From the NCBI GenBank assembly GCA_044869275.1, contig JBIOXB010000075.1, positions 13,120-77,119 of the forward strand: 64,000 nucleotides of DNA. The letters are read 5' to 3'. The stretch is from a bacterium. GTDB lineage: Bacteria > Zhuqueibacterota > Zhuqueibacteria > Zhuqueibacterales > Zhuqueibacteraceae. The translations under genes were made by a program, and so were the position numbers. This document shows, in pieces, positions 1 through 64,000 of this stretch (positions are counted from its first letter, which is position 1; each line of letters starts with the position of its first letter). Below the pieces are notes generated by a model. That model had not been told where the DNA came from and made no database searches. It saw only the letters and a program-made list of their open reading frames with translations.

Positions 1-1279
1 TGAGCACGGCGTCGCCCCTGGACAGCGCATTTAAATATATCGGCAACGCACGTTTTTGCGCAGCGCTTTTCGGCAGAGATTCGAGCGCGGCAAGTCGCAC
101 CAAATTGTCAGAATCATTGGCCAATTTTTCCAAAATCGGAAAAGCCTCGGGTGCGTCCATTACGCCGAGGGCATGAGCAATCTCCGCGCGCAAATGTTTC
201 TCGGGATGGCTCGCCCAAGGCAGAAGATCTGCGATGGCTGCCTGGCCTCGGGCTTGCGCCAAAGCGTAAGCCGCCGCTGCCGCCGCCCGCCAGTCCGCGC
301 ACATATCGACCTCCGGGGTGGGCGAGCGCAGTTGATCAGCAAGAAATACCGCCAGAGATTCGCTCACCGCGAGCTGGCCGGCTTTGCGCGCGCGCGCAGC
401 CGCGTTGCCCAGCGCGCGCAGGGCTGTCAATTGCACGTGCGGACAAGAATCGGCCACCGGCACATCCCGCGGAGAAATAAACTGGTTGCCGGGGAGGTCA
501 ATTTGGCCGAGGGCCGCTGCCGCATTCACGCGCACGCGCCAATCGCTATCCGCGTTCGCCGCGTTTTTCAACAGCGCGAACGCAAAGGGATCGCGCAGCA
601 AACCCAAGGCACGCGCGGCCTGCATGCGCACACGCGGGCTGCGATCGTTGAGTGCCGGGAACAATGCTGAAGCCGTGGTAGAATCGGACAAGCGCATGAG
701 CGCGTAGGCGGCTCGCCAGCGCACCTCTTCCGCATGGTCCTGCAGCAGAGGGCGAAGCTTGTCGCCCCAGTTTTTACCCTTCAGATTGCGCTGCGCCAAA
801 CGGCCCAGCGCCAGAGCGGTTTCTGCGCGCACGATCGGGATGTCGTCGTCGAGCTGCCGCACCAAAGTCGAGTCGATGGCGGGCGGGAGAGAATCTTTTG
901 CCACTTTGCTCAGTGCTTCAATCAGCGTGAGGCGGACTTCCAAGTCTTTTTCATCGTTGCTATGTTTCAGAATGACATTGGTCGCTGCCGGATCCGCGAT
1001 CTGCCCCAACGCAAAAGCCGCTTCGATACGCACCGCGGCATTGCTATCGTCCAACAAACCTGCCAAAGTCGGCACGGCTTGCGCATCTTGCATGCGGCCC
1101 AGCGCGACGGTCGCGCGGCGCTTTACCTCGGCGTTGGGGTGCAGGGTGAATCTCACCAGTTCGCGCACGTCCGCACGCCGGTCCGCAAGGCGCAGGATGT
1201 CTTCAAATTGCTGGTCGTAGTTTTTGCAGCCCCCCGCCGCCAGAATCACGACGGTACAAATCAGCGACGCTTTTTTCAT
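1..1279 (-). CDS. HEAT/PBS-lyase-repeat lipoprotein, partial (runs off the left edge; not in ORF track)
   Basis: Manual translation from ATG at 1279: MKKASLICTVVILAAGGC (signal peptide/lipobox-like), then helical repeats VKRRATVALGRMQD, VRIEAAFALGQIAD. Only the 5' part was translated by hand; absence from the track is consistent with an open frame running off the edge. Confidence 0.8.
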   Translation of the reverse strand, partial: MKKASLICTVVILAAGGCKNYDQQFEDILRLADRRADVRELVRFTLHPNAEVKRRATVALGRMQDAQAVPTLAGLLDDSNAAVRIEAAFALGQIADPAATNVILKHSNDEKDLEVRLTLIEALSKVAKDSLPPAIDSTLVRQLDDDIPIVRAETALALGRLAQRNLKGKNWGDKLRPLLQDHAEEVRWRAAYALMRLSDSTTASALFPALNDRSPRVRMQAARALGLLRDPFAFALLKNAANADSDWRVRVNAAAALGQIDLPGNQFISPRDVPVADSCPHVQLTALRALGNAAARARKAGQLAVSESLAVFLADQLRSPTPEVDMCADWRAAAAAAYALAQARGQAAIADLLPWASHPEKHLRAEIAHALGVMDAPEAFPILEKLANDSDNLVRLAALESLPKSAAQKRALPIYLNALSRGDAVL

Positions 1280-1698
1280 AATCCGTCCTAAGCTGTCCGT
1301 TCAGCGCAAATACAACCAAGTTCACTTGGTGAGTGAAGTGCGGGATGGCATCATGTTCTGGTGCATCGATTAGCAGCAGCGCGCGGGAAGGCGAACACAG
1401 GAAAAAACGTCATGCAGCGTTTGGGAAAGAAAGGCAAAAAGGAGGTGACGATGCGGCAATGGCCAGAGTTCATTTCTCATGATTAGGCTTCCTGATTTTG
1501 CGACGACACGCTTCCCTCGCCAAAATAACACCCTGAATAGTAACCAGCCCGCAGGCCAAATGCAAGTGATTTGACGCCGGCTTCCTGAGCAGATTTGGTT
1601 TGCATTCTTGCGAAGGCCCGCTTATACTACGTTGGGATCGCAGGCGCGAAACACAGCCGTATTTTTGTGACATTCACCGATCAGGGCAGGAGAAAGCA

Positions 1699-2688
1699 AT
1701 GACGCGAATAGGCGTTGCCGGCGTCGGCCGTTTGGGAAGCTTGCATGCGGCGCTGTATCGTGAGGTCGCCGGCGCGGCCTTTGTCGGTTTGTACGACGCC
1801 GACCAAGCCCGCGCGGCAAAGTTGGCAAGCGACCTGGGCGTGCGCAACTTCTCGTCCTTTGCCGAAATGCTGCAAGCATGCGAAGCCGTGAACATCGTGG
1901 TGCCCACGAGCTTTCACTTTGAGCTGGCCGAGCAGGCCTTGCGCACCGGGCGACACGTGTTCATTGAAAAGCCAATTACGACGACGGTTGCTCAAGCGCG
2001 GCAATTGCTGGTGTTGGCCGAGGCGCGAGGGCTGGTTTTGCAGGTCGGGCACATCGAACGCTTCAATGCCGCGATACGCGCGCTCGCCGATTTTCCCCTT
2101 GCCCCACGCTTTATCGAATCGCATCGCATGGCCTCGTTCGATCCGCGCGGTACGGACGTGGCGGTCGTGTTGGATCTCATGATTCACGACATCGACATCA
2201 TTTTGAGTTTGGTCAAAAGCCCGCTCGCGCAAGCGCATGCCAACGGCGTGGCCGTGGTCTCATATGAGCCCGACATTGCCAACGCGCGTTTGCAATTTGA
2301 AAACGGCTGTGTTGCGAATGTCACTGCGAGCCGCATTTCACAGAAAAAAATGCGCAAAATGCGCCTGTTTCAACGTGACGCCTACGTCTCGATCGATTTT
2401 CTGCAGGGCTTGAGTGAGGTATTTCGCATGGTCTCGCCGGAGGAAGCGAGCGGCCGCCTGTCGTTTCCGGTGGTCCTGGGCAAGATCGAACAAGGCGCCC
2501 GGCCGCGGCATATTCTTTACGAAAAACTGGAGGCGCCGGAAGGCAATGCGCTGAAAATGGAAATCGAAAGTTTCCTTGCCGCCATTCAAAACAATACGCC
2601 GCCACCGGTTACCGGCGAAGATGGCATGCGCGCGCTGGAAGTCGCCACGAAGATTACTGAAATGATCAAGGAGCAAATCGAAAGGTAA
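1699..2688 (+). CDS. Gfo/Idh/MocA family oxidoreductase
   Basis: RIGVAGVGRLG Rossmann motif, HVFIEKP, VGHIERFN, DLMIHDID; RBS AGGAG before ATG 1699 (ORF track starts at 1600). Confidence 0.9.
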   Translation: MTRIGVAGVGRLGSLHAALYREVAGAAFVGLYDADQARAAKLASDLGVRNFSSFAEMLQACEAVNIVVPTSFHFELAEQALRTGRHVFIEKPITTTVAQARQLLVLAEARGLVLQVGHIERFNAAIRALADFPLAPRFIESHRMASFDPRGTDVAVVLDLMIHDIDIILSLVKSPLAQAHANGVAVVSYEPDIANARLQFENGCVANVTASRISQKKMRKMRLFQRDAYVSIDFLQGLSEVFRMVSPEEASGRLSFPVVLGKIEQGARPRHILYEKLEAPEGNALKMEIESFLAAIQNNTPPPVTGEDGMRALEVATKITEMIKEQIER

Positions 2689-2750
2689 AGCCGTCTGCCG
2701 GGACACAAGCCCGGGTTTCCTGCCCAACCTCCATCCCCCCGGCAAAAAGC

Positions 2751-4448
2751 TCAGGCGCGTGCGATCATGACCAGAACGCTCTGATCATCCTGCGGCCGCC
2801 AGACCCCGGCGGCAAGCGCGGCGGCATAAGGCAAATCTTTCAGCACCAGGCCCAGCAGTTGGGAGGCAGAAAGATTTTTCGCAGCAAAAACACCTGAAGT
2901 GGCGCACTCGATCAAGCGTGTGAGGCCATAGGGTTTGCCATCTGCGCCCGTGGCTTCGGTGACACCGTCGGTGTAAAAAATCAGTGCCGCGCCCGCGGGA
3001 ATGGCGATTTCTATCTCTGCGATGGGATTGCTCTCCAGCACTCCGAGCGCCGCGCCGCTGCTGCGTAACAACTCGAAACGCGGGGCAGCGGTGGACGGAT
3101 AAATCATCACGCCGGGATTGTGCCCGGCATTGACGTACAGCAACACGCCGCGTTGCAGATTCAACACGCCCAGGAACAGAGTGGTAAAAGCCGCTGTCGA
3201 ACGCATGTCGAAAACGAGTTGATTCAATCCTTGCGCCCACGCTTCGGGGCGTGATTCATACAGCACATGTAAACGAAAATACGCCTGCAGACGATCGCGC
3301 ATTTTCGCCGCCGCCGTACCTTTGCCGGCAACGTCTCCGATCGCTATGGCCAGCTCCGTCTCATTGATCGCCATCACCTCCAAATAATCTCCGCCCGCAG
3401 CGCCGGCGCCGGAGGTCCGGGAAGCATAGGCGAGGTCATATGGCGGAACTGCAAGCGGACGGATATCGCCCTGGCCCAATCTCATGGGCACCTCGGGCTC
3501 GGCTTCGTGGTCGCGGTCGTCTTGATGATCTTCGTCTCGGCAGATTTGCGCCATGCAAATCGCCGATCGTTCGACCAGCTTCTGCAGCCCTTGCGCCTCC
3601 TGCCAGGTCAAGCTGCCTTTCGCCTGCGCATCTTCCAAAAGCAGCACACCGGCGGGCGCGCCGGGCTGATCAAATGCGCGCAGGGGGATTCCCAAAATGC
3701 GATGCGCACGGCCGGCGATCGCCAGCAGATTTTCCCATCCCAGATCCTTGGTTTCGGCGCGCTCACGCAAGATGATGCTGCCGCTTTGAAAAACCTTTTC
3801 AGCCAAGGGGTGCCAGGGCGCATGCGAGAGCGGCGTACGAGTCTCCTGGCCTGCATTCATTTGATGCTTCAGAGTTAGTTCACCGGAAATCTCTGGAAGC
3901 CAAAGGGAGGCGACGCCGGCACTCGATAATCGCAACGCGCCCCGGAGAAAGTGATGCATCAACAGTTCCCGCCATCTCTTCTCGTCGTGTTTCCTCATTT
4001 CAATGCTGGGTGCAGCCTTCGGCGTGTCAGGCTGAGCAGCTGCGCGTGGAGGTGCCGGCGGTGGTTCCTTCTCTCCGGCGGTATATTCCGTCAAAAAGAA
4101 AAACAACAGCACCGGCCCGATCTGCAGGTAATCCAGATTCTGCAACTCTTTCTTGCCCAACTTCTGGCCGTTGATGAACAAGCCGTTCTTGCTGCCACAG
4201 TCTTCGACATGATAAACCCCCTCCACAAATCGCAGACGTAAATGCTGGCGCGAGACCCCCTCAACAGAGAGAACCAGATCGTTCTCCGCGTTCCGGCCGA
4301 CCGTGAAATCGCGCAATGGCAAAGCCACGGTTTGATCATGGCCAAGATGATTCAACACGCGCAAATGAGCGTGGTAGAGTATTTGATGGCAAGTTTGGCA
4401 GGTTATATATTGGCAAGTTTGTGAGGTCTGGCAGCACGGGCGATTCAT
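2751..4448 (-). CDS. FHA domain + GAF-like region + SpoIIE/PP2C Ser/Thr phosphatase
   Basis: FHA motifs VGR..ND, VSRQH, DCGSKNG; PP2C motifs GGDY, GDVAGKG, NAGH, YTDG, DDQS. Start uncertain. Confidence 0.85.
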   Translation of the reverse strand: MNRPCCQTSQTCQYITCQTCHQILYHAHLRVLNHLGHDQTVALPLRDFTVGRNAENDLVLSVEGVSRQHLRLRFVEGVYHVEDCGSKNGLFINGQKLGKKELQNLDYLQIGPVLLFFFLTEYTAGEKEPPPAPPRAAAQPDTPKAAPSIEMRKHDEKRWRELLMHHFLRGALRLSSAGVASLWLPEISGELTLKHQMNAGQETRTPLSHAPWHPLAEKVFQSGSIILRERAETKDLGWENLLAIAGRAHRILGIPLRAFDQPGAPAGVLLLEDAQAKGSLTWQEAQGLQKLVERSAICMAQICRDEDHQDDRDHEAEPEVPMRLGQGDIRPLAVPPYDLAYASRTSGAGAAGGDYLEVMAINETELAIAIGDVAGKGTAAAKMRDRLQAYFRLHVLYESRPEAWAQGLNQLVFDMRSTAAFTTLFLGVLNLQRGVLLYVNAGHNPGVMIYPSTAAPRFELLRSSGAALGVLESNPIAEIEIAIPAGAALIFYTDGVTEATGADGKPYGLTRLIECATSGVFAAKNLSASQLLGLVLKDLPYAAALAAGVWRPQDDQSVLVMIARA

Positions 4449-4526
4449 GGTACTTCAAACTCGTGATCATGTGGAAATATTCTTGTCAAACAGGCCTCCT
4501 GCGGCCTCGAGATGGTGATGATGTTC

Positions 4527-7466
4527 TCAAGAGAGCAACCTCGCTCTCACCGCGGCCAATGCCTGTTGAAATTCCAGCGCATTTTGATAGCGCTCGTCCG
4601 GATTTTTCGCCAGCGCGCGTTGCAGCACTTCATCCAATTCCATAGGAATTTCCACGTTTTCCAGGCTCGGCGGAATATGCGGCTTGTGTACGATTTTATA
4701 GGCCAGCGCGGCCAGGGAGTCCGCAACGAACGGCCTTTTGCCGGCGATCAATTCGTACAGCACGATGCCGAGTGAAAACAAGTCGGCGCGGCCGTCAGTG
4801 TCCTGCCCCTCGATTTGCTCGGGCGCCATGTAGCTCGGTGTTCCCAAAACCCGTCCAGTTTGTGTGAGTGAAAGATAATTGCTGATTTTCGCTATGCCGA
4901 AGTCGGTGACCTTGGTTTCATCATTCTCCAAGAGCATGATGTTCGAGGGCTTGACGTCACGATGGAACACCCCCGAACGGTGCGCATATTCCATCGCCTC
5001 GCACACTTGCATCACGATGTGCAAAGCGCGCTCGCACTCCAAGAGGCGCTCGGCCTCCAAAACCTGCTTAAGATCGCGGCCTTCGAGATACTCCATCACC
5101 AAGTAAGAAAATTCCGGCTGGTCGTCGACGTCATACACAATCACGATGTTGGGATGGCTCAATTTGGCAATGGCCCGCGCTTCGCGATAAATGCGATCTT
5201 TCAACCCGGCGATTTCCTGTGTCGAAGTGGCGAAGCCGTATTGTACGGTTTTGAGCACCACGGTGCGATCCAGTTTCGGATCCCAGGCTTTATAAATTCT
5301 TCCCGTCGTCCCTTTCGCGATTTCCTTTCCAATAATGTAGCGGCCGATGCGAGCTGCGGAAAGTGCCGAGATTTCCATCGTGCGCGTGGCGAGAAGCATG
5401 GCCGTTTCCGCCGGCAACCCTGGTGCGGCCGGTGTTGCAGACAGCGTTGCGGCCTGCCCGCATGCAATCGGCTCGTCCATCATTTCTTTCACGCCCGCGA
5501 CGAGGCCCATCGTGGTCATTTCCATGAGCTCTTCGTGGTGGATTTCGGCGGAGTGTTCGCGAAGCGCAAGCGCATCGGAAGAAAGCGCAGGCATGGTTAC
5601 CGTGCGCGGATCGGGTGCGAAATCAAGCACGGGAGTTTTGTCTTCCGTTCTGCCGTTTGCGTGCGGAAGTGCAGGGACAGCCTCTACACGCTTCACCGGT
5701 AGCAGGCCAGTTTCAGAAGTCTGGAGTCCTGCTTCCTCATGGCCGTCGCGCGCCGGACTCGCCTCCACGTTCAGTTCATTGTTTCCAGAATGCCCGTTTT
5801 CATTAGCTTCGTCGAGCGGAGCCAGCGCTCCAGAAATCATCTCAGCAAACAACATTTCGGTCTGCAGGCCAATGGGCGGTGCGGCTTTCTCCGGAGCGGG
5901 CGCGGGTTGGAGCCCGGCTTCAGATTCGGGCACGATGCTATCTTCAACCACGGCCGGAGCCGGCACGTTGCCATTTTGAGAATTGTGCGTTACCTCCTCG
6001 ACTAACCGCTTGGACTTATGCGCCGGCGAGGTGAAAGCCAATCCTGAAGATTCGAGCTCCGCCGGCGGTGCTGCAGCGCGATGCAGCATGCGCTGCGACT
6101 CGTTCGCCGTTTGTTCATCTCGTGCCGCAGCCGGCAAAGGCGTCTGCGTTTGGCGCTTTTTATCCTTTGCCCTTTTCCTTTTTCGTCGCGAAGGTGCCCG
6201 CAGTACCGGCCGCAACTCTTGAACTCCGCTTTTTTCTCCTGGCTGTTTGCTTTTCCAGGACCGGCCGAAAAGTCCGATTCTCAAAAGCATTTTTTCCAAA
6301 GCAAAACGCAACGCCAGTGCTTTGTGCGGAAAGAACTTCCACCACATCATGAACAGGATGGACGCCAAACCCGCCAAACCCCAGATTCCCAAAGAAAAGT
6401 CTTGGTGGCGTACAGTTTTTCCTGCTTCGCTTGTGGCCCGCTTTTCCAGTGCAGCGGTTTCAGACGAATCTCTGGCTTGAACGAGGGGTTCGATTTTCGT
6501 CTGGCCCGGCGAAGGCGGCGTTAGCGCACGCTCCGGCGCCTTAGTTTTTGAAGCCGGAGCTTTTTCCGGAGTGAAGGTTCTGGGGGAGGCTTTCGGTTTT
6601 GCCTCCACCTCGGCACGCGCCGGCTTGGCAATTTTGGGCGGCGGTGCGTTCCCCGTGTTTTTCGTCGGAGCTTTGCTCACAGCTGGTTTTATTTCTTGAG
6701 TAGAAACTTTTCCACGCTTCTCAAGCTGTTTTCCAGCGGGAGCGGCCGGGGAGACAGGGGCCGCCGCTGCCGCCAATTGCGCTATCCGGAGATTGACGCG
6801 GTTCAAATTGTTTTGCGCTTCGCTGCGACTGGGCGCCAGCGCCAGGGCCTGGCTGTAATGCTCTTTTGCGGCAAGCCATTGCCCCTTGCTTTCATAAGCC
6901 GCGCCGAGGTTATTGTGATTCTGCGCCGAAGGCTGCAGCGCGATCAACCGCAAACCGGTGCTGATGGCTTGATCATACTCGCCCAATTGTTGATAAGCGA
7001 CCGTCGCCGTCGCCAGGCAGGGTACGGAATTCGAATCGTGTTTCAAACCGGCAAGCGCGGCTTCAACCGCGGAAATCAGCTTGCCGCGCCCGAAGCGCTG
7101 AGAGGCGATGGTGGCATAGGCGGAAGCCAAAATCTTGCGCAAGCTGGTTTTTTGCGTGAGCACCTCGTCCAGCACCACGACGCGCTCGAATCGCGCTGCG
7201 GCCGAATCCAATTGCGCGAGTTGATAGAACTCGCGGCCGAGTTCATAGTGCAGCTCTGCGGCCAACGGAAAACGTGCCGAGGCTTCACGCAACGCCGCCA
7301 GGCGTTCTGGGGCCTTCTTTTTCTTGATGGCCTTTTCAAATAGCGCATGCGCGGCTTTGGCGTCGTCTTTGTCCTGGGCGCGCACAAGATGATCGGGCCA
7401 CGCGCTCAACAAAAAGGCAAGCACCAGAGCGGCAGCGACAGAGTTGTTTGGAAAATAGATCTTCAA
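4527..7466 (-). CDS. Membrane Ser/Thr protein kinase with N-terminal exported TPR domain and C-terminal Hanks-type kinase domain
   Basis: Signal-like N-terminus, TPRs (NNLGAAYE...YSQALALAP), Pro/Lys linker, TM LGIWGLAGLASILFMMWW, kinase motifs VVLK, HRDVKPSN, DFG, YMAPEQ. Probable TTG start at 7466 overlaps the upstream stop (ORF track start 7520). Confidence 0.88.
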   Translation of the reverse strand: MKIYFPNNSVAAALVLAFLLSAWPDHLVRAQDKDDAKAAHALFEKAIKKKKAPERLAALREASARFPLAAELHYELGREFYQLAQLDSAAARFERVVVLDEVLTQKTSLRKILASAYATIASQRFGRGKLISAVEAALAGLKHDSNSVPCLATATVAYQQLGEYDQAISTGLRLIALQPSAQNHNNLGAAYESKGQWLAAKEHYSQALALAPSRSEAQNNLNRVNLRIAQLAAAAAPVSPAAPAGKQLEKRGKVSTQEIKPAVSKAPTKNTGNAPPPKIAKPARAEVEAKPKASPRTFTPEKAPASKTKAPERALTPPSPGQTKIEPLVQARDSSETAALEKRATSEAGKTVRHQDFSLGIWGLAGLASILFMMWWKFFPHKALALRFALEKMLLRIGLFGRSWKSKQPGEKSGVQELRPVLRAPSRRKRKRAKDKKRQTQTPLPAAARDEQTANESQRMLHRAAAPPAELESSGLAFTSPAHKSKRLVEEVTHNSQNGNVPAPAVVEDSIVPESEAGLQPAPAPEKAAPPIGLQTEMLFAEMISGALAPLDEANENGHSGNNELNVEASPARDGHEEAGLQTSETGLLPVKRVEAVPALPHANGRTEDKTPVLDFAPDPRTVTMPALSSDALALREHSAEIHHEELMEMTTMGLVAGVKEMMDEPIACGQAATLSATPAAPGLPAETAMLLATRTMEISALSAARIGRYIIGKEIAKGTTGRIYKAWDPKLDRTVVLKTVQYGFATSTQEIAGLKDRIYREARAIAKLSHPNIVIVYDVDDQPEFSYLVMEYLEGRDLKQVLEAERLLECERALHIVMQVCEAMEYAHRSGVFHRDVKPSNIMLLENDETKVTDFGIAKISNYLSLTQTGRVLGTPSYMAPEQIEGQDTDGRADLFSLGIVLYELIAGKRPFVADSLAALAYKIVHKPHIPPSLENVEIPMELDEVLQRALAKNPDERYQNALEFQQALAAVRARLLS

Positions 7467-10400
7467 TGGAGTAAAATGATTTTTCGTATGGCGTTGAATT
7501 GCCCGGATTTCATGCGGCAAAAATAAACCCCGGCCGCCACCATCTGGCCGGCATCGTCACGGCCATTCCAGAGAATCTCGTGATGCCCCGCGCCGAGGTG
7601 CTGGTGCAACAATGAGCGCACGGGCTGGCCCAACACATTCCAAATCGTCAATTCCACTTCCGTTTCCACCGGCAAGCTGAAGCGCATGGTGCTGGCGGCC
7701 TGGGCATGTGCTTGCAGCCTCGCAGGATTCGGATAACTTGGGGCCAGGGAAAAAGCCTGCGGCAGCGCCGCAGCGAGCAAGCCGGTCTTGTTGAGCTCGT
7801 CTTGGCTGCCGGCCCACAAAGTAAATCGTCGCGGTGCTGCAGCGCTACGCAGCGCAAGACTTTGCGCGCGGCCGTTTTCATCGAAATCAATTTCACGCAC
7901 TAGGCCGTCCTCATCTTGCAGCAGCATCTTCCCATCGCCTGGAAACTCGCCGGTGAGCTGGAAATCCAAAGTCAAAGCTTTGCCCGCTTGTGCCGCCAAA
8001 ACCTCGAACACCCATTTTTCGACCGCCGCCGCGGGTGGGCGAAAATCAGTGGTAAAATCGCCCTTGAATTCCTGCCAATGTTCTTGTGGGAAACGCAGTG
8101 ATACAAACTCACCCGCGGCCGGCGGTGGCTCGCTCAGTTCCATCCCATCCCATCCCTCGTGGGCGTACGTGGAAACGCCCAGCCAGTTTTGCGTGTCCGC
8201 AAACTCATCGTTGCGCAGGGTCAATTGCAGTTGCCAAATGAATGGTGCCGCCGCGATCGTTGCCGGCCCTGGGATATCCTCTGCGGCGTAAGCCGGCGTT
8301 TCTTGAACATTGCGCCGTTCGCCGGCCGGCGAGGAGACTCCCGCCCGCGCGGGGATGTCGCTCGTCGTGCTGTTGACTGGCGAGTTCGTTGCGCAACCGG
8401 CGCATTGCGGCGGAATCACCAGCGTTTGCGGCTGCCCGCTCAAATTGCGAACAAAATATCCTTGCCATGGCTGCATCACCGCGCGATGCGCGAGATATTG
8501 TTTGCCATTGAATGCCCACAGTTGCGCTTCGACCAGAGGCGGTCTTTGCACGGTACTCCAGTCCGTGGGAAAGTCAAAAGGCGTGGCAATCAAATTCCAG
8601 CCGGGCTGCAATTCCAGCAAGAAATCTTGTGCGGTAGTAACGGAAAAACCGACACCGGCATCGAAGGCTTGCGGTTTCGCAGTAATCAGCCAGTATGCGC
8701 GGCCAGGCTCCAGTGGTTGAAATTCAGGTTTGCCAAATTCGATGTTGCCGGCTCGCGGCGCGTAAGCATAAAGCCGCCAGCCCATGGGATCGTATGCACC
8801 CAGGTTATCTGCAAACACCGCCTCGGGCGAATTGGAGAAAAGCCGGTACGGAATCGAAACGAGCTGATAATATTTCCCCCGGGTCGTGGTGGGCGCAGGA
8901 ATTTGTTGCGATTTCACCACCACCGCATGCACGGCGCGGGGATCCGCATTCACCGTTGACCGTCCCACATTGCCGGCCGAATCCGCGGCAAGTATCACAT
9001 ACTGCAAACCTGGAGATCGAATTGCGGCGCCTGGAATGGACGCAACAAATTCGCCGCCCTCTGCAGGCATCAGAATTTCAGAAAAATCGGAAAGGCCGGT
9101 GGTGCGGAAGAGCACACGAACGCTCGCAATACCCCCCAGCTGATCGCGTGCGGTGGCGCGCACAGAAGATGTCTCTTCGGCTGCAACGGTGTCCAACGGC
9201 GTATGCGAAAGCGTGGGCGGCGTATGATCGACACGAAAGCTGGCGGTCGCTGAGGTCGCGGTATTGCCCGCGCTATCGAATGCGGCGATGCGCCAGTCAT
9301 ACTTTCTTTCCGCGAGCACGGTGTCCAGCTTGAAGGCGCGCGCGGCGCCGGGCAAACGCCTAATAGTTCTGCCCGCGAGAATCAAATCATGGCGCGCAAT
9401 GTTGCTGAGTGCATCGGTGGCCGGTTGCCACTCAAAGCGCAGCGTGTCATTGCCAGCCCAGGCAAAGGCGTTGCCGGCATGCAGCTTGCTTGGCGGTTGC
9501 GGCGCTGAGGCGTCATAACGACAATCAACACGAATGGCGGTGCGATAATCGACATTGCCGCTACCATCAACAAGCCAAACATAAAATGGCACCTTGCCTT
9601 CGCGCGGCGCCAGCAGGCTGACCTCTTGTATCGTCTGGCCAGCGGGTGGAAGCGCCAATTCACCATCCCGATTGCCGTCGGGCGGCGAGTCCATTTTGTA
9701 AAACGCCCCGGTAATGCCGCTGGGATCGAAAGGATTCTGCCAGCGGACGGTGAAGCCGGCCAACCGGCTCCAGTTCGCGGGAGTGATGGTCACCACTTGC
9801 GGTGAAGCAGGCGCGGTGGCATCCGGTGCGCCCAAGTTATACACCCGCAACAAAAACTGCTGCGTGGTGACGGCCTGTGACAAATCTTGGGCGTGCAACG
9901 TGATCACGTGCACTCCCGCATCCGGCAGGCGGGGCGTGCCGTGCAACCTTTCATTCGCCGCATCCCAAGTTAACCAAGCCGGCGCCTGCGCGATGGTGAT
10001 GGTCACACGATCGCCGGCGTCGATATCTTGTGCGGTCACCTGGTATTGATACAGAGAATCTACGAATGCGACGGTATCCATTTCGCCGGTGAATGTGGGC
10101 GGATCATTGCTATTCGCGACGCGCAAAGTAAAGCGCTGCTGATCGCGTGCATTCTTGCGGTCGCGCACTTCCAGGGAAACGCTGTGCTCGCCGACGTGAT
10201 CGTTGCTCGGTGTTCCGCTCAACAGGCGGGTCAAACTGTCCAACTGCAGCCAGGCCGGCGCTTGCTGGAGTGTGAGCCGCAATTCCTCGTCCGGATCAGG
10301 GTCGTTGATGGCGATTTGATAACGATACAGCGAATCCTCTGGGATGGTGGTTGGTGGCGTGGAGGTGAATCTTGGTCGCGTGTTGCTGAGATCAACCGGA

Positions 10401-12784
10401 ATCGCATAGGTTCTTGGATCGCGCGCGTCCGCGCGGTCTCTCACATACAAGGAAAATAGCGTGTCGGTGTAATTATTGCGTGTGGGTGTGCCGCTCAAGT
10501 TGCCGTTCACCGAAAACTGCAGCCACGCCGGTTTGCGCGTGGCCAAGAAGGTCAGAGAATCACCTTGATCATCATCGCGGGCCGTCATTTTGTATGAATA
10601 AACCGCGCCTTCGCTTGCGCGTGGCGGCGCCGCACTCGTGATTTGCGGCGGATCGTTGGTGTTCACCACCCTTACCTGGAATTGTTGCTGCCCGAAATTG
10701 CCCTGGCGATTCGTGACGGTGATTTTCACCGCGTGCAGGCCGACGTGCTCGTTCAAAGGCGTGCCGCTTAGCTCGCCTGGCGACGTCAAGGAAAGCCAGG
10801 CCGCGTCTGTTTCCAATTCATACTCCAACACTTCTTGTGGGTTGGGATCGCTCGCCAGGATGCGATAACGGTAGACCTCATCCTCCCTCGCGATCGTGTC
10901 CGGCCGTGAAGTGATGGCCGGCGCAGAAAAATCAGCCAAAACGCGCAGCTTAAAATTTTGCGTCGCCCGCCCACCTTCAAGATCACTCGCCTGGATTTGG
11001 ACGTCAAATTCGCCACGATCGTTGGCGCTGGGGAGGCCATGCAAAGTTTTTTCAGCCTGATCGAGCTGCAACCATGCCGGTGCCGTGGCCACCGCCAGTT
11101 CCGGCTGCGCCTCAGAATCAAAGTCAAGGCTGGCAATGGTGTAGGCGTATGCCGTATTCACATAGGCGGTTTCCGGCGGCGTGGAAACGATCAGGGGTGG
11201 CACGTTCTCAAATTTCCCATCTGCAGCGAGGGGCTGGGCATAAATGTCATCGCTCGGTTGGCGCCCGTCGCTCCACGCCGCCAGGGCCCGGCCATTCGCG
11301 CGTGCGAGGATCACGGGCGTGGAAGTCTCTTCTTCATGATCCGTCAGGAAAACCCCTGCGGCTGGCCACAATGGTCTGCCGGCTGCATCCACGCGCTGTG
11401 CGGCGATGGTCGTACCGCTGTTGCGATCTTCTTCCCAAACGCAAAAGAATCCTCCCGCAGCATCGCCAGCAGCGCGCGGGCGATATTGCCCTTGTTCTGC
11501 CCGTACGATCGCAAGGCCCGCAGCGGACCACAACAAGCGGCCGTCGCGGCTGAGGCGCTGCGCATAAATGTCGCCGTCGTCGTTGCGTGCATCCTCCCAT
11601 ACCAATATCAAGCCGCCCTCCTCGGCGCCAAGCAGTTGTACCTCTTTTTGTTCGTCGGATGCTCTTCCTGCGGCCAACCCCAGAATGCTCCACTGCAGAA
11701 GGCCGCTGGTATTTAACCGCTGCACGTAAACATTCGGAATGTTAAGGCGCCGCTCAATCCAGGCAGCATAAACGGAAATGCTGCCAGTGTTGTTCGCCTC
11801 GACATGCAGCATGGCCTCGCTTTGATCGAAAAGCGATTGCGCCACCCAGGCTGCGGCGTTCCAAACTTTATTGCCGTTGAGATCGAAGTTTTGCACGAGC
11901 ACGCGTGCAGGCGTGGTCCGTTCATCGCGCCAAGCCAAAAAAAAGCCTTGTCCTGTGTGCGCAGCGGCGTCGCCGAGCAACTGGCTGCGCGCTTCCTGCA
12001 CCAGCGCAACGCCGGCCGGATTCCACAGCTTGTCACCCCCGGCATTCACGCGCTGCGCAAAAATGTCCCAATTGCCGGCGCGTTCATCCTGCCAAAGCAC
12101 TATCGCACCACCGGCGCCGTCTGCAATTACCAACGGCACCGTTTGCTCGCGGTTGCCGCGATATATTTCTTTGCCGCCTTCGCCCCAGAGCCGTACGCCG
12201 TCGCCATTCAATCGTTGTGCAAAGATCTCACCGTCGTCGCTGCCGGCGGCCTCCTGCCAGGCGACGATAAAGCCGCCGCTGCCGTCCGGCATGACCGCGA
12301 ATTGTACGTGCTGGCCGGCAGTTCTCGCGGCTTCCAAACCGTCCCTTTGCCACAGCGGTTGGCCGAAAGGACTCAAGTGCTGGCAAAAAATCTTTTGCTG
12401 CGCACCGCGTTGATCCAACCACAATATGAATGCGCCATCCCCGCCGTCTGCAACCATCACCGGTGCGGATTGATCGCCAGGGGCGCGGCTGATCGGAAGA
12501 TTGTAAAAACCGGCGGCAGGCAACACGGTGGAGACGCTGAAAAGCAATGCTAGCCTAGCCACTGCCAAGTTGAGCGTATTGCGATTTCGTCCTGGGCGGA
12601 CCGATGCTTTGGGGCTGTCCTTCCGTAAGAAACTACCCTCCGGCCGCGCACAACCATGGCTGGGGAGATCGTCTGAGCGCAAGGGGGGATGCCTGCGGCA
12701 TAGCAGGAGCAGCAATCGGTTTTTACTTTTTCCGAAATGCATAAAAAGATTCTTCCAGGAAGACGTGAGATCGAAAGGAGGCAC
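7463..12784 (-). CDS. Large secreted protein: repeated beta-propeller-like N-terminus, tandem Ig/cadherin-like (He_PIG-type) repeats, FlgD-Ig/T9SS-like C-terminal domain
   Basis: Repeats DG.GG.IV.W.D.R...DI.AQR; repeats N.PP.ITS.P....Y.Y...A.D.D...P.WL...L.GTP; C-terminal SYPNP...IWNVLGQPVRSL...WNGRDDAG..VAAGVYF. True start probably downstream of 12784. Confidence 0.8.
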   Translation of the reverse strand: MPPFDLTSSWKNLFMHFGKSKNRLLLLLCRRHPPLRSDDLPSHGCARPEGSFLRKDSPKASVRPGRNRNTLNLAVARLALLFSVSTVLPAAGFYNLPISRAPGDQSAPVMVADGGDGAFILWLDQRGAQQKIFCQHLSPFGQPLWQRDGLEAARTAGQHVQFAVMPDGSGGFIVAWQEAAGSDDGEIFAQRLNGDGVRLWGEGGKEIYRGNREQTVPLVIADGAGGAIVLWQDERAGNWDIFAQRVNAGGDKLWNPAGVALVQEARSQLLGDAAAHTGQGFFLAWRDERTTPARVLVQNFDLNGNKVWNAAAWVAQSLFDQSEAMLHVEANNTGSISVYAAWIERRLNIPNVYVQRLNTSGLLQWSILGLAAGRASDEQKEVQLLGAEEGGLILVWEDARNDDGDIYAQRLSRDGRLLWSAAGLAIVRAEQGQYRPRAAGDAAGGFFCVWEEDRNSGTTIAAQRVDAAGRPLWPAAGVFLTDHEEETSTPVILARANGRALAAWSDGRQPSDDIYAQPLAADGKFENVPPLIVSTPPETAYVNTAYAYTIASLDFDSEAQPELAVATAPAWLQLDQAEKTLHGLPSANDRGEFDVQIQASDLEGGRATQNFKLRVLADFSAPAITSRPDTIAREDEVYRYRILASDPNPQEVLEYELETDAAWLSLTSPGELSGTPLNEHVGLHAVKITVTNRQGNFGQQQFQVRVVNTNDPPQITSAAPPRASEGAVYSYKMTARDDDQGDSLTFLATRKPAWLQFSVNGNLSGTPTRNNYTDTLFSLYVRDRADARDPRTYAIPVDLSNTRPRFTSTPPTTIPEDSLYRYQIAINDPDPDEELRLTLQQAPAWLQLDSLTRLLSGTPSNDHVGEHSVSLEVRDRKNARDQQRFTLRVANSNDPPTFTGEMDTVAFVDSLYQYQVTAQDIDAGDRVTITIAQAPAWLTWDAANERLHGTPRLPDAGVHVITLHAQDLSQAVTTQQFLLRVYNLGAPDATAPASPQVVTITPANWSRLAGFTVRWQNPFDPSGITGAFYKMDSPPDGNRDGELALPPAGQTIQEVSLLAPREGKVPFYVWLVDGSGNVDYRTAIRVDCRYDASAPQPPSKLHAGNAFAWAGNDTLRFEWQPATDALSNIARHDLILAGRTIRRLPGAARAFKLDTVLAERKYDWRIAAFDSAGNTATSATASFRVDHTPPTLSHTPLDTVAAEETSSVRATARDQLGGIASVRVLFRTTGLSDFSEILMPAEGGEFVASIPGAAIRSPGLQYVILAADSAGNVGRSTVNADPRAVHAVVVKSQQIPAPTTTRGKYYQLVSIPYRLFSNSPEAVFADNLGAYDPMGWRLYAYAPRAGNIEFGKPEFQPLEPGRAYWLITAKPQAFDAGVGFSVTTAQDFLLELQPGWNLIATPFDFPTDWSTVQRPPLVEAQLWAFNGKQYLAHRAVMQPWQGYFVRNLSGQPQTLVIPPQCAGCATNSPVNSTTSDIPARAGVSSPAGERRNVQETPAYAAEDIPGPATIAAAPFIWQLQLTLRNDEFADTQNWLGVSTYAHEGWDGMELSEPPPAAGEFVSLRFPQEHWQEFKGDFTTDFRPPAAAVEKWVFEVLAAQAGKALTLDFQLTGEFPGDGKMLLQDEDGLVREIDFDENGRAQSLALRSAAAPRRFTLWAGSQDELNKTGLLAAALPQAFSLAPSYPNPARLQAHAQAASTMRFSLPVETEVELTIWNVLGQPVRSLLHQHLGAGHHEILWNGRDDAGQMVAAGVYFCRMKSGQFNAIRKIILLH

Positions 12785-12832
12785 CGCTCAAACGGTGCCC
12801 GCTCTCCTCGCCTGAAACGATGCGCTTGCGTT

Positions 12833-13642
12833 TCACTGTGGTGGCGGTCCAGGCGGCTCGGGCAGCAATTTCGGCTGTCCTTCCGCTGCTTCGCGCCCCA
12901 ATAGCCAATAGGCTGAGCCGCCGCCCACCACCGCTGCGGCGGAAAGATACCACCACCATTTTCGCGATTTACTGCGTGCGACGGCCGGTTCGGAAAGCGC
13001 GAGCGGCAAGGGCAGCGGCGTGACGGTCTCTTCTTGCGAAAAAATGAGCTCGGGCGCGCCCAACAATGCTTGCATGAGCACGCGGGCGTCAAAATCTGGC
13101 GTGAGGGCGTATGCCGCTTCACCCACCTGCTGCAGCCGATGCTCGCTGGCGTGCACTTTCGTCACTTCTCCAGAAGCACCGTCGAGCCAGCGCAAAATCA
13201 CGCGCAGACCAAGCGGCTGTGAAGGCTGGGCGATAACGTTAACCACCGGCAAAACCATTTTTTGCACCGCGAACGCAGCGCAGAGCTTGCTCACGCTGTC
13301 GGGATGAAACGGATCGAAAGCCGGGCGTGATCGCAAAAACTCGCTGAAGGTTTCGGGCGGCAGGGGAATCAAGCTTTCTTCAGGCAGAGCGGAAGAGAGC
13401 AGCGTCGAAATTTGCGTTGACAAGCGCGCAAAAGCGGAATCCGTTTTCGCGTGCGCGGCCAGCCCGCTGTGAGGTTGCGGCGGTGCCGCGATCGCGGGAT
13501 AAATCGCGACGCGGAGGCGATCCTGGCCGCCGGCCGTCTGGCACAACCCTGCAGCAAAAAAGCCCGGCAGCCACCAAGCAGTGACGCCAATCAGTGCAAA
13601 GCATGAGCGAAAAGTCGTATTCATCGCCCGCTTACCATCCAT
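12833..13642 (-). CDS. Hypothetical exported protein with C-terminal hydrophobic anchor
   Basis: N-terminal signal-like segment; C-terminus KWWWYLSAAAVVGGGSAYWLL...LPEPPGPPPQ; first gene of the apparent operon. Confidence 0.65.
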   Translation of the reverse strand: MDGKRAMNTTFRSCFALIGVTAWWLPGFFAAGLCQTAGGQDRLRVAIYPAIAAPPQPHSGLAAHAKTDSAFARLSTQISTLLSSALPEESLIPLPPETFSEFLRSRPAFDPFHPDSVSKLCAAFAVQKMVLPVVNVIAQPSQPLGLRVILRWLDGASGEVTKVHASEHRLQQVGEAAYALTPDFDARVLMQALLGAPELIFSQEETVTPLPLPLALSEPAVARSKSRKWWWYLSAAAVVGGGSAYWLLGREAAEGQPKLLPEPPGPPPQ

Positions 13643-13918
13643 GTAAAGTGCACCTTTCAGACGATTTCCTGCTCATCCCGAAGCGTCGGGACGAGTATGA
13701 CGAAAATTTCATCAAAGACATGAGCGCCTCCGCATCAAACGCCTGGAAGCCGGACGGCAAGGAACATTGCAGCCGAGTCCTGTTGTATAGAATACGCGCA
13801 ATACCGCGGGATGCGTTCTACTGTGAATGAAATTTGCGGTTCTATCCGCTTGAATTTGCTAGGCTATCCTGGCAAGGGGATATCGCGTGGGGGCACCTGT
13901 GGCGAGAGCATGGGAACG

Positions 13919-13947
13919 AAAAAAGGGCGGCCCGAAGGGCACGCCCT
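13919..13947 (-). terminator. Intrinsic terminator after the ABC ATPase gene
   Basis: GC hairpin agggcg/gccc..gggc/cgccct followed by a T-run on the minus strand. Confidence 0.7.
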
Positions 13948-13971
13948 AAAATAAAGCGGAAAAATTCCGGC

Positions 13972-14661
13972 TCAGTTCCGGCGTTGCAAGAGCCGGTCCT
14001 CTTCGATCGACCCATCGCGCAAGCGCACGATGCGGCGCGCGTGGCTGGCGATCTGCTCGTCGTGCGTGACGAGAATAATCGTATGGCCTTGACGGTTCAA
14101 TTCACCTAGGACCGCCATGATTTCTTCCCCGGTTTTGCTGTCCAAATTCCCGGTGGGCTCGTCAGCGAGGATAATGGAAGGATTGTTGACCAGCGCGCGC
14201 GCGATGGCCACGCGCTGGCGCTGTCCGCCGGAGAGCTCGTTGGGCTTGTGATGCATGCGGTCGCCGAGGCCCACGCGTTCGAGCGCATTTTTGGCCTGCT
14301 CCCGCCGCTTGGCAGCCGGAATGCCGGCATAAATCAACGGCAATTCCACGTTATGCAGGGCGTTCGCGCGCGGCAAGAGGTTGAAGGTTTGAAACACGAA
14401 GCCGATGCGGCGATTGCGAATCTCCGCGAGTTGATCGTCGTTCATCTTGCTGACTAATTCACCGCCGAATTGATACTCGCCGCTGGTCGGCGTGTCCAAG
14501 CAGCCGAGAATGTTCATCAGCGTCGATTTGCCAGAGCCGGAAGGCCCCATAATCGCGAGGTATTCATTTTCAGCGATCTGCACGTCAACTCCGCACAGGG
14601 CGTTGACTTGAATCTCGCCGATTTCATAGGTTTTCACCAGAGCGCGTACGTCGATTAGCAT
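13972..14661 (-). CDS. ABC transporter ATP-binding protein, MacB/LolD-like
   Basis: [48 protein letters not shown]. Confidence 0.93.
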
Positions 14662-14701
14662 GGGAATTTCTTTCGGGTTATGTGAAAAATAAATGGATGC
14701 T

Positions 14702-14750
14702 TTTACACGTTACACCTTACACCTTACACGTGTAAAGTGTAACGTGTAAA
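14702..14750. repeat. Heptamer (TTACAC[C/G]) tandem repeat arranged as an inverted repeat
   Basis: tttacacgttacac (14702-14715) pairs with gtgtaacgtgtaaa (14737-14750); inner palindrome ttacacgtgtaa. Confidence 0.8.
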
Positions 14751-14770
14751 GTGATGTAGCAATGCTCGTC

Positions 14771-16147
14771 CTACTCCTGCAGCAGCACGCCCATCGTGGC
14801 ATGGAGCTGCGCATACGCGATCATGCTGTCGTATTTAGCGCTGATAAAGGTGGAGCGTGCGCGGGTCAAATTGGCCTGCGCATTGATAATGTCCAGCAGC
14901 GTGCCCGCGCCGACGCGATAGCGCTCTTGCGCCAGCCGCAGATCTTCCTGTGCGGAGACGAGATTGTCACTGTTGATGGCGGTGATTTCTTTCCAGGCGC
15001 GCAGCGCCAGCAGCGCCTGTTCCGCTTCTTGCCGCAACGTGCGCAGCCGGTCGGCGTAATCTTCTTCAGCAATGTGATAAAGGAGCGATTGGCGTTGCAC
15101 TTCGGCGCGGTCGGAAAAACCATTAAACAGATTCCAGCGCAAGCCCAGGCCAATTGTTCCAGTCCAGTTCTTGCTGAAATCGCCATAGACCAGCCGGGCT
15201 TCGTTGTGGCCGCGGCTATAATTCGCATTGAGGCCTAAGCTGGGCAAAAAAGCCGTGCGCGCGATACCTTTGCCGAATTCTGCGCGCCGCATTTCATACC
15301 GCACACTTTGCAGCTCCGGATTCTTTTCCACCGTTATATTGACGACTTCATCCAAAGTGTATTCGCGAAAGGCAGGGACTTCTTCGATATCAACGATGCT
15401 GAGCTCGGTGCCCGCTTGCCTGCCCATGGCCACGTTCAATAAGTCGCGCGTGTTCGTAACCCGGTTTTGCTGGGTGATCAGATTGATGCGATCATTGCCG
15501 TGCGTCGTCCGCGCGCGGAACACATCGCCCTGCGCCACCGAGCCGATTTCGTACATACTCTCCGTGCGTTTGAGCTGTTCGTCACTCGATTTTGAGGCCT
15601 CTTCATAGACTGACAAAAGCTGCAGTTCCTTCAGATAGCCCAAATAGCGTTGATAGACCAGTAAAATCGTGCTTTGTTTGATTGATTCGTAGCTCTTAAT
15701 GCTGCTTTCCTCTGCGGCATCGGCCTCGCGGATGCGGTTCCAATTGGCGCCAAAATTAAAAATCGGCATGCTGAAATCGAGCCGGCCGGAATGGGAATTG
15801 GTGCTATAGCCATCTTGCGTTGCCGACCGGCGCTCGAAAATGGCGTTGCTGTCCGCGTCAAAACCCACGAGCACGTTCTCCTGAATATCGCGTTCGCCCG
15901 CCTGTGTTCGCGAGGAGCCGAGCGAAAGATCAAGGGAGGGTAAAATTCCAGACCGCGCCGCTGTCACTTGCGTGCCGGCAATGCGGCTGCGGCGCTCGGT
16001 GTTGCGCAACTCGGAATTGTTCTGTAGAGCAAGCTGAATGCACTCCTTTATCGTCAGCGGCTGGGCGTTTTGTGCCAAGGCCGGATCGAGGGATGGCAAA
16101 AGCAGCAACATTGCAAGCAGGTACGAAAAAGAATTCTTCACGGCCAT
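14771..16147 (-). CDS. TolC family outer membrane efflux protein
   Basis: Signal peptide, LTIKECIQLALQNN, two OEP halves, ERYRVGAGTLLD. Start 16147 or 16168. Confidence 0.88.
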   Translation of the reverse strand: MAVKNSFSYLLAMLLLLPSLDPALAQNAQPLTIKECIQLALQNNSELRNTERRSRIAGTQVTAARSGILPSLDLSLGSSRTQAGERDIQENVLVGFDADSNAIFERRSATQDGYSTNSHSGRLDFSMPIFNFGANWNRIREADAAEESSIKSYESIKQSTILLVYQRYLGYLKELQLLSVYEEASKSSDEQLKRTESMYEIGSVAQGDVFRARTTHGNDRINLITQQNRVTNTRDLLNVAMGRQAGTELSIVDIEEVPAFREYTLDEVVNITVEKNPELQSVRYEMRRAEFGKGIARTAFLPSLGLNANYSRGHNEARLVYGDFSKNWTGTIGLGLRWNLFNGFSDRAEVQRQSLLYHIAEEDYADRLRTLRQEAEQALLALRAWKEITAINSDNLVSAQEDLRLAQERYRVGAGTLLDIINAQANLTRARSTFISAKYDSMIAYAQLHATMGVLLQE

Positions 16148-16167
16148 GACTCCTTCCGAGTAATTCA

Positions 16168-16860
16168 TCAAAATATCGCCTTCAATCCCATGCCGAGGGC
16201 AAGAAAAACCGCCCAGCATGCGAACACAGTGACGATGCCCTTCTGATTGGTGAACTTATACGTGGCTGCGAAGCCGAGGCCCACCACGACCAGCCACCAA
16301 ATGTAGAACAGGTCGAATTGCGAAAATAAAAAGAACAACGGGGACCCTTTGTCCTCGCCCGCCAGAAATGCCAGGCTCGTGGGGCTGGTCATATCGCCGC
16401 GCGACAGCATGAGAGGAATGTGCACGATCATACTCAACAACGTAATCAGAGCACTCCAGCAGACCACGGCAAAGGGAATTTTGAATTTGGTTTCGCCGCC
16501 CAAAATGACATTTCCAACGAACAAGAAAACGCCGGCAATGAGAACATACACGACCGGGGTGAAAATCACGGGAGCAATCATGGTGCTCCCGCTAATCCAC
16601 GGCACCGCCGCATCCATTTGCTCCTGGGTCATGTTCGGGTTTTTCGCCATCTCGTCCAGGGCTTGTTCAATAATCAAATCTTTCAAGAAAAATCCCGATA
16701 GACCCGCCGCCACGATCATGATCAGTAACGGCACAACCCAGGACGGGCGCGCGACAATGTCGTCCATCGTCGGCCTTGGCGAAGTGCAAATGCCGATCAT
16801 GCGATCGATTGTACTTTGAGATTGCGGCACAGCCGCAGCGCCAGTGCTCATTGTTGCCAT
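16168..16860 (-). CDS. Yip1 family membrane protein
   Basis: P..T..DI..RPSWVVPL motif, about 5 TM segments, DLFYIW; RBS GGAGG. Confidence 0.75.
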   Translation of the reverse strand: MATMSTGAAAVPQSQSTIDRMIGICTSPRPTMDDIVARPSWVVPLLIMIVAAGLSGFFLKDLIIEQALDEMAKNPNMTQEQMDAAVPWISGSTMIAPVIFTPVVYVLIAGVFLFVGNVILGGETKFKIPFAVVCWSALITLLSMIVHIPLMLSRGDMTSPTSLAFLAGEDKGSPLFFLFSQFDLFYIWWLVVVGLGFAATYKFTNQKGIVTVFACWAVFLALGMGLKAIF

Positions 16861-17251
16861 GGCTTCCTCCTCCTCACGAATGGGTTAAAAGATTGTGAAA
16901 TAAGACGGATGATTGTAACAAAAGTTTCTTAACGGGTGTTAAACTTTATTACACGCAGCTAATCCCATGTTCACCAGGCAAGCTTTGCTCCGCGTAACGA
17001 GTGAAGTTCGCAGCGGTTTCCTGCTTCCGATATGTTTGCGGAAAACTTTGCTGCCGTCTAAAAAGGGCACCTCCGGTCTTCCGTTCCATGAAGGATGAGT
17101 GTTTTGAAACGGATGAACTGCTACACATTAGCTTGATACTGCTGGTCATGCTGCAGGGTCGAATCGTTGAGGAATTCCGGAGCGAGGGATGCTTGCGCCT
17201 TCTCGTGGTACGTTTTTCCTTCGGGATGACAGGATAGTGTTTTGGCCAAGT

Positions 17252-18691
17252 TTATAAAGCTGAACGCGTATTACTTTTTACCAATTCGTCTTGATTCTGC
17301 CGCATCACCTCATCCTTGATCGCCAGCAAATAATCCCGCGCCGCCTCGTGTTCGTTGGGGATGAGGCCGTCGAGAATCGCTTCCTCGATCGCGGCTTTGA
17401 GCTTGCCGACCAGCGGGCCGGGTGCCAGCTGGCAGAGCGCCATGATTTCCTCGCCGCGCACGGGCGATTGAAACGCGCGCATGCGGTCTTTTGCTTCCAC
17501 TTCCTGCAGGCGCTTCACCACAAAATCAAAATTGGCGAGATGGCGCTGCCGGCGCTTGACATTGCCGGAGGTGATGTCGCAGCGGCAAAACGCCAGCAAA
17601 TCCTCCAGATCTTCCCCGGCTTGAAACAGCAAGCGGCGATAGGCCGAGTCCGTGCATTCCTCTTCGGTGAGCGCGATCGGGCGCAAATGCAAGCGCGTGA
17701 GCTTTTGCACGTATTTGGCCCAATCCATGGGCAGCTTGAGCCGGCGGAAGATATTGGGAATCATGCGGCCGCCGGCTTCTTCGTGGCCGTGAAACGTCCA
17801 GCCTTTACCCGGCTTGAACTCTTTGGTGCGCGGCTTGGCAATGTCGTGATACAAAGCCACCAGCCGCAGCGGAATCTTATCGGAAATTTCCGCGAGATTG
17901 TCGAGCACCATGAGCGTATGGTTGAACACGTCTTTGTGTTGATAGCCTTCGTATTCCTCCACGCCCTTGAGCGCTGCCACCTCGGGCAGAATGATTTCCA
18001 GCACGCCGCATTTGTCCATCAACGCAAAGCCGTAGGAAGGCCTGGGCGCGGCGATGATTTTCAGCAGCTCGTCGGTGATTCTTTCTTGTGAGATGATTTT
18101 CAAGCGCTCACGCCTCTCGCGCATGGCGGCGAAAGTTTGTGCTTCGATTTCGAACTGCAATTGCGTGGCGAAGCGAATCGCGCGCAGGAGCCGCAGGGGA
18201 TCGTCATTAAAAGTCGCGGCCGGTTCCCGGGGCGTGCGCAGCAGGCGGGCTTGCAAATCCTTTTGCCCGTTGAACGGATCGATCAGCCTGCCGAAATCTG
18301 ACTTGCCGAGCGCCACGGCCATAGCGTTGATGGTGAAATCACGGCGCGCCAAATCCGCCTGCAAATCCGCAGCCTCCACTTCCGGCTTGCGCGAATCGCT
18401 GCGATAGCTTTCCCGGCGCGCGCCGACAAATTCGAGCTGCTGCTCGTCCCATTTCAACATCGCCGTGCCAAAATTGGGATACACCACCGGTGGGGGCAAG
18501 CGCAAATGATGCGCCAGCGCTTGCGCAAAGGCGATGCCGTCGCCGACAACGACGAAATCGATCTCGCAGCGCTGCTCCGCGCGCTGCAAAAGATAATCGC
18601 GCACGAACCCGCCGACGGCATAGGCTTCGGCGCTGACCTCATCCGCCAGACGGCCTACGGCTCTAAGAATCTTGTGGTCCTGAAGAATCAT
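17252..18691 (-). CDS. cca: CCA-adding tRNA nucleotidyltransferase / poly(A) polymerase family with HD domain
   Basis: VGGFVRD, RRDFTINAMA, DDPLRLLRAIRF, YHDIAKP. Confidence 0.88.
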   Translation of the reverse strand: MILQDHKILRAVGRLADEVSAEAYAVGGFVRDYLLQRAEQRCEIDFVVVGDGIAFAQALAHHLRLPPPVVYPNFGTAMLKWDEQQLEFVGARRESYRSDSRKPEVEAADLQADLARRDFTINAMAVALGKSDFGRLIDPFNGQKDLQARLLRTPREPAATFNDDPLRLLRAIRFATQLQFEIEAQTFAAMRERRERLKIISQERITDELLKIIAAPRPSYGFALMDKCGVLEIILPEVAALKGVEEYEGYQHKDVFNHTLMVLDNLAEISDKIPLRLVALYHDIAKPRTKEFKPGKGWTFHGHEEAGGRMIPNIFRRLKLPMDWAKYVQKLTRLHLRPIALTEEECTDSAYRRLLFQAGEDLEDLLAFCRCDITSGNVKRRQRHLANFDFVVKRLQEVEAKDRMRAFQSPVRGEEIMALCQLAPGPLVGKLKAAIEEAILDGLIPNEHEAARDYLLAIKDEVMRQNQDELVKSNTRSAL

Positions 18692-18810
18692 TCGCACAAA
18701 TGCGTTGTGACCTGCACAAAATTTTCGAAAAGGTATCGACGAAGTCTGAGCAGGTGATCAGCCCGTTTATACGTGAACAAGATAGCCACAAATTTTCTGC
18801 ACGGCAAGCG

Positions 18811-18860
18811 AAAACAAAATCGCCCATCGCTGTCGGTTTTACAACGATGGGCGTTTTTTT
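18811..18860. terminator. Likely bidirectional intrinsic terminator downstream of ppdK
   Basis: cgcccatcg.tgt / aca.cgatgggcg stem flanked by A-rich and T-rich tracts. Confidence 0.7.
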
Positions 18861-18945
18861 GAAACCGTTGCTCGTGGATCGTCGATTGTAGATCGCAAAA
18901 CTTCCGTCACGATCCACTATCCACCATTCTCGATCCTCGAGCCTT

Positions 18946-21780
<2,835 letters not shown>

Positions 21781-21821
21781 CGAAGGCATTCTCCTATTGT
21801 GGTGATGATTCAATGAATTCG

Positions 21822-23573
21822 TTAAGGCTTCTTTGCCGCAACCGCCAAAATCTGATGGTAGCGCGCTTGATTGCGCAACACCTTCAACGCTTCCTGAAAA
21901 ACCGGATCCTCATTCAAAGTCGCTTCCACCCGCCCACGCGTGCCAAACAGTTTCGCGGCGATTTCCTTTTTCAATTCACGCGCAATGAAGTCGCTGCTGC
22001 GGGCAAAATCGTCCGTTTTTTCCGCGAGCAGCGCATTTTCAAGTGTGGTCATTTCATTCGCCAGCTTGTCGAGATAACCCTCTTCTTTGGCGATGTTTTT
22101 TAAGTCCGCTAGTACCTCTTCGCTTTCGGAGACATAGGTGAAGTTCTTTTCTTGCAGAAACTTTTTGAATTCGTTCAGCAGAGCATCATCCACTTTGAAA
22201 TCGCGCGCAAGCGTGGAATGCTGGTGAGCATAAATCAAGGCGAATTGAAACATCATGGATTTGCGCAGCAGGCGGTCCTCGTAACGCGACAGGCGGGGGC
22301 TGTCGAGGCGGATATCCGGCTTGATGCCGCCGCCGCCGCGCACTTCGCGGCCGCCGCGCGTGCGATGCACGATCGTGGTATCTTCGCTCAGGCTATTTTC
22401 GTCCAACGCACCCGGCGTGTCCACTTGGTTGCCCGGTTCTTCGCTTCCTTCTTCTTCCGCGGCGATGATGCCGTTGTCTTTGTGATGCGGCAAACGATCC
22501 GGGCGCTGAATCAAGCGGCCACTGGGGGTATAGTATTTTGCCGTGGTGATTTTGAGCGCCGCGTCCCGGGTGATGGGCACCACCGTTTGCACCAGGCCTT
22601 TGCCAAAAGTGGGCGCCCCCACGATCACACCGCGGTCCAAATCTTGAATCGCTCCAGCGACGATTTCCGAAGCCGAGGCGCTGTACTCATTCACCAAAAC
22701 AACCAACGGCACAGTGCCGGCCACCGGCTCTTTCTCGGACAGGTATTCCTTGGCGCTGCCTTCCACACGGCCCTTGGTGGAGACGACGAGATCCCCTTTC
22801 TTGACAAAATTTTCGGAAACGGAAACCGCGGCGTCCAGCAAGCCACCGGGGTTGCTGCGCAAATCCAGAATCAAACCGGTCGCACCTTTGTCTTTCAAAT
22901 CGCGCACGGCTTGTTGAATCTCGTAACCGGCGTTCTTGGAAAATCCCGAGAGCTTGACGTAGCCCACACCGTCCTGCACCAGACCGGAATACGACACGTC
23001 CAGCACCGTGATTTCAGCGCGGATGAGGCGAAACTCCATGGGTTCGAGCTCGCCTTCACGCTCGATCTTGATCGTGATCGCCGTGCCGATTTCGCCGCGC
23101 AGTTTGGAGGCGACCTCGTTGATGGAAAGCTGTTGGGTGGCTTCGCCGTTGATCTCGACGATGCGATCGCCTTCGCGAATTCCGGCCTTGCCGGCGGGGT
23201 CATCTTCGAAGGGCTGCTCCACCACCGTGGGCGTGCCATCACGCAAGCCAATCTTCATCCCCAAGCCGCCGTATTTGCCAGTGGTGATGATTTGCAAATG
23301 CGAGTTGGCTTCCTGCTCGATCAACACCGTGTAGGGATCGAGTGTCTCCAGCATGCCGTTGATGCCCGCTTTCATGAAGCGGTCGGGGTCAACGGGCTGC
23401 ACGTATTTCTTCGAAATCTCCTGATACACCAAACCGAAGATTTCGATGTTCTTGCGAATTTCCTGCACGTAATCGGCGCTGACGCCCACGCCCCAATTGA
23501 GCGCCCAGCCGGCAACGGTCAGCAACGCGGCGGCGATGACGGCGACGGCCCCGGTTTTCTTATTCCAAGCCAT
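21822..23573 (-). CDS. ctpA: S41 family carboxy-terminal processing protease
   Basis: LDPY, PDZ domain (GGLGM), [30 protein letters not shown]. Confidence 0.9.
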
Positions 23574-23746
23574 GATTCATGTCTCCTTGATATTTGAGCT
23601 TCGGCCTAAAGGGTAAAGCACGAATCCTGCGGTTTTGAGAATTATCGGACGCTGAGTGTCCGCAAGCATGACCCCGCAGAGCGCGGTCACGAGAGCGAAT
23701 AGATACTATTACCGTATGATATGAAATTTATGGGGCTCGTGCAATG

Positions 23747-24394
23747 TCAAATCTTCAATTCCAACCGTTGCCGCACCGCCTCATTTACCCGCGCGGCAAC
23801 GGCTTCGACCTCCGGCGCACCGTCGATGACCACAAATCGCTGCGGCTCCTGTTGCGCGAGCTGCAAATAGGCCGCGCGCACACGTTCGTAGAACTCCGCC
23901 TGCTCGCGCTCAAGACGATCTTTGGGGAGATTCGCGCGTTGCTGGCGCTGCAGCGCCACGCTCCAGGACACATCAATCAATAATGTGAGGTGGGGCAGCA
24001 GCGCGAAAGTGGCGAAGCGGTTGACGGCGGCCACCAATTCCAGATCGAGGCCGCGGCCGAAGCCCTGATACACCGTGGTGGAATCGAGGTAGCGGTCGGT
24101 GACCACGATTTTGCCGGAGTGCAGCGCCGGCAGAATTTTTTCCGAAGTGATTTGCGCGCGTGCAGCGGAGTAGAGCAGCAATTCCGTGCGGGCGTTCATT
24201 TCGACGTTGCGATGATCCAGCAAGATGCGGCGAATCGCTTCGGCAATTTGCACACCGCCCGGCTCGCGCAGTGGCTCGACGTTGCCGTAACCGGCTTCAC
24301 GCAGGCGCGCCGCCAGGCGCCGGCACTGCTCGCTTTTCCCGGAAAAATCAAGACCTTCAAAAGAAATGAAAATGCCGCTGGCGGTGTTTTTCAT
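23747..24394 (-). CDS. tmk: Thymidylate kinase
   Basis: FISFEGLDFSGKS, REPGG, DRY.DS..YQG.GRG. Confidence 0.95.
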   Translation of the reverse strand: MKNTASGIFISFEGLDFSGKSEQCRRLAARLREAGYGNVEPLREPGGVQIAEAIRRILLDHRNVEMNARTELLLYSAARAQITSEKILPALHSGKIVVTDRYLDSTTVYQGFGRGLDLELVAAVNRFATFALLPHLTLLIDVSWSVALQRQQRANLPKDRLEREQAEFYERVRAAYLQLAQQEPQRFVVIDGAPEVEAVAARVNEAVRQRLELKI

Positions 24395-24396
24395 GC

Positions 24397-25839
24397 TTAA
24401 ACGGTCTTATATTTCCATTTGCCCCGGCGAAAACGCCAATAATTCGCCGCCAGGCGCACGGTTTCATCCAGCATATGCACCAGCCAAATGCCGACGAGCG
24501 TCCACACGATCGGCCATTTGAACACGAACACCACGGCCGAATTCAACCCGATGTGAAAAACGAACACGCCCGCGATGCTGAGCCACATGAGCCATTGCAA
24601 ATCGCCGGCGCCGCGCAAATTGCCCATCAAAACGTTGTTGACCGCCTTCGGCACCTGCGCGAGCGCGAAAAAATAGAGCCCAAATGCGCCAACTTTGATC
24701 ACTTCCGGATCCGTTGAAAACACTCGCAAGATGGTGGGGGAAAAAAAAGCCAGAAGCGCCACCACCGCCATCACGAAGGCGTACATCACCCATCCGGAAA
24801 TCTCCGCCGTTTTTTCGGCGAGACGGCGTTTGTCGGCACCGAGGTTTTTGCCCATCAGCGTCATCGCGCTCATGCCGAAGCCCATGTAAATCATCGAGAG
24901 CACGGCCTGAATGCGCATGAACACTTGATGCGCCGCGAGCACGACGACGCCGAGCAGCGCGACGTAGCCGGTCACAATCAATTGACCGAAAGCCCACACC
25001 AATTGTTCAACCGTCGTGGGCAACCCGGCCTTGAACAACCGTTTAAACGTTGCCCAATTCGGCTGCGCCAACTCACGAAAAGAAAGCATGAGCGCGGTTT
25101 TGCGGCTGCGCAGGAGATAAAACGTGGCGCAAAATCCGCAGGAGTGGGCCAGGCCGGCAGCCAAAGCCGCGCCCTGCACCTCCAGCCGCGGCAGGCCGAA
25201 ATGTCCGAAGATCAGCAGCGGTGCCAGCACCAGGTTGAGCGTGTTGGTGCCAACGTTGATCATCATCGAGTACTTCGTATCGCCCACGCTGCGCACAATG
25301 CCCAACGCGAGGAAATTCGTGACAAAGAGCGGCGCAAACACGGCCAGCGTGCGCAGATACGTGACCCCCGCGCGCTCCGCCGCCATACCGCCTTCTTTGA
25401 TCAGCTTGAAAAGCTGTGTGGCGCCAAAAAACCAGAACAGAGCCAGCACGATCGACATGCAAATGCCGAGCATCATGGTCTGGGAAAAAATGTGATTGGC
25501 CTCGTAGGTATCGCCGGCGCCGAGATTGCGATTGATAATCAGCGACGCGCCGACAATGAAAGTGAGCAACAGCGTCAACATCGCGACGACGATCTGCAAG
25601 GCCATGCCCACTCCGGCAAAAGCGGCGGCGCTCAAGCGGCCGATCAAAATCGATTCGACCGTCCACATGATCGTCTGCGAGGACAAATCCACCACCGCCG
25701 GCAACGAAGTTTTCAAAATGCTCTTGAGCGGCGATAGCTGCCCGCCGCTCACGCGGCCGTTGGTCGCAGCTGTTTCCGCGTCGCTTCGTCGCGGGTCCGG
25801 CTCCGATGACGATGCAGTCGTGGGATCAGCTTGGGACAA
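24397..25839 (-). CDS. MATE family efflux transporter
   Basis: About 12 TM segments, RSVGDTK..M, N.VL.PLLIFG.FGLP.L...GAALA, LRGAGD. Confidence 0.9.
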   Translation of the reverse strand: MSQADPTTASSSEPDPRRSDAETAATNGRVSGGQLSPLKSILKTSLPAVVDLSSQTIMWTVESILIGRLSAAAFAGVGMALQIVVAMLTLLLTFIVGASLIINRNLGAGDTYEANHIFSQTMMLGICMSIVLALFWFFGATQLFKLIKEGGMAAERAGVTYLRTLAVFAPLFVTNFLALGIVRSVGDTKYSMMINVGTNTLNLVLAPLLIFGHFGLPRLEVQGAALAAGLAHSCGFCATFYLLRSRKTALMLSFRELAQPNWATFKRLFKAGLPTTVEQLVWAFGQLIVTGYVALLGVVVLAAHQVFMRIQAVLSMIYMGFGMSAMTLMGKNLGADKRRLAEKTAEISGWVMYAFVMAVVALLAFFSPTILRVFSTDPEVIKVGAFGLYFFALAQVPKAVNNVLMGNLRGAGDLQWLMWLSIAGVFVFHIGLNSAVVFVFKWPIVWTLVGIWLVHMLDETVRLAANYWRFRRGKWKYKTV

Positions 25840-25911
25840 TTCTCGATCTCCCGATCACGCGGACCTCACCTAGCGGCAAAATCATCCCCCACCACTTTTC
25901 GAAAGCCGTGT

Positions 25912-27228
25912 TCAATCGTAATACTCCAGCCCGAGGTGGGTAATCAACTCCTCGCCGCGCAAATGACGCAGTGTATTTTTCAATTTCATGAGCTGAATGA
26001 ACAAATCGTGCTCGGGATACAGACCGGGTGCCGTCAGCGGGCTTTTGAAATAGAACGAGAGCCATTCTTGCACGCCTTTCATGCCCGCGCGCTTGGCCAG
26101 ATCCATGAACAACGCGACATCGAGCACGATGGGCGCGGCCAAAATGCTGTCGCGGCAGAGAAAATCGATCTTGATCTGCATGGGGTAGCCCATCCAGCCA
26201 CAAATATCGATATTGTCCCAGCCTTCTTTATTGTCGCCGCGCGGAGGATAATAGTTGATCCGGACTTTGTGATAGAAGCCTTGATACAGAGACGGATAAA
26301 GCTCCGGCTGCAAAATGTATTCGAGCACGGAGAGCTTGCTTTCTTCTTTGGTCTTGAAAGACTCGGGATCGTCCAGCACTTCACCGTCGCGATTGCCCAG
26401 AATGTTGGTGGAGAACCAGCCCGACAGCCCGAGCATGCGCGCTTTGAGTCCGGGCGCAACCACGGTTTTCATCCAGGTCTGGCCGGTCTTGTAATCCTTG
26501 CCCGCGAGCGGCGCTTGGGTTTGTTTGGCAAGCTCCATCATCGCCGGAATATCGACGGTCAAATTCGGCGCGCCGTTGGCGAACGGCAGGCCTTCTTGCA
26601 GGGCGGCATAAGCGTAAATCATGCTCGGCGCAATCGCGGGATGATTTTCTTTCAGGCCCTTCTCAAAAGATTGGAGGGTTTGATGCACGGCCTCCGGTTG
26701 CAGGAAAATCTCCGTGCTGCCGCACCAAATCATGACCATGCGATCGAGATTGTTCCTGGCTTTGAAGGCCGCGATATCCTCGCGCACCATCTGCGCCAGA
26801 TCCCATTTGGTCTTGCCTTTCTTGACGTGCGTGCCGGACAGCTTTTTGACGTAGTTTTGATCGAACACCGCCGGCCACGGCTTCACGGCTTGCAGCGCAT
26901 CTTTGACGGAATCGAGATGCGCTTGCTCCAACACGCCGGCCTTTTTTGCGGCGACGTAGCAATCGTCTTCAAAAACGTCCCAGCCCCCAAACACCAGATC
27001 GTCGAGGCCGGCGAGCGGAACGAAATCCTTGATCAACGGCGTGCGTTTTTCCGTGCGCTTGCCCAGGCGCACCGTGCCCATTTGGGTCAAGGAACCAAAT
27101 GGCTGTGCGAAACCACGCTTGACCGCTTCCACGCCGGCGATGAACGTAGTGGTCACCGCGCCCATGCCGGGAGTCAAAATGCCCAGTTTGCCTTTCGGGC
27201 TTTTGATGTTGACAGACTTGCTTGACAA
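25912..27228 (-). CDS. ino1: myo-inositol-1-phosphate synthase
   Basis: GMGAVTTT, WCGSTE, NGAPN, GKDYKTGQT, NILGNRDG, GDNKEGWD, RDSILAAP; TTG start after AAGGAGG. Confidence 0.93.
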   Translation of the reverse strand: MSSKSVNIKSPKGKLGILTPGMGAVTTTFIAGVEAVKRGFAQPFGSLTQMGTVRLGKRTEKRTPLIKDFVPLAGLDDLVFGGWDVFEDDCYVAAKKAGVLEQAHLDSVKDALQAVKPWPAVFDQNYVKKLSGTHVKKGKTKWDLAQMVREDIAAFKARNNLDRMVMIWCGSTEIFLQPEAVHQTLQSFEKGLKENHPAIAPSMIYAYAALQEGLPFANGAPNLTVDIPAMMELAKQTQAPLAGKDYKTGQTWMKTVVAPGLKARMLGLSGWFSTNILGNRDGEVLDDPESFKTKEESKLSVLEYILQPELYPSLYQGFYHKVRINYYPPRGDNKEGWDNIDICGWMGYPMQIKIDFLCRDSILAAPIVLDVALFMDLAKRAGMKGVQEWLSFYFKSPLTAPGLYPEHDLFIQLMKLKNTLRHLRGEELITHLGLEYYD

Positions 27229-27299
27229 TGTTGCCTCCTTGTTTCCTGAAGTTGCATAAAAGGTGATTTCAGATTTTCACGGGCGCCACCACGAACGAA

Positions 27300-27956
27300 C
27301 TACTTCTGCGGTGCTCGCAGCGGCTCGTGCTTCTTTCCATTTTCCACGGCCCACACGTGATAAAGCCGCTGAATCGCGGTGAAATTGGCGAAAACGGCGA
27401 TGACCCAGATGGCGAGGTCGAGCGCGTATTCATAAAACAGCGAGGAAATCGCGCCCAGGCCGAGCAACACGATGCGTTCCGGGCGCTGCATGATGCCGAC
27501 CTTGCATTCGAAATTGAGCCCTTCGGCGCGTGCGCGCACGTAACTCACCATCATCGAACCGCCGAGCGCCATGGAAACCGCGACCGAACGCCATAAGAAA
27601 CCGTGATCGACAAAATGATAAGCAATGCCAAAGAACACGATCACTTCGGCATAGCGATCGAGCGTGGAGTCGTATAACGCGCCGAATTTGGTGACGCGGT
27701 TGGTGGCACGCGCCACGCGGCCGTCGATAATATCAAAAGTGCCTGCCAAGAGCACGAGCGCGCCCGCGAGCGCAATCGAGCCTTTGGCAAAAACATACGC
27801 GGTGATCACGCTCAGAATAAAACCTGCGGTGGTAAAATGGTTCGGATTGAGCTTGTGTTCGATGAAAAAATTCACCACCGGCGTGATCAGGCTCAAATAC
27901 CAGTTTTTGAGCCCGTCCGGCAGCAGATTGACTTTGAGCGCCACTTGCGATCTCAT
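27300..27956 (-). CDS. CDP-alcohol phosphatidyltransferase (PI/PIP synthase-like)
   Basis: DIIDGRVAR...FGALYDSTLDR signature, SYVRARAEG, GIMQRPER; adjacent to ino1. Start uncertain. Confidence 0.88.
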   Translation of the reverse strand: MRSQVALKVNLLPDGLKNWYLSLITPVVNFFIEHKLNPNHFTTAGFILSVITAYVFAKGSIALAGALVLLAGTFDIIDGRVARATNRVTKFGALYDSTLDRYAEVIVFFGIAYHFVDHGFLWRSVAVSMALGGSMMVSYVRARAEGLNFECKVGIMQRPERIVLLGLGAISSLFYEYALDLAIWVIAVFANFTAIQRLYHVWAVENGKKHEPLRAPQK

Positions 27957-28000
27957 GATGGCGGTGCGAAACCACTCCTTCCTTATGGGGGGCAGCACGA

Positions 28001-28735
28001 TCAGCGCATTTTCATCGTTTCGTCGCTGCTTCCCTCCTCCTCGGAGTTCTCCGTTGTTTGATCCGGATCTTTTCCCTCAACGATCAGCACGCATTCTCCT
28101 TTCAGCGTGCGCGCCAATAGCGACGCCAGCAATTCTGCAACGCGCCCGCGCAAGACTTCTTCGTGCATTTTCGTCAATTCACGCGCCAGCGCGGCGCGCC
28201 GGTCGCCGCAGTGCTCGAGAATGGCCTGCAGCGTGCGCACCACGCGATGAGGCGCTTCATACAGGATGATGGTGCGCTCTTCGTGCGCGAGCGCCGCGAA
28301 AAACTTGCGGCGTCCTTTTTTCACCGGCGGAAAGCCTTCAAACACGAAGCGATGGCACGGCAATCCGGAAATCGTGAGCGCGGGAATCAAAGCCGCAGGG
28401 CCGGGGAGCGCTTCGACTGGAATGGCGTGCGCCAGCGCTTCACGTACCAAATAAAAAGCAGGATCAGAAATGCCTGGCGAACCGGCGTCGCTTATCAATG
28501 CCACGTTCTTTCCCTGCAGCAGATCTGCCAGCAACCGCGGCGCCGCGGCGCGCTCGTTGAAATTGTGATAACTGACCAGCGGTTTTTGAATCGCATGGCG
28601 CTGCAAGAGTATCGCCGCGTGACGCGTGTCTTCGGCGGCAATCAGGTCGACCGCGCGCAGCGTTTCCAATGCACGCAGCGTGATGTCTTGCAGATTGCCG
28701 ATGGGCGTGGCCACAAGATAAAGCTTGCCAGTCAA
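28001..28735 (-). CDS. rsmI: 16S rRNA (cytidine-2'-O)-methyltransferase
   Basis: LYLVATPIGNL.DIT.RA, AEDTR, SDAG.PGISDP, ARELTK.HEE. Start uncertain (28735-28780). Confidence 0.95.
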   Translation of the reverse strand: MTGKLYLVATPIGNLQDITLRALETLRAVDLIAAEDTRHAAILLQRHAIQKPLVSYHNFNERAAAPRLLADLLQGKNVALISDAGSPGISDPAFYLVREALAHAIPVEALPGPAALIPALTISGLPCHRFVFEGFPPVKKGRRKFFAALAHEERTIILYEAPHRVVRTLQAILEHCGDRRAALARELTKMHEEVLRGRVAELLASLLARTLKGECVLIVEGKDPDQTTENSEEEGSSDETMKMR

Positions 28736-28776
28736 AATCCCCTCGGCAGTGTTCAGACGCGACAATATTCCCACCC

Positions 28777-30264
28777 TCAACGATTATCAATCTGCGCCCG
28801 CTGCAGCTTGCCGGAATAGTCCACGAACACGGTTTTGATCTCGCTGAAAAAATCGTAAACCGGCCAGCCGCCTTCGCGATGGCCGTTGCCGGTTTCTTTC
28901 ACGCCGCCGAAAGGCAGATGCGCCTCGGCCCCGATCGTGGGCCCGTTGATGTAGGTAATTCCAGCTTCCAAGTCGCGCATGGCCTGGAAAGTTGAGTTGA
29001 CCTCGCGCGTGTAAATCGAAGAACTCAGGCCGTACTTTGAATCATTCAGCACGCGCACGGCTTCCTCAAAATCGCGCACCTTGAGCACCGCCAGCACCGG
29101 ACCAAAGACTTCTTCTTGTGCAATGCGCATGGGGGAGGATACGCCGCTGAAAATCGTTGGCGCGAAAAACGCTCCGTGCTGGCATGCGCCCGCGGTGTAA
29201 GGTTCGCCTCCAGTTTCCAGCTTCGCCCCTTCGTTTTGGGCGATCTTGACGTACTGCGCCACGCGCTCGCGCTGCTCGAAATTGATCAAGGGACCGACCT
29301 CCGTATCCGCTGCGAGGCCGTTGCCCAGGCGCAGCTTTTCCGCGCGCTGGCGGAGCAGGTTGAGAAATCGGTCATGTATCGCCCGGTGTAGAATCAAACG
29401 GCTGGTCGCGGTGCAACGTTGTCCGGCCGTGCCGAACGCGCCCCACAACACCCCTTCGAGCGCGAGATCGAGATCGGCGTCGGGCATGACAATTTGCGCA
29501 TTCTTACCGCCTAATTCCAGCGAGACGCGCTTCAAATTCTTCGAGGCGGTTGCGGAAATTTGCTTGCCCACTTCGGTCGAACCCGTGAAAGAAATCAAGT
29601 TCACACCGTCGTGCTCGACCAGCGGCATGCCCACCGCGCTGCCGCCGCCATGCACGAGTTGAATCACTTCGGCCGGCAATCCCGCCTCGAGCAGGATTTC
29701 AACAAAACGCGTTGCGGTTGCCGGCGTGTCGCTCGCCGGCTTGAATACAACGGTGTTGCCACAAATCAGGGCAGGGAAAATTTTCCACGTGGGAATCGCG
29801 AGCGGGAAATTCCAGGGGGTGATGATGCCCGCCACGCCGATCGGCAAACGCATGGACATGCAAAACTTGTTGGGCAACTCAGAAGGCACGGTATGGCCGA
29901 ACAGCCGCCGGCCTTCACTGGCGGCATAATAGGCCGTGTCAATGCCCTCTTGCACGTCACCGCGAGTTTCGACCAGGGTTTTGCCCATCTCCTGCGTCAT
30001 CAAACGCGCGATTTCTTCCTTATTTTGCGTGAGCAAATCGCCGGCGCGCTTGATGATTTCGCCGCGCCTGGGCGCGGGCGTCAAACGCCATTCCCGAAAA
30101 GCCTCGCGAGCTGAAGCCACAGCCCTGTCGAGATCAGAACGCGTAGAAGCGGGAAAACTTCCGAGCACTTCGTCCCAATGCGCGGGATTGTGATTTTCGA
30201 AGCGCTCGCCGGAAGAAGACGCACACCATGCACCGGCAATGTAATTTTGGAACTCGCGGCTCAA
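28777..30264 (-). CDS. Aldehyde dehydrogenase family protein
   Basis: PWNFP, FTGS, LELGGKN, GQRCTA, EEVFGP, PFGGVK. Start uncertain (30264-30312). Confidence 0.92.
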   Translation of the reverse strand: MSREFQNYIAGAWCASSSGERFENHNPAHWDEVLGSFPASTRSDLDRAVASAREAFREWRLTPAPRRGEIIKRAGDLLTQNKEEIARLMTQEMGKTLVETRGDVQEGIDTAYYAASEGRRLFGHTVPSELPNKFCMSMRLPIGVAGIITPWNFPLAIPTWKIFPALICGNTVVFKPASDTPATATRFVEILLEAGLPAEVIQLVHGGGSAVGMPLVEHDGVNLISFTGSTEVGKQISATASKNLKRVSLELGGKNAQIVMPDADLDLALEGVLWGAFGTAGQRCTATSRLILHRAIHDRFLNLLRQRAEKLRLGNGLAADTEVGPLINFEQRERVAQYVKIAQNEGAKLETGGEPYTAGACQHGAFFAPTIFSGVSSPMRIAQEEVFGPVLAVLKVRDFEEAVRVLNDSKYGLSSSIYTREVNSTFQAMRDLEAGITYINGPTIGAEAHLPFGGVKETGNGHREGGWPVYDFFSEIKTVFVDYSGKLQRAQIDNR

Positions 30265-30499
30265 ATAAATTCCACTTGGTTTATTCCAGTCATCCTTCCG
30301 GCCAAAATGCACGACTTTGGCACACGCGGAGCTAGCCGCTCAAACCGGTTTCGCGTCGATCTAATCGAAACGAAACCTCCACTCGACAAAGTTAAATGAT
30401 AGGAAAGAATTGCGCAAAAGTCAAGAATGGGGAAGAAACTGGGAGAGTTTGGAATTGGCATTAAACCCAGTCGAAAGCCGTGCTCTATATACTTGTATT

Positions 30500-32629
30500 T
30501 TAAGGATGTGCAATTACCATCAATGTTTTGGCCCGCTTGATGGCGCACTGCATCGCCATTTGCAAATTCTCCGGATCGAGCGCGGCAAAGCTTTCGTCGA
30601 GAATGATCAAGTCGGCGTTTTGCAGCAGCGCGCGCGCCATGTACAGCCGGCTTTTTTCGCCATGTGATAGCTGCCAGCCGGTTTCACCCACCATTTGCAT
30701 GAGCCCGGCAGGCATGCGTTGCAACAATTCGCCCAGACCGAGCTCATGGCAAAGCATTTCGGCTTCTTCCAAATCTTCCGGTGAGGCTGGCCAGCGCCGG
30801 CCCATGAGCAAGTTGAACGCAAAGGTACCGGTCAGCACGTGGTTCTCGTGAAACTGCGGCGCGGAGACGATGCGCCGTCGCCAGCCCTCAGAGCCAAGCG
30901 TTTGCCAATCAAGGCCGTGCAACAACAGCAGGCCGGTATTGGGTTGGCGCAAACCGGTAAGAATCGAAGCGAGCGTCGATTTGCCGCCGCCGGAAGGACC
31001 TTGCAATAAAATGCGCTCGCCGCGCGAAATCTGAAAATCGTAGCTCTCTAAAACCGGCTTGCTATTGTCGTGATAGCGGAAAAACAGATCTTTCGCATTC
31101 ACCAATATCTCCGGAGCTTTTGGGCTTGCGCCATCGACGGTGAGAAGGGCGGCAAAAGTTTGTTTGGCGTAGGAGCGGGAAGCAGATTGCAGAAGAACGT
31201 TGAGCTGTCGCCACGCTACGACAGCGCCGGTGAAATAGGCGAGACTCTCGGCGATTTTGTGAAAAGCGCGGTAGGCGAGCAGGATGCCGCCCAGCCCGAC
31301 AGCCAACAGCGCCGGCGAAGTTTGGCCCGCAATGAAACTGGGCGCGAGCCCTGCCAACCCAACAATAAACCAGCCGCGTGAGGCAAACCCGATGGGAATA
31401 ACGCCGGTTTGATCCATCGTCTTGGTGTGCTCGAAATAACTCTCAAGTTCTTGGTCATCGGCATCATGCCAGCGACCGCGGCCTTCCTGAACGATACGGG
31501 TGCGATGGCCGACCATGCGCTCCACCAAATTGTTAGTCAGGTGGAGACAAGAATTCGTCCAGCCAACGCGCACGTGCAGGAAACGCCAACCCAACACCAC
31601 GGTCAGCGCCAGCCAAGCTGCAATCAACAACAGGTGAATAACACTGGCAGGACCTTGCGTTAAGACCACCGCTGCCAGGATCAGCTCGATGATGCCGAGC
31701 AAGCTGATGAAGCCGCCATTCAATGAAAAAGTTTCCAGGACCTCGGCTTGCGCAACGCGGCCGAAAAGTTGTCCCGCGCCTTGATGGCGAATCTCATCCG
31801 GATGCAGTTGCAAAGCGCCGTGCAGCAGCTTTTGTTTGATGAGCGCGCCGAAGCCGGTAGCGGCCAGTCCCTCCAGCCATTTCGACAACATCCGAAAAGG
31901 AATGAGCGTCAATAAAATGAGTGCCCACGCCAGCATCCAACCCCAATCGAGCCGGCCTTGCAACGCGCCTTTGCCAATCAGCCACCAAGAGATAATCCAC
32001 AGGAAGTAATAAACTACATAGGAGACTAGGAAGAACGAAAACCGGCTTGGCAGTTTGGCCGCGGCTGCATGCTTCCAAATGCTCTGCGTGAGCGGCAAGC
32101 GAATCAGCCAGCAACTGCCGATCCAGGCGTCGCTGAGCCGCTCGCGCAAGATGGCTGTACGCGCTTTGGTTTGGTGATGCTTCGCCACGCCGGCTTCGCC
32201 GAGCAATTGCTCGACTTCCGGCAACAATGGCGCTTCGATGGGTTCGCAAATCAATGCACGAATTTTTTCACTTGGCAGGCGATATACGAGGCGGTCCGAG
32301 CCGAGAATGGCGATCTTGCTGCGGCTTCGTCCGAGCAATACCAAGAGATAAGTTTTATTTTCGCAGGAAACACGGAGCAAAGCCGGCGCGGCGCGGTCGA
32401 GCAATTTCTCAACTTCGATGTAGTTGCTAAAAGTCGGTTCGGCTTCCAATCCCAGATTGCTGGCGGTGGTTTCGAGCCAGCGCGAAAATTTCTGACGATC
32501 ATCAGCCCAACCTTCGGGCATTGCCGGGATCTCGATTGGCTTTGCCGCAAGCCCATATCGCCGCGCCAGCTGCGCCAGGGCTTCATCCGCGCTCGCAAGG
32601 GGCCAGAGGTGTTTTTCGAGATTGATCAT
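30500..32629 (-). CDS. ABC exporter (degenerate C39-like N-terminus + TMD + NBD), likely partner subunit of the adjacent peptidase-containing transporter
   Basis: GPSGGGKS, degenerate signature LSHGE, ILDES, IAHP; TM helices; N-terminal domain lacks the QxxxxDCG motif. Confidence 0.85.
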   Translation of the reverse strand: MINLEKHLWPLASADEALAQLARRYGLAAKPIEIPAMPEGWADDRQKFSRWLETTASNLGLEAEPTFSNYIEVEKLLDRAAPALLRVSCENKTYLLVLLGRSRSKIAILGSDRLVYRLPSEKIRALICEPIEAPLLPEVEQLLGEAGVAKHHQTKARTAILRERLSDAWIGSCWLIRLPLTQSIWKHAAAAKLPSRFSFFLVSYVVYYFLWIISWWLIGKGALQGRLDWGWMLAWALILLTLIPFRMLSKWLEGLAATGFGALIKQKLLHGALQLHPDEIRHQGAGQLFGRVAQAEVLETFSLNGGFISLLGIIELILAAVVLTQGPASVIHLLLIAAWLALTVVLGWRFLHVRVGWTNSCLHLTNNLVERMVGHRTRIVQEGRGRWHDADDQELESYFEHTKTMDQTGVIPIGFASRGWFIVGLAGLAPSFIAGQTSPALLAVGLGGILLAYRAFHKIAESLAYFTGAVVAWRQLNVLLQSASRSYAKQTFAALLTVDGASPKAPEILVNAKDLFFRYHDNSKPVLESYDFQISRGERILLQGPSGGGKSTLASILTGLRQPNTGLLLLHGLDWQTLGSEGWRRRIVSAPQFHENHVLTGTFAFNLLMGRRWPASPEDLEEAEMLCHELGLGELLQRMPAGLMQMVGETGWQLSHGEKSRLYMARALLQNADLIILDESFAALDPENLQMAMQCAIKRAKTLMVIAHP

Positions 32630-32714
32630 GCAGAGCGGTTTTTTTGACAGGATTTTCAGGATGCACAGGATTACAAACTTGTTTTTCGAAAAAATCAAGG
32701 TTCACTAATTTTTT

Positions 32715-35426
32715 TCATTCAATGGCTGGTTGTGTTCCCAGCCAAACTTTTCGCCAGCGCTGGCTCGACCAGAGTTTCTCTCGCACGGCATTTTCCGCTT
32801 CCAATAATTGGCGGTAGCGCGAATCGGCGCGTTTGGCTAATTCCATGGGAATGCCGTCTTCGATCACTTGGCCGTTTTCAATAACCGACACGCGGTCGAA
32901 TTCCAAAGTCTCGCCGACGTCGTGCGTGATGCAAAGCAGCGTCGCGTTCTTCCACAACTCGCGGCAACGCGCCAGCAGCGTGCGGCGTTGCTGGCGATCC
33001 AACCCGCGAAACGGTTCGTCGAGTATCGCCAGCCGCGCGTTGCCGCGCAGCATAGCGCGACCGAGGCGCACGCGCTGTCCTTCGCCGCCGGAAACCAAAC
33101 GGCCGCCTTCGCCGAGCGGCGTTTGCAAACCCTCCGGCAATTTTTGCAGAACGCCAATAAGCTCCGCTTGCTCGATAACCATTCCGAGCGCAGCCGCATG
33201 TTGATTTTCGTTGCCGTAGTGCAAATTGTCAAACAGCGAGCGATTCCACAAATGCACCGCCGGATCGGCCCACGCGGTTTCCTGGCGCAATTGATCGAGC
33301 CGCTCACCGGCAAGAGCTTCGCCATCCACTAAAACTTTTCCGGCCGCCGGGCGATGCCATCCTAAGAAAACTCCGACTAAACTCGATTTGCCCGCGCCGG
33401 AAGGTCCGACAATCGCCGTATGGCTTCCAGAGGTAATCGTGAAATCGATGTCCTGCAGAATCGTGTGGCCTGCCACGCGCACGCTCACTTGCTGCAGCGC
33501 GAGCGCCACGCCATGAGTTTTTTCCTTGTGTATTTGTGTTGATGGAGAAGTCGAGGCGGTCTCACCTTCCTCAGGCGCGCCCAGCGGTTCGAGCAGGCGC
33601 AGGATGATATTGCGATGCGCCGGATATTGTTGCATGACCTGCGCCACGCCTTGGCCGAGCACCGGCAGATTCAGCGTCCAATACGCCATCAGCAGCACCC
33701 AATTGACTTCCGCGGTTCTGGCGAGATAGCTGAACAAAATCCAGGCGGCGAGGGCATATCCCGAGATCGCCAAAAGGCCATCGAGCATGGCGAGCATGCG
33801 ATGGCGGCTCAGGCTGGAGCGCGCCCATTCCACCAACAGACCCTCATGCTCGGTCCGCACCGCGCGTTCCGCACCATGGCTGCGAATGGGCACGAGCCCG
33901 AGCAATGCATCGAGATAAAAACGTCCGAGCGCGCCGCTGTGGGTTTGCAGGCGCGAATCTTTTTCCATCAACAACGGCAGCGTCATTAAGGGAAGCGCAA
34001 TCACCAAAGCCGCGGCAAGAAAGGCAAGCGGCGCGCTGGGCGGATCGATCCAAGCGATGCCGGCGGCCGTCAGCAGCAGCTCGAAGATCGCTCGCAAAAG
34101 GTTCGCGTAGATGTTAGGCATCTCGCTCAAGTGGTACACCACATGACTGCGTTGCACCATATCCGAAATGGGGCGGCTTTGAAAATAGCGATCCGCAAGC
34201 CGCGGGATTTTTTTCAAGAATGCCATGCGCAGCCGCAATTCCAGGCGACGGCCAAAGCGCCAATAATTGGAGATATTGGGAACTTGCAGCAGCAATAGGG
34301 CGAGCGCAAAAATGAGCAAAATCACCATCGCACCGGCGCGTTGGCTGGGCAGGCTAAGCACCTCCCAAACTTCCATAAGGCTGCGCAGAACCAACGCTTC
34401 GAGAATGAATGCCACTGCCGTGGCAAACAGCGCCGCGATCATGAGCGCCGGCGTTTTCCAGCCATCTTGAAAAATGAGACGAAAGAGCTCGCGATCCGGA
34501 CGGAGGGGCGCTTCTTCGAGCGCGGCGGCCAGCTCCGGCGAAAGCGTTTTATTCTGCGCCGGCGTCGCAGCGTCGCCTGGAGCGGCATCCACACCATTGT
34601 GAGGCAATGGCCGTAAGGCTCGCACCAAAACAGCGCCGCGCAAGAGCAGTTGTTCCGCCGACGCGCCTGCGGAAGGCGAGGGTCGAACCGACCAGTAGGC
34701 GTTGGGAATGGCGCGATTTTCTGAGGAAGACTCCTGTACTGATTTCTCGAAAAAACGTTCGAGCACATGCCCGGCTTGCGGTCCGGCTTTGATGCCATCC
34801 GAACGAATCAGAGCATCGACCATGCGGGTCGCGGCATCCAGCGCAGCGAGCGAATGCCAGCTTGTGTCGACAAGTGCAGCGTCGATTATACCGCGAGACC
34901 GTCTTGGTGCGAGGCCCAAGTTGGCCAAGCGCCGTTGCAGCGGATAGATGAATTCCTCCGAGTCCGCCCATTCTCGCCACCCCGCCGCTGAGACCGCCAT
35001 CGTATGCACATAAAGCTCATTTAGAAAAAAATGCGTTGAAGGCCAGCGCCGCCCGGTGCCGGGATCCATGATTTGGAGCACACCCCCGTGCCGGCGCCAG
35101 GCAACGACAAAGTGCGTGGCGCCATCGGCTTGGCGCACCACGACGATGGCTGGCAAGGCGTTCGCCTCGGAAAGCAGCAGATGATCGACGGGAATCATGA
35201 TTTGATCCGCGTCCAAGCCGAGCTGGCGCGCGATCTCTTCCATGGTGTCAATCGAAGTGCCGTCGACGTCGGTTTGGCAGGCTTCGCGCAGACGACCATA
35301 ACTGACGCGAATGCCGAATCCCTCGAGCAAACATTTGAGCGCCGCCGGCCCGCAATCCATCGCCGAAGTCTGCACCACTTCGGGGGCGAAATAACGACGC
35401 GAGATTTTTGAAGCACTGACTTTCAT
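32715..35426 (-). CDS. Peptidase C39-containing ABC transporter (PCAT)
   Basis: QTSAMDCGPAAL (catalytic Cys), THFVV (His), MDPG (Asp); TMD; GPSGAGKS, VSGGE, ILDEP, ITHD. Confidence 0.92.
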   Translation of the reverse strand: MKVSASKISRRYFAPEVVQTSAMDCGPAALKCLLEGFGIRVSYGRLREACQTDVDGTSIDTMEEIARQLGLDADQIMIPVDHLLLSEANALPAIVVVRQADGATHFVVAWRRHGGVLQIMDPGTGRRWPSTHFFLNELYVHTMAVSAAGWREWADSEEFIYPLQRRLANLGLAPRRSRGIIDAALVDTSWHSLAALDAATRMVDALIRSDGIKAGPQAGHVLERFFEKSVQESSSENRAIPNAYWSVRPSPSAGASAEQLLLRGAVLVRALRPLPHNGVDAAPGDAATPAQNKTLSPELAAALEEAPLRPDRELFRLIFQDGWKTPALMIAALFATAVAFILEALVLRSLMEVWEVLSLPSQRAGAMVILLIFALALLLLQVPNISNYWRFGRRLELRLRMAFLKKIPRLADRYFQSRPISDMVQRSHVVYHLSEMPNIYANLLRAIFELLLTAAGIAWIDPPSAPLAFLAAALVIALPLMTLPLLMEKDSRLQTHSGALGRFYLDALLGLVPIRSHGAERAVRTEHEGLLVEWARSSLSRHRMLAMLDGLLAISGYALAAWILFSYLARTAEVNWVLLMAYWTLNLPVLGQGVAQVMQQYPAHRNIILRLLEPLGAPEEGETASTSPSTQIHKEKTHGVALALQQVSVRVAGHTILQDIDFTITSGSHTAIVGPSGAGKSSLVGVFLGWHRPAAGKVLVDGEALAGERLDQLRQETAWADPAVHLWNRSLFDNLHYGNENQHAAALGMVIEQAELIGVLQKLPEGLQTPLGEGGRLVSGGEGQRVRLGRAMLRGNARLAILDEPFRGLDRQQRRTLLARCRELWKNATLLCITHDVGETLEFDRVSVIENGQVIEDGIPMELAKRADSRYRQLLEAENAVREKLWSSQRWRKVWLGTQPAIE

Positions 35427-35465
35427 GATAATTTTTTGGGCAGGGTAACAGGATTGACAGACAAA

Positions 35466-36638
35466 CTAAAACTGAACCGTCTTTTTCGATGACTTCACCA
35501 ACTCGCTCACCGTTTGCAAAACCAGCGAAGCCGGCGAAACACGATCCACTTCGATTTCGATGGCACCGGTAAGGCCGTGTTGCAAGAGGAATGTTGGATT
35601 TTGCTGCGGCTGCACGCTGCACTCGACGCGGAATTTGCCGTCACGCGGCTCGCTGGCGACGTTGCCGACTTGCGCCGCGAGAATGCCGAATTGCGTCCAT
35701 GGGTAAGCATCCAAACGCATGCTGGCCGGTTGTCCAGAGCGAATGCGTCCCAAGGCCCGACCGACGGCAAAATTCGCCACGATGCGAACCTCGCCCGAGG
35801 GCACGATCGTCGCCAGCTTGTCGCCGGGTTTTACGACTCCGCCAACCTGCAGCTCTGTGGTCTCACCGATGCGGCCGCTGATCGGTGCGTGAATAAATTG
35901 CTCTTGAATCTCGAGCTGCTCGCGCGCAATCGTTTTTTCCGTGGTGGCAATTTGACCTTCGAACAGAGCCACTTCACGATTCAAGCGCTCGAGCTTGGCT
36001 TCCTGATCGCTCGTTTTGGTGCCCTGCTCGTTTTGCATTCGGCTGGCCGTCAATCGCAGCGCTTCGGCGGCCGCACGCGATCGGGTAGCATTGGCCTCAG
36101 CGCGGCGAAATTCCACTTCCGAAATCAGCCCGCGTTTAAAAAGCTCCCGCATGCGCTCCGCTTCCTTTTCGGCCAATTGGGCGGAAGTCTCGGCTTCGAG
36201 CTGGCGCGCACTGGCCTCTTTCACAGCTGTCGGCGCAGCTTGGAGCTCCTGCTCATACGCTCGCGCCTGCGCGCTGACTTCATTGCGCAACGCCGCGAGC
36301 TGATTCTGCAATCCGGCCAGATGAGATCTTTGCTCTTCCAAATGCAGCTTGTGCTCTTCGGTATCCAATTCCACGAGAACGTCGCCGGCAGTTACTTCCG
36401 CGCCGAGCTGCAAGCGCGTTTGCACAACACGGCCGCCGAACTGCACGGCCACCGGATGCACCGCGCTTTCCACTTCCAACCGCGCGGTCTCACTGGTTTC
36501 ATATAACGCAACGCGCGCCAGCAACAGCCACAGTGTCCAGACGATTAACAGCGCCAGCACCGTCAAAACCGCGAGATTGGCGCGGCGAAAACCATCCAAT
36601 TCAAGTGAACGAAGTGACCGAGAGAAAGATATAGACAT
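35466..36638 (-). CDS. HlyD family secretion/membrane fusion protein
   Basis: N-terminal TM, GGRVV...G..V..GDVL, long coiled coil, IHAPISG, YPWTQFG. Confidence 0.9.
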   Translation of the reverse strand: MSISFSRSLRSLELDGFRRANLAVLTVLALLIVWTLWLLLARVALYETSETARLEVESAVHPVAVQFGGRVVQTRLQLGAEVTAGDVLVELDTEEHKLHLEEQRSHLAGLQNQLAALRNEVSAQARAYEQELQAAPTAVKEASARQLEAETSAQLAEKEAERMRELFKRGLISEVEFRRAEANATRSRAAAEALRLTASRMQNEQGTKTSDQEAKLERLNREVALFEGQIATTEKTIAREQLEIQEQFIHAPISGRIGETTELQVGGVVKPGDKLATIVPSGEVRIVANFAVGRALGRIRSGQPASMRLDAYPWTQFGILAAQVGNVASEPRDGKFRVECSVQPQQNPTFLLQHGLTGAIEIEVDRVSPASLVLQTVSELVKSSKKTVQF

Positions 36639-36767
36639 GGCGAAACCTACAAAATTGGGTGGTCATAATTTCCGGAAGGATTCCATAAATTAACTTAAAA
36701 GTCAACTACTTTTATGACTTGCTCCTTTGGTGGTGAAAACTTCCGCTATTTTTTGATTCCGCCTTCT

Positions 36768-38147
36768 TTACATGAACTCCAATTCCGGATTGCCAAGCAG
36801 CGTGATACTCTCCGTATTTCTTATGATCTGCGTATCTCCCTCGAGCACAGCAACCACGGCGGATTGAATAATTTCAAAGCATCTTTCTTTTGGTAAACCG
36901 ATGATCGCAAGAGGGAAAGACCCGATAATGACCAGTAGGGGAGTGCGAACATAGTGTTTCGCGGCATTCCGCGCTTCGAACACCAGGGCGTCACCGAAGG
37001 CTTCCTCCAAGCCGGGCCGAACGACGCCTTCGAACCACGCGCAAGAATTGCATCCCCAGCGTTTGTAAACGACGATATGCGCTTTGCCTTTTGGAACCTC
37101 AATTCCCTCCTGAATCACTGACCGCACCAATTTGTGCGCTCCGTAGCTCAAGCGCCGGTTCGTGATCTGGCACGCTATCCGCACCGCTGCCCAGGTCAAA
37201 CCGAAAGCGATTCCCGCCGTGCCCGCTAAGCTGGCGAGCTGCGCGTTGCTCGATTTTGTTGCCGTCAGAGAGGCCGCCATAGCGACCATTGCGGAGAATC
37301 CCACCATTAAACAGGGCATGCAAAGAATACGTTGCTTAAGGAGACGGCTCAACAAGAAAGCATGCGCACCCATCGCAACAAAGATGCCCACGAGGATGGC
37401 AAAATGGCCGAGGGTATGCAACGTGCCGGCCCATAGCACGGAGTACAAACCGGTTCCCAGCCATGCCAAAGGCAATCCACCCAACAAGCTGGTGGCGCGG
37501 TCACAGGAAACGCAGTTTTTGGCCAACAGCGCTGACCATAGGGAGCCGCCAAAACAAACCGCCAAAGCCGTCAATGCCAACCATGATGGTTTCTGTCTCG
37601 CCGATAACATCCACGGTAAATGGTCAAAAGTTGCCATGAGCGTTGCCACAGCCACGATTCCCACACTCAGACCAAAGACCAGCCGGGGGCCGGCGCGTCG
37701 CAGGTCTCTTAACTCCTTCAGCGCCTGCTGCTCAGCATCGTGATCGCGGCTCAGCACCACCACCTCTCCGGTCCAGCGTTGGCAGAATTGTTCGCGGGAA
37801 AGAGTGACCAATCCAACGGCGGGATCAGCGATGAATGCTTCGCGATCGTCAACCTGATGCAGAACGACGAAACATTCGCGCGCGTTTTCCTTGAAGACCA
37901 TGATTGCAGGTAGAGCCACTGATGGGAGCTCCTCGTAAGGGCCTTCCATGGCCACTGCACTGAGACCGTACTGGCGGGCTGTCCCCAGCAGCAGCGCTAG
38001 CTCTTCGATTTTATCGGCATTGCCGAGAAGACGCATCTCTTGAAGGCCGATTGGACTGTGAAGATGCTGTGCGACAATGGCCAGGGCCGCCGCGCCATTT
38101 TCTTGGGGCCGCCCTTGCCGAACGCAAAGAAGATTTTGCTCAATCAA
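36768..38147 (-). CDS. Fusion: inactive C39-like domain + VKOR-like membrane domain + thioredoxin-like domain
   Basis: RQGRPQENGAAAL (Cys->Asn), CFVVL (His lost), IADP, F.QRWTG; VKOR-like CVSC and CMPC pairs in the TM region; C-terminal WGCNSC; TTG start after AAGGAG. Confidence 0.8.
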   Translation of the reverse strand: MIEQNLLCVRQGRPQENGAAALAIVAQHLHSPIGLQEMRLLGNADKIEELALLLGTARQYGLSAVAMEGPYEELPSVALPAIMVFKENARECFVVLHQVDDREAFIADPAVGLVTLSREQFCQRWTGEVVVLSRDHDAEQQALKELRDLRRAGPRLVFGLSVGIVAVATLMATFDHLPWMLSARQKPSWLALTALAVCFGGSLWSALLAKNCVSCDRATSLLGGLPLAWLGTGLYSVLWAGTLHTLGHFAILVGIFVAMGAHAFLLSRLLKQRILCMPCLMVGFSAMVAMAASLTATKSSNAQLASLAGTAGIAFGLTWAAVRIACQITNRRLSYGAHKLVRSVIQEGIEVPKGKAHIVVYKRWGCNSCAWFEGVVRPGLEEAFGDALVFEARNAAKHYVRTPLLVIIGSFPLAIIGLPKERCFEIIQSAVVAVLEGDTQIIRNTESITLLGNPELEFM

Positions 38148-38184
38148 GATGCAAATGCTCCTTTTCTTCTTCTTTCATACGGCG

Positions 38185-38219
38185 GGCGGGCAGTCCCTAA
38201 TCAATCGGAGCTGCCCGCC
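38185..38219 (-). other. Stem-loop 3' of precursor peptide 3
   Basis: ggcgggcag (38185-38193) / ctgcccgcc (38211-38219); no U-tract on the coding strand. Confidence 0.65.
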
Positions 38220-38236
38220 ACCGAAGACCCTGTAGA

Positions 38237-38293
38237 TTAGCGCCAGCAACCTCGGGGGCACGGACCGGCCTTGATGTTGGTTTTTACCTTCAT
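38237..38293 (-). CDS. Micro-precursor peptide 3, MKVKTNIKAG-PCPRGCWR (18 aa)
   Basis: Manual translation; AAGGAG RBS 7 nt upstream; leader shared with two neighbouring ORFs; below the ORF-track size cutoff. Confidence 0.85.
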   Translation of the reverse strand: MKVKTNIKAGPCPRGCWR

Positions 38294-38375
38294 GACGTTC
38301 TCCTTATGAGGGGTTGGGTTAACAGCTTTGTGGTTTGTTTTGTTTTACTTCTATTCTTTCGACTTCCACTTGTTT

Positions 38376-38402
38376 GATGCAACTCGTATTGAAATTCCAT
38401 AA
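38376..38402 (-). promoter_or_regulatory. Putative ECF-sigma promoter TTATGGAA-N14-GCATC for peptide 3
   Basis: Bipartite motif with identical spacing about 80 nt upstream of each precursor ATG. Confidence 0.7.
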
Positions 38403-38429
38403 GACCTTTTTCGTCGTTTGGGAGATCGC

Positions 38430-38458
38430 GACGAGTCCCGTTGACTTCGAGACTCGTC
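38430..38458 (-). other. Stem-loop 3' of precursor peptide 2
   Basis: gacgagtc (38430-38437) / gactcgtc (38451-38458). Confidence 0.65.
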
Positions 38459-38470
38459 AGGAGCTGGCGC

Positions 38471-38527
38471 CTAGTTCATCGCCAGACCTTTGGGCTTGCC
38501 GGCTTTCACGTTCGTTTTTACCTTCAT
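38471..38527 (-). CDS. Micro-precursor peptide 2, MKVKTNVKAG-KPKGLAMN (18 aa)
   Basis: Manual translation; AAGGAG RBS 7 nt upstream; shared leader. Confidence 0.85.
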   Translation of the reverse strand: MKVKTNVKAGKPKGLAMN

Positions 38528-38604
38528 GGCTTTCTCCTTCGAGAGTTTGGGGTTAATTGCTTCTGGTTTGGTTTCAGTTTTTTGTTTTCAACTTCCACAT
38601 ACTT

Positions 38605-38631
38605 GATGCAGCTTGTATCGAAATTCCATAA
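38605..38631 (-). promoter_or_regulatory. Putative ECF-sigma promoter TTATGGAA-N14-GCATC for peptide 2
   Basis: Exact motif copy with the same 14-nt spacer. Confidence 0.7.
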
Positions 38632-38649
38632 AATTTTCTTGTCTGTTTT

Positions 38650-38694
38650 TGAGAGCGCGCGGAGCGACCTTTTTGACCTCCAGCCGCGCTCTCA
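38650..38694 (-). other. Stem-loop 3' of precursor peptide 1
   Basis: tgagagcgcg (38650-38659) / cgcgctctca (38685-38694). Confidence 0.65.
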
Positions 38695-38712
38695 GCAGCG
38701 CCGGTGTCTTGC

Positions 38713-38775
38713 TTAGCGAATGTTCTGCGAAATGCACTTGTGGCAGCCGGCTTTCACGTTCGTTTTCACCTTCAT
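38713..38775 (-). CDS. Micro-precursor peptide 1, MKVKTNVKAG-CHKCISQNIR (20 aa)
   Basis: Manual translation; GAGGTG RBS; shared leader. Confidence 0.85.
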   Translation of the reverse strand: MKVKTNVKAGCHKCISQNIR

Positions 38776-38859
38776 GACTCACCTCGTTGGTTTGGGTTTG
38801 AACTGCTATCTTTGTGAGTTGATTCTCTTCTGCCTTCATTTCCTGCTTTCACTCACAGA

Positions 38860-38886
38860 GATGCACCCACCACAAAAATTCCACAA
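38860..38886 (-). promoter_or_regulatory. Putative ECF-sigma promoter TTGTGGAA-N14-GCATC for peptide 1
   Basis: One-mismatch copy of the motif, same spacing. Confidence 0.68.
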
Positions 38887-38910
38887 AAGTTCTCTAAAAA
38901 TTTTGCAGGC

Positions 38911-38941
38911 TTGACAAAACAGGCAAATTGTGCAATATTAT
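38911..38941 (+). promoter_or_regulatory. Putative sigma70 promoter for the ECF/anti-sigma/CHAT operon
   Basis: TTGACA (38911-38916), 17 nt, then AATATT preceded by TG. Confidence 0.5.
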
Positions 38942-39115
38942 ACCGCTTTCAGATTCCCACCGGGTTTAATGAAAACGAGGTTTTGAGCTTTTTCGCCTAT
39001 TTTGTCTTTAGCCCGTAAAGCATGCGGCTAATCCCTGCTTTCATTTGCCACATTTTCTAACAGAAGCATTTAGCCACGCTACGCGTGATGATTCGAAGAT
39101 TCAGGAGTTACAAAA

Positions 39116-39706
39116 TTGCCCCTTATAATTGATCGAAAAGCTGAAGTCGCACTTTCAGATATAGAATTGATTGCGCGGTACAGGGAATCCCGAGATGTGG
39201 CTTACCCGGGCGTGCTCTTCCAGCGTTATGCCCACTTGGTTCTGGGTATTTGCTTGAAGTATCTCAAGAACGAAGAGGATAGTAAAGACGCGGCCATGGA
39301 ACTGTTCGAGAATCTCACCGAAATGCTGGTGAAACACGAGATCACCAATTTCAAAAGCTGGTTGCATACCACCACGAAAAATCATTGCCTGATGAAGCTG
39401 CGTAAGCCGGAAGCCAAAGCCATCAGACGAAATTTGGAAGGCGTGGATGAAAGTTTATTTATGGAAAATCCCGAGTCCGAGCATCTTATAGTAGAAGAAA
39501 TGCGTGATTTACAAATCCGCCATTTGGGAACGGCCTTACCACGGTTGAACGAAGAACAGAGGGTTTGCATCGAATTGTTTTATTTGCAGGGAAAAAGCTA
39601 TCAAGAGGTGGCGGAAACCACCGGATATAGTTTGAATCAAGTCAAGAGCCATATCCAAAACGGAAAGAGAAACTTGAAGAACTTTTTGACGAATGTGAAG
39701 GAATAA
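39116..39706 (+). CDS. ECF sigma-70 family factor
   Basis: Region 2 (LFQRY...DAAMELF...FKSWL.TTTKNHCL) and region 4 (LNEEQRVCIELFY...SYQEVAE.TG...VKSHIQNGKRNL); TTG start after AGGAG. Confidence 0.93.
   Translation: MPLIIDRKAEVALSDIELIARYRESRDVAYPGVLFQRYAHLVLGICLKYLKNEEDSKDAAMELFENLTEMLVKHEITNFKSWLHTTTKNHCLMKLRKPEAKAIRRNLEGVDESLFMENPESEHLIVEEMRDLQIRHLGTALPRLNEEQRVCIELFYLQGKSYQEVAETTGYSLNQVKSHIQNGKRNLKNFLTNVKE
39459..39485 (+). promoter_or_regulatory. Intragenic copy of the TTATGGAA-N14-GCATC motif inside the ECF sigma gene
   Basis: ttatggaa-aatcccgagtccga-gcatc, encoding FMENPESEHL; oriented toward the anti-sigma gene. Confidence 0.6.
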
Positions 39707-39710
39707 AGCG

Positions 39711-40595
39711 ATGCTGGTTGCATTTGAGAATGTGAACGCCGCGGACGAAAGAACGACTCCGTGTTTGAGTTTCGAACAAATGGTGGGTTATGAGGAAAAA
39801 ACCTTATCCCCGGCGCAATATGCTGCAGTTGATGAGCACTTGACGCAGTGTGAGCTTTGCAGCGAGGCCATGGAAGGCTTTGCCGCTTTTCCGGATAAAG
39901 CCCGGCGGTCGTTCTTGGTGCAAGAGCTGCACGAGGAGATTCAGAGAAGATCCCTGCCGGAAGTTGCACCGGAATCTGAGCCTACATGGTCCGAACGACT
40001 CGCAGGAGTGGTGCGATCGGCAAAAAGCTGGCTTGCCGGAACGATGAAAAATTCCCACTCGATTTTGATCACACCGCGATACGGTGTGAAGCTGGCTTAT
40101 GCTATGGCAACGACTTTCTTGGTCGGCGTAGTTTCGGTAATTTATCTGAATCGCGAGACGCCGGGCGAGAAGTTGTTTGCTTCATACTTTCAGCCTTATC
40201 CCAACCTCGCCTCCTCCGTGCGCGGCGAGCAAGACGCAAGCAAATTGCAGGAGGCTTTGCAATCCTATGATGCGCAAGATTTCGAGGCCGCGCTGCAGGA
40301 GCTGCGAGACATTCTCGCCTCCCAGCCCAACAACGTCATGGCGAATTTTTATGCCGGTATTTCTTATTTGAATCTCAAAGAAACTGAACGAGCGATTGCC
40401 AGTCTGCAAAAAGTGCTTGCGCTCAACGATGCGAAGTTTTCAGCACCGGCGCTTTGGTATCTGGCGCTCGCTTACCTGCAGCAAGATCAATTGGTGCAAG
40501 CACGTGCCACTCTGGAAGGCATTACCGCCAATCAACACCTGTACCAAGCGCAAGCCATAAAGCTGCTGGAGCAACTTCGTTCCGGTGGCCAGTGA
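39711..40595 (+). CDS. Zinc-finger (HxxxCxxC) anti-sigma factor with TM helix and C-terminal TPRs
   Basis: DEHLTQCELC, TM AYAMATTFLVGVVSVIYL, TPR motifs FYAGISYL and WYLALAYL; 4 nt after the sigma stop. Confidence 0.85.
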   Translation: MLVAFENVNAADERTTPCLSFEQMVGYEEKTLSPAQYAAVDEHLTQCELCSEAMEGFAAFPDKARRSFLVQELHEEIQRRSLPEVAPESEPTWSERLAGVVRSAKSWLAGTMKNSHSILITPRYGVKLAYAMATTFLVGVVSVIYLNRETPGEKLFASYFQPYPNLASSVRGEQDASKLQEALQSYDAQDFEAALQELRDILASQPNNVMANFYAGISYLNLKETERAIASLQKVLALNDAKFSAPALWYLALAYLQQDQLVQARATLEGITANQHLYQAQAIKLLEQLRSGGQ

Positions 40596-40675
40596 GTGGT
40601 TAACAATCGTCCGTTTCGTACACGCTAAACATTGAAAACGGGCTACTTCAGACACACCCGCCGCGGAGGTCTACC

Positions 40676-43600
40676 ATGAATCCCAGCCGAGTTATATTGG
40701 CGGGCTTTGCGGTTCTCCTTGCCTGTTGCGCCCAAAAAGAAGAGGCCGCGCGAGAAAAGGCTGCGGCTTATTCTTCACCCTCCGACCACGATCTCACCCG
40801 AGCGGAAAACTTTGCCAAGGAAGCCAAATACGATAGCGCGATAACGGCTTTAGAAAGGGCGCGTGCCGGAGATGAAGCCGCAGGAAATTGGGAAGGCGTG
40901 GTGCAGGCGGACAATAAGATCGGCGAATATCTGACGGAAAAAGGTTTGTATGATCAGGCACTCGAGCTGCTGAAGAAGACTTTGACGCTGGGCCAGAGCA
41001 AAATTGGTGAGCAGCACCGTTTGGTCGCGGAAACATATCATAACCTGGGTTACACCAACTGGCGACAGGGCAAACTCGACGAGGCACTGGCGCATCACAA
41101 GAGAGCCCTGGCGCTTCGCTTGGCGGTTCTCGGCGAGCGCCATGCCGAAGTCGGACAAAGTTATCATTTTCTTGGTGAGGTTTATCAGTCGCAAGGGGAT
41201 CTTGATCGCGCCATCGATTTTCACGAATTGGGTCTGTCCATCCGCAAGGCGGTGCTGGGAGAGCGGGATGTCGCCGTGGCCGAAAGTTACAATGCGACGG
41301 CCGGCGATTACTGGTTCAAAGGCGATTATGACAAAGCGCTCGACTATTGCCATAAAGCTTTGGCGATTTGGCGCAACACCGTCGGCGAGCAGCATCCTAA
41401 GACCGCGAATTCCTACGGTAACCTCGCCATTCTTTATGCCACCAAGGGCGATCATGTGCAGGCGCTGGAATTTTTCCATAAAGAGCTGGCCATTCGTCTA
41501 GCGATCTTTGGCGAGCAGCATCCTCGCGTGGCCAACACTTATAGCAACATCGGACTCACCCACGAAATGCTCGGCGAGTATGACCAGGCCCTGGTTTATA
41601 CCGAAAAAGCCCTCGTGGGCATTGCGGCGCGCATGGGAGAGAAGCATCCTTTGCTCGCGAACACTTATAATAATAAGGGAAAGATTCTTCATCACCTCCG
41701 CCATGACGATCAAGCGATCGCGGCGCATCACAAGGCTTTGTCGATTCTGTTGCCAACCGTCGGCGAAAAACATCCTTTTGTGGCTCAGGCTTATAACCAT
41801 ATCGGTGAAGCGCATATCGGCAGGCGGGAGTATGCGCCAGCGCTCGCCTCGTTCAACAAAGCAGCGTCGGTCATGCAAATATTGTATGGCAAGCACCATC
41901 CCGAGCTGGCGCAGGTTTACAATAATCTAGGCAAGACGCACCTCAAGCTGCGCCAGTATGATTTCGCGCTGCAGGATTTTCAGCAATCGATTAGCGCGAA
42001 TATTCCGACTTTGCTCGATGACGATATCTATGGCGAGCCGCCATTGCTCAATGTGCTCTCGGAGAATGATTTATTGCAGTCGCTGAGCGGCAAGGCGCAG
42101 GCTTTCGCCGAGCGCCACGACCATCAGTCGCGAGATCCGCGCGATCTCAAAGCCGCTGTCGGGGCCTATCAGCACGCCTCGCGCTTGATCGACAAAATGC
42201 GCAGCAGCTATAAAGCCGAAGGCTCCAAATTGTTTTTGTCGCGGAACGCCCGGGATATTTTTGACAAGGCGATTCAAAGCACGAGGCGCCTACACGATCC
42301 CGCCGATCGTGAAACCGCGTTCTTATTCGCTGAAAAGAGTAAGGCGGGCATTATTCTGGAGGCGCTTACCGAGGCCGACGCCAAGGAGTATGCCGGCATC
42401 CACGATAGCTTGCTGGCGAAAGAGCATCAACTGCGCATCGATCTGGCATTTTATGACCGCAAACTGAGCGAAGCGCAGATGAATCCCCAAAGCGCGGATA
42501 GCGCCAAAACCGCGCAATGGCGTGACGAGGAGTTTCAGCTCAAGCAAGATTATGAGGCCCTGCTGGAACGTTTCGAGCGCGAACATCCGCATTACTACAA
42601 TCTCAAATATCGCCTCAACACCGTCACCGTGGCGCAGGTGAGAAGTGAGATTTTGAGCGAGAATACTGCGTTGGTGGAATATTTCACCGGCAATGATTCG
42701 CTGTTTATATTTACGATCACTGTGAATGCTTTTGACTTAACTGCCACGGCCAAAGACACTGGGTTTGAAACGGATATTCAGGCGTTGCGCCAGGGCATCA
42801 TTGAGCAGGACTTCGGCAAATACACGCGGTCCGCGCATCGGCTTTATCAAACCTTGCTCGCGCCAGTGGCGGGCAAGCTCGCTGCAACCAATCTGATCAT
42901 CATTCCCGACGCGGCGCTCAGCACAGTTCCGTTTGAAGCGTTGTTGGCGCATCCCGTCGCTGCCGAAGGCGGCTTGCAAGATTTTGCCAGCCTTCCGTTT
43001 GTTTTGAACGATCACTCCTTGAGCTATGCCTATTCGGCAACGCTATTGCAGCAGACGATCAAAAGGAAACAGGCGACGACGAGCCGCGACTACCTGGCCT
43101 TTGCGCCGGTCTTCGCGGAGGGTCTGCCCGTGGGCACGCGCGGCGGGGATCTTTTCAAAGAAAATTTTGCCGCCGGCTCGTCCCAGGTTGCTGCCACAGC
43201 TGCTGTTTCAGCTACACGCATGCGCGGCTATTTGCCTGCCTCCAAAATGGAAGTCACGAATGTGTTTGGCGAGTTTAACGCGCGCTATAATTTTTTTGAG
43301 CGTTGGTTTGGCACGAAGTCGCAGATTTATTTGGAGCGCGAAGCAAAAGAAGAGAGACTCAAGTCGCGCGATTTAAGCGCCTATCGTTTCCTCCACTTTG
43401 CCACACATGGTCTCGTCAACGAGAAAAACCCCAAGCTCTCCGGCTTGGTTTTTGCTCGGGAAGACTCGAGTTCAAAAGAAGACGGCGTTTTGCATTTGAG
43501 CGAGATATATAATTTGAATCTGAACGCCGATCTCGTGGTATTGAGCGCGTGCGAGACCGGGCTCGGACAAGTGGTCAAAGGGGAGGGTATCATCGGTCTG

Positions 43601-43822
43601 ACCCGAGGCTTTCTCTATGCGGGTGCATCCAATCTGCTCGTCTCATTGTGGCAGGTGAGTGATGCAACCACGGCGGATTTGATGGTGGATTTTTATGACA
43701 AGATGCTCGAGGGCATGAGCAAGCCCGAAGCTTTGCGCGAAGCCAAATTGCAAATGATTCGCCGCCATCCCGAATATGCCAAGCCGTATTACTGGGCGCC
43801 GTTTGTTTTGGTGGGAAGATGA
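40676..43822 (+). CDS. Lipoprotein with TPR array and CHAT (caspase-like) protease domain
   Basis: Signal/lipobox VLLAC; many GE.HP.VA.TY.N.G TPRs; IIPD.AL..VPFEAL, HFATHG (His), VLSACETG (Cys), SLWQV, YWAPF. Confidence 0.92.
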   Translation: MNPSRVILAGFAVLLACCAQKEEAAREKAAAYSSPSDHDLTRAENFAKEAKYDSAITALERARAGDEAAGNWEGVVQADNKIGEYLTEKGLYDQALELLKKTLTLGQSKIGEQHRLVAETYHNLGYTNWRQGKLDEALAHHKRALALRLAVLGERHAEVGQSYHFLGEVYQSQGDLDRAIDFHELGLSIRKAVLGERDVAVAESYNATAGDYWFKGDYDKALDYCHKALAIWRNTVGEQHPKTANSYGNLAILYATKGDHVQALEFFHKELAIRLAIFGEQHPRVANTYSNIGLTHEMLGEYDQALVYTEKALVGIAARMGEKHPLLANTYNNKGKILHHLRHDDQAIAAHHKALSILLPTVGEKHPFVAQAYNHIGEAHIGRREYAPALASFNKAASVMQILYGKHHPELAQVYNNLGKTHLKLRQYDFALQDFQQSISANIPTLLDDDIYGEPPLLNVLSENDLLQSLSGKAQAFAERHDHQSRDPRDLKAAVGAYQHASRLIDKMRSSYKAEGSKLFLSRNARDIFDKAIQSTRRLHDPADRETAFLFAEKSKAGIILEALTEADAKEYAGIHDSLLAKEHQLRIDLAFYDRKLSEAQMNPQSADSAKTAQWRDEEFQLKQDYEALLERFEREHPHYYNLKYRLNTVTVAQVRSEILSENTALVEYFTGNDSLFIFTITVNAFDLTATAKDTGFETDIQALRQGIIEQDFGKYTRSAHRLYQTLLAPVAGKLAATNLIIIPDAALSTVPFEALLAHPVAAEGGLQDFASLPFVLNDHSLSYAYSATLLQQTIKRKQATTSRDYLAFAPVFAEGLPVGTRGGDLFKENFAAGSSQVAATAAVSATRMRGYLPASKMEVTNVFGEFNARYNFFERWFGTKSQIYLEREAKEERLKSRDLSAYRFLHFATHGLVNEKNPKLSGLVFAREDSSSKEDGVLHLSEIYNLNLNADLVVLSACETGLGQVVKGEGIIGLTRGFLYAGASNLLVSLWQVSDATTADLMVDFYDKMLEGMSKPEALREAKLQMIRRHPEYAKPYYWAPFVLVGR

Positions 43823-43874
43823 AGGCAAAGCGCGGAAGGCATCGTGCGAAAAAAGTACAGTGCCTCTGCTGCCC

Positions 43875-44951
43875 TCAATCCACCCAGTCCGCAATGAACA
43901 CGTTCGTTTGCCCCGGCTTGGCACCATTGCGGTTGGAACAAAACACCAGCTTCTTGCCGTCATGCGTGAACATGGGGAACCCATCAAATTCGCCGTGAAA
44001 AGTAACCTGCTCCATTTCGCTGCCGTCGATATTGATCAGATGCAAATCAAAATTACGGCGGCGCGGGCTGCTGGTGTCGCTGACATTAGAACAAAAAATG
44101 ATCTGCTTGCCATTGGGATGAAAAAAGGGCGCGAAGTTAGCCGCGCCATTGTTGGTGATTTGGCGCCGGTTGGAGCCGTCGGCGTTCATCACGAACAATT
44201 CCACCTGGCTCGGGCGCACGAGATCTTCTTGCAGCAATTCCTGATAATCCGCCAATTCCTCCGGCGTTTGCGGATGATAAGCGCGATAGACGATCATCGC
44301 TCCGTCGGGCGAATAAAATGCCCCGCCGTCATAGCCCGCTTCGTGTGTCAGGCGGAGCACCTCGCTGCCGTCGATATTCATGGAGTAAAGCTCCAAATCG
44401 CCGTCGCGCAGCGAAGTAAAAACGATGCGCTTGCCGTCAGGTGAGATCGTGGCTTCGGCGTCATAGCGCGGCGTGGTGGTGAGCTGGCGCAGCTCCGAGC
44501 CGTCATCTTTGGCGATGAAAATATCATAACTCGGATAAACCGCCCAAACGTATCCGCGCGAAAAGGTCGGCGGCGGTGGGCAGGAGTCCGCGCCGAGATG
44601 GGTGGAGGAAAAAAGAATATGTTCGCCGTCCGCAAAAAAATACCCGCACGTCGTCCGGCCTTTGCCCGTGCTGGCCAGGTGGACCGCGCTGCCGTCGACA
44701 TTCATCGTATAGATTTGATCACAGCCAAACGGCGGCCGCGTGGACTGAAAGATGATGCGCTGTTCATCGAAGCTCAAATATGCTTCGGCGGAATTTTCGC
44801 CCTCGCGCGTCAACTGTCGCAACGCTCTGAAGTGCGTTTCTTGCGGCAGAATATGGCTGGACTCGTCTTTCACTTTCGGCTTTTGATCACTGCAGGCCAT
44901 CATGAAAAATACCGGCATCCAAAGCATGCGCATCTGGTTTACTCCCATCAT
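43875..44951 (-). CDS. TolB-like/PD40 beta-propeller lipoprotein
   Basis: FFMMAC lipobox-like; repeats SPDGKRIVFTS, YSMNIDGS..RLT. Start uncertain. Confidence 0.85.
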   Translation of the reverse strand: MMGVNQMRMLWMPVFFMMACSDQKPKVKDESSHILPQETHFRALRQLTREGENSAEAYLSFDEQRIIFQSTRPPFGCDQIYTMNVDGSAVHLASTGKGRTTCGYFFADGEHILFSSTHLGADSCPPPPTFSRGYVWAVYPSYDIFIAKDDGSELRQLTTTPRYDAEATISPDGKRIVFTSLRDGDLELYSMNIDGSEVLRLTHEAGYDGGAFYSPDGAMIVYRAYHPQTPEELADYQELLQEDLVRPSQVELFVMNADGSNRRQITNNGAANFAPFFHPNGKQIIFCSNVSDTSSPRRRNFDLHLINIDGSEMEQVTFHGEFDGFPMFTHDGKKLVFCSNRNGAKPGQTNVFIADWVD

Positions 44952-44970
44952 CCTCGTTGCATTCGATAAA

Positions 44971-46002
44971 TTAGGCCGAAATCGCGCGCAGCAATTCCGC
45001 CGAGCGCTCCGGCGGCATCCAATTCACCTGAAAACCGAAGCCGATTTCAAAGGAAGAATAGCCGCGCAAACGCGGAGTGATTTCCACGTGCCAATGAAAA
45101 TCGCGTTCCACCGTTTTCCAATAGCCGCGCTGCCGGCCCGCGGTCAAATTCGGACCGGTATGGATTTCCATTACATAGTTCGGGTCACCCAGGCATTCAC
45201 GAATTTTCACCAACGTCACGCGCAGCAGCCGGGCGAGCGCTGCCAATTCATTGTTTGATTCAAAAAACGTTTCATGGTGCTTGGGCAAAATCCAGGTTTC
45301 AAACGGCGCGCGCGCGGCAAACGGGCAAAACGCCAGAAAACTCTCATTCTCCGCCACCAGGCGTTGCGCATCGTCCAACTCCTGCCGGATCACGTCGCAA
45401 AAGATACAGCGATCTTTGATCGCAAAAAACTGCTGGGCATTGAGCAATTCGTCGCGCACGCGTTGCGGCGTGATGGGAGTGGCCAAGACGTGGCCGTAAG
45501 CATGGCGCGCGTGCGGGTCGTTGCCGTCGCGGTAATTTTTGTGCGCCAAAATATACCGAAAACGGGTGTCGCGCTTCAGATCCAAAATGCGCTCGCGATA
45601 GGCGGCCAGCACTTCGGAGATCTCGTCGTCGGAAAGCTCGGAAAGGCTGCGATTGTGATCCGGGCATTCGATCACGACTTCGTGCGCGCCGATGCCGTCG
45701 TGCATATCGTAAATACCGACGGCGCGGTTGTTGATTTCGCCATGAATTTGCAGGACCGGGAATTTCTCGGGCACCACGCGCACTTTCCAGCCCGTTTCAT
45801 TCCTGCCCGAGCCGGCATGGCGAATCGCAAAAATCTCCGAAGGCGTCTCATGCTCGCGGCCCTGGCAATAGGAACAATTCTCCCCGGGCAGTTTGCGCAC
45901 GATAGGGTGCGCTGGATCCGGCCTCAACTCGGCCAAGTCCTTGCCGTCTTGCACAACGATCGTCCAGATGCCGGTAATGGGGTCGCGTCGGAGTTGATTC
46001 AT
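44971..46002 (-). CDS. GalT (galactose-1-phosphate uridylyltransferase) family homolog with altered active-site motif
   Basis: LRRDPITG.W, CSYCQG.E..TP.E, GAHEVVIE, CIFCD, PFETWILP, FHWHVEI.PR; HxH motif reads HAY. Confidence 0.8.
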   Translation of the reverse strand: MNQLRRDPITGIWTIVVQDGKDLAELRPDPAHPIVRKLPGENCSYCQGREHETPSEIFAIRHAGSGRNETGWKVRVVPEKFPVLQIHGEINNRAVGIYDMHDGIGAHEVVIECPDHNRSLSELSDDEISEVLAAYRERILDLKRDTRFRYILAHKNYRDGNDPHARHAYGHVLATPITPQRVRDELLNAQQFFAIKDRCIFCDVIRQELDDAQRLVAENESFLAFCPFAARAPFETWILPKHHETFFESNNELAALARLLRVTLVKIRECLGDPNYVMEIHTGPNLTAGRQRGYWKTVERDFHWHVEITPRLRGYSSFEIGFGFQVNWMPPERSAELLRAISA

Positions 46003-46264
46003 ACATTAGCCTCTCGAAAAGCGTTTACATGGCGGCGCTCCCCCCACTGCTTTAGATCAAACGGCAAGCCCTCGTCGCGCGCGGCAATTGATGAGGAGGT
46101 TCTCGATGGCGAAAAAGCGGCCAGAATTATCTGAGGTCGAGCGGAGAAACTGCGCTCGCTATAAGTCGATAATGGTAGGAAAATTTTGATATTTTGTCAA
46201 GCGAAAGCTCGGGGGCACTTAATCAGGAAAGTCGTGCGGCTAACGGCAGGCGCACGGCCGAATT

Positions 46265-46798
46265 TCAATCGTGCACCAGGCTTAAAATTTGATTTTCCCG
46301 GCGCCGCATCTGCCGGCGTTCTGCCGGAGTGTGGTCGCCGTAACCCAGCAGATGGAGCACGCCGTGCACGACCAATCGCCGTACCTCTTCGCTCGGTGCG
46401 ACGCGATAGCGCCGCGCCTGCCGGTCCGCCTCTTCGCAGCAAATAAAAAGCGCGGCCAGGCGGGATTGGTCCGGCAAGAAACCCAAATCAAATGTGATGA
46501 TATCCGTCGGGGAGGGATCGCCGAGATAGTCCTGATGCAAGCGGCAAATCACTTGGACATCGACGAGGTTCACTTCGACTTCTGCCGCGGGCTGGCCATG
46601 CGCGGTCCATATTTCCCGTAAAACTTTCTGCAATCGCATTCTGCCGGGCAACCAGCGGCGTGCCCGCGAAATCTGCGGAAATTTCAAGCGCAGGGCAGCA
46701 GGGCGAGCAGCAGCCCGCGCCGAATCTGAGTTCGGGGGCTTCGGCTTTACTCTGCTTTTGCGCGGTGCCGAATTCCTCATCCTTTTCGATGCGTTCAT
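46265..46798 (-). CDS. ybeY: rRNA maturation endoribonuclease YbeY
   Basis: PTDIITF, VHGVLHLLGYGDH; follows phoH and the HD gene. Start uncertain. Confidence 0.88.
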   Translation of the reverse strand: MNASKRMRNSAPRKSRVKPKPPNSDSARAAARPAALRLKFPQISRARRWLPGRMRLQKVLREIWTAHGQPAAEVEVNLVDVQVICRLHQDYLGDPSPTDIITFDLGFLPDQSRLAALFICCEEADRQARRYRVAPSEEVRRLVVHGVLHLLGYGDHTPAERRQMRRRENQILSLVHD

Positions 46799-46834
46799 TG
46801 CCAGCGTGCCGAAAAGATCAGAGCCGATTGGGGA

Positions 46835-49207
46835 TCAAGCATGGGCGGAGGCTTCGTCGCCGATTTCATCGTCTGCTTCCCAATCGCGACCGGAGGGCGA
46901 ACCCTGAAGATCGCGCTTCTCTTTTTGCGCCTCATTTTTTTGATCGACGGGATAAGGAACGCGGCCGTGGAAAATGCCGGCAATCGTGCGCTCGAAACTG
47001 AGCTTGATCTGATTGAGATCGCGCAAGGTCAGCGGGCATTCGTCGAGCTGGCCGGAAGTGAAGCGGTCTGCCACGATCTGATTGATGATGTTGCGAATGC
47101 GGCTTACGGAGGGATCGCGAAACGCGCGGGTCGTGGCTTCCACGGCATCGGCGAGCATGACGATGCCGGTTTCTTTGGTCTGCGGTTTGGGACCGGGATA
47201 ATGAAAATTCGAATCATCCTCGTCCACGTCGTCGCCACGTTCCTTGGCTTTGTTGTAAAAGAAGGCGACCAGATTCGTGCCGTGATGCTGCGTGATGAAA
47301 TCGCGCAATTCCTTCGGCAAGCCGTTGCTGTCGGCGATTTCCACGCCGCGCTTAACGTGATTGATGATGACCAGGCAGCTCATGCTGGGCGCGAGCTTTT
47401 CATGAGGATTTCTGCCGCCTTTTTGATTTTCGACGAAATATTCCGGTTTTTCGATTTTGCCAATATCATGGTAGTATGAGCCCACGCGCGCAAGCAGGGA
47501 GTTCGCGCCAATGGCTTCTGCCGCCGCCTCAGCCAGCGTACCCACGAGAATGCTGTGATAGTATGTTCCCGGGGTGCGCAAGGCCAGTTCGCGCAGCAAG
47601 GGCCGATTTAAATCGGAAAGCTCCAGCAGCGTCGCGTCGGTGGTGACGTCGAACAAATACTCCAGAATCACCATGACGCCATAGGTTAAGATCGGGCAGA
47701 TCAGCGCATTGAGCAGGCCGAAGGCGAGGTTCTCGAGCACGCGCGACCACGGTGAATAATGTAAGGCGGCAAGAGCCAGCACGCTGAGGACATAGGCAAC
47801 GGCGAGATAGAGCGTCGCCTTCAACATCCAGGTGCGTGCACGCACGCGGCGTACCGCCAAAATGCCTGCGATCCCGACGATAATGCTGGTAAGGACCACG
47901 GCAAATTCGTGGCCGCGCAGGCTCGCCAGCATCAGTCCCAAACTGACCGCGCCCACGAAACCCACGTGCGCGTCAAAAAAAACCGTCAGCAGCATCGGCG
48001 CCAGGGCGAGTGGAATCAAATATTCGGAAGCACCGAAACGCTCGACCAAGTTGGCCATGAACAAAACCAGAAACAGGGTCAGCGCGATCAGTATCAGGCG
48101 GGAGAGCCGATAATAGAAATGGTCACGGCGGTAAAACAGATACACGCCCATCACGCCGAGCGACAAAACGACCAGCAATGCCCGGCCCGCTTCGGGAATG
48201 ATCAAAACCCACACGCCCTCGGATTTCTTGAGCTCCGCCTTTGCCGCTTGCAGGGAGGCCAGTTTTTGCAGATGCTCCCGGGTGATTTTTTCGTGGCTGG
48301 TAATAATGCGCTCGTTTTGCAGCACCGTGCCCCGCGCCAGCGGTACGCGCGCCACCGCTTCCGCGATGCGCGCATTCGTCTCTTCCAGCTCATGAGAAAG
48401 ATTGGGCTGCAAAAAGGCGGTGAGAATTTGATATCCCAGCGTGACGGCGGATTCATTCGAGTCCTCTATTTCACGCAGCTTCTGCAACATCACTTGGTTG
48501 ATCGAGGCGAGGTTATGGAGATTGTCCAAGGGCTCGACCATTTCGTCCGCACCTGCGCGCAGCGCAATCTTTTGTGCATATGCCGGCAGCGCCGAGCGCT
48601 CAACATTGAGCAAGCCAATGGAATAGACATCGCGCGCCAGGCGCAACAGCTCATGGCCATAGTCTGCAAAACTCACCACGCCGGTGGTCGCAGGCCCGCT
48701 GTGGCCCTTGAATCCATGCAATAGGAACGTAACGCCGTCCGGTGAAATCACAGTCCTGTGGGAGGCAAAAAGCTCTTGGAGCGCGCGCCCTCGCAGCGAA
48801 TCCGGTGCCAGCGCGTCCAGAATGCGTGCGATGGCGTCCAAAAAACCTTGCAGCGCCACAAGCTGCTGCGCCGCGACGCTGTCGCGGCGCATGAAAACGG
48901 GATAAACCGTCTCGCGCACCAGTTGCACGTCGCGCTGATATTCTTCCGGGGATTTATTGACGGAAAAGGTAAAGGGAGCGATGAGTTGCTCGCCGAGGTA
49001 GATGTCTCCTTCGCGCAGATCAGAAAACCGCAGGGCTTGTTGGCGCGGAAAGAACAACAGCGCACAGGCCACGAAGAGCGCAGCGATGACAAACTGCCAG
49101 CGATGCTCGCGCCAGCGCCATTTGTGCAGGCGCAATTTGCCGAAAGAACGCAACCCGGCTTGAAACCGCGGGCTCAAGCTTTTCGCGAAAGAGTTTTTGC
49201 TGTTCAT
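46835..49207 (-). CDS. 7TM-HD phosphohydrolase (PgpH-like, putative c-di-AMP phosphodiesterase)
   Basis: 7TMR-HDED-like extracellular region, 7 TM, PGTYYHS, YYHDIGK, QHHGT, YPGPKP, MLADAVEA. Confidence 0.9.
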   Translation of the reverse strand: MNSKNSFAKSLSPRFQAGLRSFGKLRLHKWRWREHRWQFVIAALFVACALLFFPRQQALRFSDLREGDIYLGEQLIAPFTFSVNKSPEEYQRDVQLVRETVYPVFMRRDSVAAQQLVALQGFLDAIARILDALAPDSLRGRALQELFASHRTVISPDGVTFLLHGFKGHSGPATTGVVSFADYGHELLRLARDVYSIGLLNVERSALPAYAQKIALRAGADEMVEPLDNLHNLASINQVMLQKLREIEDSNESAVTLGYQILTAFLQPNLSHELEETNARIAEAVARVPLARGTVLQNERIITSHEKITREHLQKLASLQAAKAELKKSEGVWVLIIPEAGRALLVVLSLGVMGVYLFYRRDHFYYRLSRLILIALTLFLVLFMANLVERFGASEYLIPLALAPMLLTVFFDAHVGFVGAVSLGLMLASLRGHEFAVVLTSIIVGIAGILAVRRVRARTWMLKATLYLAVAYVLSVLALAALHYSPWSRVLENLAFGLLNALICPILTYGVMVILEYLFDVTTDATLLELSDLNRPLLRELALRTPGTYYHSILVGTLAEAAAEAIGANSLLARVGSYYHDIGKIEKPEYFVENQKGGRNPHEKLAPSMSCLVIINHVKRGVEIADSNGLPKELRDFITQHHGTNLVAFFYNKAKERGDDVDEDDSNFHYPGPKPQTKETGIVMLADAVEATTRAFRDPSVSRIRNIINQIVADRFTSGQLDECPLTLRDLNQIKLSFERTIAGIFHGRVPYPVDQKNEAQKEKRDLQGSPSGRDWEADDEIGDEASAHA

Positions 49208-50166
49208 CGCTGGTGCATGTCGTATGCTTTGATGATTTCCCGCACCAACTTGTGGCGGACCACGTCGCGATCATCGAGATACACAAAGCTGAGGCCTTCG
49301 ATGCCCACCAGGATCTCGCGAATCTGCACCAGGCCCGATTCCGCCGTGCTCGGCAGATCGACCTGGGTGATGTCGCCGGTGATGATCGCTTTGGAATTGA
49401 CACCCAAACGGGTGAGAAACATCTTCATCTGCGCCGGCGTGGTGTTTTGTGCCTCGTCGAGAATCACGAAAGCGTTGTTGAGAGTACGGCCGCGCATGTA
49501 AGCCAGCGGCACGATTTCGATGATTTGCGTTTCGAGATAACGCTTGAGTTTTTCCGCCGGAATCATGTCGTTGAGCGCGTCGTACAGCGGGCGCAGGTAG
49601 GGGTCGACTTTTTCTTTGAAATCACCGGGCAGGAAGCCCAGGCTTTCGCCCGCTTCCACCGCCGGCCGGGTGAGTACGATGCGATCCATTTGGCGATCGC
49701 GCAAATGTGCCACGGCAATCGCCACCGCGAGATAGGTTTTGCCCGTTCCCGCCGGGCCTATGGCAAACACGATATCGTTCTTTTGCGCGGCTTGATAGAA
49801 CTCCATCTGGCCGGCAGATTTGGGCTTGATGGCAGCGTGCTTGGTATAAACGATTGCTGGCCGCTCATTGAGATGATTATTGCCGGCGGGCGCGTCGCCG
49901 CGTTTGACCACGGCGATCACCGTTTCAACATCGGCCTCGCGCAACTCGCCGTTGCGGTTCAACATCAAGATCAGTTCCGTGAAAATGCGCTCCAGGCTTT
50001 TGACCTCACTTTCGCTGCCGCGCAGGATGATCTCGTTGCCGCGCGCGACGATGAGCGCTTGGAATTGTTTGGCAATTTCGTGAAGATGGCAGTCCCCCTG
50101 GCCCAGCAGTTGCAGAGTGTCGACTCCCCGCAGGCTGATTTTATGCTCTAAGACCGTTTGCTCCAA
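49204..50166 (-). CDS. phoH: PhoH family ATPase (PhoH-like/YbeZ)
   Basis: GPAGTGKTY, RPAVEAGE.LGFLPG, YMRGRTL, DEAQN, GDITQ.DL. Confidence 0.93.
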   Translation of the reverse strand: MEQTVLEHKISLRGVDTLQLLGQGDCHLHEIAKQFQALIVARGNEIILRGSESEVKSLERIFTELILMLNRNGELREADVETVIAVVKRGDAPAGNNHLNERPAIVYTKHAAIKPKSAGQMEFYQAAQKNDIVFAIGPAGTGKTYLAVAIAVAHLRDRQMDRIVLTRPAVEAGESLGFLPGDFKEKVDPYLRPLYDALNDMIPAEKLKRYLETQIIEIVPLAYMRGRTLNNAFVILDEAQNTTPAQMKMFLTRLGVNSKAIITGDITQVDLPSTAESGLVQIREILVGIEGLSFVYLDDRDVVRHKLVREIIKAYDMHQR

Positions 50167-50220
50167 ACGTGCAACCTCTTCAGGGTTTTATTCCTGAACC
50201 GAAAAATTTAACTGGCCCAA

Positions 50221-50271
50221 AAAAACAAAAGCAGGCTACGAGTAGGGCGTTGCCACACTCGCAGCCTGCTT
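50221..50271 (-). terminator. Intrinsic terminator after the LysM gene
   Basis: aagcaggct.cgagt / actcg.agcctgctt stem followed by TTTTGTTTTT on the minus strand. Confidence 0.7.
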
Positions 50272-50295
50272 CTTCAACTTTTGACAAAAGCAAGG

Positions 50296-51138
50296 TTAGC
50301 GCGGAATGCGCAAAACCGTATGCGGATAAAGCTGGTTCGGATTGTCGCCGACAATATCCTTGTTGGCCTCATAGATTTTCCGCCACATGGCCGGATCGCC
50401 GGCGCCCATGGCATTGGCAATCTTGCGGAAAGAATCGCCCCGGGCCACGAGATATTCATCCGGTCCGACCTCGCGTTGAACTTTGAAAGTCTGATTCGGG
50501 TAGATCAGATCCGGATCTTTGATTTGGTCGCGATTATAAGAATACAGGCGCATCCACTGATACGGATCGGCATAGATGTCTTTTTTGCCAGAAATCCTCC
50601 ACAAATAATCGCCTTTTTCGACGTTGTATTCTGAGTATACCGCCGCCGGCATGCGTCCGCGCAATTGCGTGATCTTGCCTTCGACCACGGCGATTGCATC
50701 TTGCATCTCGGTCAGGGTGGCGATTTTGCTTTTCTTCATTTCATCGAGGCGCGCTTGCAGCGCGTCAATCTCCGCCCGGCGCTTGAACAACTCTTCGGGT
50801 GACAACGCCATCATACCGTCAACTTCGGATTCGAGAGCCTTGAGCTGGCTGCGATACGCATCGACTCCCGCGCGGTCCGTGCCCAGCATGCTGTAGATGT
50901 TGTCCCATTCCGTGGCGATTTGCTGGTCGAGCTCGCCAACTTGTTTTTTGAGTGCATCGATTTCAGTATCTACTCCCGCGATCGCCGCCTTGGCGTCCGC
51001 TTCTCTCTTTTGCCATTCCGCGAGCTGCTGCTTGTATTCGTCCATCGACATTTTTTCTTGCGCAGAAGCAGGCGCGGCAAGGGCAAATACGAGCATGCTG
51101 ACGGTCAAGCTCAGCAGAATCCTGTGAAAAAACTTCAT
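50296..51138 (-). CDS. Exported coiled-coil protein with two C-terminal LysM domains
   Basis: Signal peptide ending ASA, heptad repeats, YNVEKGDYLWRI...IYPNQ and YLVARGDS.RKIA...LYP..VLRIP. Confidence 0.88.
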   Translation of the reverse strand: MKFFHRILLSLTVSMLVFALAAPASAQEKMSMDEYKQQLAEWQKREADAKAAIAGVDTEIDALKKQVGELDQQIATEWDNIYSMLGTDRAGVDAYRSQLKALESEVDGMMALSPEELFKRRAEIDALQARLDEMKKSKIATLTEMQDAIAVVEGKITQLRGRMPAAVYSEYNVEKGDYLWRISGKKDIYADPYQWMRLYSYNRDQIKDPDLIYPNQTFKVQREVGPDEYLVARGDSFRKIANAMGAGDPAMWRKIYEANKDIVGDNPNQLYPHTVLRIPR

Positions 51139-51232
51139 CACTTCCCTCCGCCTGTTGGGTGAGTGGAGCTTCATCTTGCAAATTCCGTTCTTGATTGATC
51201 AAAAGGAAAACGATTCGCCGTGTTTCGTGCGA

Positions 51233-51505
51233 TTACTGGCCCTGCCGGCCAGAAACGGCGGTCTTTTCATTCAACACCTTTTGCATTTCGGCCTTCTTCT
51301 GGTCGAGCTGCCGCTGCAGGTTGTCGCGTTCGCTGCGCTTTTGCGCGAGCAACTCTTCCGCGGCGACTGCAGCTTTTTTCGTTTCATCAAGTGCGCGCAA
51401 CTGTTCTTCGTTGGGATGCTTGCTGCACGCTGTCAGTGTCAGCGTCCCTGCGAGCATGCCCAGTGCCACACTTTTCGCTACTTTAGACTTGAGCGATTGT
51501 GCCAT
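51233..51505 (-). CDS. Small coiled-coil lipoprotein
   Basis: Lipobox LTAC, then about 60 aa of heptad repeats; RBS GGAGG. Confidence 0.8.
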   Translation of the reverse strand: MAQSLKSKVAKSVALGMLAGTLTLTACSKHPNEEQLRALDETKKAAVAAEELLAQKRSERDNLQRQLDQKKAEMQKVLNEKTAVSGRQGQ

Positions 51506-51757
51506 GAGCCTCAGACCTCCAGTTAATTTCTCGAATAGTTGAATGAATTTGAGTTGCGAACTTGCATTTGGCATGGCAAAGCAGCATCAAAGCGCGGTTG
51601 CTTTGCGTAAGTTTTTGTGCGATTGGAGTTTGGTTGCCTCAGAACGCTGGCATGTTATAAAAAAATTGCTTGATTGTCAAGCAAAAAAATCCCCCACCAC
51701 TTTCGCATACGCGAAAGCATGACTATTCGTTCACATAGGCTCTGGCACCGGCACACT

Positions 51758-52252
51758 TTACACGCCGCAGCGCAACACTGCAGCCGCATCGTCGCACACG
51801 CGCGCAAACACTTGTTCGGTGAGATAGCACGGCTCGAATTCGCGTTCACCGTTTTTGCCGGTTTGCTGATAACGTGCAAAAAGCAAAGTGTCGCCGCAGC
51901 GCAACAAAACTTCATAGTAGTGCAGCGCATCTGCTTCACGATAGGGCGTACCGCTGCGAATCTGGGCCGTTCCGCCGGTTTCATCCAACTCAAGGAGCCG
52001 GAAATTCTCCAGCAAATAAGTGAACCTTTTTTCAACCTCAGCGGCTTGTGCCGCCAGCACACCGGGCAGAGGTGCATCGGGAGAAATGGGGACGTGGGCC
52101 GAGAGCGCGTGCATCAAAACGCCGTATCTGTCCGAGTCCTGAACTTCGATCCTGAGGTGAATACCGTCAACGATTTCCTCGTGGGCGAAAGGCGCTCGTG
52201 CCGCGCGGGCGCGCGCCTTCACCGCTGCAACGACTTTCTGTCCGAGGTTCAT
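51758..52252 (-). CDS. Hypothetical protein (164 aa)
   Basis: ATG 52252 with GGAGG RBS; plausible globular sequence (FTYLLENFRLLELD...AQIRS). Confidence 0.65.
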   Translation of the reverse strand: MNLGQKVVAAVKARARAARAPFAHEEIVDGIHLRIEVQDSDRYGVLMHALSAHVPISPDAPLPGVLAAQAAEVEKRFTYLLENFRLLELDETGGTAQIRSGTPYREADALHYYEVLLRCGDTLLFARYQQTGKNGEREFEPCYLTEQVFARVCDDAAAVLRCGV

Positions 52253-52505
52253 GGCCAACACCTCCGTAAATGAAATGAGCAACACACCAGTTGTGGTTTC
52301 CTCTGCTTCCCAAAGCCACAAAACGCAAAAGGGAAAAAACTCCCTTGTCCCGGTCATGCCGCCCTGGCGGAATCCTGCCAGAATTGCGCCGGACACAGGC
52401 GACAAAAGAATCCGGCGGAATGACACCAGCACCGTAAAACATGGAAAATTCAACTTCCGAATCGCACCGCTACAACGCACAGGTTATGGCAAGGAGGAGG
52501 CGAAA

Positions 52506-53996
52506 TCAGTCTATTTCGATTTCCTTGTGTTCCGAGCCGTCAAAAGCCAGCAATGCTTTATTCTCATCCACCATCGTTTCCAAATTCACCGGGCGCGACC
52601 ACACCGCATAAAGATTGCGCAGCGTGTCGCGCGCCTCGTCGAGCTTGAGATCGATGCCTTCGTGCTGGTGCCGCAAATAGAGCTCGCCGCGATTGCGATA
52701 ATTGGATTCTTCCACATAAATGAACGGCTGGCCGTGGTTCGTGAGCAGAAACAGCAGCTTTTGCTTGATGGCTTTGAACTCGCGGTCCGAAATCTCGTAC
52801 ATGCCGTTGCGCTCATTGTAATCAAACACGAACATTCTGTGCTCGCGACAGAATTCCGGCGTCAGAAATGCGTCGATGAAGGTGACGTCGTTGTAAAGCT
52901 TGCGCACTTCGAAAATTTTTTGCCGGCCCAGGCCGGTTTCTCTATTCCAGTTCTTTTTGGTGGCAAAATCGTCGCATTCTTCATATTCCTTGCCGAACCT
53001 GCCCTTGTTCCAACGCTCTTCGATGTCGCGAAACAGCTCGATGCCGAGCTTGTAGGGATTCAGCCGTCCCGGGCTGGTGAATAATGTGCCGGAGTGATGA
53101 TCGGCATAGTCGATCACTTCCGCGTCAGTGAGAATGCGCTCGGTCATCATTTTCGAGTGCCAGTAGCTCGCCCAGCCCTCGTTCATGATTTTAGTCTGGC
53201 CTTGCGGCGCAAAGTAATACGCTTCTTCCCGCACCATATCGAGCACGTCGCGCTGCCATTTTTCCAGGGGCGCATATTCGATCAGAAACTTCAAAACATC
53301 GCGTTGCGATTTTTCCGGATGCTTACGATGGCGCTCGCCGTTTTTCTTTTCCTGCTTTTGCCTTTCTGCCGCCAGCACCTCCGGCGGATTGATGTAATCT
53401 TCCAAATAATCCTTCGGGCTTTTGAACCGCGCCGAGGGCGGCTCGAGCGACGGCACCTCTTCCGCCAAACCGTCTTTGCCGTTTTCCTTGCCCATGAACG
53501 GCAGATGCGGGTCAATCAAATTCTCCAGCGAGAGGCAAACATCAACGAAGTTTTCCACTTTGTCTTCGCCGTATTGCTCGGCATACCGCCGAATGCGCGT
53601 GGCGTGGTTCGCCATTTCATCCATCATCTTGCGATTGGTGGGCGCAAACCACAGGTTGTTCTTGAAAAAATCGCAATGGCCATAAACGTGTGCCATCACC
53701 AGCTTTTGATCGACGATATTGTTGCAGCGCATCAAATACGCATAGCAGGGATCGTTGTTGATCACCATCTCGTAAATCTTCGACAAGCCGTAGGAATAGC
53801 TCTTGGCCAATTCCTCATATTCCATGCCAAAGCGCCAATGCGGATAGCGCGTGGGAAATCCCCCGAAACTGGCGATCTCGTTGAGCTCGTCGAATTCCAC
53901 GACTTCGAAAACCGTCTCAAAAAAATCCAGGCCATACTCGCGCGCAAAGCCGCGAATTTCATCTTTAAAGGCGGAAAGTTCAGGCGTCAGACTCAT
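52506..53996 (-). CDS. spoVR: SpoVR/YcgB family protein
   Basis: [59 protein letters not shown]. Confidence 0.93.
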
Positions 53997-54039
53997 GGGT
54001 CCGTTTCTTTTTTGACGAATAAGTACTCTCAAGAAGACC

Positions 54040-54212
54040 GGGAGAGTGGGAGACGGGGTGACTGGGAGACAGGGTGACTGGGAGAGGGGGTGACGGGGAG
54101 AGGCGAAGCAAGGATCGCACTCTAATCTCCCACTCTCCGTGTCTCCCCGTCACCCAGTCACCTCGTCTCCCCGTCTCCCACTCACCCCGTCTCCCACTCA
54201 CCCCACTCACTC
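54040..54212. repeat. Octamer tandem repeats (GGG[A/T]GA[C/G]N) in two inverted arms
   Basis: About 8 units such as gggagagt/gggagacg/gggtgact, then about 10 reverse-complement units such as cgtctccc/actcaccc. Confidence 0.85.
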
Positions 54213-54217
54213 CACAC

Positions 54218-55324
54218 CTACTTCCCTTTTCCTAAAAACTCCTTGATCGATTTATAGATCGATTCCTTGTCTGTTATTTCAGACAACACCAGCTTCTCTT
54301 CGCTCTCAAAATAATCTTCCAAATCGCGAATAAATTGGCCGCTGCCGTACGGGCTTTCGACCTGGCCGTAGCAGAACAAATTCGCGGCTGGAATCAGCTG
54401 ATTTTCGAGAATGTTGATGCATTCATCCGTATCGATCTCGCCCCAATTGTCGCCGTCGGAAAAATGCATCAAATAAATGTTCCAGTCCTCGGGAGTGTAC
54501 TCCTCGGAAATGATTTTGGCGGCCAGCTTGTACGCCGAGGAGATGATGGTGCCGCCGCTTTCACGCGTGTGATAAAACGTTTCCTGATCCACCTCGCGTG
54601 CCACCGCGTCGTGAATGACATAGCGCGTTTCCAAATTCTTGTATTGATAATGCAGCCAGGTGTCGATCCAAAACGATTCGATGCGCACGATTTCTTTCTG
54701 CTCGTCGCCCATGCTGCCGGAAACGTCCATCATGTATATGATCACCGCATTCGCTTCGGGCAGTTGCACGGTTTTCCACGTGCGATAACGCCGGTCTTCG
54801 CGATACGGCACGATGATGGGATCGTCGGGATTGTAACTGCCGCTGATGAGCTGCCGTTTCAGCGCCTGCTTATATGTACGCTTGAAATGGCGCAACGTTT
54901 CCGGGCCGCTTTTGCTGATGCCGGTGTAGCGGTCTTTTTCGCTGATGATGTTCTTTTTGCCTTTGGGCGAAATATTGGGCAGCTCCAGCTCTTCGCCCAG
55001 CAATTGCGCCAGCTCTTCGATCGGCAGATCGACTTCCAAGATATGCTCGCCCGGAGCCTCACCGGCCTGGCGGGAGCCATCACCATCATCGCCGCGGCCG
55101 ATGGGCGTACCCACGTCACCGTCGCCCTGGCCCACGCCGCCGGTGTTGCGGCCGCCGTAGCGAAAACGTGGGATGTCGATCTGCGGCACGGGAATACTGA
55201 CCAGATCTTTTCCCTTTTTGCCGATCATCTCGCCGCGCGTGATGTACTTGCGCAGTTCCTTCTTGATCTGCCCGCGCAAAATCTGCCGGAATCGGCTGCG
55301 ATCTTTTTCGATGCGTTTGACCAT
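54218..55324 (-). CDS. yeaH: YeaH/YhbH (DUF444) vWA-like protein
   Basis: [36 protein letters not shown]; lies between prkA and spoVR. Confidence 0.9.
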
Positions 55325-55398
55325 AGTTCAGCCACCAAACAAATCCAAAACTCAAAGCTCAAAGTGGTTTTTGGATTTTGTGCATTGCGTTTTGGATT

Positions 55399-57480
55399 TC
55401 AGCGGTGCTTCACATCCCCGCGCGCAAAAATGCTGGCCACGTAATTCAGCACGTCCGTCGCGCTTTCGTCATTATAGCCATAATACTTGATCATACGCGA
55501 TTTCACTACGTCGATCTTTTCCTGTGTTTCTTTATCCACCACGCTGGAAATGAGGGTCGTGAGTTTGATCGTATCTTTTTGATCCTCAAACAGCTTTAAT
55601 TCAAGTGCTTTTTGCAGGCGTTCGTTGCTCTTGTAATCGAAGGTCTTGCCTTCCAGGGCCAAGGCACCGATGTAGTTCATAATCTCGCGCCGGAAATCGT
55701 CCTTCCGGCTTTCTGGAATGTCGATTTTCTCTTCGATCGCGCGCATCAGGCGTTCATCCGGTTCTTCGTCTGCGCCGGTGAATTTGTTTTTCACGCGTTC
55801 GCGCTGGGTGTAGGCCTTGACGTTGTCGATGTAATTGCCGCACAGGCGTTTCAACGCGTCTTCGTCCGCGGCGATCGCGCGCTGCACCTCGTTCTTCACA
55901 ATGTCCTCGTATTCTTCCTTCACCACCGCGAGTAATTCTTTGTAACGTTTGCGCAGCTCGTCACTGCTGATCAGCGAATGATGCTTGATGCCCGATTCCA
56001 GCTCATTCATTACCATGAAAGGGTTGATGCTGGTCGCGCTCTTCTCGCTCACCAGCGCATTGGAGATTTTATCCTGCACATAGCGCGGCGAGATGCCTTC
56101 CATGCCTTCGCGGCCGGCGTCGGCGCGCAATTCTTTGATGTTGTCTTCGGTGAAGCCCGGCAGGGTTTTACCGTTGTAAAGTTTCAGCTTTTGCAGCAGA
56201 GTCAATTGCGCTTTCCTCGGATCTTCCAAGCGCGTCAGCACCGCCCACATGGCCGCCATCTCGATGGTATGCGGCGCAATGTGTTTGCCCTTGATGCGCT
56301 TGGGGTTGTAATCCTTGGCGTAAATTTTGATCTCGTCGTTGAGCTTGGTGATGTAAGGCACGTCGATCTTTACCGTGCGGTCGCGCAACGCTTCCATGTA
56401 TTCGTTCGACATCAGCTTGCGATATTCCGGCTCGTTGGTGTGACCGATGATCACCTCGTCGATATCGGTCTGCGCGAATTTTTTCGGTTTAATCTTGTGC
56501 TCTTGCGACGCGCCCAGCAGATCATAAAGGAAGGCCACGTCCAACTTCAAGACTTCGATGAACTCGATCAAGCCGCGATTGGCGATATTGAACTCGCCGT
56601 CGAAATTGAATGCGCGCGCATCCGATTCCGAGCCATACTCCGCGATTTTGCGGTAATTGATATCCCCCGTCAATTCCGTGGAATCCTGGTTCTTCTCGTC
56701 TTTGGGCTGAAACGTGCCGATCCCGACGCGATCTTTTTCCGATAACAGCAGGCGCTCGACGCGAATGTCCTGCAATAAATCTCCCCAGGCGCCGTCGTAC
56801 TTGCGGATATGCTCCCGGTACATCTGCCGGCAAAACGGGCACAGCTCGCCGGTGATGTTGATGTGCTGATCGGCAGGCTTGCCCTGGTTGAGCATCTCCA
56901 ACAGCTTGGGCCGCAGCTCTTCCGGCACCAAATGCAGCGGCTCTTCGTGCATCGGGCATTTCATCCAGGTCGCTTCGCCGTCTATCTCTTGCTTCCAGGC
57001 GAAGGTATAGAGCGCCCCTTCCGGCTTGCGCGAATAGTGCTCGACGCCCTTTTTGAGAAGGCGCACGATGGTGCTTTTCGAGCTGCCCACCGGTCCGTGC
57101 AACAACAGCACGCGTTTTTCCGTGCCATAGCCCTGGGCAGCGGCTTTGAAAAAACTGACGATGCGCATCAGTGTGCGATCCAACCCATACACCGCATCGC
57201 GGCCGTCTTCAAAGGGATCGTCGAAGAATTTGTAGTGTATCAGCTTTTCTTTGAATTCCACCACTTCTTCAGTGCCGTACGCGAGGATCATGTCGTAAAT
57301 GCGCTCGAAAGCCGTGCGCGTGATCGTGGGCTGGCGCTGGACCACGGCAAGATATTCTTCAAACCTGCCTTGCCATGTCAACTCGCGGTACGACGCGGTG
57401 TCCTGTATTTTGCTCAAAGCTGCAACGATGCCATCCGAGAGCGCAGAAGTAGAAATTGGCCGCGAAGTTTCTGTATTCAT
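55399..57480 (-). CDS. prkA: PrkA/YeaG family AAA+ serine protein kinase
   Basis: [49 protein letters not shown] before ATG 57480. Confidence 0.93.
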
Positions 57481-57964
57481 GAATCGAACCTCCATTTCAC
57501 TATGGTGTGCAGATGAAAACGAAAGCGACGTCGCTTGGGAGATGAGGGCTGACGCCGGAGCGGCTGCAGAAATGATGCGAAGCCCTGGCGTTCACCATTG
57601 CACGCCCGCTCCACTTTGGAATAATGTCAACGTAAGCTAACGACTGGGTTGCGGTAGGATCGAATAACATCGAGCCAAATTGTCAGCTCGATTACAAGAG
57701 GTCGTATGAACGGCAGAGCCCTCTGCCTCAACTTAAATAGGAAGATGTTTGATCACCCGGACAATTCCGTGCCCTCTCGTCCTGAAGCGCTCCGGCCTGT
57801 CATGGCTCGTAATCAAGAGGTGATAGTCTCAATTATGGAGATTTGCAACTTCGCTCACGCCGCCGCACGGCCCAAACGAGCGGCATCGTGACGAGTCGTC
57901 AAAGAACATGACCTCAAACCACCTCACAACAATCGAATCAAACGAAGTCCGAATCTCCCAAGAC

Positions 57965-57996
57965 AAAAAAAGTCGAAAGCAGAAGCGTTTCGACTT
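57965..57996 (-). terminator. Terminator-like hairpin
   Basis: aagtcgaaa / tttcgactt stem followed by a T-run on the minus strand. Confidence 0.55.
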
Positions 57997-58032
57997 GACA
58001 AGACAAAGAGCGATATTGCAAAACGGTGCGCG

Positions 58033-58061
58033 ATATTACGAACGCGCCTCATAAAAGTCAA
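58033..58061 (-). promoter_or_regulatory. Putative sigma70 promoter TTGACT-N17-TAATAT
   Basis: Near-consensus -35 and a plausible -10 at 17-nt spacing, upstream of prkA. Confidence 0.45.
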
Positions 58062-58273
58062 GGTCTTTCTGGTAACATATTAGCCGCCGCAACTGCAAAT
58101 TTCAAGCCGTGCTTTATACAGGAACTTATTTGAATTTGACCTATACAACTCTGCCGTTTGAGAAAAGTTCCTTATTCTTTCCAATTGTCTTTAGCGCTCC
58201 CTTGGCTTGCCCTGCAACGAGCAAAATCTTGAAGCGCCTATGCCTCATAAAATCAAGCGGCATGCGCCATGGT

Positions 58274-58954
58274 TCAGCTATGGTTGTTCCAGGTTATAGG
58301 CTTGCTTTTAGAGTCCCGTTCTTGAACGCAATAGCAAAACAAATTTCCTTCGCCAACAGTAATGGCAAATTCATGAGCCAGTGCTTCATTGCTCAAGCCG
58401 TCGCGCACACCCCATTCCAAATCTTCCTGCTGAAGCGGATATTTCAAGCCTTCAGTCACGATGCCGCGCACGCGCCGGAACGCGAGCAAGGAAATTTGCT
58501 GTCCGGCAAAAGATTCGAAGCGCGCTCGTGCGGGCCGGTCCGTGGCGTGGATGAAACTGCCGATGCCAAAATCGTCGTAGATTTCCAATGTCAGCCGATC
58601 GCAAAATTTTTCGGCAATATTGATATTGACGAGCTGGTGATCGAAACGCAAGCCGGTGATACCCACGAGAAGTGCGTGTTGGATTTCTTGTTCCAGGGCG
58701 AATGCCAGCGTTTTTTCCAGGTCCGTGGCGTGCTGGCTCGGGCGATAGATGAACCGCGCTGACGCATAGGCACGGCGCGTGTCTGCGGTAACCGAATCGA
58801 AATCGCCGACGATATACTGCGGCTCCAATCCTGCCGCGCGTGCGCGGTTTGCTCCGCCGTCGGCGCAAATGATGACTTCAGCGCGGGCCGCGCAAGCCGC
58901 GAGTATCTCGGCCGCGGGCAGCAAGCCGTTGGCAATGACCAGGGCGGTTTTCAT
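58274..58954 (-). CDS. thiN: Thiamine pyrophosphokinase
   Basis: ICADGGAN, VGDFDS, TDLEK, G..G.RFDH, GLKYPL, GLSNE; overlaps the TonB receptor stop. Confidence 0.92.
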   Translation of the reverse strand: MKTALVIANGLLPAAEILAACAARAEVIICADGGANRARAAGLEPQYIVGDFDSVTADTRRAYASARFIYRPSQHATDLEKTLAFALEQEIQHALLVGITGLRFDHQLVNINIAEKFCDRLTLEIYDDFGIGSFIHATDRPARARFESFAGQQISLLAFRRVRGIVTEGLKYPLQQEDLEWGVRDGLSNEALAHEFAITVGEGNLFCYCVQERDSKSKPITWNNHS

Positions 58955-61467
58955 CGTTCATACCTCGCATTCACAAAAAACTGCCTCTCAGCCGCCGGAA
59001 AAAAATCCTCACCTTCTCCGTGCAAAACGTAAAGCTTGTCGAAAATGTTCTGCACATGCAATTGCAGCGTCAAGCCGAGGTGCGCGAAAGCATATCCCGC
59101 AGCGCCGTGGAACACCGTGTAGGCATCGACGACATTTTCACGGGGTTCACCGAAAATCTCGGGAGAGCGGTCACCGAAATTGTCCGTGTATTTTTGGCCG
59201 CTATGCTGCATGGCAAGTGAAGCGTTAAAGCCCCCCAGCAAAAAGCTGAGCCGCGCATTCGCCAGGAAATCCGGAAAGCCGGCGATGGGATTGCCGTCCA
59301 GCGGCACGCCGGTGTGGGCGCTGTCGTCCAGGAAGATGGCGTATTCCTTCAATTCGTTGTGGCTAGACATCAGGCTGCCGCTGCACCTCAGCCAGGGAAG
59401 CGGCTGGACTTCGGCTTCAAACTCCATTCCGGTGTGCAGGGTGCGCTCGGCATTGCCCGTCACCGGCTGGCCGAAGCGATCCAATTGACCGCTATTGATG
59501 ATCTCGTCCTTGAAATCCATGTAGAAAAAGTTGAGTGCCACGCGCCATGCCTTGCGACGATAGCTCAATCCGGCTTCGTAATCATACAACTTTTCAGGAT
59601 GCACCAGTGGCCGGTCGAAAGCATAGCTGCCATCAGGTGCGCGCTCGAATTGCGGCTCGACCGCGCCCCAGCTCGCCGGCGTGCTCGCTTCGGCAGCGTC
59701 GTAAAAATTCTTCAAACGCGGCTCCCGGCTGGTGCGCGCGAAGCTGGCGTAGGCATTGAGCTGTTCGTTCATATTATAATTCAAGCCCAAACGCGGATTC
59801 CAAAAATGATACCGCAGCGTGAAATCGGTGTCGAGGAATTCTTCATCATATAAGCGGTATTTGAGATTGACGAATTGCAGATCGAAGTTGAGATTCAAGT
59901 TGCGGCGCAGCCGGTAATTGGCGTGCACATAAGGCGAAATGATGTCCTTGGCGCCACGATACTCGTAATAGCGTCGCGTCCCGATGTAGTTGTGGCCGCT
60001 GTATTCGCCTGAAACCGCCGGCGGCAAAGCATCGTCGCCGGTTTGAATGCGACCCCAGTGCAGCGAACGATGCCGCCGCAGCTCAGCGCCAAACACGGTT
60101 TCGCCGCGCCCGTGTTGCCAGGTCAATTGCGGCAGCCAGCCAATTTGCTTGTTGTCAACGTAAGCACGAATCAGCACGCTATCGACAAAAACTTCTTCGG
60201 GGTTGCCGCTCACCTCAAAGCCGTATTCCGGGGCCAGGCGAAAGTAGGACAGCGGCGCCCAATTGCCGTTGTAATCGAAGAAGCCGTAGCCGCGTATGCC
60301 AAACCACGTGTTGCTCAAACACAAATCTTTGTTCAGGCGATATTCGTTGAGAAGCTGGAGCTGCGGCTGATTGAAGTTCTCCAGTTCATCCGGCCGCAGG
60401 ATGGGATTCTGCCGCCGCGCGCCGCGACGCAAGGTCGAGTCTTTGGGAATGCCGTAGTAGGCGAGGTGATCCGCAATCGGTCCGCCGTAGAGATGCACGC
60501 GCGTAATCGACTTCTCGCTGACGTGCGCCGCGCCGACGAAATAACTTTTCAAATCGGCCCAGGCGCGCTCGCGATACCCCTCGCTGCGAATGCGCGAGAA
60601 TCTGCCGAACAGCAAAAACTTCCGCGCGAGCCAGCCGCTGTGCAGCGCGAGGGAATATTTGCGCGTACCGTACGTGCCGCTGCCGGCATAAGCTTCGATC
60701 TTCGCACGCGGGGAAAAATTGGCGGTCGAGACATTGACTGAACCGCCGATCGCCGGCGGACCGTAGAACGCGCTGCCCGCGCCGCGCTGCACTTGCACGT
60801 CTGCGGTGTTGCCTAACAAGTCAGGGAAATCGATCCAATACACGTTGTGATCCTCGGGATCGTTCTGCGGTACGCCGTTGATCAGGACGGAAATACGGCG
60901 CTGGTCAAAACCGCGAATGGCAAGGTAATTGTAACCAATGCCATTGCCGCTTTCAGAATAAAAAGTCGCCGAGGGCAGCTCGCTGAGTATGGCGGGAATG
61001 TCCTGCGTGAAATAGCGCTGCTGCAAATCAGCAGGCGTGATCGTGGAAAACGCCACCGGGCTTTCACGCTCGCGGGCACGGGTGGCCAGCACAATGACGG
61101 CGGGACTGGTCAACGCATGCGGTTGCAAGCGAATGACCACGTGTGTTTCGGGTGGCTGGATTTCGAGCGCGAGGCTTTGGCTGGCATAACCGATGAAGCT
61201 GGCAATCAATGTGGCGCGCCCGGCCGGAATGCTGTGCAACTGAAAATTCCCCTGTGGATCGCTGACCACGCCCTGCGTGGTTCCGGCAATCACAATATTG
61301 CAAGCCTTGAGCGGTGCGCCCGATTGCGCATCATACACGGTGCCGCGGATGGTGGCAGTTTCCTGCGCCAGCGTTTGCGCCGGCCACCAGCAGCTTGAAA
61401 GGGCAGCCATGCCCGCAACCAGCAGCCGGCAGCGGGCAGCGGGTCTCCGGCAAAACATAGTTCTCAT
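58951..61467 (-). CDS. TonB-dependent receptor, probably thiamine uptake
   Basis: CarboxypepD-like N-terminus, plug IRGFDQRRI.V.INGVP.ND, QVQRG, beta-barrel; directly downstream of a TPP riboswitch. Confidence 0.9.
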   Translation of the reverse strand: MRTMFCRRPAARCRLLVAGMAALSSCWWPAQTLAQETATIRGTVYDAQSGAPLKACNIVIAGTTQGVVSDPQGNFQLHSIPAGRATLIASFIGYASQSLALEIQPPETHVVIRLQPHALTSPAVIVLATRARERESPVAFSTITPADLQQRYFTQDIPAILSELPSATFYSESGNGIGYNYLAIRGFDQRRISVLINGVPQNDPEDHNVYWIDFPDLLGNTADVQVQRGAGSAFYGPPAIGGSVNVSTANFSPRAKIEAYAGSGTYGTRKYSLALHSGWLARKFLLFGRFSRIRSEGYRERAWADLKSYFVGAAHVSEKSITRVHLYGGPIADHLAYYGIPKDSTLRRGARRQNPILRPDELENFNQPQLQLLNEYRLNKDLCLSNTWFGIRGYGFFDYNGNWAPLSYFRLAPEYGFEVSGNPEEVFVDSVLIRAYVDNKQIGWLPQLTWQHGRGETVFGAELRRHRSLHWGRIQTGDDALPPAVSGEYSGHNYIGTRRYYEYRGAKDIISPYVHANYRLRRNLNLNFDLQFVNLKYRLYDEEFLDTDFTLRYHFWNPRLGLNYNMNEQLNAYASFARTSREPRLKNFYDAAEASTPASWGAVEPQFERAPDGSYAFDRPLVHPEKLYDYEAGLSYRRKAWRVALNFFYMDFKDEIINSGQLDRFGQPVTGNAERTLHTGMEFEAEVQPLPWLRCSGSLMSSHNELKEYAIFLDDSAHTGVPLDGNPIAGFPDFLANARLSFLLGGFNASLAMQHSGQKYTDNFGDRSPEIFGEPRENVVDAYTVFHGAAGYAFAHLGLTLQLHVQNIFDKLYVLHGEGEDFFPAAERQFFVNARYER

Positions 61468-61590
61468 CACCTCTCCTCCACAAAATAAAAAACCGCATTC
61501 CCGATTTTCCACCGCGCGCGGGAAGCGGCTGCGTGAAGGCATGACGCCGGAGAAGCATGAAAGCTGCAATTCGACTCGTCACAACCACGA

Positions 61591-61670
61591 CCGTTTCCCT
61601 ACGCCGGCATCATCCGGTTCAGGTTCCAAGGGTATTTTCTCAGTCCCGCATCGCGGGACACCCCTAACGG
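61591..61670 (-). ncRNA. TPP riboswitch (THI element)
   Basis: Minus strand GGGGTG...CTGAGAaaATACCC..GAACCTGA..GGATGATGCCGGCGTAGGGAA with closing ccgtt/aacgg stem. Confidence 0.95.
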
Positions 61671-61785
61671 AGTGATCAAAAGATATGGCAATGCCGGAGA
61701 AAAACCAAACAGAAAATCGCAGTTGTAAATTTGCGAGAATCTTTGCATTATGCCATTGGCGGAAATGAATGAAGGAGGTAAAACA

Positions 61786-62427
61786 ATGCCAGGCTTGTTT
61801 GATAAAGTTGCCAAAGACCTGCAGAACGGTTTTCTCACCCTGTCCGAGAAGGCCGCGGAATGGGTCAAAACCGGCACGGAAGCTTTGCGCGGGGGAATGG
61901 AGGTGGCTTCGACCAAAGCGACTTATGCCTCGAGGTTGGCCAAGCTCAAATGGGAGCAAAACGTTCTGCAACGCGAGATCGAAAAGGCGTTCACGGCGCT
62001 GGGCGGGCAAGCGTACGAGCTCTTCGCCGCCGGGCAATTGCAGGAATTGGGGACGCGAGCGCAGGATAAACTCGAACAATTGCGCAGCCTCGAACAGAAA
62101 CTGGAGGAAAAAGAAAAGGAAATCGAGATTCTTTCCAAAAACCTCAACTTCACCTCCACCGGCTCCTCAGATTTGAAAGATTTGCGGCAAGATATGGAAG
62201 GCGCCGGCGGCACGATCGTGCAAGTCACCATTGTGCCGAATTCCCCTGCCGCGCACAAAGCTTGCCGTGAAATCGCTGCCTCGCCGGATCTCATGATTGG
62301 TGCGATTCTGCGCGCAGACGAAATCGTCATTCCGACGCCAGATACGATTCTGCTGCCCGGCGATCGTGTGACTTTACTCGGCAGGAAAGAAGCGGTGCAG
62401 CAAGCCGCGCAGATGCTGGCAGGCTGA
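61786..62427 (+). CDS. Coiled-coil protein with C-terminal TrkA-C (RCK_C) domain
   Basis: V.I.PNSPAA.K...IGAILR....IP.PDT.L.PGDRV; RBS AAGGAGG. Confidence 0.8.
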   Translation: MPGLFDKVAKDLQNGFLTLSEKAAEWVKTGTEALRGGMEVASTKATYASRLAKLKWEQNVLQREIEKAFTALGGQAYELFAAGQLQELGTRAQDKLEQLRSLEQKLEEKEKEIEILSKNLNFTSTGSSDLKDLRQDMEGAGGTIVQVTIVPNSPAAHKACREIAASPDLMIGAILRADEIVIPTPDTILLPGDRVTLLGRKEAVQQAAQMLAG

Positions 62428-62563
62428 TGCGGGAACCTGGCAGACGAGTTATCATTCTTGCAGCCTTCCAGCGACGGCAACTCCGTTGTGGTTTTACATT
62501 CTTACTGATGCCATCGAACGCATGCTGCCAGGAAATTCGGAGCGGCAAATCCAGGAGTGAGTG

Positions 62564-63739
62564 ATGACTTACGTCCAAGAATCCTACCCTCTCGCAGCAG
62601 ACGACATCCTCTGCAGTTATCATGTTGAACCCGCCAGCGGCAAAAGTATTTTGCCGAGCATCGAAGAGTTGTGCAAAAAGGCCTCCGTGGATTTCGTGGG
62701 TGGCGCGCTCATCCGCGATTTCGCCGCGCACGCTTATCAGATCAGCGAGCAAAATGTCAAAGTGGCGTTCCCCGCGGGCCTTTTTGAAGACGGCAACATC
62801 CCGCATTTGCTCACCATCGTGGCGGGAAAAATTTTCGGTCTGGAGAAGATCGCGAGCCTGCGCTTGCAGGACATTCGTTTCCCGCCCTCGTGGCTCAAGA
62901 CTTTTCGCGGCCCGGCTTTTGGCAGTTCTTTAATTGAGAAAGTTTTTGACAGCCCGTCGCGGCCGCTGGTTTCTTCCTTGATCAGTCCCGAAGTCGGCCT
63001 CGATCTCAAAACATATCAAGGAAAAGCCGAGGCCTCGTTCTTGGGTGGCTGTGACATTGTGCGCGATAGCCCGCAAATCAATAACAAAATCATTTCTTTT
63101 GAGAAACGCGTGGAGGCGATGCTGGGCTTGGCCGACGCCTGCTCGCAAAAAACCGGCATGCCGAAAATGTTCTTCCCCAATGTCAGCGGTCCGGGCGATC
63201 TGGTGTTGCAGCGTATCGATTCTGTCGTCAAAAAAGGCGGGCATGGCGCCGTGGTGAATTTTCAAGCGGCGGGATTCGGAATTTTGCAGATGGTGCGCAA
63301 CATGTTTCCAGAATTAATCGTTTATGCCGACCGCACTTCACATGCGGCGACCGCGCGCAACAAACGGCAGGGCATCTCCATGACCACGCTGGGCAAGCTC
63401 GCACGCGTCGCTGGCGCCGATTTGGTGGAGATCGGCTCCATAACGGGTGACATGGTCGAAAACGAAGCGCATGTCGTGCAATTGCATGCCAACTTGCTGG
63501 CAGATATTTTCAAGACACGCGATCCCGATCGTTTCGATCAGGATTGGCAGGGTCTGGGTAACAGCTTACCCGTCACCTCCGGCGGGCTGACCGCCGAAGA
63601 CATTCGCGAATTGCGGCATCGCTTTGGCAATCACCTGGTGCTGCAATTCGGACGCAGCATGACCGGAAAAGAGAAAGTCACGCGGCAGCACGTGGAAAAA
63701 TTTCTGGATGAGCTTGGCCCACTCGTGCCGCTGGTATAG
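62564..63739 (+). CDS. RuBisCO large-subunit homolog (form III-like) with degenerate active site
   Basis: LFE.GNIP.LL...AG.IFG, LRL.DI.FP, F.GP.FG, RPL, GG.D..RD, RNKR.GISM..LGKLAR..G.D, QDW.GL...LPV.SGGL. Confidence 0.85.
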   Translation: MTYVQESYPLAADDILCSYHVEPASGKSILPSIEELCKKASVDFVGGALIRDFAAHAYQISEQNVKVAFPAGLFEDGNIPHLLTIVAGKIFGLEKIASLRLQDIRFPPSWLKTFRGPAFGSSLIEKVFDSPSRPLVSSLISPEVGLDLKTYQGKAEASFLGGCDIVRDSPQINNKIISFEKRVEAMLGLADACSQKTGMPKMFFPNVSGPGDLVLQRIDSVVKKGGHGAVVNFQAAGFGILQMVRNMFPELIVYADRTSHAATARNKRQGISMTTLGKLARVAGADLVEIGSITGDMVENEAHVVQLHANLLADIFKTRDPDRFDQDWQGLGNSLPVTSGGLTAEDIRELRHRFGNHLVLQFGRSMTGKEKVTRQHVEKFLDELGPLVPLV

Positions 63740-64000
63740 CTTGAGAGGATTGATTTCGGGGAAAGCAAACAAGCGGAATGGAACGGAGGCACGAGACCAA
63801 ATGTCGTGGGAGAGCTTTCGGCTTCTCGCGAATTTTGATGGGTTGAAAAGAGAACCAGGCCCTGTCTGACCGCTTAATTAGGGGCTGCTGAAAAACTCAA
63901 AAGATCAAAAAAATCCTTTAAAACTGGGCATTTCCTGGTTATATTGTGTTGTTCAAGTGCAAGCTTTTTGAGCCAAACCCTGCAAAACCCTTGCACTTTT

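Follow-up and report, generated by a model that had tools for sequence, protein, structure and literature searches.

The locus described here raises the question of whether three very short peptide genes, an export operon and a divergent sigma factor operon form one circuit and, if they do, whether the peptides are the signal that the circuit reads or the product that it makes. The locus lies in a window of 64,000 nucleotides (the whole stretch of DNA that was analysed) and has the following features:

30500..32698, minus strand: second ABC subunit (TMD+NBD, no recognisable peptidase domain; ABC_tran 78.3 bits)
32715..35426, minus strand: PCAT, 903 aa, with C39 peptidase, ABC membrane and ATPase domains (Pfam profiles)
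35466..36638, minus strand: HlyD-type periplasmic adaptor (HlyD_3 51 bits, HlyD_D23 36.6 bits)
36768..38147, minus strand: 459-aa protein with a C39-like domain (no nucleophile; C39 72.2 bits), a four-helix membrane bundle and a thioredoxin-like domain
38237..38293, minus strand: micro-peptide 3, MKVKTNIKAGPCPRGCWR (micro-ORF with GGAG-type ribosome-binding site)
38376..38400, minus strand: ECF-type promoter motif ATGGAATTTCAATACGAGTTGCATC, 82 nt upstream of the peptide 3 start
38471..38527, minus strand: micro-peptide 2, MKVKTNVKAGKPKGLAMN (micro-ORF with GGAG-type ribosome-binding site)
38605..38629, minus strand: ECF-type promoter motif ATGGAATTTCGATACAAGCTGCATC, 77 nt upstream of the peptide 2 start
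38713..38775, minus strand: micro-peptide 1, MKVKTNVKAGCHKCISQNIR (micro-ORF with GGAG-type ribosome-binding site)
38860..38884, minus strand: ECF-type promoter motif GTGGAATTTTTGTGGTGGGTGCATC, ~84 nt upstream of the peptide 1 start
38911..38939, plus strand: candidate sigma-70-like promoter TTGACA-17-AATATT (TG-extended), ahead of the ECF operon
39116..39706, plus strand: ECF sigma factor (sigma2 + sigma4; Sigma70_r2, Sigma70_r4_2, TIGR02937)
39461..39485, plus strand: intragenic motif copy ATGGAAAATCCCGAGTCCGAGCATC on the sense strand of the sigma gene, upstream of the anti-sigma and CHAT genes
39711..40595, plus strand: single-pass anti-sigma factor, 294 aa, with CHCC zinc finger, TM, juxtamembrane motif and periplasmic TPRs
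40676..43822, plus strand: lipoprotein TPR-CHAT (caspase-like) protease, 1048 aa (CHAT 231.6 bits, TPR_12 268.1 bits)

By combining open reading frames with profile searches, we could find all the parts named in the preliminary description of this DNA, that is the three micro-ORFs, the export genes, the ECF sigma factor, the anti-sigma factor and the lipoprotein TPR-CHAT protease. As it had also stated, there is no sign of a separate maturase or immunity gene, since the stretch 30500-38147 holds no further ORF of at least 80 aa beyond the four large genes. No histidine kinase or response regulator is found among the genes of 27300-49207, so that the locus is not a peptide-pheromone three-component system.

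The micro-peptides and their export genes

By searching 185,579 species genomes for the leader pattern MKxKTNxKAG, we found at least 127 stretches that carry it, with about 0.5 expected by chance (our own arithmetic). In these stretches we counted 169 distinct ORFs, and almost every one has a GGAG-type ribosome-binding site ahead of it, as do the three micro-ORFs of 18-20 aa in the window. The holders are mainly Acidobacteriota, with at least six other groups besides, and span many soil bacterial phyla. The peptides share a conserved 10-aa N-terminus that ends in an invariant KAG and continue into hypervariable tails; neither Pfam nor NCBIfam has a model for them. Peptide 1 is identical in a related genome of the same bacterial family (locus L026), where six codons differ, all synonymously, while the proteins that flank it are 52-84% identical between the two loci, which suggests selection on the peptide itself. 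Peptide 3 has a relative there (MKVKTNIKAGPRWRWW), likewise with a similar hairpin downstream; the hairpins 3' of the window genes for peptides 3 and 2 have z values of -2.91 and -2.55, respectively. Two of the three window cores contain a Cys pair (CHKC and CPRGC). Cores of the window and of L026 carry positive charge and are rich in Trp/Arg or Cys (PCPRGCWR, PRWRWW).

Export genes are recurrent neighbours of this family. Within 6 kb of the peptides in 73 other loci, we counted a PCAT in 25, a second ABC subunit in 27 and an HlyD adaptor in 13, and the frequent order was peptide-HlyD-PCAT-ABC with no maturase in between. The PCAT of the window belongs to a 23-locus neighbour cluster of the family, its second ABC subunit falls in a 22-locus cluster adjoining such peptides, and the HlyD ortholog of L026 (76% identity) directly adjoins the peptide genes. 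The proposal that the micro-ORFs with their shared leader are genuine is thus borne out: comparison across genomes indicates that they are real conserved genes linked to a PCAT exporter. The MKxKTNxKAG peptides are a new and large family with a recurrent exporter partner.

The PCAT itself matches Peptidase_C39 (PF03412, 72.9 bits), ABC_membrane (PF00664, 31.6 bits) and ABC_tran (PF00005, 81.5 bits), all above the cut-offs, and its nucleophile Cys25 is intact in AMDCGPAAL (QTSAMDCGPAAL), which makes it a PCAT by domains and nucleophile. Its C39 domain would cleave the leader after the invariant Ala-Gly (residues 9-10); usual double-glycine leaders are much longer than this 10-aa one. The second ABC subunit probably starts 23 codons in, at a Met, and a Pfam search of its N-terminal 199 aa gave no match.

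The 459-aa protein has an Asn at the C39 nucleophile position, where the Cys is missing in 37 of 37 aligned full-length members of its family. In 74 sequences C212, C215, H262, C276, C279, C366, C369 and P403 are invariant; two CxxC lie in the membrane bundle and a third, with a cis-Pro, in the thioredoxin-like domain. The label "VKOR/thioredoxin" given to this protein earlier is tentatively supported at the level of fold. The AF2 model (pLDDT 93.4) has the Synechococcus VKOR-thioredoxin fusion (3KP9/4NV2) as its best match both with Foldseek (E 0.039, TM 0.42-0.49) and with VIA-align (Z 14.1, rmsd 9.6, 215 residues aligned; next Z 10.3), scores close to the limit that the tool states for helical bundles. 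The label failed at the level of family, with no match to Pfam VKOR (PF07884) even at E up to 10. In this protein, as in the Synechococcus fusion, a thioredoxin-like domain with CxxC and cis-Pro comes after a four-helix membrane bundle, whereas the window protein has two membrane CxxC pairs and VKOR has a loop Cys pair and one CxxC. Bacteroidota proteins combining C39, VKOR and thioredoxin form Atlas clusters with PF07884, PF13462 and PF03412 that score 0.79-0.82, which is a lead only. L026 has no C39-like/thioredoxin gene.

The ECF triad and its promoter motif

The sigma factor matches Sigma70_r2 (PF04542, 35.1 bits), Sigma70_r4_2 (PF08281, 48.2 bits) and TIGR02937 (83.5 bits, cut-off 42.9), which places it among ECF sigma factors. 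The anti-sigma factor is of the ZAS/class I type by its zinc motif H43-x3-C47-x2-C50, with C18, H43, C47 and C50 invariant in 12 orthologs; against zf-HC2 (PF13490) it reaches 18.6 bits, below the cut-off of 22.2. Its TM (~128-147) is followed by a juxtamembrane motif invariant in 12 orthologs (F156, Y163, P164, N165, P168 and R171) and by C-terminal TPRs (TPR_16/TPR_19). The third protein is a CHAT protease (PF12770, 231.6 bits) whose catalytic His and Cys are present and are invariant in 17 of 17 aligned triad CHAT sequences; H907, H911 and C959 are invariant in 12 homologs, and the N-terminus (AVLLACC, read as LLAC/C) looks like a lipobox. The order ECF, anti-sigma, CHAT recurs in 24 further loci (13 genome, 11 metagenome) plus L026, although such loci include relatives, which do not count as independent samples, and many are cut off by the end of a contig. 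The triad is an independent three-gene module of the window's phylum, also new, with a promoter hallmark of its own. That CHAT clips the anti-sigma factor is plausible, given the order kept in these 24 loci, the periplasm-facing position of both proteins and the precedent of the fused DdvA.

The hallmark is the motif TATGGAAW-N13-GCATC. The preliminary description had placed a bipartite motif upstream of every peptide gene and inside the sigma gene. Indeed, TGGAATTT-N10-TGCAT matches exactly upstream of all three peptide genes, and the intragenic copy is exact under the refined pattern. Three copies of ATGGAAW-N13-GCATC occur in the window against 0.07 expected, and seven in the 6.67-Mb genome. 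Copies also lie within the ECF genes of L026, L183, L194, L217, L218 and L220; since the -35 half overlies a conserved F-M-E tripeptide of the sigma factor, coding constraint may partly explain them. In 17 of 29 other ECF/anti-sigma loci the motif stands on the divergent strand, at most 400 nt from the ECF start and with the same spacing, and in none of the 29 does it precede the ECF operon on the same strand. An ECF operon without its own motif in front is unusual for ECF sigma factors. The sigma-70-like candidate found at this place, one against 1.1 expected in the region, is weak alone. By eye, TTGCAT-N17-TATAAT-like sequences stand at the equivalent place in other triads.

A different regulator might use the motif as its operator, in which case the motif would not be the sigma factor's promoter. 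It might also be a general regulatory site unrelated to the sigma factor, with the two arms as uncoupled neighbours. The arms are indeed found apart almost everywhere, and four more exact copies lie outside the locus, about the chance level for the genome. However, the motif is bound to ECF/anti-sigma loci in fixed orientation and spacing, in the window and in L026 each peptide gene has a copy of its own in front, and it occurs upstream of only 2 of 162 peptide genes elsewhere, in other phyla, both in a single locus (L153). Moreover, it agrees with a published promoter prediction for an ECF group (ECF255, see below). We therefore consider uncoupled neighbours very improbable. That the motif is an ECF-type promoter of the adjacent sigma's family is well supported by comparison of loci, and so is sigma-to-peptide control, given a triad promoter before each peptide gene in the window and in one related genome. 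The earlier suggestion that the sigma factor induces the peptides is likewise a good inference from the orientation at 17 of 29 loci and the ECF255 match.

Signal or product: the two arms across genomes

The preliminary description had named a failure of the export arm and the ECF/CHAT arm to co-occur in other genomes as a refutation of its circuit, and this is largely what we observe. A CHAT gene was found at 0 of 73 other peptide loci, and MKxKTNxKAG peptides at one of 37 other anti-sigma-anchored loci (21 genome, 16 metagenome). Within the phylum, 21 of 167 genomes have the anti-sigma factor and two have the leader; both arms together are likewise in only two, and L026 (genome G014, unpublished) is the only other genome on which coupling by synteny rests. 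From these distributions, the ECF/anti-sigma/TPR-CHAT module is resident in the phylum, whereas the peptide/export module was probably imported.

In other triads the motif drives either cargo of type IX secretion or a PCAT/bacteriocin-like operon of another kind. Since triads elsewhere drive type IX secretion cargo, their input cannot be MKxKTNxKAG peptides, and the ancestral input of the triad would be something other than these peptides. These data bear on the loop proposed at first, in which exported cores re-enter the periplasm and bind the TPRs of CHAT or the anti-sigma factor, CHAT cuts the anti-sigma factor and more peptide is made. The motif supports its sigma-to-peptide arm, the cores are very short, as in signalling peptides, and an immunity gene is not apparent. 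In other loci the peptides often adjoin TPR signalling proteins: pairs of an ECF sigma factor and a Ser/Thr kinase-TPR protein occur at 7 of 73 loci, and single cases of adenylate cyclase-AAA-TPR and NB-ARC-TPR proteins lie near peptides, but these are raw neighbour counts, which include any background of TPR proteins in those genomes. With the arms so rarely together, we regard this loop as unlikely. Thus, what held of the earlier interpretation is that the micro-ORFs are conserved and tied to PCAT and that the motif is, by comparison, the promoter of the sigma's family; the TPR sensing and the quorum-sensing-like loop were not supported.

It is quite unlikely, too, that MKxKTNxKAG peptides are pan-phylum exported signals read by periplasmic or cytoplasmic TPR receptors, with a caspase-like protease closing a quorum-sensing-like loop here. 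If this were true, the receptors would be the anti-sigma-TPR and TPR-CHAT proteins here and ECF-linked Ser/Thr kinase-TPR, cyclase-TPR and NB-ARC-TPR proteins elsewhere, and the step from peptide binding to sigma release would fall to a caspase-like protease in place of a histidine kinase or RRNPP regulator.

A different function, possible if on the unlikely side, is that the peptides act as antimicrobials, similar to microcins or class II bacteriocins, and that the triad senses envelope damage or competitors, with no self-signalling. PCAT/HlyD export is typical of Gram-negative microcins, and the cationic Trp/Arg- or Cys-rich cores would fit. A sister triad (L213) also controls, through its motif, a PCAT operon with MauE-like and thioredoxin-like genes and two Cys-rich, hydrophobic GG-leader peptides of 53-55 aa; after these come genes for a 443-aa membrane protein and for an ABC ATPase fragment, which may serve for immunity. 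However, cores of 8-10 aa are short for a bacteriocin (all unmodified bacteriocins known to us are longer), the core KPKGLAMN has no obvious antimicrobial character and the window holds no immunity gene.

Our preferred reading, with a probability of about 0.55, is a composite locus in which a peptide/exporter module and an ECF/anti-sigma/CHAT module were joined by promoter capture, with sigma release of a split-DdvA type. The probably imported peptide module would make the 18-20 aa precursors, and after cleavage by PCAT the 8-10 aa cores would be expelled via PCAT, the second ABC subunit and HlyD. The C39-like/VKOR-like/thioredoxin-like accessory protein may bind the leader and form disulfides in the two cores that contain Cys pairs. 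The sigma factor would recognise the hallmark motif, and its output would be the peptides, as the copy before each peptide gene in the window's lineage suggests, and probably by read-through the exporter, whose operon has no motif copy of its own. The intragenic copy may raise anti-sigma and CHAT levels as feedback. Following split-DdvA logic, we infer that an envelope signal activates CHAT, which would cut the anti-sigma factor near the conserved juxtamembrane motif before a site-2 protease completes release; the genome has four loci of M50 site-2 proteases.

Comparison with known systems

The folds of PCAT1, LahT and ComA are matched by the C39 domains of the window. The export genes resemble the NHLP/Nif11 cassette (TIGR03794/03796/03797) in having a C39-ABC transporter, a peptidase-less ABC paralog and an HlyD adaptor. 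The architecture is alike but the genes are not members of this NHLM cassette, with scores far below the equivalog cut-offs (TIGR03796, 175.4 against 853.3; TIGR03797, 104.4 against 709.4; TIGR03794, 49.6 against 156.2 bits). The 10-aa leader ending in Ala-Gly is also unlike the long NHLP/Nif11 leaders and the other, LSxxELxxIxGG type.

A TPR-CHAT protease is tied to ECF-type sigma control in type III-E Craspase as well, where Csx29 reportedly cleaves the sigma-binding protein Csx30. That system is guided by RNA and acts in the cytoplasm. The TPR-CHAT protein here is not Csx29 (NF041237, 23.4 bits against a cut-off of 300), and no Cas protein was found among 13 proteins scanned.

ECF sigma factors are also linked to TPR-CHAT proteins in group ECF54 of Actinobacteria, whose conserved CHAT-TPR neighbour is thought to be involved in the sigma's regulation (PMC7826278). 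As that source describes it, ECF54 differs in having no anti-sigma factor, a GTATCAG/CTCC promoter, subtilase and carboxypeptidase-like partners and another phylum. For ECF255 of Bacteroidetes, the promoter is predicted to consist of TATGGAT (-35) and GCATCT (-10), and a secreted protein is encoded at position -1 (PMC7826278); TATGGAAW-N13-GCATC(T) matches this promoter as the supplement describes it. The ECF255 anti-sigma factor has TonB_C and carboxypeptidase-regulatory-like domains, with no CHAT mentioned in that description, whereas the window anti-sigma factor has TPRs only.

The concept of a loop is not new, and the precedent counts in its favour. MibX/MibW (microbisporicin) and planosporicin, as described, have an ECF sigma/anti-sigma pair beside a ribosomal peptide cluster, controlling its production, and in the model the exported peptide triggers sigma release in a feed-forward manner (PMC4973701). 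By the same account both are lantibiotics of actinomycetes whose clusters include maturases and immunity transporters and lack a CHAT protease, and their feedback is demonstrated whereas that of the window locus is unsupported.

The precedent for sigma release in our preferred reading is DdvS/DdvA of Myxococcus xanthus, which according to its authors combines, like here, an ECF sigma factor, a CHCC zinc-binding cytoplasmic domain, a single TM and a periplasmic TPR-CHAT with a His-Cys dyad. In that system CHAT is proposed to make the site-1 cut, in the juxtamembrane linker, ahead of RseP, and such fusions are reported only from Myxococcota and one Comamonas (PMC11506125). The window anti-sigma factor (294 aa) is not such a fusion: all it carries of that periplasmic part is a small TPR domain, and the TPR-CHAT lipoprotein (1048 aa) is encoded by a gene of its own, as in the 24 other triads. 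Since these are two proteins, cleavage would act in trans. The output, as far as the two can be set side by side from the published description, would be exported peptides in a different phylum where that of DdvS/DdvA is CBASS/CRISPR.

Gene content and the micro-peptide family

All genes named in the preliminary description were found in the window by an ORF listing combined with Pfam and NCBIfam scans:

30500-32698, minus strand: ABC subunit without a peptidase domain
32715-35426, minus strand: C39 peptidase-containing ABC transporter (PCAT), 903 aa, with a C39 domain carrying Cys25, an ABC membrane domain and an ATPase
35466-36638, minus strand: HlyD adaptor
36768-38147, minus strand: accessory protein, 459 aa, with an N-terminal C39 domain
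38237-38293, minus strand: micro-ORF of peptide 3, MKVKTNIKAGPCPRGCWR
38471-38527, minus strand: micro-ORF of peptide 2, MKVKTNVKAGKPKGLAMN
38713-38775, minus strand: micro-ORF of peptide 1, MKVKTNVKAGCHKCISQNIR
39116-39706, plus strand, divergent from the peptide genes: ECF sigma
39711-40595, plus strand: anti-sigma, 294 aa, with H-x3-C-x2-C, one TM helix and C-terminal TPRs
40676-43822, plus strand: TPR-CHAT protein, 1048 aa, N-terminus ending LLAC/C, read as a putative lipobox

The three micro-ORFs lie upstream of the accessory and exporter genes on the same strand, and all are preceded by a GGAG-type ribosome-binding site. A hairpin follows each of them, two of the three beating shuffled sequences in stability (z -2.55 and -2.91). 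Beyond the CHAT gene, the opposite strand encodes a PD40 beta-propeller protein and a 7TM-receptor HD hydrolase (43875-44951 and 46835-49207), for which we saw no tie to the cluster. The search for sequencing runs of the locus listed five, all DNA, with no RNA run among them.

In the window's genome, the degenerate leader pattern M-K-x-K-T-N-x-K-A-G has three matches, one in each peptide gene and none elsewhere. By searching one genome per species, we found it in at least 127 stretches across 185,579 species genomes, with about 0.5 expected by chance by our own arithmetic. The matches listed comprise 169 distinct peptide ORFs, most of them from Acidobacteriota (Blastocatellia, Pyrinomonadaceae, Bryobacteraceae, Terriglobia, Thermoanaerobaculia), the other hosts being Pirellulaceae, Chloroflexota, Myxococcota, methanotrophic and other Proteobacteria, Verrucomicrobiota and Acidimicrobiia. 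Mostly 14-25 aa long, the listed ORFs combine an invariant 10-aa head with a hypervariable tail; ORFs this short are usually missed by gene callers. Multi-repeat precursors, reaching 140 aa and built of short cores alternating with NHNQTxxRGLKVK[ST]xVKAG, are encoded at L109:9050-9373, L099:10001-10420, L104, L043, L055, L066 and L089, and L043, L099, L104 and L109 have their own conserved upstream element and a hairpin in common. At methanotroph loci (Methyloglobulus, Crenothrix, Methylobacter, Methylococcaceae; L057:10001, L065:9183, L102, L111:10001-10192), the cores are rich in His, Arg and Gly, e.g. ...GHRRNPAEHGPNHT; that these bind metal is a thought only.

No Pfam or NCBIfam model reached its cut-off on the peptides scanned, and four leader strings had no occurrence in 8.4 million full texts. 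Peptide 1 has a weak likeness, probably due to chance, to the N-terminal end of ribosomal protein L36 (TIGR01022, E 0.0097; 16 bits, cut-off 22.7). Because peptide 1 is identical in amino acids at L026, a locus from another genus of the same family, despite six differing codons, all synonymous and one of them TCG to AGT, next to flanking proteins that are only 52-84% identical, we take this comparison of sequences as direct evidence for its translation and for purifying selection. That the genes and the family are real is very probable. If so, they would represent a family of exported peptides of 14-25 aa, with multi-repeat forms up to 140 aa, that is widespread in soil phyla.

We surveyed the neighbours of the peptide genes at 73 non-redundant loci with flanks, out of the 78 loci L039-L116, using the window proteins as queries against 605 ORFs (crudely called, minimum 90 aa) lying no more than 6 kb from a peptide gene (window excluded). 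Since many contigs are short, the neighbour counts are lower bounds.

Relatives of window proteins near peptide genes at 73 other loci
PCAT: at least 25/73
Second ABC subunit: at least 27/73
HlyD: at least 13/73
Window-like ECF: at least 4/73
CHAT domain: 0/73
Membrane/thioredoxin part of the accessory protein: 0/73

The usual unit is peptide(s)-HlyD-PCAT-ABC with no gene between, and no recurrent maturase was found among the neighbours at these 73 loci. Neighbours scanned individually included S8 and S9 peptidases, a sigma-54 activator and several TPR signalling proteins. In a second recurrent setting (7/73; L043, L053, L075, L099, L100, L104, L109), a PF07638-type ECF sigma and a Ser/Thr kinase-TPR protein of about 950 aa adjoin the peptide gene. 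In five of the seven, the peptide gene is downstream and in the same orientation; in L053, it is divergent from the ECF gene. This setting includes the multi-repeat precursor loci L043, L099, L104 and L109.

The accessory protein

The preliminary description had named the accessory protein a pseudo-C39/VKOR/thioredoxin fusion, which we take as a likely architecture and not as family membership. Neither VKOR nor thioredoxin gave a Pfam match in the window protein, and a weak Thioredoxin_2 match (E about 0.005-0.01) appeared in 3 of 15 homologs scanned, all three stand-alone proteins of about 250 aa. The AlphaFold model has a pLDDT of 93.4 overall and 88.6 for residues 150-459, to which a Synechococcus VKOR-thioredoxin fusion was the top fold match both in Foldseek (E 0.039, TM 0.42-0.49, thioredoxins next) and in VIA-align (Z 14.1, rmsd 9.6, 215 residues aligned across both domains; runner-up Z 10.3). 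A language-model look-up returned, as a lead only, clusters with VKOR, Thioredoxin_4 and, in one case, also Peptidase_C39 (scores 0.79-0.82), and a phmmer search of PDB sequences was uninformative on the C-terminal part. On these fold models, we accept a predicted C39-like domain followed by a VKOR-like bundle and a thioredoxin-like domain.

The protein had seemed nearly unique in a word-indexed search, which gave three proteins. We rejected this idea because an exhaustive profile-free search gave 811 relatives at E <=0.001 and 37 at E <=1e-30; about 40 relatives are full-length, and many are proteins of about 250 aa covering residues ~185-435 only. C212, C215, H262, C276, C279, C366, C369 and P403 are invariant in an alignment of 74 sequences. 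Because the C39 nucleophile position lacks Cys in all 37 full-length members aligned (it is Asn in the window protein), the C39-like domain is predicted to bind the leader and to be unable to cut it. The C39-like domain of HlyB, with 3zua among the fold matches, is likewise known to bind without cutting.

The triad, its probable promoter motif and the peptide genes

Relatives of the anti-sigma (E <=1e-10) were present in 21 of the 167 species genomes of the window's phylum in the collection, and type IX secretion tails occur in this phylum. We fetched 19 genome loci around the anti-sigma, plus L026 and L038. The order ECF, anti-sigma, CHAT was found in 13 fetched genome loci and in L026; of the remaining seven, some are at contig edges and others are without a CHAT gene or a clear ECF/anti-sigma match. 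In metagenomes, the anti-sigma protein as single query retrieved no relative, and the anti-sigma alignment then retrieved 16 loci, of which 11 have the full triad; these counts come from related genomes, not independent samples. Among 12 aligned anti-sigma sequences, C18, H43, C47 and C50 are invariant, as is the segment LF..YFxPYPN..P.VRG directly after the TM helix, and all 17 aligned triad CHAT sequences keep the His and Cys. The triad is a separate module, resident in the phylum.

In many triads, the CHAT gene is a single open frame (1125 aa in genome G037) whose matches to the window protein run in rotated order, with the catalytic half (residues 853-1047) ahead of the TPRs and these ahead of the N-terminal CHAT part (residues 701-812), an arrangement that resembles a circularly permuted TPR-CHAT (L182:9006-12248; L183:2116-4947; L187:4609-7793; L213:7969-11425; G037:C16:77056-80247). 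Elsewhere in the window's genome are two tandem TPR-CHAT paralogs, 33-37% identical (G000:C14:84855-90894, L035), with no ECF or anti-sigma beside them by tblastn.

The two arms, joined in one circuit by the preliminary description, rarely travel together in other genomes. MKxKTNxKAG genes occur in one (L026) of 37 other anti-sigma-anchored loci from genomes and metagenomes, the CHAT domain in none of the 73 peptide loci, and the leader in 2 of the 167 genomes of the phylum, namely the window's and G014 (eight matches with up to one mismatch). None of four other genomes of the family has the leader pattern; among them, the 99%-complete same-genus genome G001 (flagged unpublished) also has no anti-sigma relative at E <=1e-10 and no relative of the accessory protein. 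Shared synteny (HlyD, two peptide genes, ECF, anti-sigma, CHAT) is known from one other genome, at L026 (G014:C361, flagged unpublished), where two peptide genes only (positions 1151-1895; PRWRWW and CHKC cores) are followed directly by HlyD. This locus lacks the C39-like/thioredoxin gene, and a search of the 89%-complete G014 gave no full-length relative. Since the leader is present in 2/167 genomes against 21/167 for the anti-sigma, only L026 has peptides among the 37 loci and G001 has neither, the peptide/export arm looks like an import into a lineage already equipped with the triad.

A motif, TATGGAAW-N13-GCATC, precedes each of the three peptide genes, and its strict form occurs three times in the window against 0.07 expected from shuffles, and seven times in the whole genome. 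First, TTATGGAAW-N13-GCATC lies on the opposite strand upstream of ECF genes in other triads, with the same 13-nt spacing as in the peptide promoters. Allowing a seven-base ATGGAWW-type half, an 11-13 nt spacer and GCATC, we found it within 400 nt of the ECF start in 17/29 loci, all divergent, and in 0/29 on the sense strand, again counting related genomes. Second, the motif is not a feature of the peptide family: only 2 of 162 regions upstream of peptide genes elsewhere carry it, both at L153; the L153 peptides are the same two as those of L026, and the two loci count as one. Third, the available part of Casas-Pastor et al. (PMC7826278) gives TATGGAT at -35 and GCATCT at -10 as the predicted promoter of ECF255 (Bacteroidetes), which argues that the motif serves a related sigma group as an ECF-type promoter; the classification also reports a secreted protein encoded at position -1 of ECF255. 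At L182, L187, L191 and L217, the motif outputs are large proteins with type IX secretion tails.

A sigma-54 reading of the motif was rejected by eye: the sigma-54 consensus is TGGCAC-N5-TTGC, with 11 nt from GG to GC, and the distance here is 18 nt. An early pattern, TGGAATTT-N10-TGCAT (up to three mismatches allowed), matched 32 times where 25 were expected, with the intragenic copy close to chance, and was superseded by the refined motif.

At the metagenome triad L213, the motif with a 12-nt spacer stands ahead of a PCAT operon (L213:303-6241, minus strand) encoding the PCAT, a 229-aa membrane protein, a MauE-like protein and a thioredoxin-like protein, then two Cys-rich GG-leader peptides (55 and 53 aa), with a 443-aa membrane protein and an ABC ATPase. 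The same motif variant is found at L209, L211, L212 and L220, and a divergent C39 gene begins at L209, L211 and L220. Judging from these operons, the same promoter type appears to serve another, unrelated family of peptides that likewise has a PCAT and a thiol-disulfide accessory protein, which makes accidental coupling in the window unlikely. We put the probability that the sigma controls the peptide genes at roughly 0.7.

The preliminary description had also placed a motif copy inside the sigma gene, and this copy proved to be an exact consensus match:

39461-39485, sense strand, inside the sigma gene: ATGGAAAATCCCGAGTCCGAGCATC

Equivalent copies are found in the ECF genes of L026, L183, L194, L217, L218 and L220. 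The sigma might use this copy as an internal promoter to transcribe the anti-sigma and CHAT genes. Since its -35 half encodes a conserved Phe-Met-Glu tripeptide, coding constraint may explain part of the match. The ECF operon's own candidate promoter is sigma-70-like (TTGACA-17-AATATT, 38911-38939) and by itself no more than chance.

Proposed mechanism and relation to known systems

In our model, an envelope signal would activate the lipoprotein CHAT, which would cut the anti-sigma at or near its conserved juxtamembrane segment, and a site-2 protease would complete sigma release; M50 site-2 proteases are encoded at four loci of the window's genome. The sigma would then transcribe the three peptide genes and probably, by read-through of the hairpins, the exporter. 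The PCAT would remove the 10-aa leader after Ala-Gly and the accessory protein would oxidise Cys pairs, the cores exiting the cell. We give CHAT as the site-1 protease slightly under an even chance. Co-folding of CHAT residues 300-1048 with the periplasmic anti-sigma (146-294) scored 0.02 against a mark of 0.32, which weighs neither way, and a phmmer search of PDB sequences was uninformative on the CHAT domain.

The preliminary description had the exported peptides sensed by the TPRs and inducing more peptide; we consider such feedback improbable. An antimicrobial role of the cores is somewhat more likely than signalling because of the L213 sister operon and because the cores are cationic and Trp/Arg-rich, although 8-10 aa is very short for a bacteriocin. 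Signalling stays in play because TPR-signalling proteins are frequent beside the peptide family.

If the model is true, the apparently imported peptide/export cassette would represent regulatory capture, having gained one resident-sigma promoter copy per peptide gene, and the triad would be a compact split DdvA with defined promoter and outputs, tractable for the question of CHAT as site-1 protease. In the accessible text of PMC11506125, that question is still unresolved for DdvA because its signal is not known. The same source proposes the same cleavage for DdvS/DdvA, where TPR-CHAT is fused to the anti-sigma, whereas the two are separate in the window; C18/H43/C47/C50 of the window anti-sigma correspond to the CHCC type described there for DdvA. 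What is new, with the ECF classification (PMC7826278) compared in part, is the split anti-sigma/CHAT triad with a defined promoter, the peptide family and the wiring between them. Among the closest known systems are VKOR-thioredoxin fusions and PCAT exporters, the window proteins falling short of the cut-offs of the three-gene NHLM cassette. MibX/MibW is a peptide-triggered ECF feed-forward loop (PMC4973701, available part), and, in the covered part of PMC7826278, the likeness to ECF255 lies in the promoter and that to ECF54 in the CHAT-TPR neighbour.

Follow-up and report, generated by a model that had tools for sequence, protein, structure and literature searches.

Double-glycine export leaders are 15-30 aa long and form an amphipathic helix with hydrophobic residues at positions -4, -7, -12 and -15. 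Gram-positive pheromones such as ComC/CSP are short secreted peptides that are processed by a C39-ABC transporter and encoded beside regulators. In the bacteroidetocin loci, a Cys peptide with a GG leader is encoded together with a peptidase-ABC exporter and a thiol oxidoreductase that is needed for full activity (Coyne et al. 2019, PMC6671954). We analysed a 64,000-nt stretch of DNA (the window) from a bacterium of the Zhuqueibacteraceae that encodes a locus of a related kind. As in the double-glycine/PCAT systems (PCAT1/CtA, ComA/ComC, LahT and the class II bacteriocins and microcins), small genes lie beside a C39-ABC exporter and a HlyD protein, the leader ends in a small pair (Ala-Gly), and the Gln, Cys, His and Asp of the C39 peptidase are present.

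A sequence-only reading of this DNA had proposed three minus-strand micro-ORFs, and we reproduced all three with the same positions and translations (Table 1). Each ATG has GAGG or AGGAG 6-9 nt on its 5' side, in agreement with the ribosome-binding sites that had been noted for them. The leader codons were also found to differ mostly at synonymous sites (gtg/gta, acg/acc, aaa/aag and ggc/ggt), as that reading had said, with one gtg/atc difference that changes V to I. A degenerate leader pattern had three matches in the window and none in any of 100 dinucleotide shuffles; across the 6.67-Mb assembly these three sites were the only matches, and reversed-pattern controls gave none. We conclude that the three micro-ORFs are genuine genes, and we infer that they are translated.

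Table 1. Features of the peptide locus, with their positions in the window. G014 is the related genome described in the text.
Feature	Position	Strand	Sequence, basis or remark
Second ABC half-transporter, 732-aa ORF	30500..32698	-	Domain match
C39 peptidase-ABC exporter, 903 aa; Gln19, Cys25, His105, Asp121	32715..35426	-	Domain match and alignment
HlyD-family membrane-fusion adaptor	35466..36638	-	G014 copy 76% identical, directly 3' of its peptides
459-aa protein: C39-like domain, membrane module, thioredoxin fold (predicted)	36768..38147	-	Pfam, alignment, model
GC-rich hairpin 3' of precursor 3	38180..38223	-	-29.8 kcal/mol, z -2.85
Precursor 3, MKVKTNIKAG/PCPRGCWR, 18 aa + stop	38237..38293	-	MKVKTNIKAGPCPRGCWR
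Upstream box of precursor 3, same TGGAATTT-N10-TGCATC type	38376..38399	-	Conservation
GC-rich hairpin 3' of precursor 2	38426..38462	-	-21.4 kcal/mol, z -2.65
Precursor 2, MKVKTNVKAG/KPKGLAMN, 18 aa + stop	38471..38527	-	MKVKTNVKAGKPKGLAMN
Upstream box of precursor 2, same TGGAATTT-N10-TGCATC type	38605..38628	-	Conservation
GC-rich hairpin 3' of precursor 1	38650..38694	-	-26 kcal/mol, z -1.1
Precursor 1, MKVKTNVKAG/CHKCISQNIR, 20 aa + stop	38713..38775	-	MKVKTNVKAGCHKCISQNIR
Upstream box of precursor 1, TGGAATTT-N10-TGCATC, probably promoter-like	38860..38883	-	Conservation
ECF sigma factor, divergent from peptide genes	39116..39706	+	Syntenic in G014, 64% identity
Anti-sigma-like protein, zf-HC2 N-terminus, TPR C-terminus	39711..40595	+	Syntenic in G014

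The box TGGAATTT-N10-TGCATC lies approximately 110 nt 5' of the ATG of each micro-ORF, and a genome-wide search with zero mismatches found it only at the three micro-ORF units. The spacing of the box matched neither a sigma-54 nor a sigma-70 scan. It contains a GGAAT motif, which we take to be of ECF type, and from this motif our guess is that the box is ECF-dependent. An ECF sigma factor is encoded divergently from the peptides, followed by an anti-sigma-like protein that may be linked to the peptides; the divergent upstream gene group also includes a TPR-CHAT protein. None of the three hairpins has a U tract. GC content is 55-58% around the locus, with a single dip to 47% where the peptide genes and the intergenic DNA lie, and this composition gave no genomic-island signal. 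The locus sequence is identical across three soil-metagenome contig sets and, because these contain no variants, they give no signal at the population level.

Our claims about selection on the cores rest on the comparison of the window with G014, an unpublished genome (89% complete) from the same family and a different genus. The peptide of the CHKCISQNIR precursor is identical in G014. Eight nucleotide differences, spread over six codons and all synonymous, separate the two ORFs, including a change of TCG to AGT that keeps Ser. The possible single substitutions in this ORF are synonymous in 35 of 171 cases, and in a simulation of 400,000 random sets of eight substitutions, one left the precursor intact. 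By this comparison the CHKCISQNIR core is under purifying selection across two genera; the protein-level selection that the sequence-only reading had seen in the leader thus holds for a whole precursor, with no amino acid change among the eight nucleotide differences. At the slot orthologous to precursor 3, PRWRWW replaces PCPRGCWR in G014, with the flanks and the hairpin conserved, and the upstream box is also found on the two transporter-linked peptides of G014. Because core 1 is constant and core 3 is replaced, the earlier description of the cores as hypervariable and unrelated is only half right: it stands for core 3, and fails for a core that is letter-identical in another genus.

The same comparison bears on whether the units might instead control the transporter operon in cis, as regulatory uORFs or as a non-coding repeat, without giving rise to anything that is exported. 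Three tandem units 5' of the operon, each bearing a conserved upstream box and a hairpin without a U tract, would suit such a role. However, the core amino acids are unchanged through the eight synonymous substitutions, and the UTRs flanking the micro-ORFs, when the three units are compared, are conserved much less than the leader codons and the ORFs. In the wider family described below, moreover, the leader is kept as a protein across phyla with free codon choice, and members also occur in tandem arrays and at a distance from any transporter. We consider a purely cis-acting role very improbable, and treat the micro-ORFs in what follows as precursors of exported peptides.

The leader pattern is rare among the relatives of this bacterium: among 60 relatives it was found only in G014, in 8 copies, and in the window's phylum as a whole it was found in 2 of 167 genomes. 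We scanned 185,579 public species genomes with a degenerate DNA leader pattern and obtained at least 129 stretches with matches, where, from the information content of the pattern, fewer than one chance match would be expected in the collection. Among the matches listed, the majority come from Acidobacteriota (Blastocatellia, Pyrinomonadaceae, Terriglobia, Bryobacteraceae and Thermoanaerobaculia), and the other hosts are Pirellulaceae (Planctomycetota), Chloroflexota, Myxococcota, Verrucomicrobiota, methanotrophs of the Methylococcaceae, an Acidimicrobiia MAG and a Desulfonema MAG. These matches contain at least 177 distinct leader sites. Three sites are the N-termini of ribosomal protein L24 and were counted as false positives, eight start with TTG and are mostly internal cassette copies, and five have no stop within the available DNA; subtracting these from the 177 sites leaves 161 good ORFs among the matches listed.

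A Shine-Dalgarno-like site is present at -18..-4 in 147 of these 161 ORFs. Single-core precursors make up 140 of the 161; their cores have a median length of 7.5 aa and are most often 6 aa long. The remaining 21 are multi-cassette precursors. Since all synonymous codons occur at every leader position among the ORFs listed, the leader is conserved at the level of the protein. Ala-Gly is fixed in the family, and the residue that follows it in the 140 single-core ORFs listed is G (32), P (21), Q (19), S (18), A (13) or another. Several core families are found on the one leader, namely xxxWGx, GGGNFGG, xxxxNHNQTxxR, FNPQPDPPGRR, xGxRxDPNG and a Cys-rich family. Because the search pattern presets the amino acids, we also sampled the leader without this bias by way of the transporter loci; the broader consensus obtained in this way is M-[KR]-x-[KQ]-[TS]-x-[VILM]-[KR]-A-G.

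No Pfam or NCBIfam match was found for six family peptides of at least 20 aa at E up to 1. A candidate relationship to ribosomal protein L36 (TIGR01022) was rejected, at 16.0 bits against a cut-off of 22.7 and with E 0.0097 over the N-terminal 14 residues only. Where the family peptides have any public annotation, it is 'hypothetical protein', and the micro-ORFs of this family have been overlooked by gene callers. A search of literature full text for the leader sequence strings and the topic found no description, with the proviso that work outside the searched library may exist.

The exporter of the window matches Peptidase_C39 (PF03412, E 2.8e-20) together with ABC_tran and ABC_membrane. In an alignment of 16 C39 domains of this exporter, every row has the catalytic Gln, Cys, His and Asp, which agrees with the C39 peptidase that the sequence-only reading had assigned to the adjacent exporter. 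Across these 16 loci, which represent several phyla, the mean column identity of the domain reaches 70%; this is unusually high, and the domain is as conserved as the leader. The true start of the second ABC protein may be the internal MINLEK.... No Pfam family was found for its N-terminal region, which may be a degenerate C39-like domain: a weak C39 alignment has Ser in place of Cys, and an Atlas language-model match scores 0.90-0.92. The full-length second ABC protein is encoded in a single copy in the window's genome, 6 kb from the peptides.

We clustered the neighbours of 80 leader loci of at least 3 kb taken from the matches listed, some of which overlap on one contig, and counted the neighbours per locus. 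A homologue of the N-terminal 500 aa of the second ABC protein is present at 30 of the 80 loci, the specific C39 domain of the exporter at 23, HlyD at 19 and a Ser/Thr kinase at 17; ECF sigma factors are also recurrent neighbours, and metabolic genes are scattered. No recurrent modifying enzyme was found among the neighbours of these 80 loci. At 50 of them no transporter was found within 6 kb, and many peptide genes are orphans.

At the level of whole genomes, leader and transporter are both present in the same 2 of 61 relatives (the window's genome and G014), and neither is present in the other 59. In an acidobacterial family, the exporter C39 marker (34917-35426 in the window) was found in 19 of 151 sampled genomes, each with E 6e-61 or better (one of the 19, G251, is unpublished). 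The exact leader occurs in 3 of the 151, all three of them among the 19 with the marker. Near further acidobacterial transporter loci, variant-leader micro-ORFs lie within approximately 10 kb in 7 of 15 cases and were not found there in the other 8. Elsewhere in the genome, variant leaders were found in all five of the remaining genomes tested (26 matches against 4 for reversed-pattern controls), and about 22 of the 25 relaxed-pattern sites listed for those five genomes correspond to short ORFs whose cores are of family type. We give no p-value for the co-occurrence of leader and transporter, because genomes that are related do not count as independent. The leader travels with one transporter set, consisting of the C39-ABC exporter, the second ABC protein and HlyD. 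The sequence-only reading had named a lack of enrichment of the leader motif beside homologous transporters as a ground for its own rejection; the motif is enriched there, and each part of that reading open to computational checks held up.

The window also encodes a 459-aa protein that the sequence-only reading had overlooked. Its only Pfam match is Peptidase_C39 (E 4.7e-20), and structure comparison pairs its N-terminus with the peptidase domain of PCAT1 (7s5j, Z 11.7; the model of the N-terminal 150 aa has pLDDT 84.5). Asn17 aligns with Cys21 of PCAT1, and the catalytic Cys is replaced by Asn and Ser in its two full-length homologues. A phmmer search with residues 145-459 against 1.84 billion representatives returned 204 homologues. 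Peptidase_C39 was matched with E up to 0.01 by 43 of the 46 scanned homologues of at least 351 aa; two of these 43 matches were weak. We aligned the long homologues with the 459-aa protein and the ABC protein P0003, and in the resulting 50 rows the catalytic Cys column holds S (25), a gap (7), N (5), G (4), T (4), C (2), R (2) and D (1), and the catalytic His column is mostly Arg. These substitutions indicate that the C39-like domains of the family are non-proteolytic. The family of C39-like/thioredoxin fusions, with its 204 homologues, suggests that dead peptidase domains have been reused as leader readers.

The membrane part of the 459-aa protein has about six predicted TM helices with conserved CVSC and CxPC motifs, and CVSC, CxxC and GCxxC are kept in all three full-length homologues. 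The model of the full-length protein is of low confidence in this part (mean pLDDT 48); structure matches to rhodopsins were discarded as not meaningful, the model being poor there. The VKOR family (PF07884) was not matched by residues 145-340, P0001 or P0002 at E up to 10. A distant homologue, P0122, has a sub-threshold VKOR match (E 0.0012), and Atlas language-model matches of the 459-aa protein to VKOR+Thioredoxin(+C39) clusters score 0.80-0.81. Toward the C-terminus, residues 340-437 gave thioredoxin matches in the moderate range (Z 7.3-8.2), among them 3hxs with Z 8.2 and an rmsd of 2.7 over 87 aligned residues. C366-C369, the GCxxC motif, lies at the N-terminus of helix 367-387 within thioredoxin-like secondary structure (pLDDT 60-85). 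The C-terminal domain is thus modelled as a thioredoxin fold.

We describe the 459-aa protein as a putative leader-guided thiol-disulfide oxidoreductase, whose CxxC module and thioredoxin fold fit disulfide formation in the two Cys-bearing cores and so lend support to the disulfides that the sequence-only reading had suggested. The bacteroidetocin loci set a precedent for such a dedicated enzyme next to a GG-leader Cys peptide and its peptidase-ABC exporter (PMC6671954). When the positive-inside rule is applied to the sequence, all three CxxC motifs are placed on the cytoplasmic side, an uncommon location for an enzyme that forms disulfides. Searches of G014 (at 89% completeness) and of the 80 leader loci found no homologue of the 459-aa protein. 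Since G014 keeps CHKCISQNIR without such a homologue, the oxidoreductase is not demonstrably required.

These observations also bear on whether the family might consist of full RiPP precursors, in which the tag mainly recruits modifying enzymes (the 459-aa protein here and others elsewhere) and the products are modified beyond a disulfide. A single conserved leader on many unrelated core families, the fusion of a C39-like leader-binding domain to a redox module, and multi-cassette precursors that recall cyanobactin-type architecture would all be consistent with this. However, clustering of the neighbours at the 80 loci returned only ABC proteins, HlyD, Ser/Thr kinases, ECF sigma factors and scattered metabolic genes, and homologues of the 459-aa protein were found at none of these loci. 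We regard extensive modification of this kind as improbable.

Our preferred reading, which we consider probable, is that the micro-ORFs are precursors of very short exported peptides, with an AG leader, dedicated export by C39-ABC and HlyD, cleavage, and oxidation by the 459-aa protein. In this model the micro-ORFs would be translated, and the ten residues before the core would serve as a minimal Ala-Gly export leader of 'double-glycine type' that is bound by the active C39 domain of the downstream exporter. The dead C39-like domain of the 459-aa protein would probably hold the same leader, as probably would the putative C39-like domain of the second ABC protein. The redox parts of the 459-aa protein, its CxxC module in the membrane and its thioredoxin fold, would oxidise the Cys pairs of cores 1 and 3. 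Passage through the ABC pair and the HlyD adaptor would then be accompanied by cleavage of the leader behind Ala-Gly, and the released products would be CHKCISQNIR (10 aa), KPKGLAMN (8 aa) and PCPRGCWR (8 aa).

Two features of the leader complicate this model. Of the canonical double-glycine positions, only -4 (Val, or Ile in precursor 3) fits the 10-aa leader, and -7 is Lys, so recognition by C39 would have to work differently here. In the multi-cassette precursors, a product released by cuts behind KAG alone would still carry the leader of the following cassette, which the model does not account for. A complex prediction for the C39 domain of locus L060 (from a 16-row alignment) with its 60-aa precursor gave a score of 0.15 against a mark of 0.32, and speaks neither for nor against binding.

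The function of the peptides is the weakest step of the model. Their small size, the synteny of the ECF sigma and anti-sigma genes and the recurrent kinases point toward a diffusible signal, a role to which we would give somewhat less than an even chance; an antimicrobial or metal-binding role is possible. A more speculative proposal, which we hold to be rather unlikely, is that the MK[VI]KTN[VI]KAG peptides are phylum-spanning pheromones of Gram-negative-type soil bacteria, 5-15 aa long, that are exported by one conserved PCAT and sensed extracellularly, here through the TPR domain of the neighbouring anti-sigma protein and in other hosts through Ser/Thr kinases. Release of the ECF factor would then drive the upstream box and cause autoinduction, and at the locus described here a cytoplasm-facing oxidoreductase, guided by its C39-like domain, would add a disulfide before export.

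The exported peptides might alternatively be microcin- or bacteriocin-like toxins directed against competitors. Class II microcins and bacteriocins likewise combine a leader of double-glycine type with HlyD and a peptidase-ABC exporter, two genera carry diversified versions of core 3 in orthologous positions, and the bacteroidetocin loci also have a thiol oxidoreductase (PMC6671954). However, cores of 5-10 aa are far below the size of known unmodified bacteriocins (the bacteroidetocins are 42 aa; PMC6671954), an immunity-like small membrane gene was not found in the locus, and the recurrent partners are regulatory (the ECF sigma and anti-sigma genes here, and Ser/Thr kinases at 17 of the 80 loci from the matches listed). 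A toxin function is, in our estimate, unlikely.

Returning to export peptides of known type, the leader differs from those of the double-glycine/PCAT systems in being 10 aa long, Lys-rich and not helical-looking, with alternating polar and hydrophobic residues. It is also near letter-identical across several phyla, its products are 5-15 aa, and multi-cassette precursors exist. The Gram-positive pheromones resemble this locus in combining short peptides and a C39-ABC exporter with neighbouring regulators; here, in contrast, the hosts are Gram-negative-type soil phyla, and the candidate sensors would be an anti-sigma protein with a TPR domain or Ser/Thr kinases and not two-component kinases.

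The NHLP/Nif11 export system likewise has two ABC genes, one with a C39 domain, and HlyD. The best NCBIfam match of both the C39-ABC exporter and the C39-like domain of the 459-aa protein is TIGR03796, and TIGR03797 (second ABC protein) and TIGR03794 (HlyD) are lower-ranked matches. However, scores for TIGR03796, TIGR03797 and TIGR03794 are far below their cut-offs (175.4 against 853.3, 104.4 against 709.4 and 49.6 against 156.2 bits, respectively), and the precursors lack an NHLP or Nif11 domain. Redox terms were not found in PMC3140520. The bacteroidetocin loci share with this one the combination of Cys peptides, an oxidoreductase and a peptidase-ABC exporter in one small locus (PMC6671954). 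They differ in that their leader has 15 aa and their mature toxin 42 aa, and in encoding an additional 5-TM protein (PMC6671954). The locus described here has a 10-aa leader and 8-10-aa cores, and its oxidoreductase carries an inactive C39-like domain.

Peptide export by C39-ABC transporters is itself well known. What sets this family apart is a minimal leader that is shared across phyla and paired with a conserved C39 domain of its own, together with its micro-products and the existence of multi-cassette precursors. Among the matches listed, this leader, half the usual length, is near letter-identical from Acidobacteriota to Planctomycetota, Chloroflexota and methanotrophs. Such a short conserved tag and its conserved C39 domain would make a compact module for secretion and cleavage and, if the peptides are signals, they would represent peptide communication in abundant and poorly cultured soil phyla.

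The locus is patchily distributed: within the bacterium's own phylum, just 2 of 167 genomes were found to have leader and transporter, versus many Acidobacteriota. This spread suggests that the locus was acquired horizontally; GC content along it gave no island signal. The sigma factor (64% identity) and anti-sigma-like protein (48% identity) of the window are syntenic in G014, a genome from another genus of the same family that also carries the leader and transporter, and TPR or CHAT proteins occur near family peptides again in about eight other contigs.

Features discussed, in window coordinates
Feature	Position	Strand	Remark
Whole locus	30500-38900		patchy
459-aa putative oxidoreductase	36768-38147	-	
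First peptide	38713-38775	-	
Overlapping ORF	38588-38839	-	73-91 aa; other frame or opposite strand to micro-ORFs
Overlapping ORF	38441-38716	+	as above
Overlapping ORF	38335-38556	+	as above
ECF sigma, zf-HC2/TPR anti-sigma-like protein, TPR-CHAT protein	39116-43822	+	divergent from peptide genes

In four Methylococcaceae loci (L028, L039, L074 and L082), the same leader precedes cores of 15-27 aa rich in His, Arg, Gly and Asp (for example, ...GHVRHGVGEHGPNHT); these may be metal-binding peptides. Homologues of the second ABC protein share the locus with the peptides in L082 and L039, and L082 additionally has homologues of the C39-ABC protein and HlyD.

Other loci (L080, L071, L026, L016, L019 and others) encode multi-cassette precursors, none of which occur in the window, with up to six copies of the unit [4-8 variable aa]-NHNQT[VM]AR-G-LKVKT[NS]VKAG. 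Their single-core counterparts end C-terminally in ...NHNxTVR. If KAG were the only cleavage site, every product would still carry the leader that follows it, which implies an additional processing step or a different logic.

About 200 proteins, among them the 459-aa protein and its homologues P0001-P0151, form a family that combines a thioredoxin-like domain with a CxxC membrane module; Pfam has no model for the membrane module. The positive-inside rule would place all three CxxC motifs on the cytoplasmic side. The 450-aa forms also carry a C39-like domain in which Ser or Asn mostly replaces the catalytic Cys, and Arg mostly replaces the His.

The ORFs overlapping the micro-ORFs extend over the poorly conserved UTRs and were taken as spurious. 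At L093, L112 and L131 the leader pattern also matched ribosomal protein L24 at its N-terminus (MKIKTHVKAGDEVVV...), a class of false positives that any leader survey should mask. Ribosomal protein L36 has an N-terminus to which the first peptide bears a weak likeness (MKV+..VK..C..C): the peptide scores 16.0 bits against TIGR01022 (E 0.0097; cut-off 22.7), and the likeness is probably due to chance.

Follow-up and report, generated by a model that had tools for sequence, protein, structure and literature searches.

We analyzed a 64,000-nucleotide (nt) stretch of bacterial DNA, referred to as a whole as the window, in which the gene for an ECF sigma factor carries, within the codons of its own linker, a 27-base sequence that matches promoter-like sites in front of neighboring genes and that is under nucleotide-level selection in homologs. 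We consider it probable that these internal 27 bases act as a functional copy of the promoter that this ECF sigma factor recognizes, which would place the sigma factor in a loop consisting of negative feedback only. We also lean, if only slightly, toward the broader view that this promoter-in-linker dual coding is ancient and clade-wide (ECF255 and its relatives, of the Bacteroidota type), that it dictates three to four linker residues which co-vary with the −10 element, and that it has replaced an upstream promoter.

Results

The sigma factor locus

The features of the window that bear on this proposal are listed below with coordinates, strand, and basis.

39116-39706, + strand: ECF (group 4) sigma-70 family sigma factor, 196 amino acids (aa), TTG start (Pfam PF04542 and PF08281; TIGR02937)
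39459-39485, + strand: internal ECF-type promoter-like site, TTATGGAA-N14-GCATC (sequence, rarity, silent sites in homologs, co-variation)
39711-40595, + strand: putative anti-sigma factor, 294 codons, with an N-terminal zf-HC2 motif, a hydrophobic segment, LAYAMATTFLVGVVSVIYL, and C-terminal TPR (Pfam)
40676-43822, + strand: TPR-CHAT protein, 1048 aa, with a lipoprotein-like N terminus, MNPSRVILAGFAVLLACC (Pfam CHAT, 231.6 bits; TPR_12, 268 bits)
38911-38939, + strand: sigma-70-type promoter-like site, TTGACA-17-AATATT, with TG before the second hexamer (10/12 consensus matches)
38860-38886, − strand: ECF-type promoter-like site before precursor gene 1, TTGTGGAA-N14-GCATC, one mismatch (ATG 84 nt downstream)
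38605-38631, − strand: ECF-type promoter-like site before precursor gene 2, exact (ATG 77 nt downstream)
38376-38402, − strand: ECF-type promoter-like site before precursor gene 3, exact (ATG 82 nt downstream)
38713-38775, − strand: small precursor gene 1, MKVKTNVKAGCHKCISQNIR
38471-38527, − strand: small precursor gene 2, MKVKTNVKAGKPKGLAMN
38237-38293, − strand: small precursor gene 3, MKVKTNIKAGPCPRGCWR
36768-38147, − strand: C39-domain membrane protein (Pfam, NCBIfam)
35466-36638, − strand: HlyD-type adaptor (Pfam, NCBIfam)
32715-35426, − strand: C39-ABC exporter (Pfam, NCBIfam)

The sigma protein scored 83.5 bits against TIGR02937 (cut-off of 42.9), and the Pfam scan located Sigma70_r2 at residues 34-97 and Sigma70_r4_2 at residues 137-187 and returned no match to region 1 or region 3. 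Regions 2 and 4 connected by a short linker, together with an adjoining anti-sigma gene, identify the product as an ECF (group 4) sigma factor. The next open reading frame (ORF) begins 5 nt after the sigma stop codon, and its ATG is preceded by the Shine-Dalgarno-like sequence GAAGGAA. Its zf-HC2 match of 18.6 bits lies below the cut-off of 22.2, and the TPR_16 and TPR_19 matches are at or above their cut-offs. We read this ORF as an anti-sigma gene because it combines a weak zf-HC2 match with a hydrophobic segment and TPR repeats and because homologous loci carry a zf-HC2-type protein at this place; it is presumed to be the first gene served by the internal promoter. The TPR-CHAT gene lies downstream of it in the same direction. 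Diverging from the sigma gene are the three precursor genes, which encode peptides of 18-20 aa, and the genes between 32715 and 38147 on the same strand as these are presumed to serve peptide processing and export.

ECF autoregulatory promoters are usually located just upstream of the sigma gene. In the window, the + strand of the DNA upstream of the sigma gene contained 0 copies of the ECF motif at two or fewer mismatches. The sigma-70-type site at 38911-38939, which lies 177 nt upstream of the sigma start, is, by its consensus match, a candidate for the housekeeping promoter that serves this gene, with two sigma-70-type matches found in a 2.7-kb stretch against 1.8 expected by chance. On these two grounds, the missing ECF motif and the sigma-70-type match, the sigma gene may be excluded from its own activation.

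A promoter-like site within the linker codons

A sequence-only reading of this DNA had proposed that the sigma gene encodes a copy of its putative target promoter inside its own linker. Both the sequence at 39459-39485 (+), TTATGGAAAATCCCGAGTCCGAGCATC, and an exact-match scan confirmed the site. It covers codons 115-124 of the sigma gene (F-M-E-N-P-E-S-E-H-L), and translation and the Pfam matches bore out the claim that these codons lie between region 2 and region 4, i.e., in the linker. The site had also been said to match the precursor motif at 13/13 positions; this holds for two of the three precursor sites, and the remaining one (38860-38886) differs by one mismatch. The G variant present in that site (TTGTGGAA) is common among homologs too. 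The anti-sigma ATG at 39711 is located 226 nt past the last base of the internal site, in agreement with the distance of about 225 nt given previously, and transcription from the site is predicted to start near 39491-39493.

Within the 64-kb window, TTATGGAA-N14-GCATC has three exact matches, at 38376-38402 (−), 38605-38631 (−), and 39459-39485 (+). By comparison, 100 dinucleotide-preserving shuffles yielded a mean of 0.01 matches per window, and none of them contained three or more. The earlier estimate of about 0.002 chance matches under a uniform base model is arithmetically correct and of the same order of magnitude. A 12-base version of the motif, TATGGAA-N14-GCATC, occurs in three exact copies in the 6.67-Mb assembly, all of them at the sigma locus; when up to one mismatch was allowed, the whole assembly contained 35 such places versus 8 for a reversed control pattern.

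The internal site is followed by gtagaag, which had been likened to gtggaag/gtgaaag after the precursor sites. This resemblance is present, at an offset of 5 compared with 6, 6, and 7, but it is not conserved at the internal sites of the closest homologs, although a GTGGAAGTCGAAA-like sequence is retained in the precursor promoters of three homologous loci (L041, L129, and L131 in our numbering). We therefore treat the echo after the internal site as a coincidence. A sigma-54 reading of the TGG...GC pattern was rejected by eye, as the distance between GG and GC is 16 bases here and usually 10 bases in sigma-54 promoters.

Silent-site constraint in homologs

The internal site is under nucleotide-level selection in the homologs of the sigma gene. 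We collected sigma homologs from related genomes (6), species-representative genomes (80), and metagenome contigs (80), which together with the window gave 167 genes, or 153 after removal of identical coding sequences. The species-representative hosts are nearly all Bacteroidota, including Chitinophaga, Rufibacter, Pontibacter, Cyclobacteriaceae, and many metagenome-assembled genomes of Bacteroidales. The closest sigma homologs share 63-66% protein identity with the window's sigma factor, and most share 43-55%. From this set, genes with [M/V]-E-x5-H at the aligned place were picked by their amino acids only. The pattern was found in 45 of the 153 genes, and its codons proved to be nearly fixed. 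Glu is encoded by GAA in 44/45 genes (67% of the 864 Glu codons elsewhere in the same genes), His by CAT in 43/45 (61% of 225 elsewhere), and Val, where it replaces Met, by GTG in 14/15 (32% of 407 elsewhere). The constraint extends to neighboring codons regardless of the residue that they encode: T is the third base of the codon ahead of Met/Val in 44/45 genes, where ten different amino acids occur (T elsewhere, 27%), G is the third base ahead of His in 30/45, where thirteen amino acids occur (G elsewhere, 24%), and the codon after His begins with C in 44/45. In L084, from a cultured Pontibacter strain, the codons of the full internal site are CCT ATG GAA ... ATG CAT CTT. Binomial figures for these codon biases range from 2e-9 to 2e-24 with relatedness ignored.

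We then fixed the peptide of each gene and drew synonymous codons from the codon usage of the family in 2000 simulation runs. The full 12/12 site is present in 29 of the 45 genes against 1.76 expected, with a simulated maximum of 7 and 0/2000 runs reaching the observed total. As a control for relatedness, one gene was taken from each of 26 clusters formed below 70% protein identity; with the window left out, the 25 remaining representatives contained 16 full sites versus 1.06 expected in the same simulation, which is the one statistic reported here that takes phylogeny into account. Across the 191 columns of the 26 representatives, third-base conservation averaged 0.51 (standard deviation, 0.15), and columns 115, 116, 117, and 123 ranked at the top among degenerate codons, with values of 0.92-0.96. 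The linker columns around the site, by comparison, hold 10-13 different residues. Because silent third bases at identical residues elsewhere in the gene agree between representatives at only 0.46, inheritance alone is insufficient to explain the conservation.

Several genes depart from the pattern. In L061, it has disappeared as a whole, the codons reading TTG GTA GAG ... GCC CAC GCC. Six homologs (L042, L043, L044, L160, L189, and L199) carry the −35 half (T-ATG-GAA) without the −10 half, and in these either F, M, and E may also matter to the protein or the half-sites may be remnants. Relaxation after loss is weak, with GAA outnumbering GAG 26 to 8 at the corresponding column among rows that do not contain the full internal site. 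The sequence-only reading had pointed to an alignment of homologs as the place where synonymous-site constraint should become visible, and such constraint was found at GAA, at CAT, and at the G before CAT. Neither free codon choice nor a variable linker length was observed, as the codons are near-fixed and Glu and His are separated by five codons in 45/45 genes.

Co-variation between the linker residue and the intergenic −10 element

In homologous loci, TGGAA-N13/14-GCATC precedes the gene divergent from the sigma gene by 18-91 nt, and we infer from this co-location that the motif belongs to the sigma factor. In eleven genes, the position of the linker His is occupied by Tyr, always encoded by TAT, so that the internal site contains GTATC; L070 belongs to this Tyr/GTATC clade. 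The intergenic promoter likewise contains GTATC in 10 of these 11 Tyr loci, the exception being L062. Where internal and intergenic sites occur together in a locus, the −10 elements agree in 24/25 loci (14 C/C, 10 T/T, 1 T/C, and 0 C/T). The T/T loci represent few events, namely, one clade of nine and L057 elsewhere on the tree, and the C/T state requires only 3 changes on the tree for the internal site and 2 for the intergenic one. The supported branches provide 1 independent pair for this co-variation and no statistical power. In the clade of L048, L049, L144, and L154, the G of the pentamer is absent from internal and intergenic sites alike. A change of residue that tracks a promoter base elsewhere in the locus would be difficult to account for if the linker DNA were not itself used as a promoter. 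The suggestion that conservation of ME.....HL in homologous linkers might be a promoter constraint fits these data, given that the surrounding linker is variable and that His gives way to Tyr (TAT) at the GTATC loci.

Internal and upstream placement of the motif

In 24 loci, the motif is present on the sigma strand upstream of the sigma gene, in 19 of them between −48 and −54 relative to the annotated start; homologs that have no internal site often have the motif at this distance, about 52 nt, instead. These loci belong mostly to the Chitinophaga clade, and the linker there does not contain M-E...H. For placement counts, we broadened the motif to [AG]TGGAA-N13/14-G[CT]ATC, which occurs at the aligned linker position in 40 genes. 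A same-strand site upstream accompanies the internal site in only 1 of these 40 genes (L057), compared with 25 of the 113 genes that have no internal site (Fisher p = 0.003, relatedness ignored). On a FastTree phylogeny of the 153 proteins, built with the linker residues masked, the internal-site label changes 14 times, of which only 3 changes are forced by well-supported branches, and the supported branches provide 3 independent pairs for internal versus upstream placement, too few for power. These comparisons are suggestive of internal and upstream sites replacing each other.

The proteins encoded by the divergent genes were scanned in seven cases. In L051, L053, L070, and L084, the product is a CarboxypepD_reg-vWF_A-VWA-YfbK_C protein, the last domain being, as we take it, the former DUF3520; the product is a VIT-VWA-TonB_C protein in L062 and L082 and a TonB_C protein in L198.

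Genes downstream of the internal site

In the 38 loci with a callable downstream ORF, this ORF starts a median of 214.5 nt past the internal site (range, 201-373) and mostly overlaps or abuts the sigma stop codon. The leader that the internal site would give the anti-sigma transcript in the window, about 225 nt, compares with 18-91 nt at the intergenic sites. Pfam was run on 46 of the 161 downstream ORFs, 27 of which encode the anti-sigma-position proteins of the loci that we label group A. Among these 27 proteins, 16 contain TonB_C and/or CarboxypepD_reg and 7 contain TPR-type repeats; zf-HC2 was matched at an E value of ≤0.001 in 7, and 3 have no Pfam match. Wherever Pfam gave a name, the next gene encodes a zf-HC2-type anti-sigma factor. 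Among the scanned ORFs, CHAT was found at the corresponding position only in the clade of the window (L130 and L137), so the CHAT gene appears to be local cargo outside the conserved arrangement.

Discussion

The homolog comparison (codons, simulation, and co-variation) supports the earlier proposal of dual-coding DNA at the linker, and the arrangement of sites suggests a simple circuit. The sigma gene would be transcribed from the upstream housekeeping-type promoter. Once freed from the anti-sigma factor, the sigma factor would transcribe the three divergent small-peptide genes and would also initiate inside its own gene, near 39492. The resulting RNA would carry the anti-sigma gene in full and, in the clade of the window, also the TPR-CHAT gene, but of the sigma gene no more than a useless 3′ third. 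Activity would then raise the level of the inhibitor and not that of the activator, so that the response would be limited and shut off. The linker would host the site because it would be the sole part of the protein with an otherwise free sequence; judging from its variable columns, it may well be the natural location for such a site.

Other explanations of the conserved bases deserve consideration. The M-E and H residues and a preference for GAA and CAT could be conserved at the protein level, with the likeness to a promoter arising by chance or, in a variant of this explanation, with the His or Tyr residue contacting the promoter. GAA and CAT are indeed the preferred codons anyway (67% and 61%, respectively), and F-M-E occurs without the −10 half in six genes. 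However, third bases are kept where the amino acids vary (T in 44 of the 45 genes despite ten different residues and G in 30 of them despite thirteen), GTG makes up 14/15 Val codons compared with 32% elsewhere, simulation at constant peptide sequence predicts 1.76 full sites where 29 are present, and the linker around the M-E and H residues is otherwise unconserved. As for the variant, −10 elements are read by sigma region 2 and not by the linker. Conservation at the protein level only is thus disfavored, and we regard it as the least probable of the explanations considered here. Scarcely more probable, in our estimate, is a different function of the same nucleic acid strand, either an internal translation start at codon 116, which would give a protein consisting of region 4 only, or an RNA element. 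Codon 116 is ATG (30 genes) or GTG (14 genes) in 44/45 genes, and both are start codons; yet this would not explain the fixed CAT seven codons later with G before it and C after it, the invariant 14-base spacing and the identity with the intergenic motif, or the correspondence between His/Tyr in the linker and GCATC/GTATC in the intergenic site. A region-4-only product starting at the in-frame Met129 was also considered and rejected, Met129 being unconserved in the alignment.

The alternative to which we grant somewhat more room, although we still think it unlikely, is that the holoenzyme binds the internal site without that site serving mainly as a promoter for the anti-sigma gene. The bound site could act as a roadblock or sink on read-through, i.e., as a direct negative autoregulation of sigma, or as a titrating decoy. 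Nucleotide conservation and co-variation would be expected of any site bound by the holoenzyme, and some 225 nt to the anti-sigma start is long next to the 18-91 nt at intergenic sites. Against this, the internal site always faces the adjacent anti-sigma gene, it appears to substitute for the upstream autoregulatory site in the family, and the known sites inside sigma genes are productive promoters (PMC3489674, PMC3861889). Furthermore, binding and initiation are compatible, so that a roadblock would be an added effect more than a true alternative to the promoter that we propose.

The circuit itself is already known from two systems. In Escherichia coli, according to the review in PMC3861889, rseA has a third promoter, P3, which carries sigma-24-type motifs and is located within the coding region of rpoE, in addition to P2 upstream of rpoE. 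Like the window site, P3 is a copy of the sigma factor's own consensus; it is embedded in the gene of an ECF sigma factor and serves the adjoining anti-sigma gene. In E. coli, however, the sigma-E-type P2 upstream of rpoE raises sigma and anti-sigma together, whereas the window has no such upstream site, and RpoE and the sigma factor of the window belong to different sigma families. The passage of that review on P3 makes no mention of a position in the linker, of codon-level conservation, or of co-variation. In Corynebacterium glutamicum, the anti-sigma gene rshA has an additional SigH-dependent promoter, PrshA, within sigH, besides the promoters in front of sigH from which sigH-rshA is transcribed (Busche et al. 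2012, PMC3489674); the authors propose that PrshA provides for a quick shut-down of the response. The logic of that circuit is the same as that suggested for the window, although PrshA was mapped experimentally and the window site is deduced from sequence. The mapped starts precede rshA by 62 and 66 nt and fall close to the 3′ end of sigH (PMC3489674), compared with a site about 225 nt before the anti-sigma gene and within the linker in the window. In addition, SigH/RshA is an actinobacterial redox-sensing cytoplasmic pair, as described there, and the clade of the window comprises unrelated ECF sigma factors with membrane anti-sigma factors. By sequence, then, the window site appears to be of the same kind as rseA P3 and PrshA, as a match to the sigma factor's own consensus is found within the coding region, on the coding strand, and upstream of the anti-sigma gene.

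The motif itself resembles the promoter predicted for ECF255 of the Bacteroidetes, TATGGAT (−35) and GCATCT (−10), in the supplement of Casas-Pastor et al. 2021 (PMC7826278). The sites in the window consist of TATGGAA...GCATC, with T, A, A, and T as the next base; the seventh base is A/T as against the T printed there. The ECF255 context described in that supplement, an anti-sigma factor with TonB_C and CarboxypepD_reg and a vWF/DUF3520 protein at position −1, is matched by L051, L053, L070, and L084, which carry the internal site. Unlike ECF255, the anti-sigma factor of the window has TPR repeats and neither TonB_C nor CarboxypepD_reg, and its −1 position is taken by the three genes for 18-20-aa peptides instead of a vWF/DUF3520 protein. 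The supplement passages on ECF255 (PMC7826278) make no mention of a promoter copy inside the sigma gene. Another comparison concerns DdvS/DdvA of Myxococcus xanthus, an ECF sigma factor with a zinc-binding transmembrane anti-sigma factor that is linked to a periplasmic TPR-CHAT module (PMC11506125). In DdvA, the TPR-CHAT part is fused to the anti-sigma factor, whereas in the window it is a separate, lipoprotein-like product of 1048 aa (40676-43822); judging from that description, the likeness lies in the neighboring genes and not in an internal promoter. A search of the openly accessible literature, together with the ECF255 supplement passages, returned no published report of a promoter in an ECF linker, of its clade-wide silent conservation, of an exchange with an upstream site, or of the His/Tyr co-variation. 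What appears to be new, then, is the deeply conserved dual coding in the linker.

A regulatory site would here determine residues of the protein by which it is recognized, and nature provides a pair of variants, His with GCATC and Tyr with GTATC. Within one ECF family, two wirings would exist: with the promoter in front of the gene, sigma and anti-sigma would rise together, and with the promoter inside the gene, only the anti-sigma factor would rise. If this is true, the internal site turned a positive-plus-negative loop into a negative-only loop, a difference of the kind that circuit theory links to changed response dynamics. Predictions of ECF target promoters usually draw on the DNA in front of the sigma gene and would miss sites within it, which is a reason to scan the coding sequence as well. 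If our broader reading is correct, ECF groups now listed without an autoregulatory motif may have their target promoter concealed in the coding sequence of the sigma factor. Synthetic switches built from silently recoded ECF genes could likewise lose or gain such sites unnoticed. The arrangement is of relevance to ECF signaling, to the study of overlapping codes, and to the design of synthetic sigma switches.

Small-peptide genes and their neighbors

The sigma factor gene in the window lies next to a family of small-peptide genes and genes for export and sigma factor control, as listed below.

36455-36478 (-), TGGAA-N14-GCATC inside the HlyD-type gene (sequence match)
36768-38147 (-), C39-domain protein of 459 aa (N-terminal C39 peptidase domain)
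38237-38775 (-), small-peptide genes (family of 16-20-aa peptides)
39711-43822 (+), anti-sigma factor and separate TPR-CHAT protein (domain content)

The anti-sigma factor combines a weakly matching zf-HC2 motif, a membrane segment and TPR, while the TPR-CHAT protein is lipoprotein-like and encoded separately. In DdvA of Myxococcus xanthus, as described in PMC11506125, TPR-CHAT is instead fused to the anti-sigma factor, and the pair in the window looks like a split version of that fused protein.

Clear Shine-Dalgarno sequences precede the peptide genes and the gene at 39711 in the window (GAAGGAGAAAGCC-ATG, TAAGGAGAACGTC-ATG, GAAGGAATAAAGCG-ATG). Most of the homologous loci come from Bacteroidota, which rarely use Shine-Dalgarno sequences. 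The organism that carries the window may belong to a different phylum.

Possible further motif copies in coding regions

Six homologous sigma genes (loci L059, L066, L067, L082, L091 and L135) have G[CT]ATC at the corresponding position of the linker between regions 2 and 4, with Met-Glu replaced by Val-Asp in L059 and by Met-Asp in the other five. The Met-Asp residues imply a −35 half of TATGGAT, as deduced from the amino acids, and this is the −35 wording printed for group ECF255 in PMC7826278. These six Asp-type linkers may represent further internal sites lying outside the pattern that we used, which called for Glu.

The copy inside the HlyD-type gene lacks the T[AG]T prefix and is also present at the same place in two related loci, L041 and L129. 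It could reflect conservation of the protein (…LEVESAVH…) or constitute a second coding-region site.

Peptide family and export genes

The peptide genes adjoin the C39-peptidase/ABC/HlyD export genes. In the 459-aa protein, ENGAAALA stands, in a by-eye alignment, where we presume the catalytic Cys-containing motif of C39 peptidases to lie. The remainder of this protein is a long membrane part that contains Cys.

Homologues of the peptide genes were found in three related loci (L041, L129 and L131), and the leader MKVKTN[VI]K[AS]G is common to all members, followed by short, variable tails that are often Cys- or Trp/Arg-rich. An NCBIfam search returned no match to the peptides. Every peptide gene has its own predicted ECF-type promoter and its own Shine-Dalgarno sequence, and the sigma factor may control these peptides, which could serve as secreted signals or resemble small bacteriocins.

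Follow-up and report, generated by a model that had tools for sequence, protein, structure and literature searches.

Archaeal form III-b RuBisCO, an enzyme of the AMP/pentose-bisphosphate pathway, is represented by the structures 6HUN and 8DHT and by the DPANN form III-b sequences of PMC6389311. Form IV RuBisCO-like proteins (RLPs; MtnW, OiaX, IV-Photo and others) have the RuBisCO fold without carboxylation. PMC6389311 also describes, after Wrighton 2016, a 'form III-like' clade of CPR and DPANN organisms, and form I/I' RbcL is known from the Zhuqueibacterales (PMC11683472, accessible part). P0001, a RuBisCO homologue encoded in the 64,000-nt stretch of DNA analysed here (the window), can be compared with each of these. 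It has the fold in common with archaeal form III-b and is predicted to dimerise in a similar way. In contrast to that enzyme, its family has a bacterial host, 15 of 22 active-site residues replaced, and a shorter 60s loop and C-terminus, and neither AMP phosphorylase nor R15P isomerase scored over its cut-off in any of the 19 genomes of the GTDB family; an AMP-phosphorylase match in genome G000 was rejected as a pyrimidine-nucleoside phosphorylase. With form IV the family shares a RuBisCO fold and, almost certainly, the absence of carboxylation. However, K175 and D203 are present in 22/22 and K201 in 21/22 of the form IV rows aligned (rows chosen partly for intactness), whereas the P0001 family has none of the three, and the AU test rejects a common grouping, pointing to a separate origin. 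The 'form III-like' clade of PMC6389311 is likewise a divergent form III relative found in bacteria, but it is reported from CPR/DPANN alone, with predicted activity in the AMP pathway, whereas the P0001 family belongs to KSB1 and lacks the catalytic set. The label 'form III-like' should be avoided for P0001, since that source uses it for the CPR/DPANN clade predicted active. The form I/I' RbcL of the Zhuqueibacterales comes from the same host order, and two genomes hold both proteins; P0001 differs in being 27-30% identical to them and in having no rbcS or PRK linkage.

No description of the P0001 clade was found in a literature search whose coverage took in few subscription papers. In their accessible text, PMC12663927 filters ~5,000 RLPs out of its survey, and the Korarchaeota preprint 10.1101/2023.09.28.559970 mentions ordinary form III alone. 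As far as searched, the clade is undescribed; it would not count as form III in function, and by descent it does not belong to form IV. Form IV relatives mostly keep the lysine-carbamate metal site; the P0001 clade would be a second repurposing, this time from a true carboxylase.

The gene and its surroundings in the window are as follows.

52506-57495, minus strand: three-gene run with the appearance of PrkA/YeaG kinase, YeaH and SpoVR, recognised by eye
58274-58954, minus strand: thiamine diphosphokinase, downstream of the TPP riboswitch
58951-61569, minus strand: TonB-dependent receptor, downstream of the TPP riboswitch
61579-61675, minus strand: TPP riboswitch (75.2 bits)
61786-62427, plus strand: coiled-coil helical protein with a TrkA-C domain, upstream of P0001
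62553-62557, plus strand: Shine-Dalgarno-like AGGAG, read from the sequence, with the ATG 6 nt downstream
62564-63739, plus strand: RuBisCO homologue gene (P0001), 391 aa, intact ORF, most likely form III-derived and almost certainly non-carboxylating

The initial annotation had reported a full ORF with a ribosome-binding site and no adjacent AMP phosphorylase or R15P isomerase. Both observations hold: the 391-aa frame is intact with AGGAG 6 nt before its ATG, and neither enzyme gene was found next to P0001 in the window or up to the contig end, which lies 261 nt 3' of the stop and cuts off the downstream context in this genome. P0001 matches both RuBisCO Pfam domains, the N-domain and the (beta/alpha)8 barrel. 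Its best family model is TIGR03326, form III, at 236.5 bits, far below the cut-off of 497, and in the ESM Atlas it retrieved generic RuBisCO clusters alone. A promoter and terminator scan around the gene gave a result at chance level. In one RNA run (0.10 share), contigs of depth ~2 touch the upstream gene and, at 88% identity, the 5' end of P0001, possibly by DNA carry-over. The N-terminal part of the upstream coiled-coil/TrkA-C protein matched no known family, and an ESM Atlas search with this protein returned nothing above 0.77. In genus g3 the upstream gene product is 135 aa long, has no TrkA-C domain and is encoded ~20 nt 5' of the RuBisCO homologue. The TPP riboswitch, receptor and diphosphokinase are likely a thiamine uptake unit, divergent from the gene upstream of P0001.

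To describe the former active site we give P0001 positions with the spinach RuBisCO equivalent in brackets, and conservation is counted over 48 full-length family sequences. All features are on the plus strand.

62678-62680, plus strand: K39 (E60), charge reversal, invariant (48/48)
62828-62830, plus strand: K89 (N123), K or R in every copy (R 25, K 23 of 48)
62984-62992, plus strand: S141-P142-E143 (K175-P176-K177), K175 gone and K177E invariant in the family alignment
63062-63076, plus strand: R167-D-S-P-Q171 (K201-D202-D203-E204-N205), carbamate Lys replaced by an invariant Arg, Mg ligands gone
63329-63343, plus strand: D256 (H294D, invariant), R257 (R295 kept) and H260 (H298 kept)
63428-63451, plus strand: E289 (H327E) to D296 (K334D), strand 6 and loop 6, invariant
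63578-63586, plus strand: S339-G340-G341 (S379-G381), retained and invariant
63653-63658, plus strand: R364-S365 (G404R, G405S), invariant, former P1 phosphate site
63716-63736, plus strand: C-terminal tail, residues 385-391, nearly invariant (88-98% conserved), end of the shortened C-terminus

Activated RuBisCO carries a K201 carbamate stabilised by Mg (PMC5786004, accessible part). At K201, D203 and E204 the family has R167, S/A169 and H/P/A170 in 48/48 sequences, and K175, K177, H294, H327, K334, E60 and N123 are every one replaced in the family alignment. The substitutions read by eye in the initial annotation (N123K, K175S/K177E, KDDE to RDSP, H294D, H327E, K334D, and AESS of active enzymes to KKAS in P0001) are all borne out by the alignment. 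Its statement that a single Asp is left of the Mg ligands and their neighbours also stands; this Asp is D202, so both ligands, D203 and E204, are gone. Its list, though correct, omitted G404R, G405S, a 60s loop that is 5 residues shorter and lacks T65/W66, a C-terminus ~21 residues shorter than in the nearest form III, and the seven sites that are kept. Measured against the 22 residues around CABP listed in the accessible part of PMC9570433, which we used as the published active-site set, P0001 retains seven: R295, H298, S379, G380, G381, F402 and G403. Seven replacements are fixed in 48/48 sequences (E60K, K177E, K201R, H294D, H327E, K334D and G404R), while the positions of K175, D203 and E204 drift within the same sequences.

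Invariance was compared over those positions at which the family departs from a set of 48 active enzymes; the sequences are related and the p-values are a guide only. With the published list, 7 of 15 changed active-site positions are invariant, against 27 of 230 other changed positions (p 0.0015). A separate 16-site list gives 7/11 against 27/234 (p 1.2e-4), and the strictest control, in which a position had to show conservation of at least 95% among the active enzymes, gives 7/13 against 2/17 (p 0.018). Codons vary synonymously at six of the seven fixed residues across 17 genomes; for R364, the 15 copies that extend over this site all use the same codon. The charge tally is balanced, with three Lys/Arg gains and K201R set against four Asp/Glu gains. 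As judged from these alignments, the pattern fixed at the former active site exceeds chance and the new residues appear to be under selection. RuBP carboxylation has almost certainly been lost in the family, and carbon fixation with it. Other degenerate form III-derived proteins (P0058, P0060, P0066 and P0114) are also without the catalytic residues, and share at most three of the seven fixed residues with the family; across 144 non-family sequences, no single one has more than three. Loss of the carbamate/Mg site thus recurs among form III-derived proteins, and it is the fixed charge-reversed set that distinguishes this family.

Further relatives of this kind were met in the course of the searches. 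P0058-P0206 include dozens of form III-related representatives without catalytic residues, of which P0114, P0115, P0134, P0143, P0150, P0167 and P0187 make up a well-supported clade. Several of these degenerate form III relatives, unrelated to one another, also have D-S-P at D202-E204. A RuBisCO-like protein of 575-580 aa (L036 in G063, and P0121) has K201R with D203 kept, a separate case of Arg at the carbamate position.

The nearest relatives of the family are intact form III enzymes at 30-35% identity, and all five tested score over the TIGR03326 cut-off; one cluster among them includes a Diapherotrites member. For the IQ-TREE analysis, 46 rows were chosen from 93 aligned and the degenerate rows were left out; the reference rows were assigned to forms by tree position, residues and HMM scores, in a set without labelled form I-alpha or III-like sequences. 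Under LG+C20+F+G4 the family falls within a group of form III-b rows (support 85/81); its stem is long, at 1.42 substitutions per site, and its crown is short. A forced grouping with form IV (8 rows) is rejected at p-AU 0.0095, a value that carries a long-branch caveat. Grouping with form I/I' is rejected less firmly (p-AU 0.036), which argues modestly against the family being a duplicate of the form I/I' RbcL of the order. FastTree placed the family beside other degenerate long branches, a position set aside as likely long-branch attraction. The tree placement and the AU rejections agree with the initial annotation in favouring form III over form IV descent. With the long stem as a caveat, the family most likely derives from archaeal form III-b, and gene transfer from an archaeon is likely.

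A protein search returned 50 close sequences, P0001 itself among them; 48 are full length, and identity to P0001 is 55-85%. In a library of 1.84 billion proteins the family makes up a single cluster scoring 748 bits, and the score falls to 260 for the match that follows. Named members are labelled candidate division KSB1, and the labels on relatives assign the host family to KSB1/Zhuqueibacterota. The gene is carried by 17 of the 19 genomes of the window's GTDB family. One of the two others (G010) is 82% complete and its contig stops just beyond the upstream gene. The second, G001, is congeneric and 99% complete; the sequence at its locus is unrelated, which likely reflects a true loss; the gene is therefore dispensable in that genome. 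RuBisCO-family matches occur in 27 of 167 genomes of the phylum, of which the 10 outside the GTDB family carry other forms (one partial copy being judged by 25% identity alone); no family gene was found outside its GTDB family among the 167. Neither 50,697 phage records nor viral contigs gave a match, and no fusion protein appeared among 8000 longer candidates, which is weak evidence.

The gene tree recovers genera g2, g3 and g4 as monophyletic, with the same branching as a uridine kinase tree, which indicates vertical descent. dN/dS is 0.094 across 17 genomes, and in the same 10 genomes it is 0.093 for the RuBisCO homologue and 0.056 for uridine kinase. Within-genus NG86 ratios are 0.035-0.15 (45 listed pairs of 136); between genera they reach 0.26-0.36, probably too high because dS is saturated. 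There are no internal stops in 17 copies, and 85 of 391 columns are invariant at 55-85% identity. The family is vertically inherited and under purifying selection. The low dN/dS and the presence in 17 of 19 genomes uphold the view of the initial annotation that this is a maintained protein.

We also looked for enzymes and partners with which the gene might be associated. Whole-genome tblastn in the window's genome finds P0001 itself alone, so the paralog check proposed in the initial annotation revealed no second RuBisCO; a PRK-family match there was rejected as uridine kinase. A second RuBisCO is absent from 15 of the 17 carriers, this genome included. Among the 19 family genomes, G002 and G006 alone carry another RbcL, which is intact and sits beside a gene of PRK length; PRK-length true matches number 2/19 and rbcS is present in 1/19. 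Across 38 partly redundant loci there is no universal neighbour and no recognisable pathway enzyme, and no enzyme or transporter neighbour recurs across lineages. The coiled-coil/TrkA-C gene is found at 11 and a SpoU methylase at 15 of these 38 loci. As an obligate partner the coiled-coil/TrkA-C gene was rejected: it occurs without the RuBisCO homologue in G001 and in the sister family, and the window's gene used as query is unmatched in seven of eight genus g2 genomes. In g2-type loci (L076-L082, L116-L129) the RuBisCO homologue lies next to a variable region whose genes include, as judged by eye, toxin-antitoxin-like and TIR-like ones. This suggests an insertion hotspot beside a stable gene.

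The AlphaFold2 model of P0001 (pLDDT 84.6) has TM 0.88-0.91 to form I/III structures and superimposes on 6HUN with TM 0.88, Z 42.8 and rmsd 2.8 Å over 384 residues; by this model, P0001 has the RuBisCO fold. The homodimer prediction scored 0.94, compared to 0.00 for the best of three controls, and contacts agreed by at least 97% between runs with pLDDT of at least 91; the mark applied is reached by 20 of 30 solved pairs and by 1 of 23 single chains. The dimer score may stem from likeness to solved RuBisCO dimers. The predicted interface includes residues 89, 141-147, 295-298 and 364, K39 not being among those named, and conservation there is no higher than elsewhere in the protein (0.77 vs 0.75, p 0.25).

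The evidence leans towards an archaeal form III that has been rewired by concerted charge reversal into a second, independent class of RLP, free of carbamate and Mg and acting either as a self-locked metabolite sensor or as an enzyme with unrelated chemistry, which would be the first on this fold. For the more specific proposal, that P0001 acts on its own as a homodimer without metal, its pocket shut by swapped ion pairs, and serves as a non-catalytic binder or sensor, we see about even chances. The ion pairs are inferred from the general geometry of RuBisCO. In RuBisCO, E60, K177 and K334 form one neighbouring group; the carbamate (K201) lies beside H294, with H327 at the P2 phosphate and G404 at P1. 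Across the dimer, K39 and K/R89 would form ion pairs with E143 and D296 of the opposite subunit, reversing the polarity of E60-K177-K334. The space once taken by metal and carbamate, next to D256, would be filled by R167; E289 would take the place of the P2 phosphate beside R257 and H260, and R364 would fill the P1 site. The pocket would change from strongly basic to roughly balanced in charge, and RuBP would therefore be excluded. A small site formed by R257, H260 and S339 may be left for an anion, a zwitterion or a peptide. The clade would represent a natural experiment on the capacities of the scaffold once its metal site is lost and the charges in its pocket are reversed.

Pseudoenzymes of bacteria are usually found together with an active partner, and the proposal of a closed, non-catalytic binder is weakened because most carriers have no active partner and no partner gene was found. 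It is weakened further because interface conservation is not raised and K39 is outside the named interface, because the nearly complete congener G001 does without the gene, and because invariant Asp, Glu, His and Arg at the barrel strand ends would equally mark an enzyme. P0001 may then be a rebuilt enzyme, a serious but less probable reading, in which D256, E289 and D296 (with H260) would make up a new centre, acid-base or metal, while an anionic substrate would be held by K39, K/R89, R167, R257 and R364, with chemistry unrelated to the carbamate mechanism of RuBisCO and RLPs. All of these residues are invariant or charge-invariant, the long stem and short crown fit a functional change with later freezing, selection is close to that on uridine kinase, and the gene is solitary, lacking an active partner that it might regulate. 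On the other hand, enzyme and transporter neighbours do not recur across lineages at the 38 loci, the replacements hit residues that are mutually adjacent in RuBisCO and their charges cancel, and both phosphate sites would be blocked by the bulky Arg at G404 and the acid at H327. The initial annotation's term 'pseudoenzyme' may not apply in the strict sense, because the invariant new Asp/Glu/Arg/Lys pocket set fits a rebuilt enzyme too.

It is improbable that P0001 is a structural or storage scaffold without a small ligand, with ion pairs stabilising a locked dimer or polymer, perhaps via the hydrophobic tail. Such a role would suit the strong predicted dimer and the 88-98% conservation of the tail, but the tail corresponds in the alignment to a hydrophobic stretch that form III conserves as well, and it may persist as a folding remnant; the kept R295, H298 and S379 suggest a ligand subsite. 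Hetero-oligomerisation with an active paralog, suggested in the initial annotation, has little in its favour. G002 and G006 do hold both the gene and an active RbcL with PRK, as would be expected of an inactive subunit or inhibitor co-assembling with active RuBisCO. However, most carriers, the window's genome among them, have no other RuBisCO, the sister family has active RbcL without the family gene, and the reversed charges across the dimer would probably repel a normal subunit; we regard this role as very improbable. A form IV-type enolase or isomerase, for instance of methionine salvage, seems slightly less probable again. MtnA-like isomerase genes are present in 18 of the 19 genomes (the G000 copy judged MtnA-like by eye), but in G000, 94% complete, no MtnB match reaches the cut-off and MtnC, MtnD and MtnX were not found, P0001 scores far under the cut-offs of the NCBIfam RLP models, K175, K201 and D203 are missing, and grouping with form IV is rejected. 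That P0001 is a decaying, functionless copy is scarcely credible: one complete congeneric genome lacks the gene, but the absence of internal stops, the low dN/dS and the 85 invariant columns speak against decay. Retained catalytic residues, membership of a characterised RLP clade, or a lone decaying copy with neutral dN/dS, which the initial annotation named as outcomes contrary to its reading, were none of them observed.

The P0001 protein can be expressed and screened directly, and the clade matters for RuBisCO annotation. PMC11683472 calls the rbcL of 35 Zhuqueibacterales genomes form I, and its Table S6 reports rbcL in 35/36, rbcS in 14/36 and PRK in 25/36 genomes, with 10 of the 35 rbcL-positive genomes lacking both rbcS and PRK. 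Some of these rbcL-only genomes may carry just the P0001 family protein; such mis-scoring is plausible because IMG labels many family copies 'ribulose-bisphosphate carboxylase large chain'. The RuBisCO complement of the order (L018-L025) is itself a patchwork, comprising a form I'-like protein with PRK and no rbcS (G006), form II (G023), form I with rbcS (G002, G024, G026 and G027) and extended form IV proteins (G020 and G026). Two further representatives, P0062 and P0063, are form III RuBisCOs fused to R15P isomerase, 726-742 aa in length.
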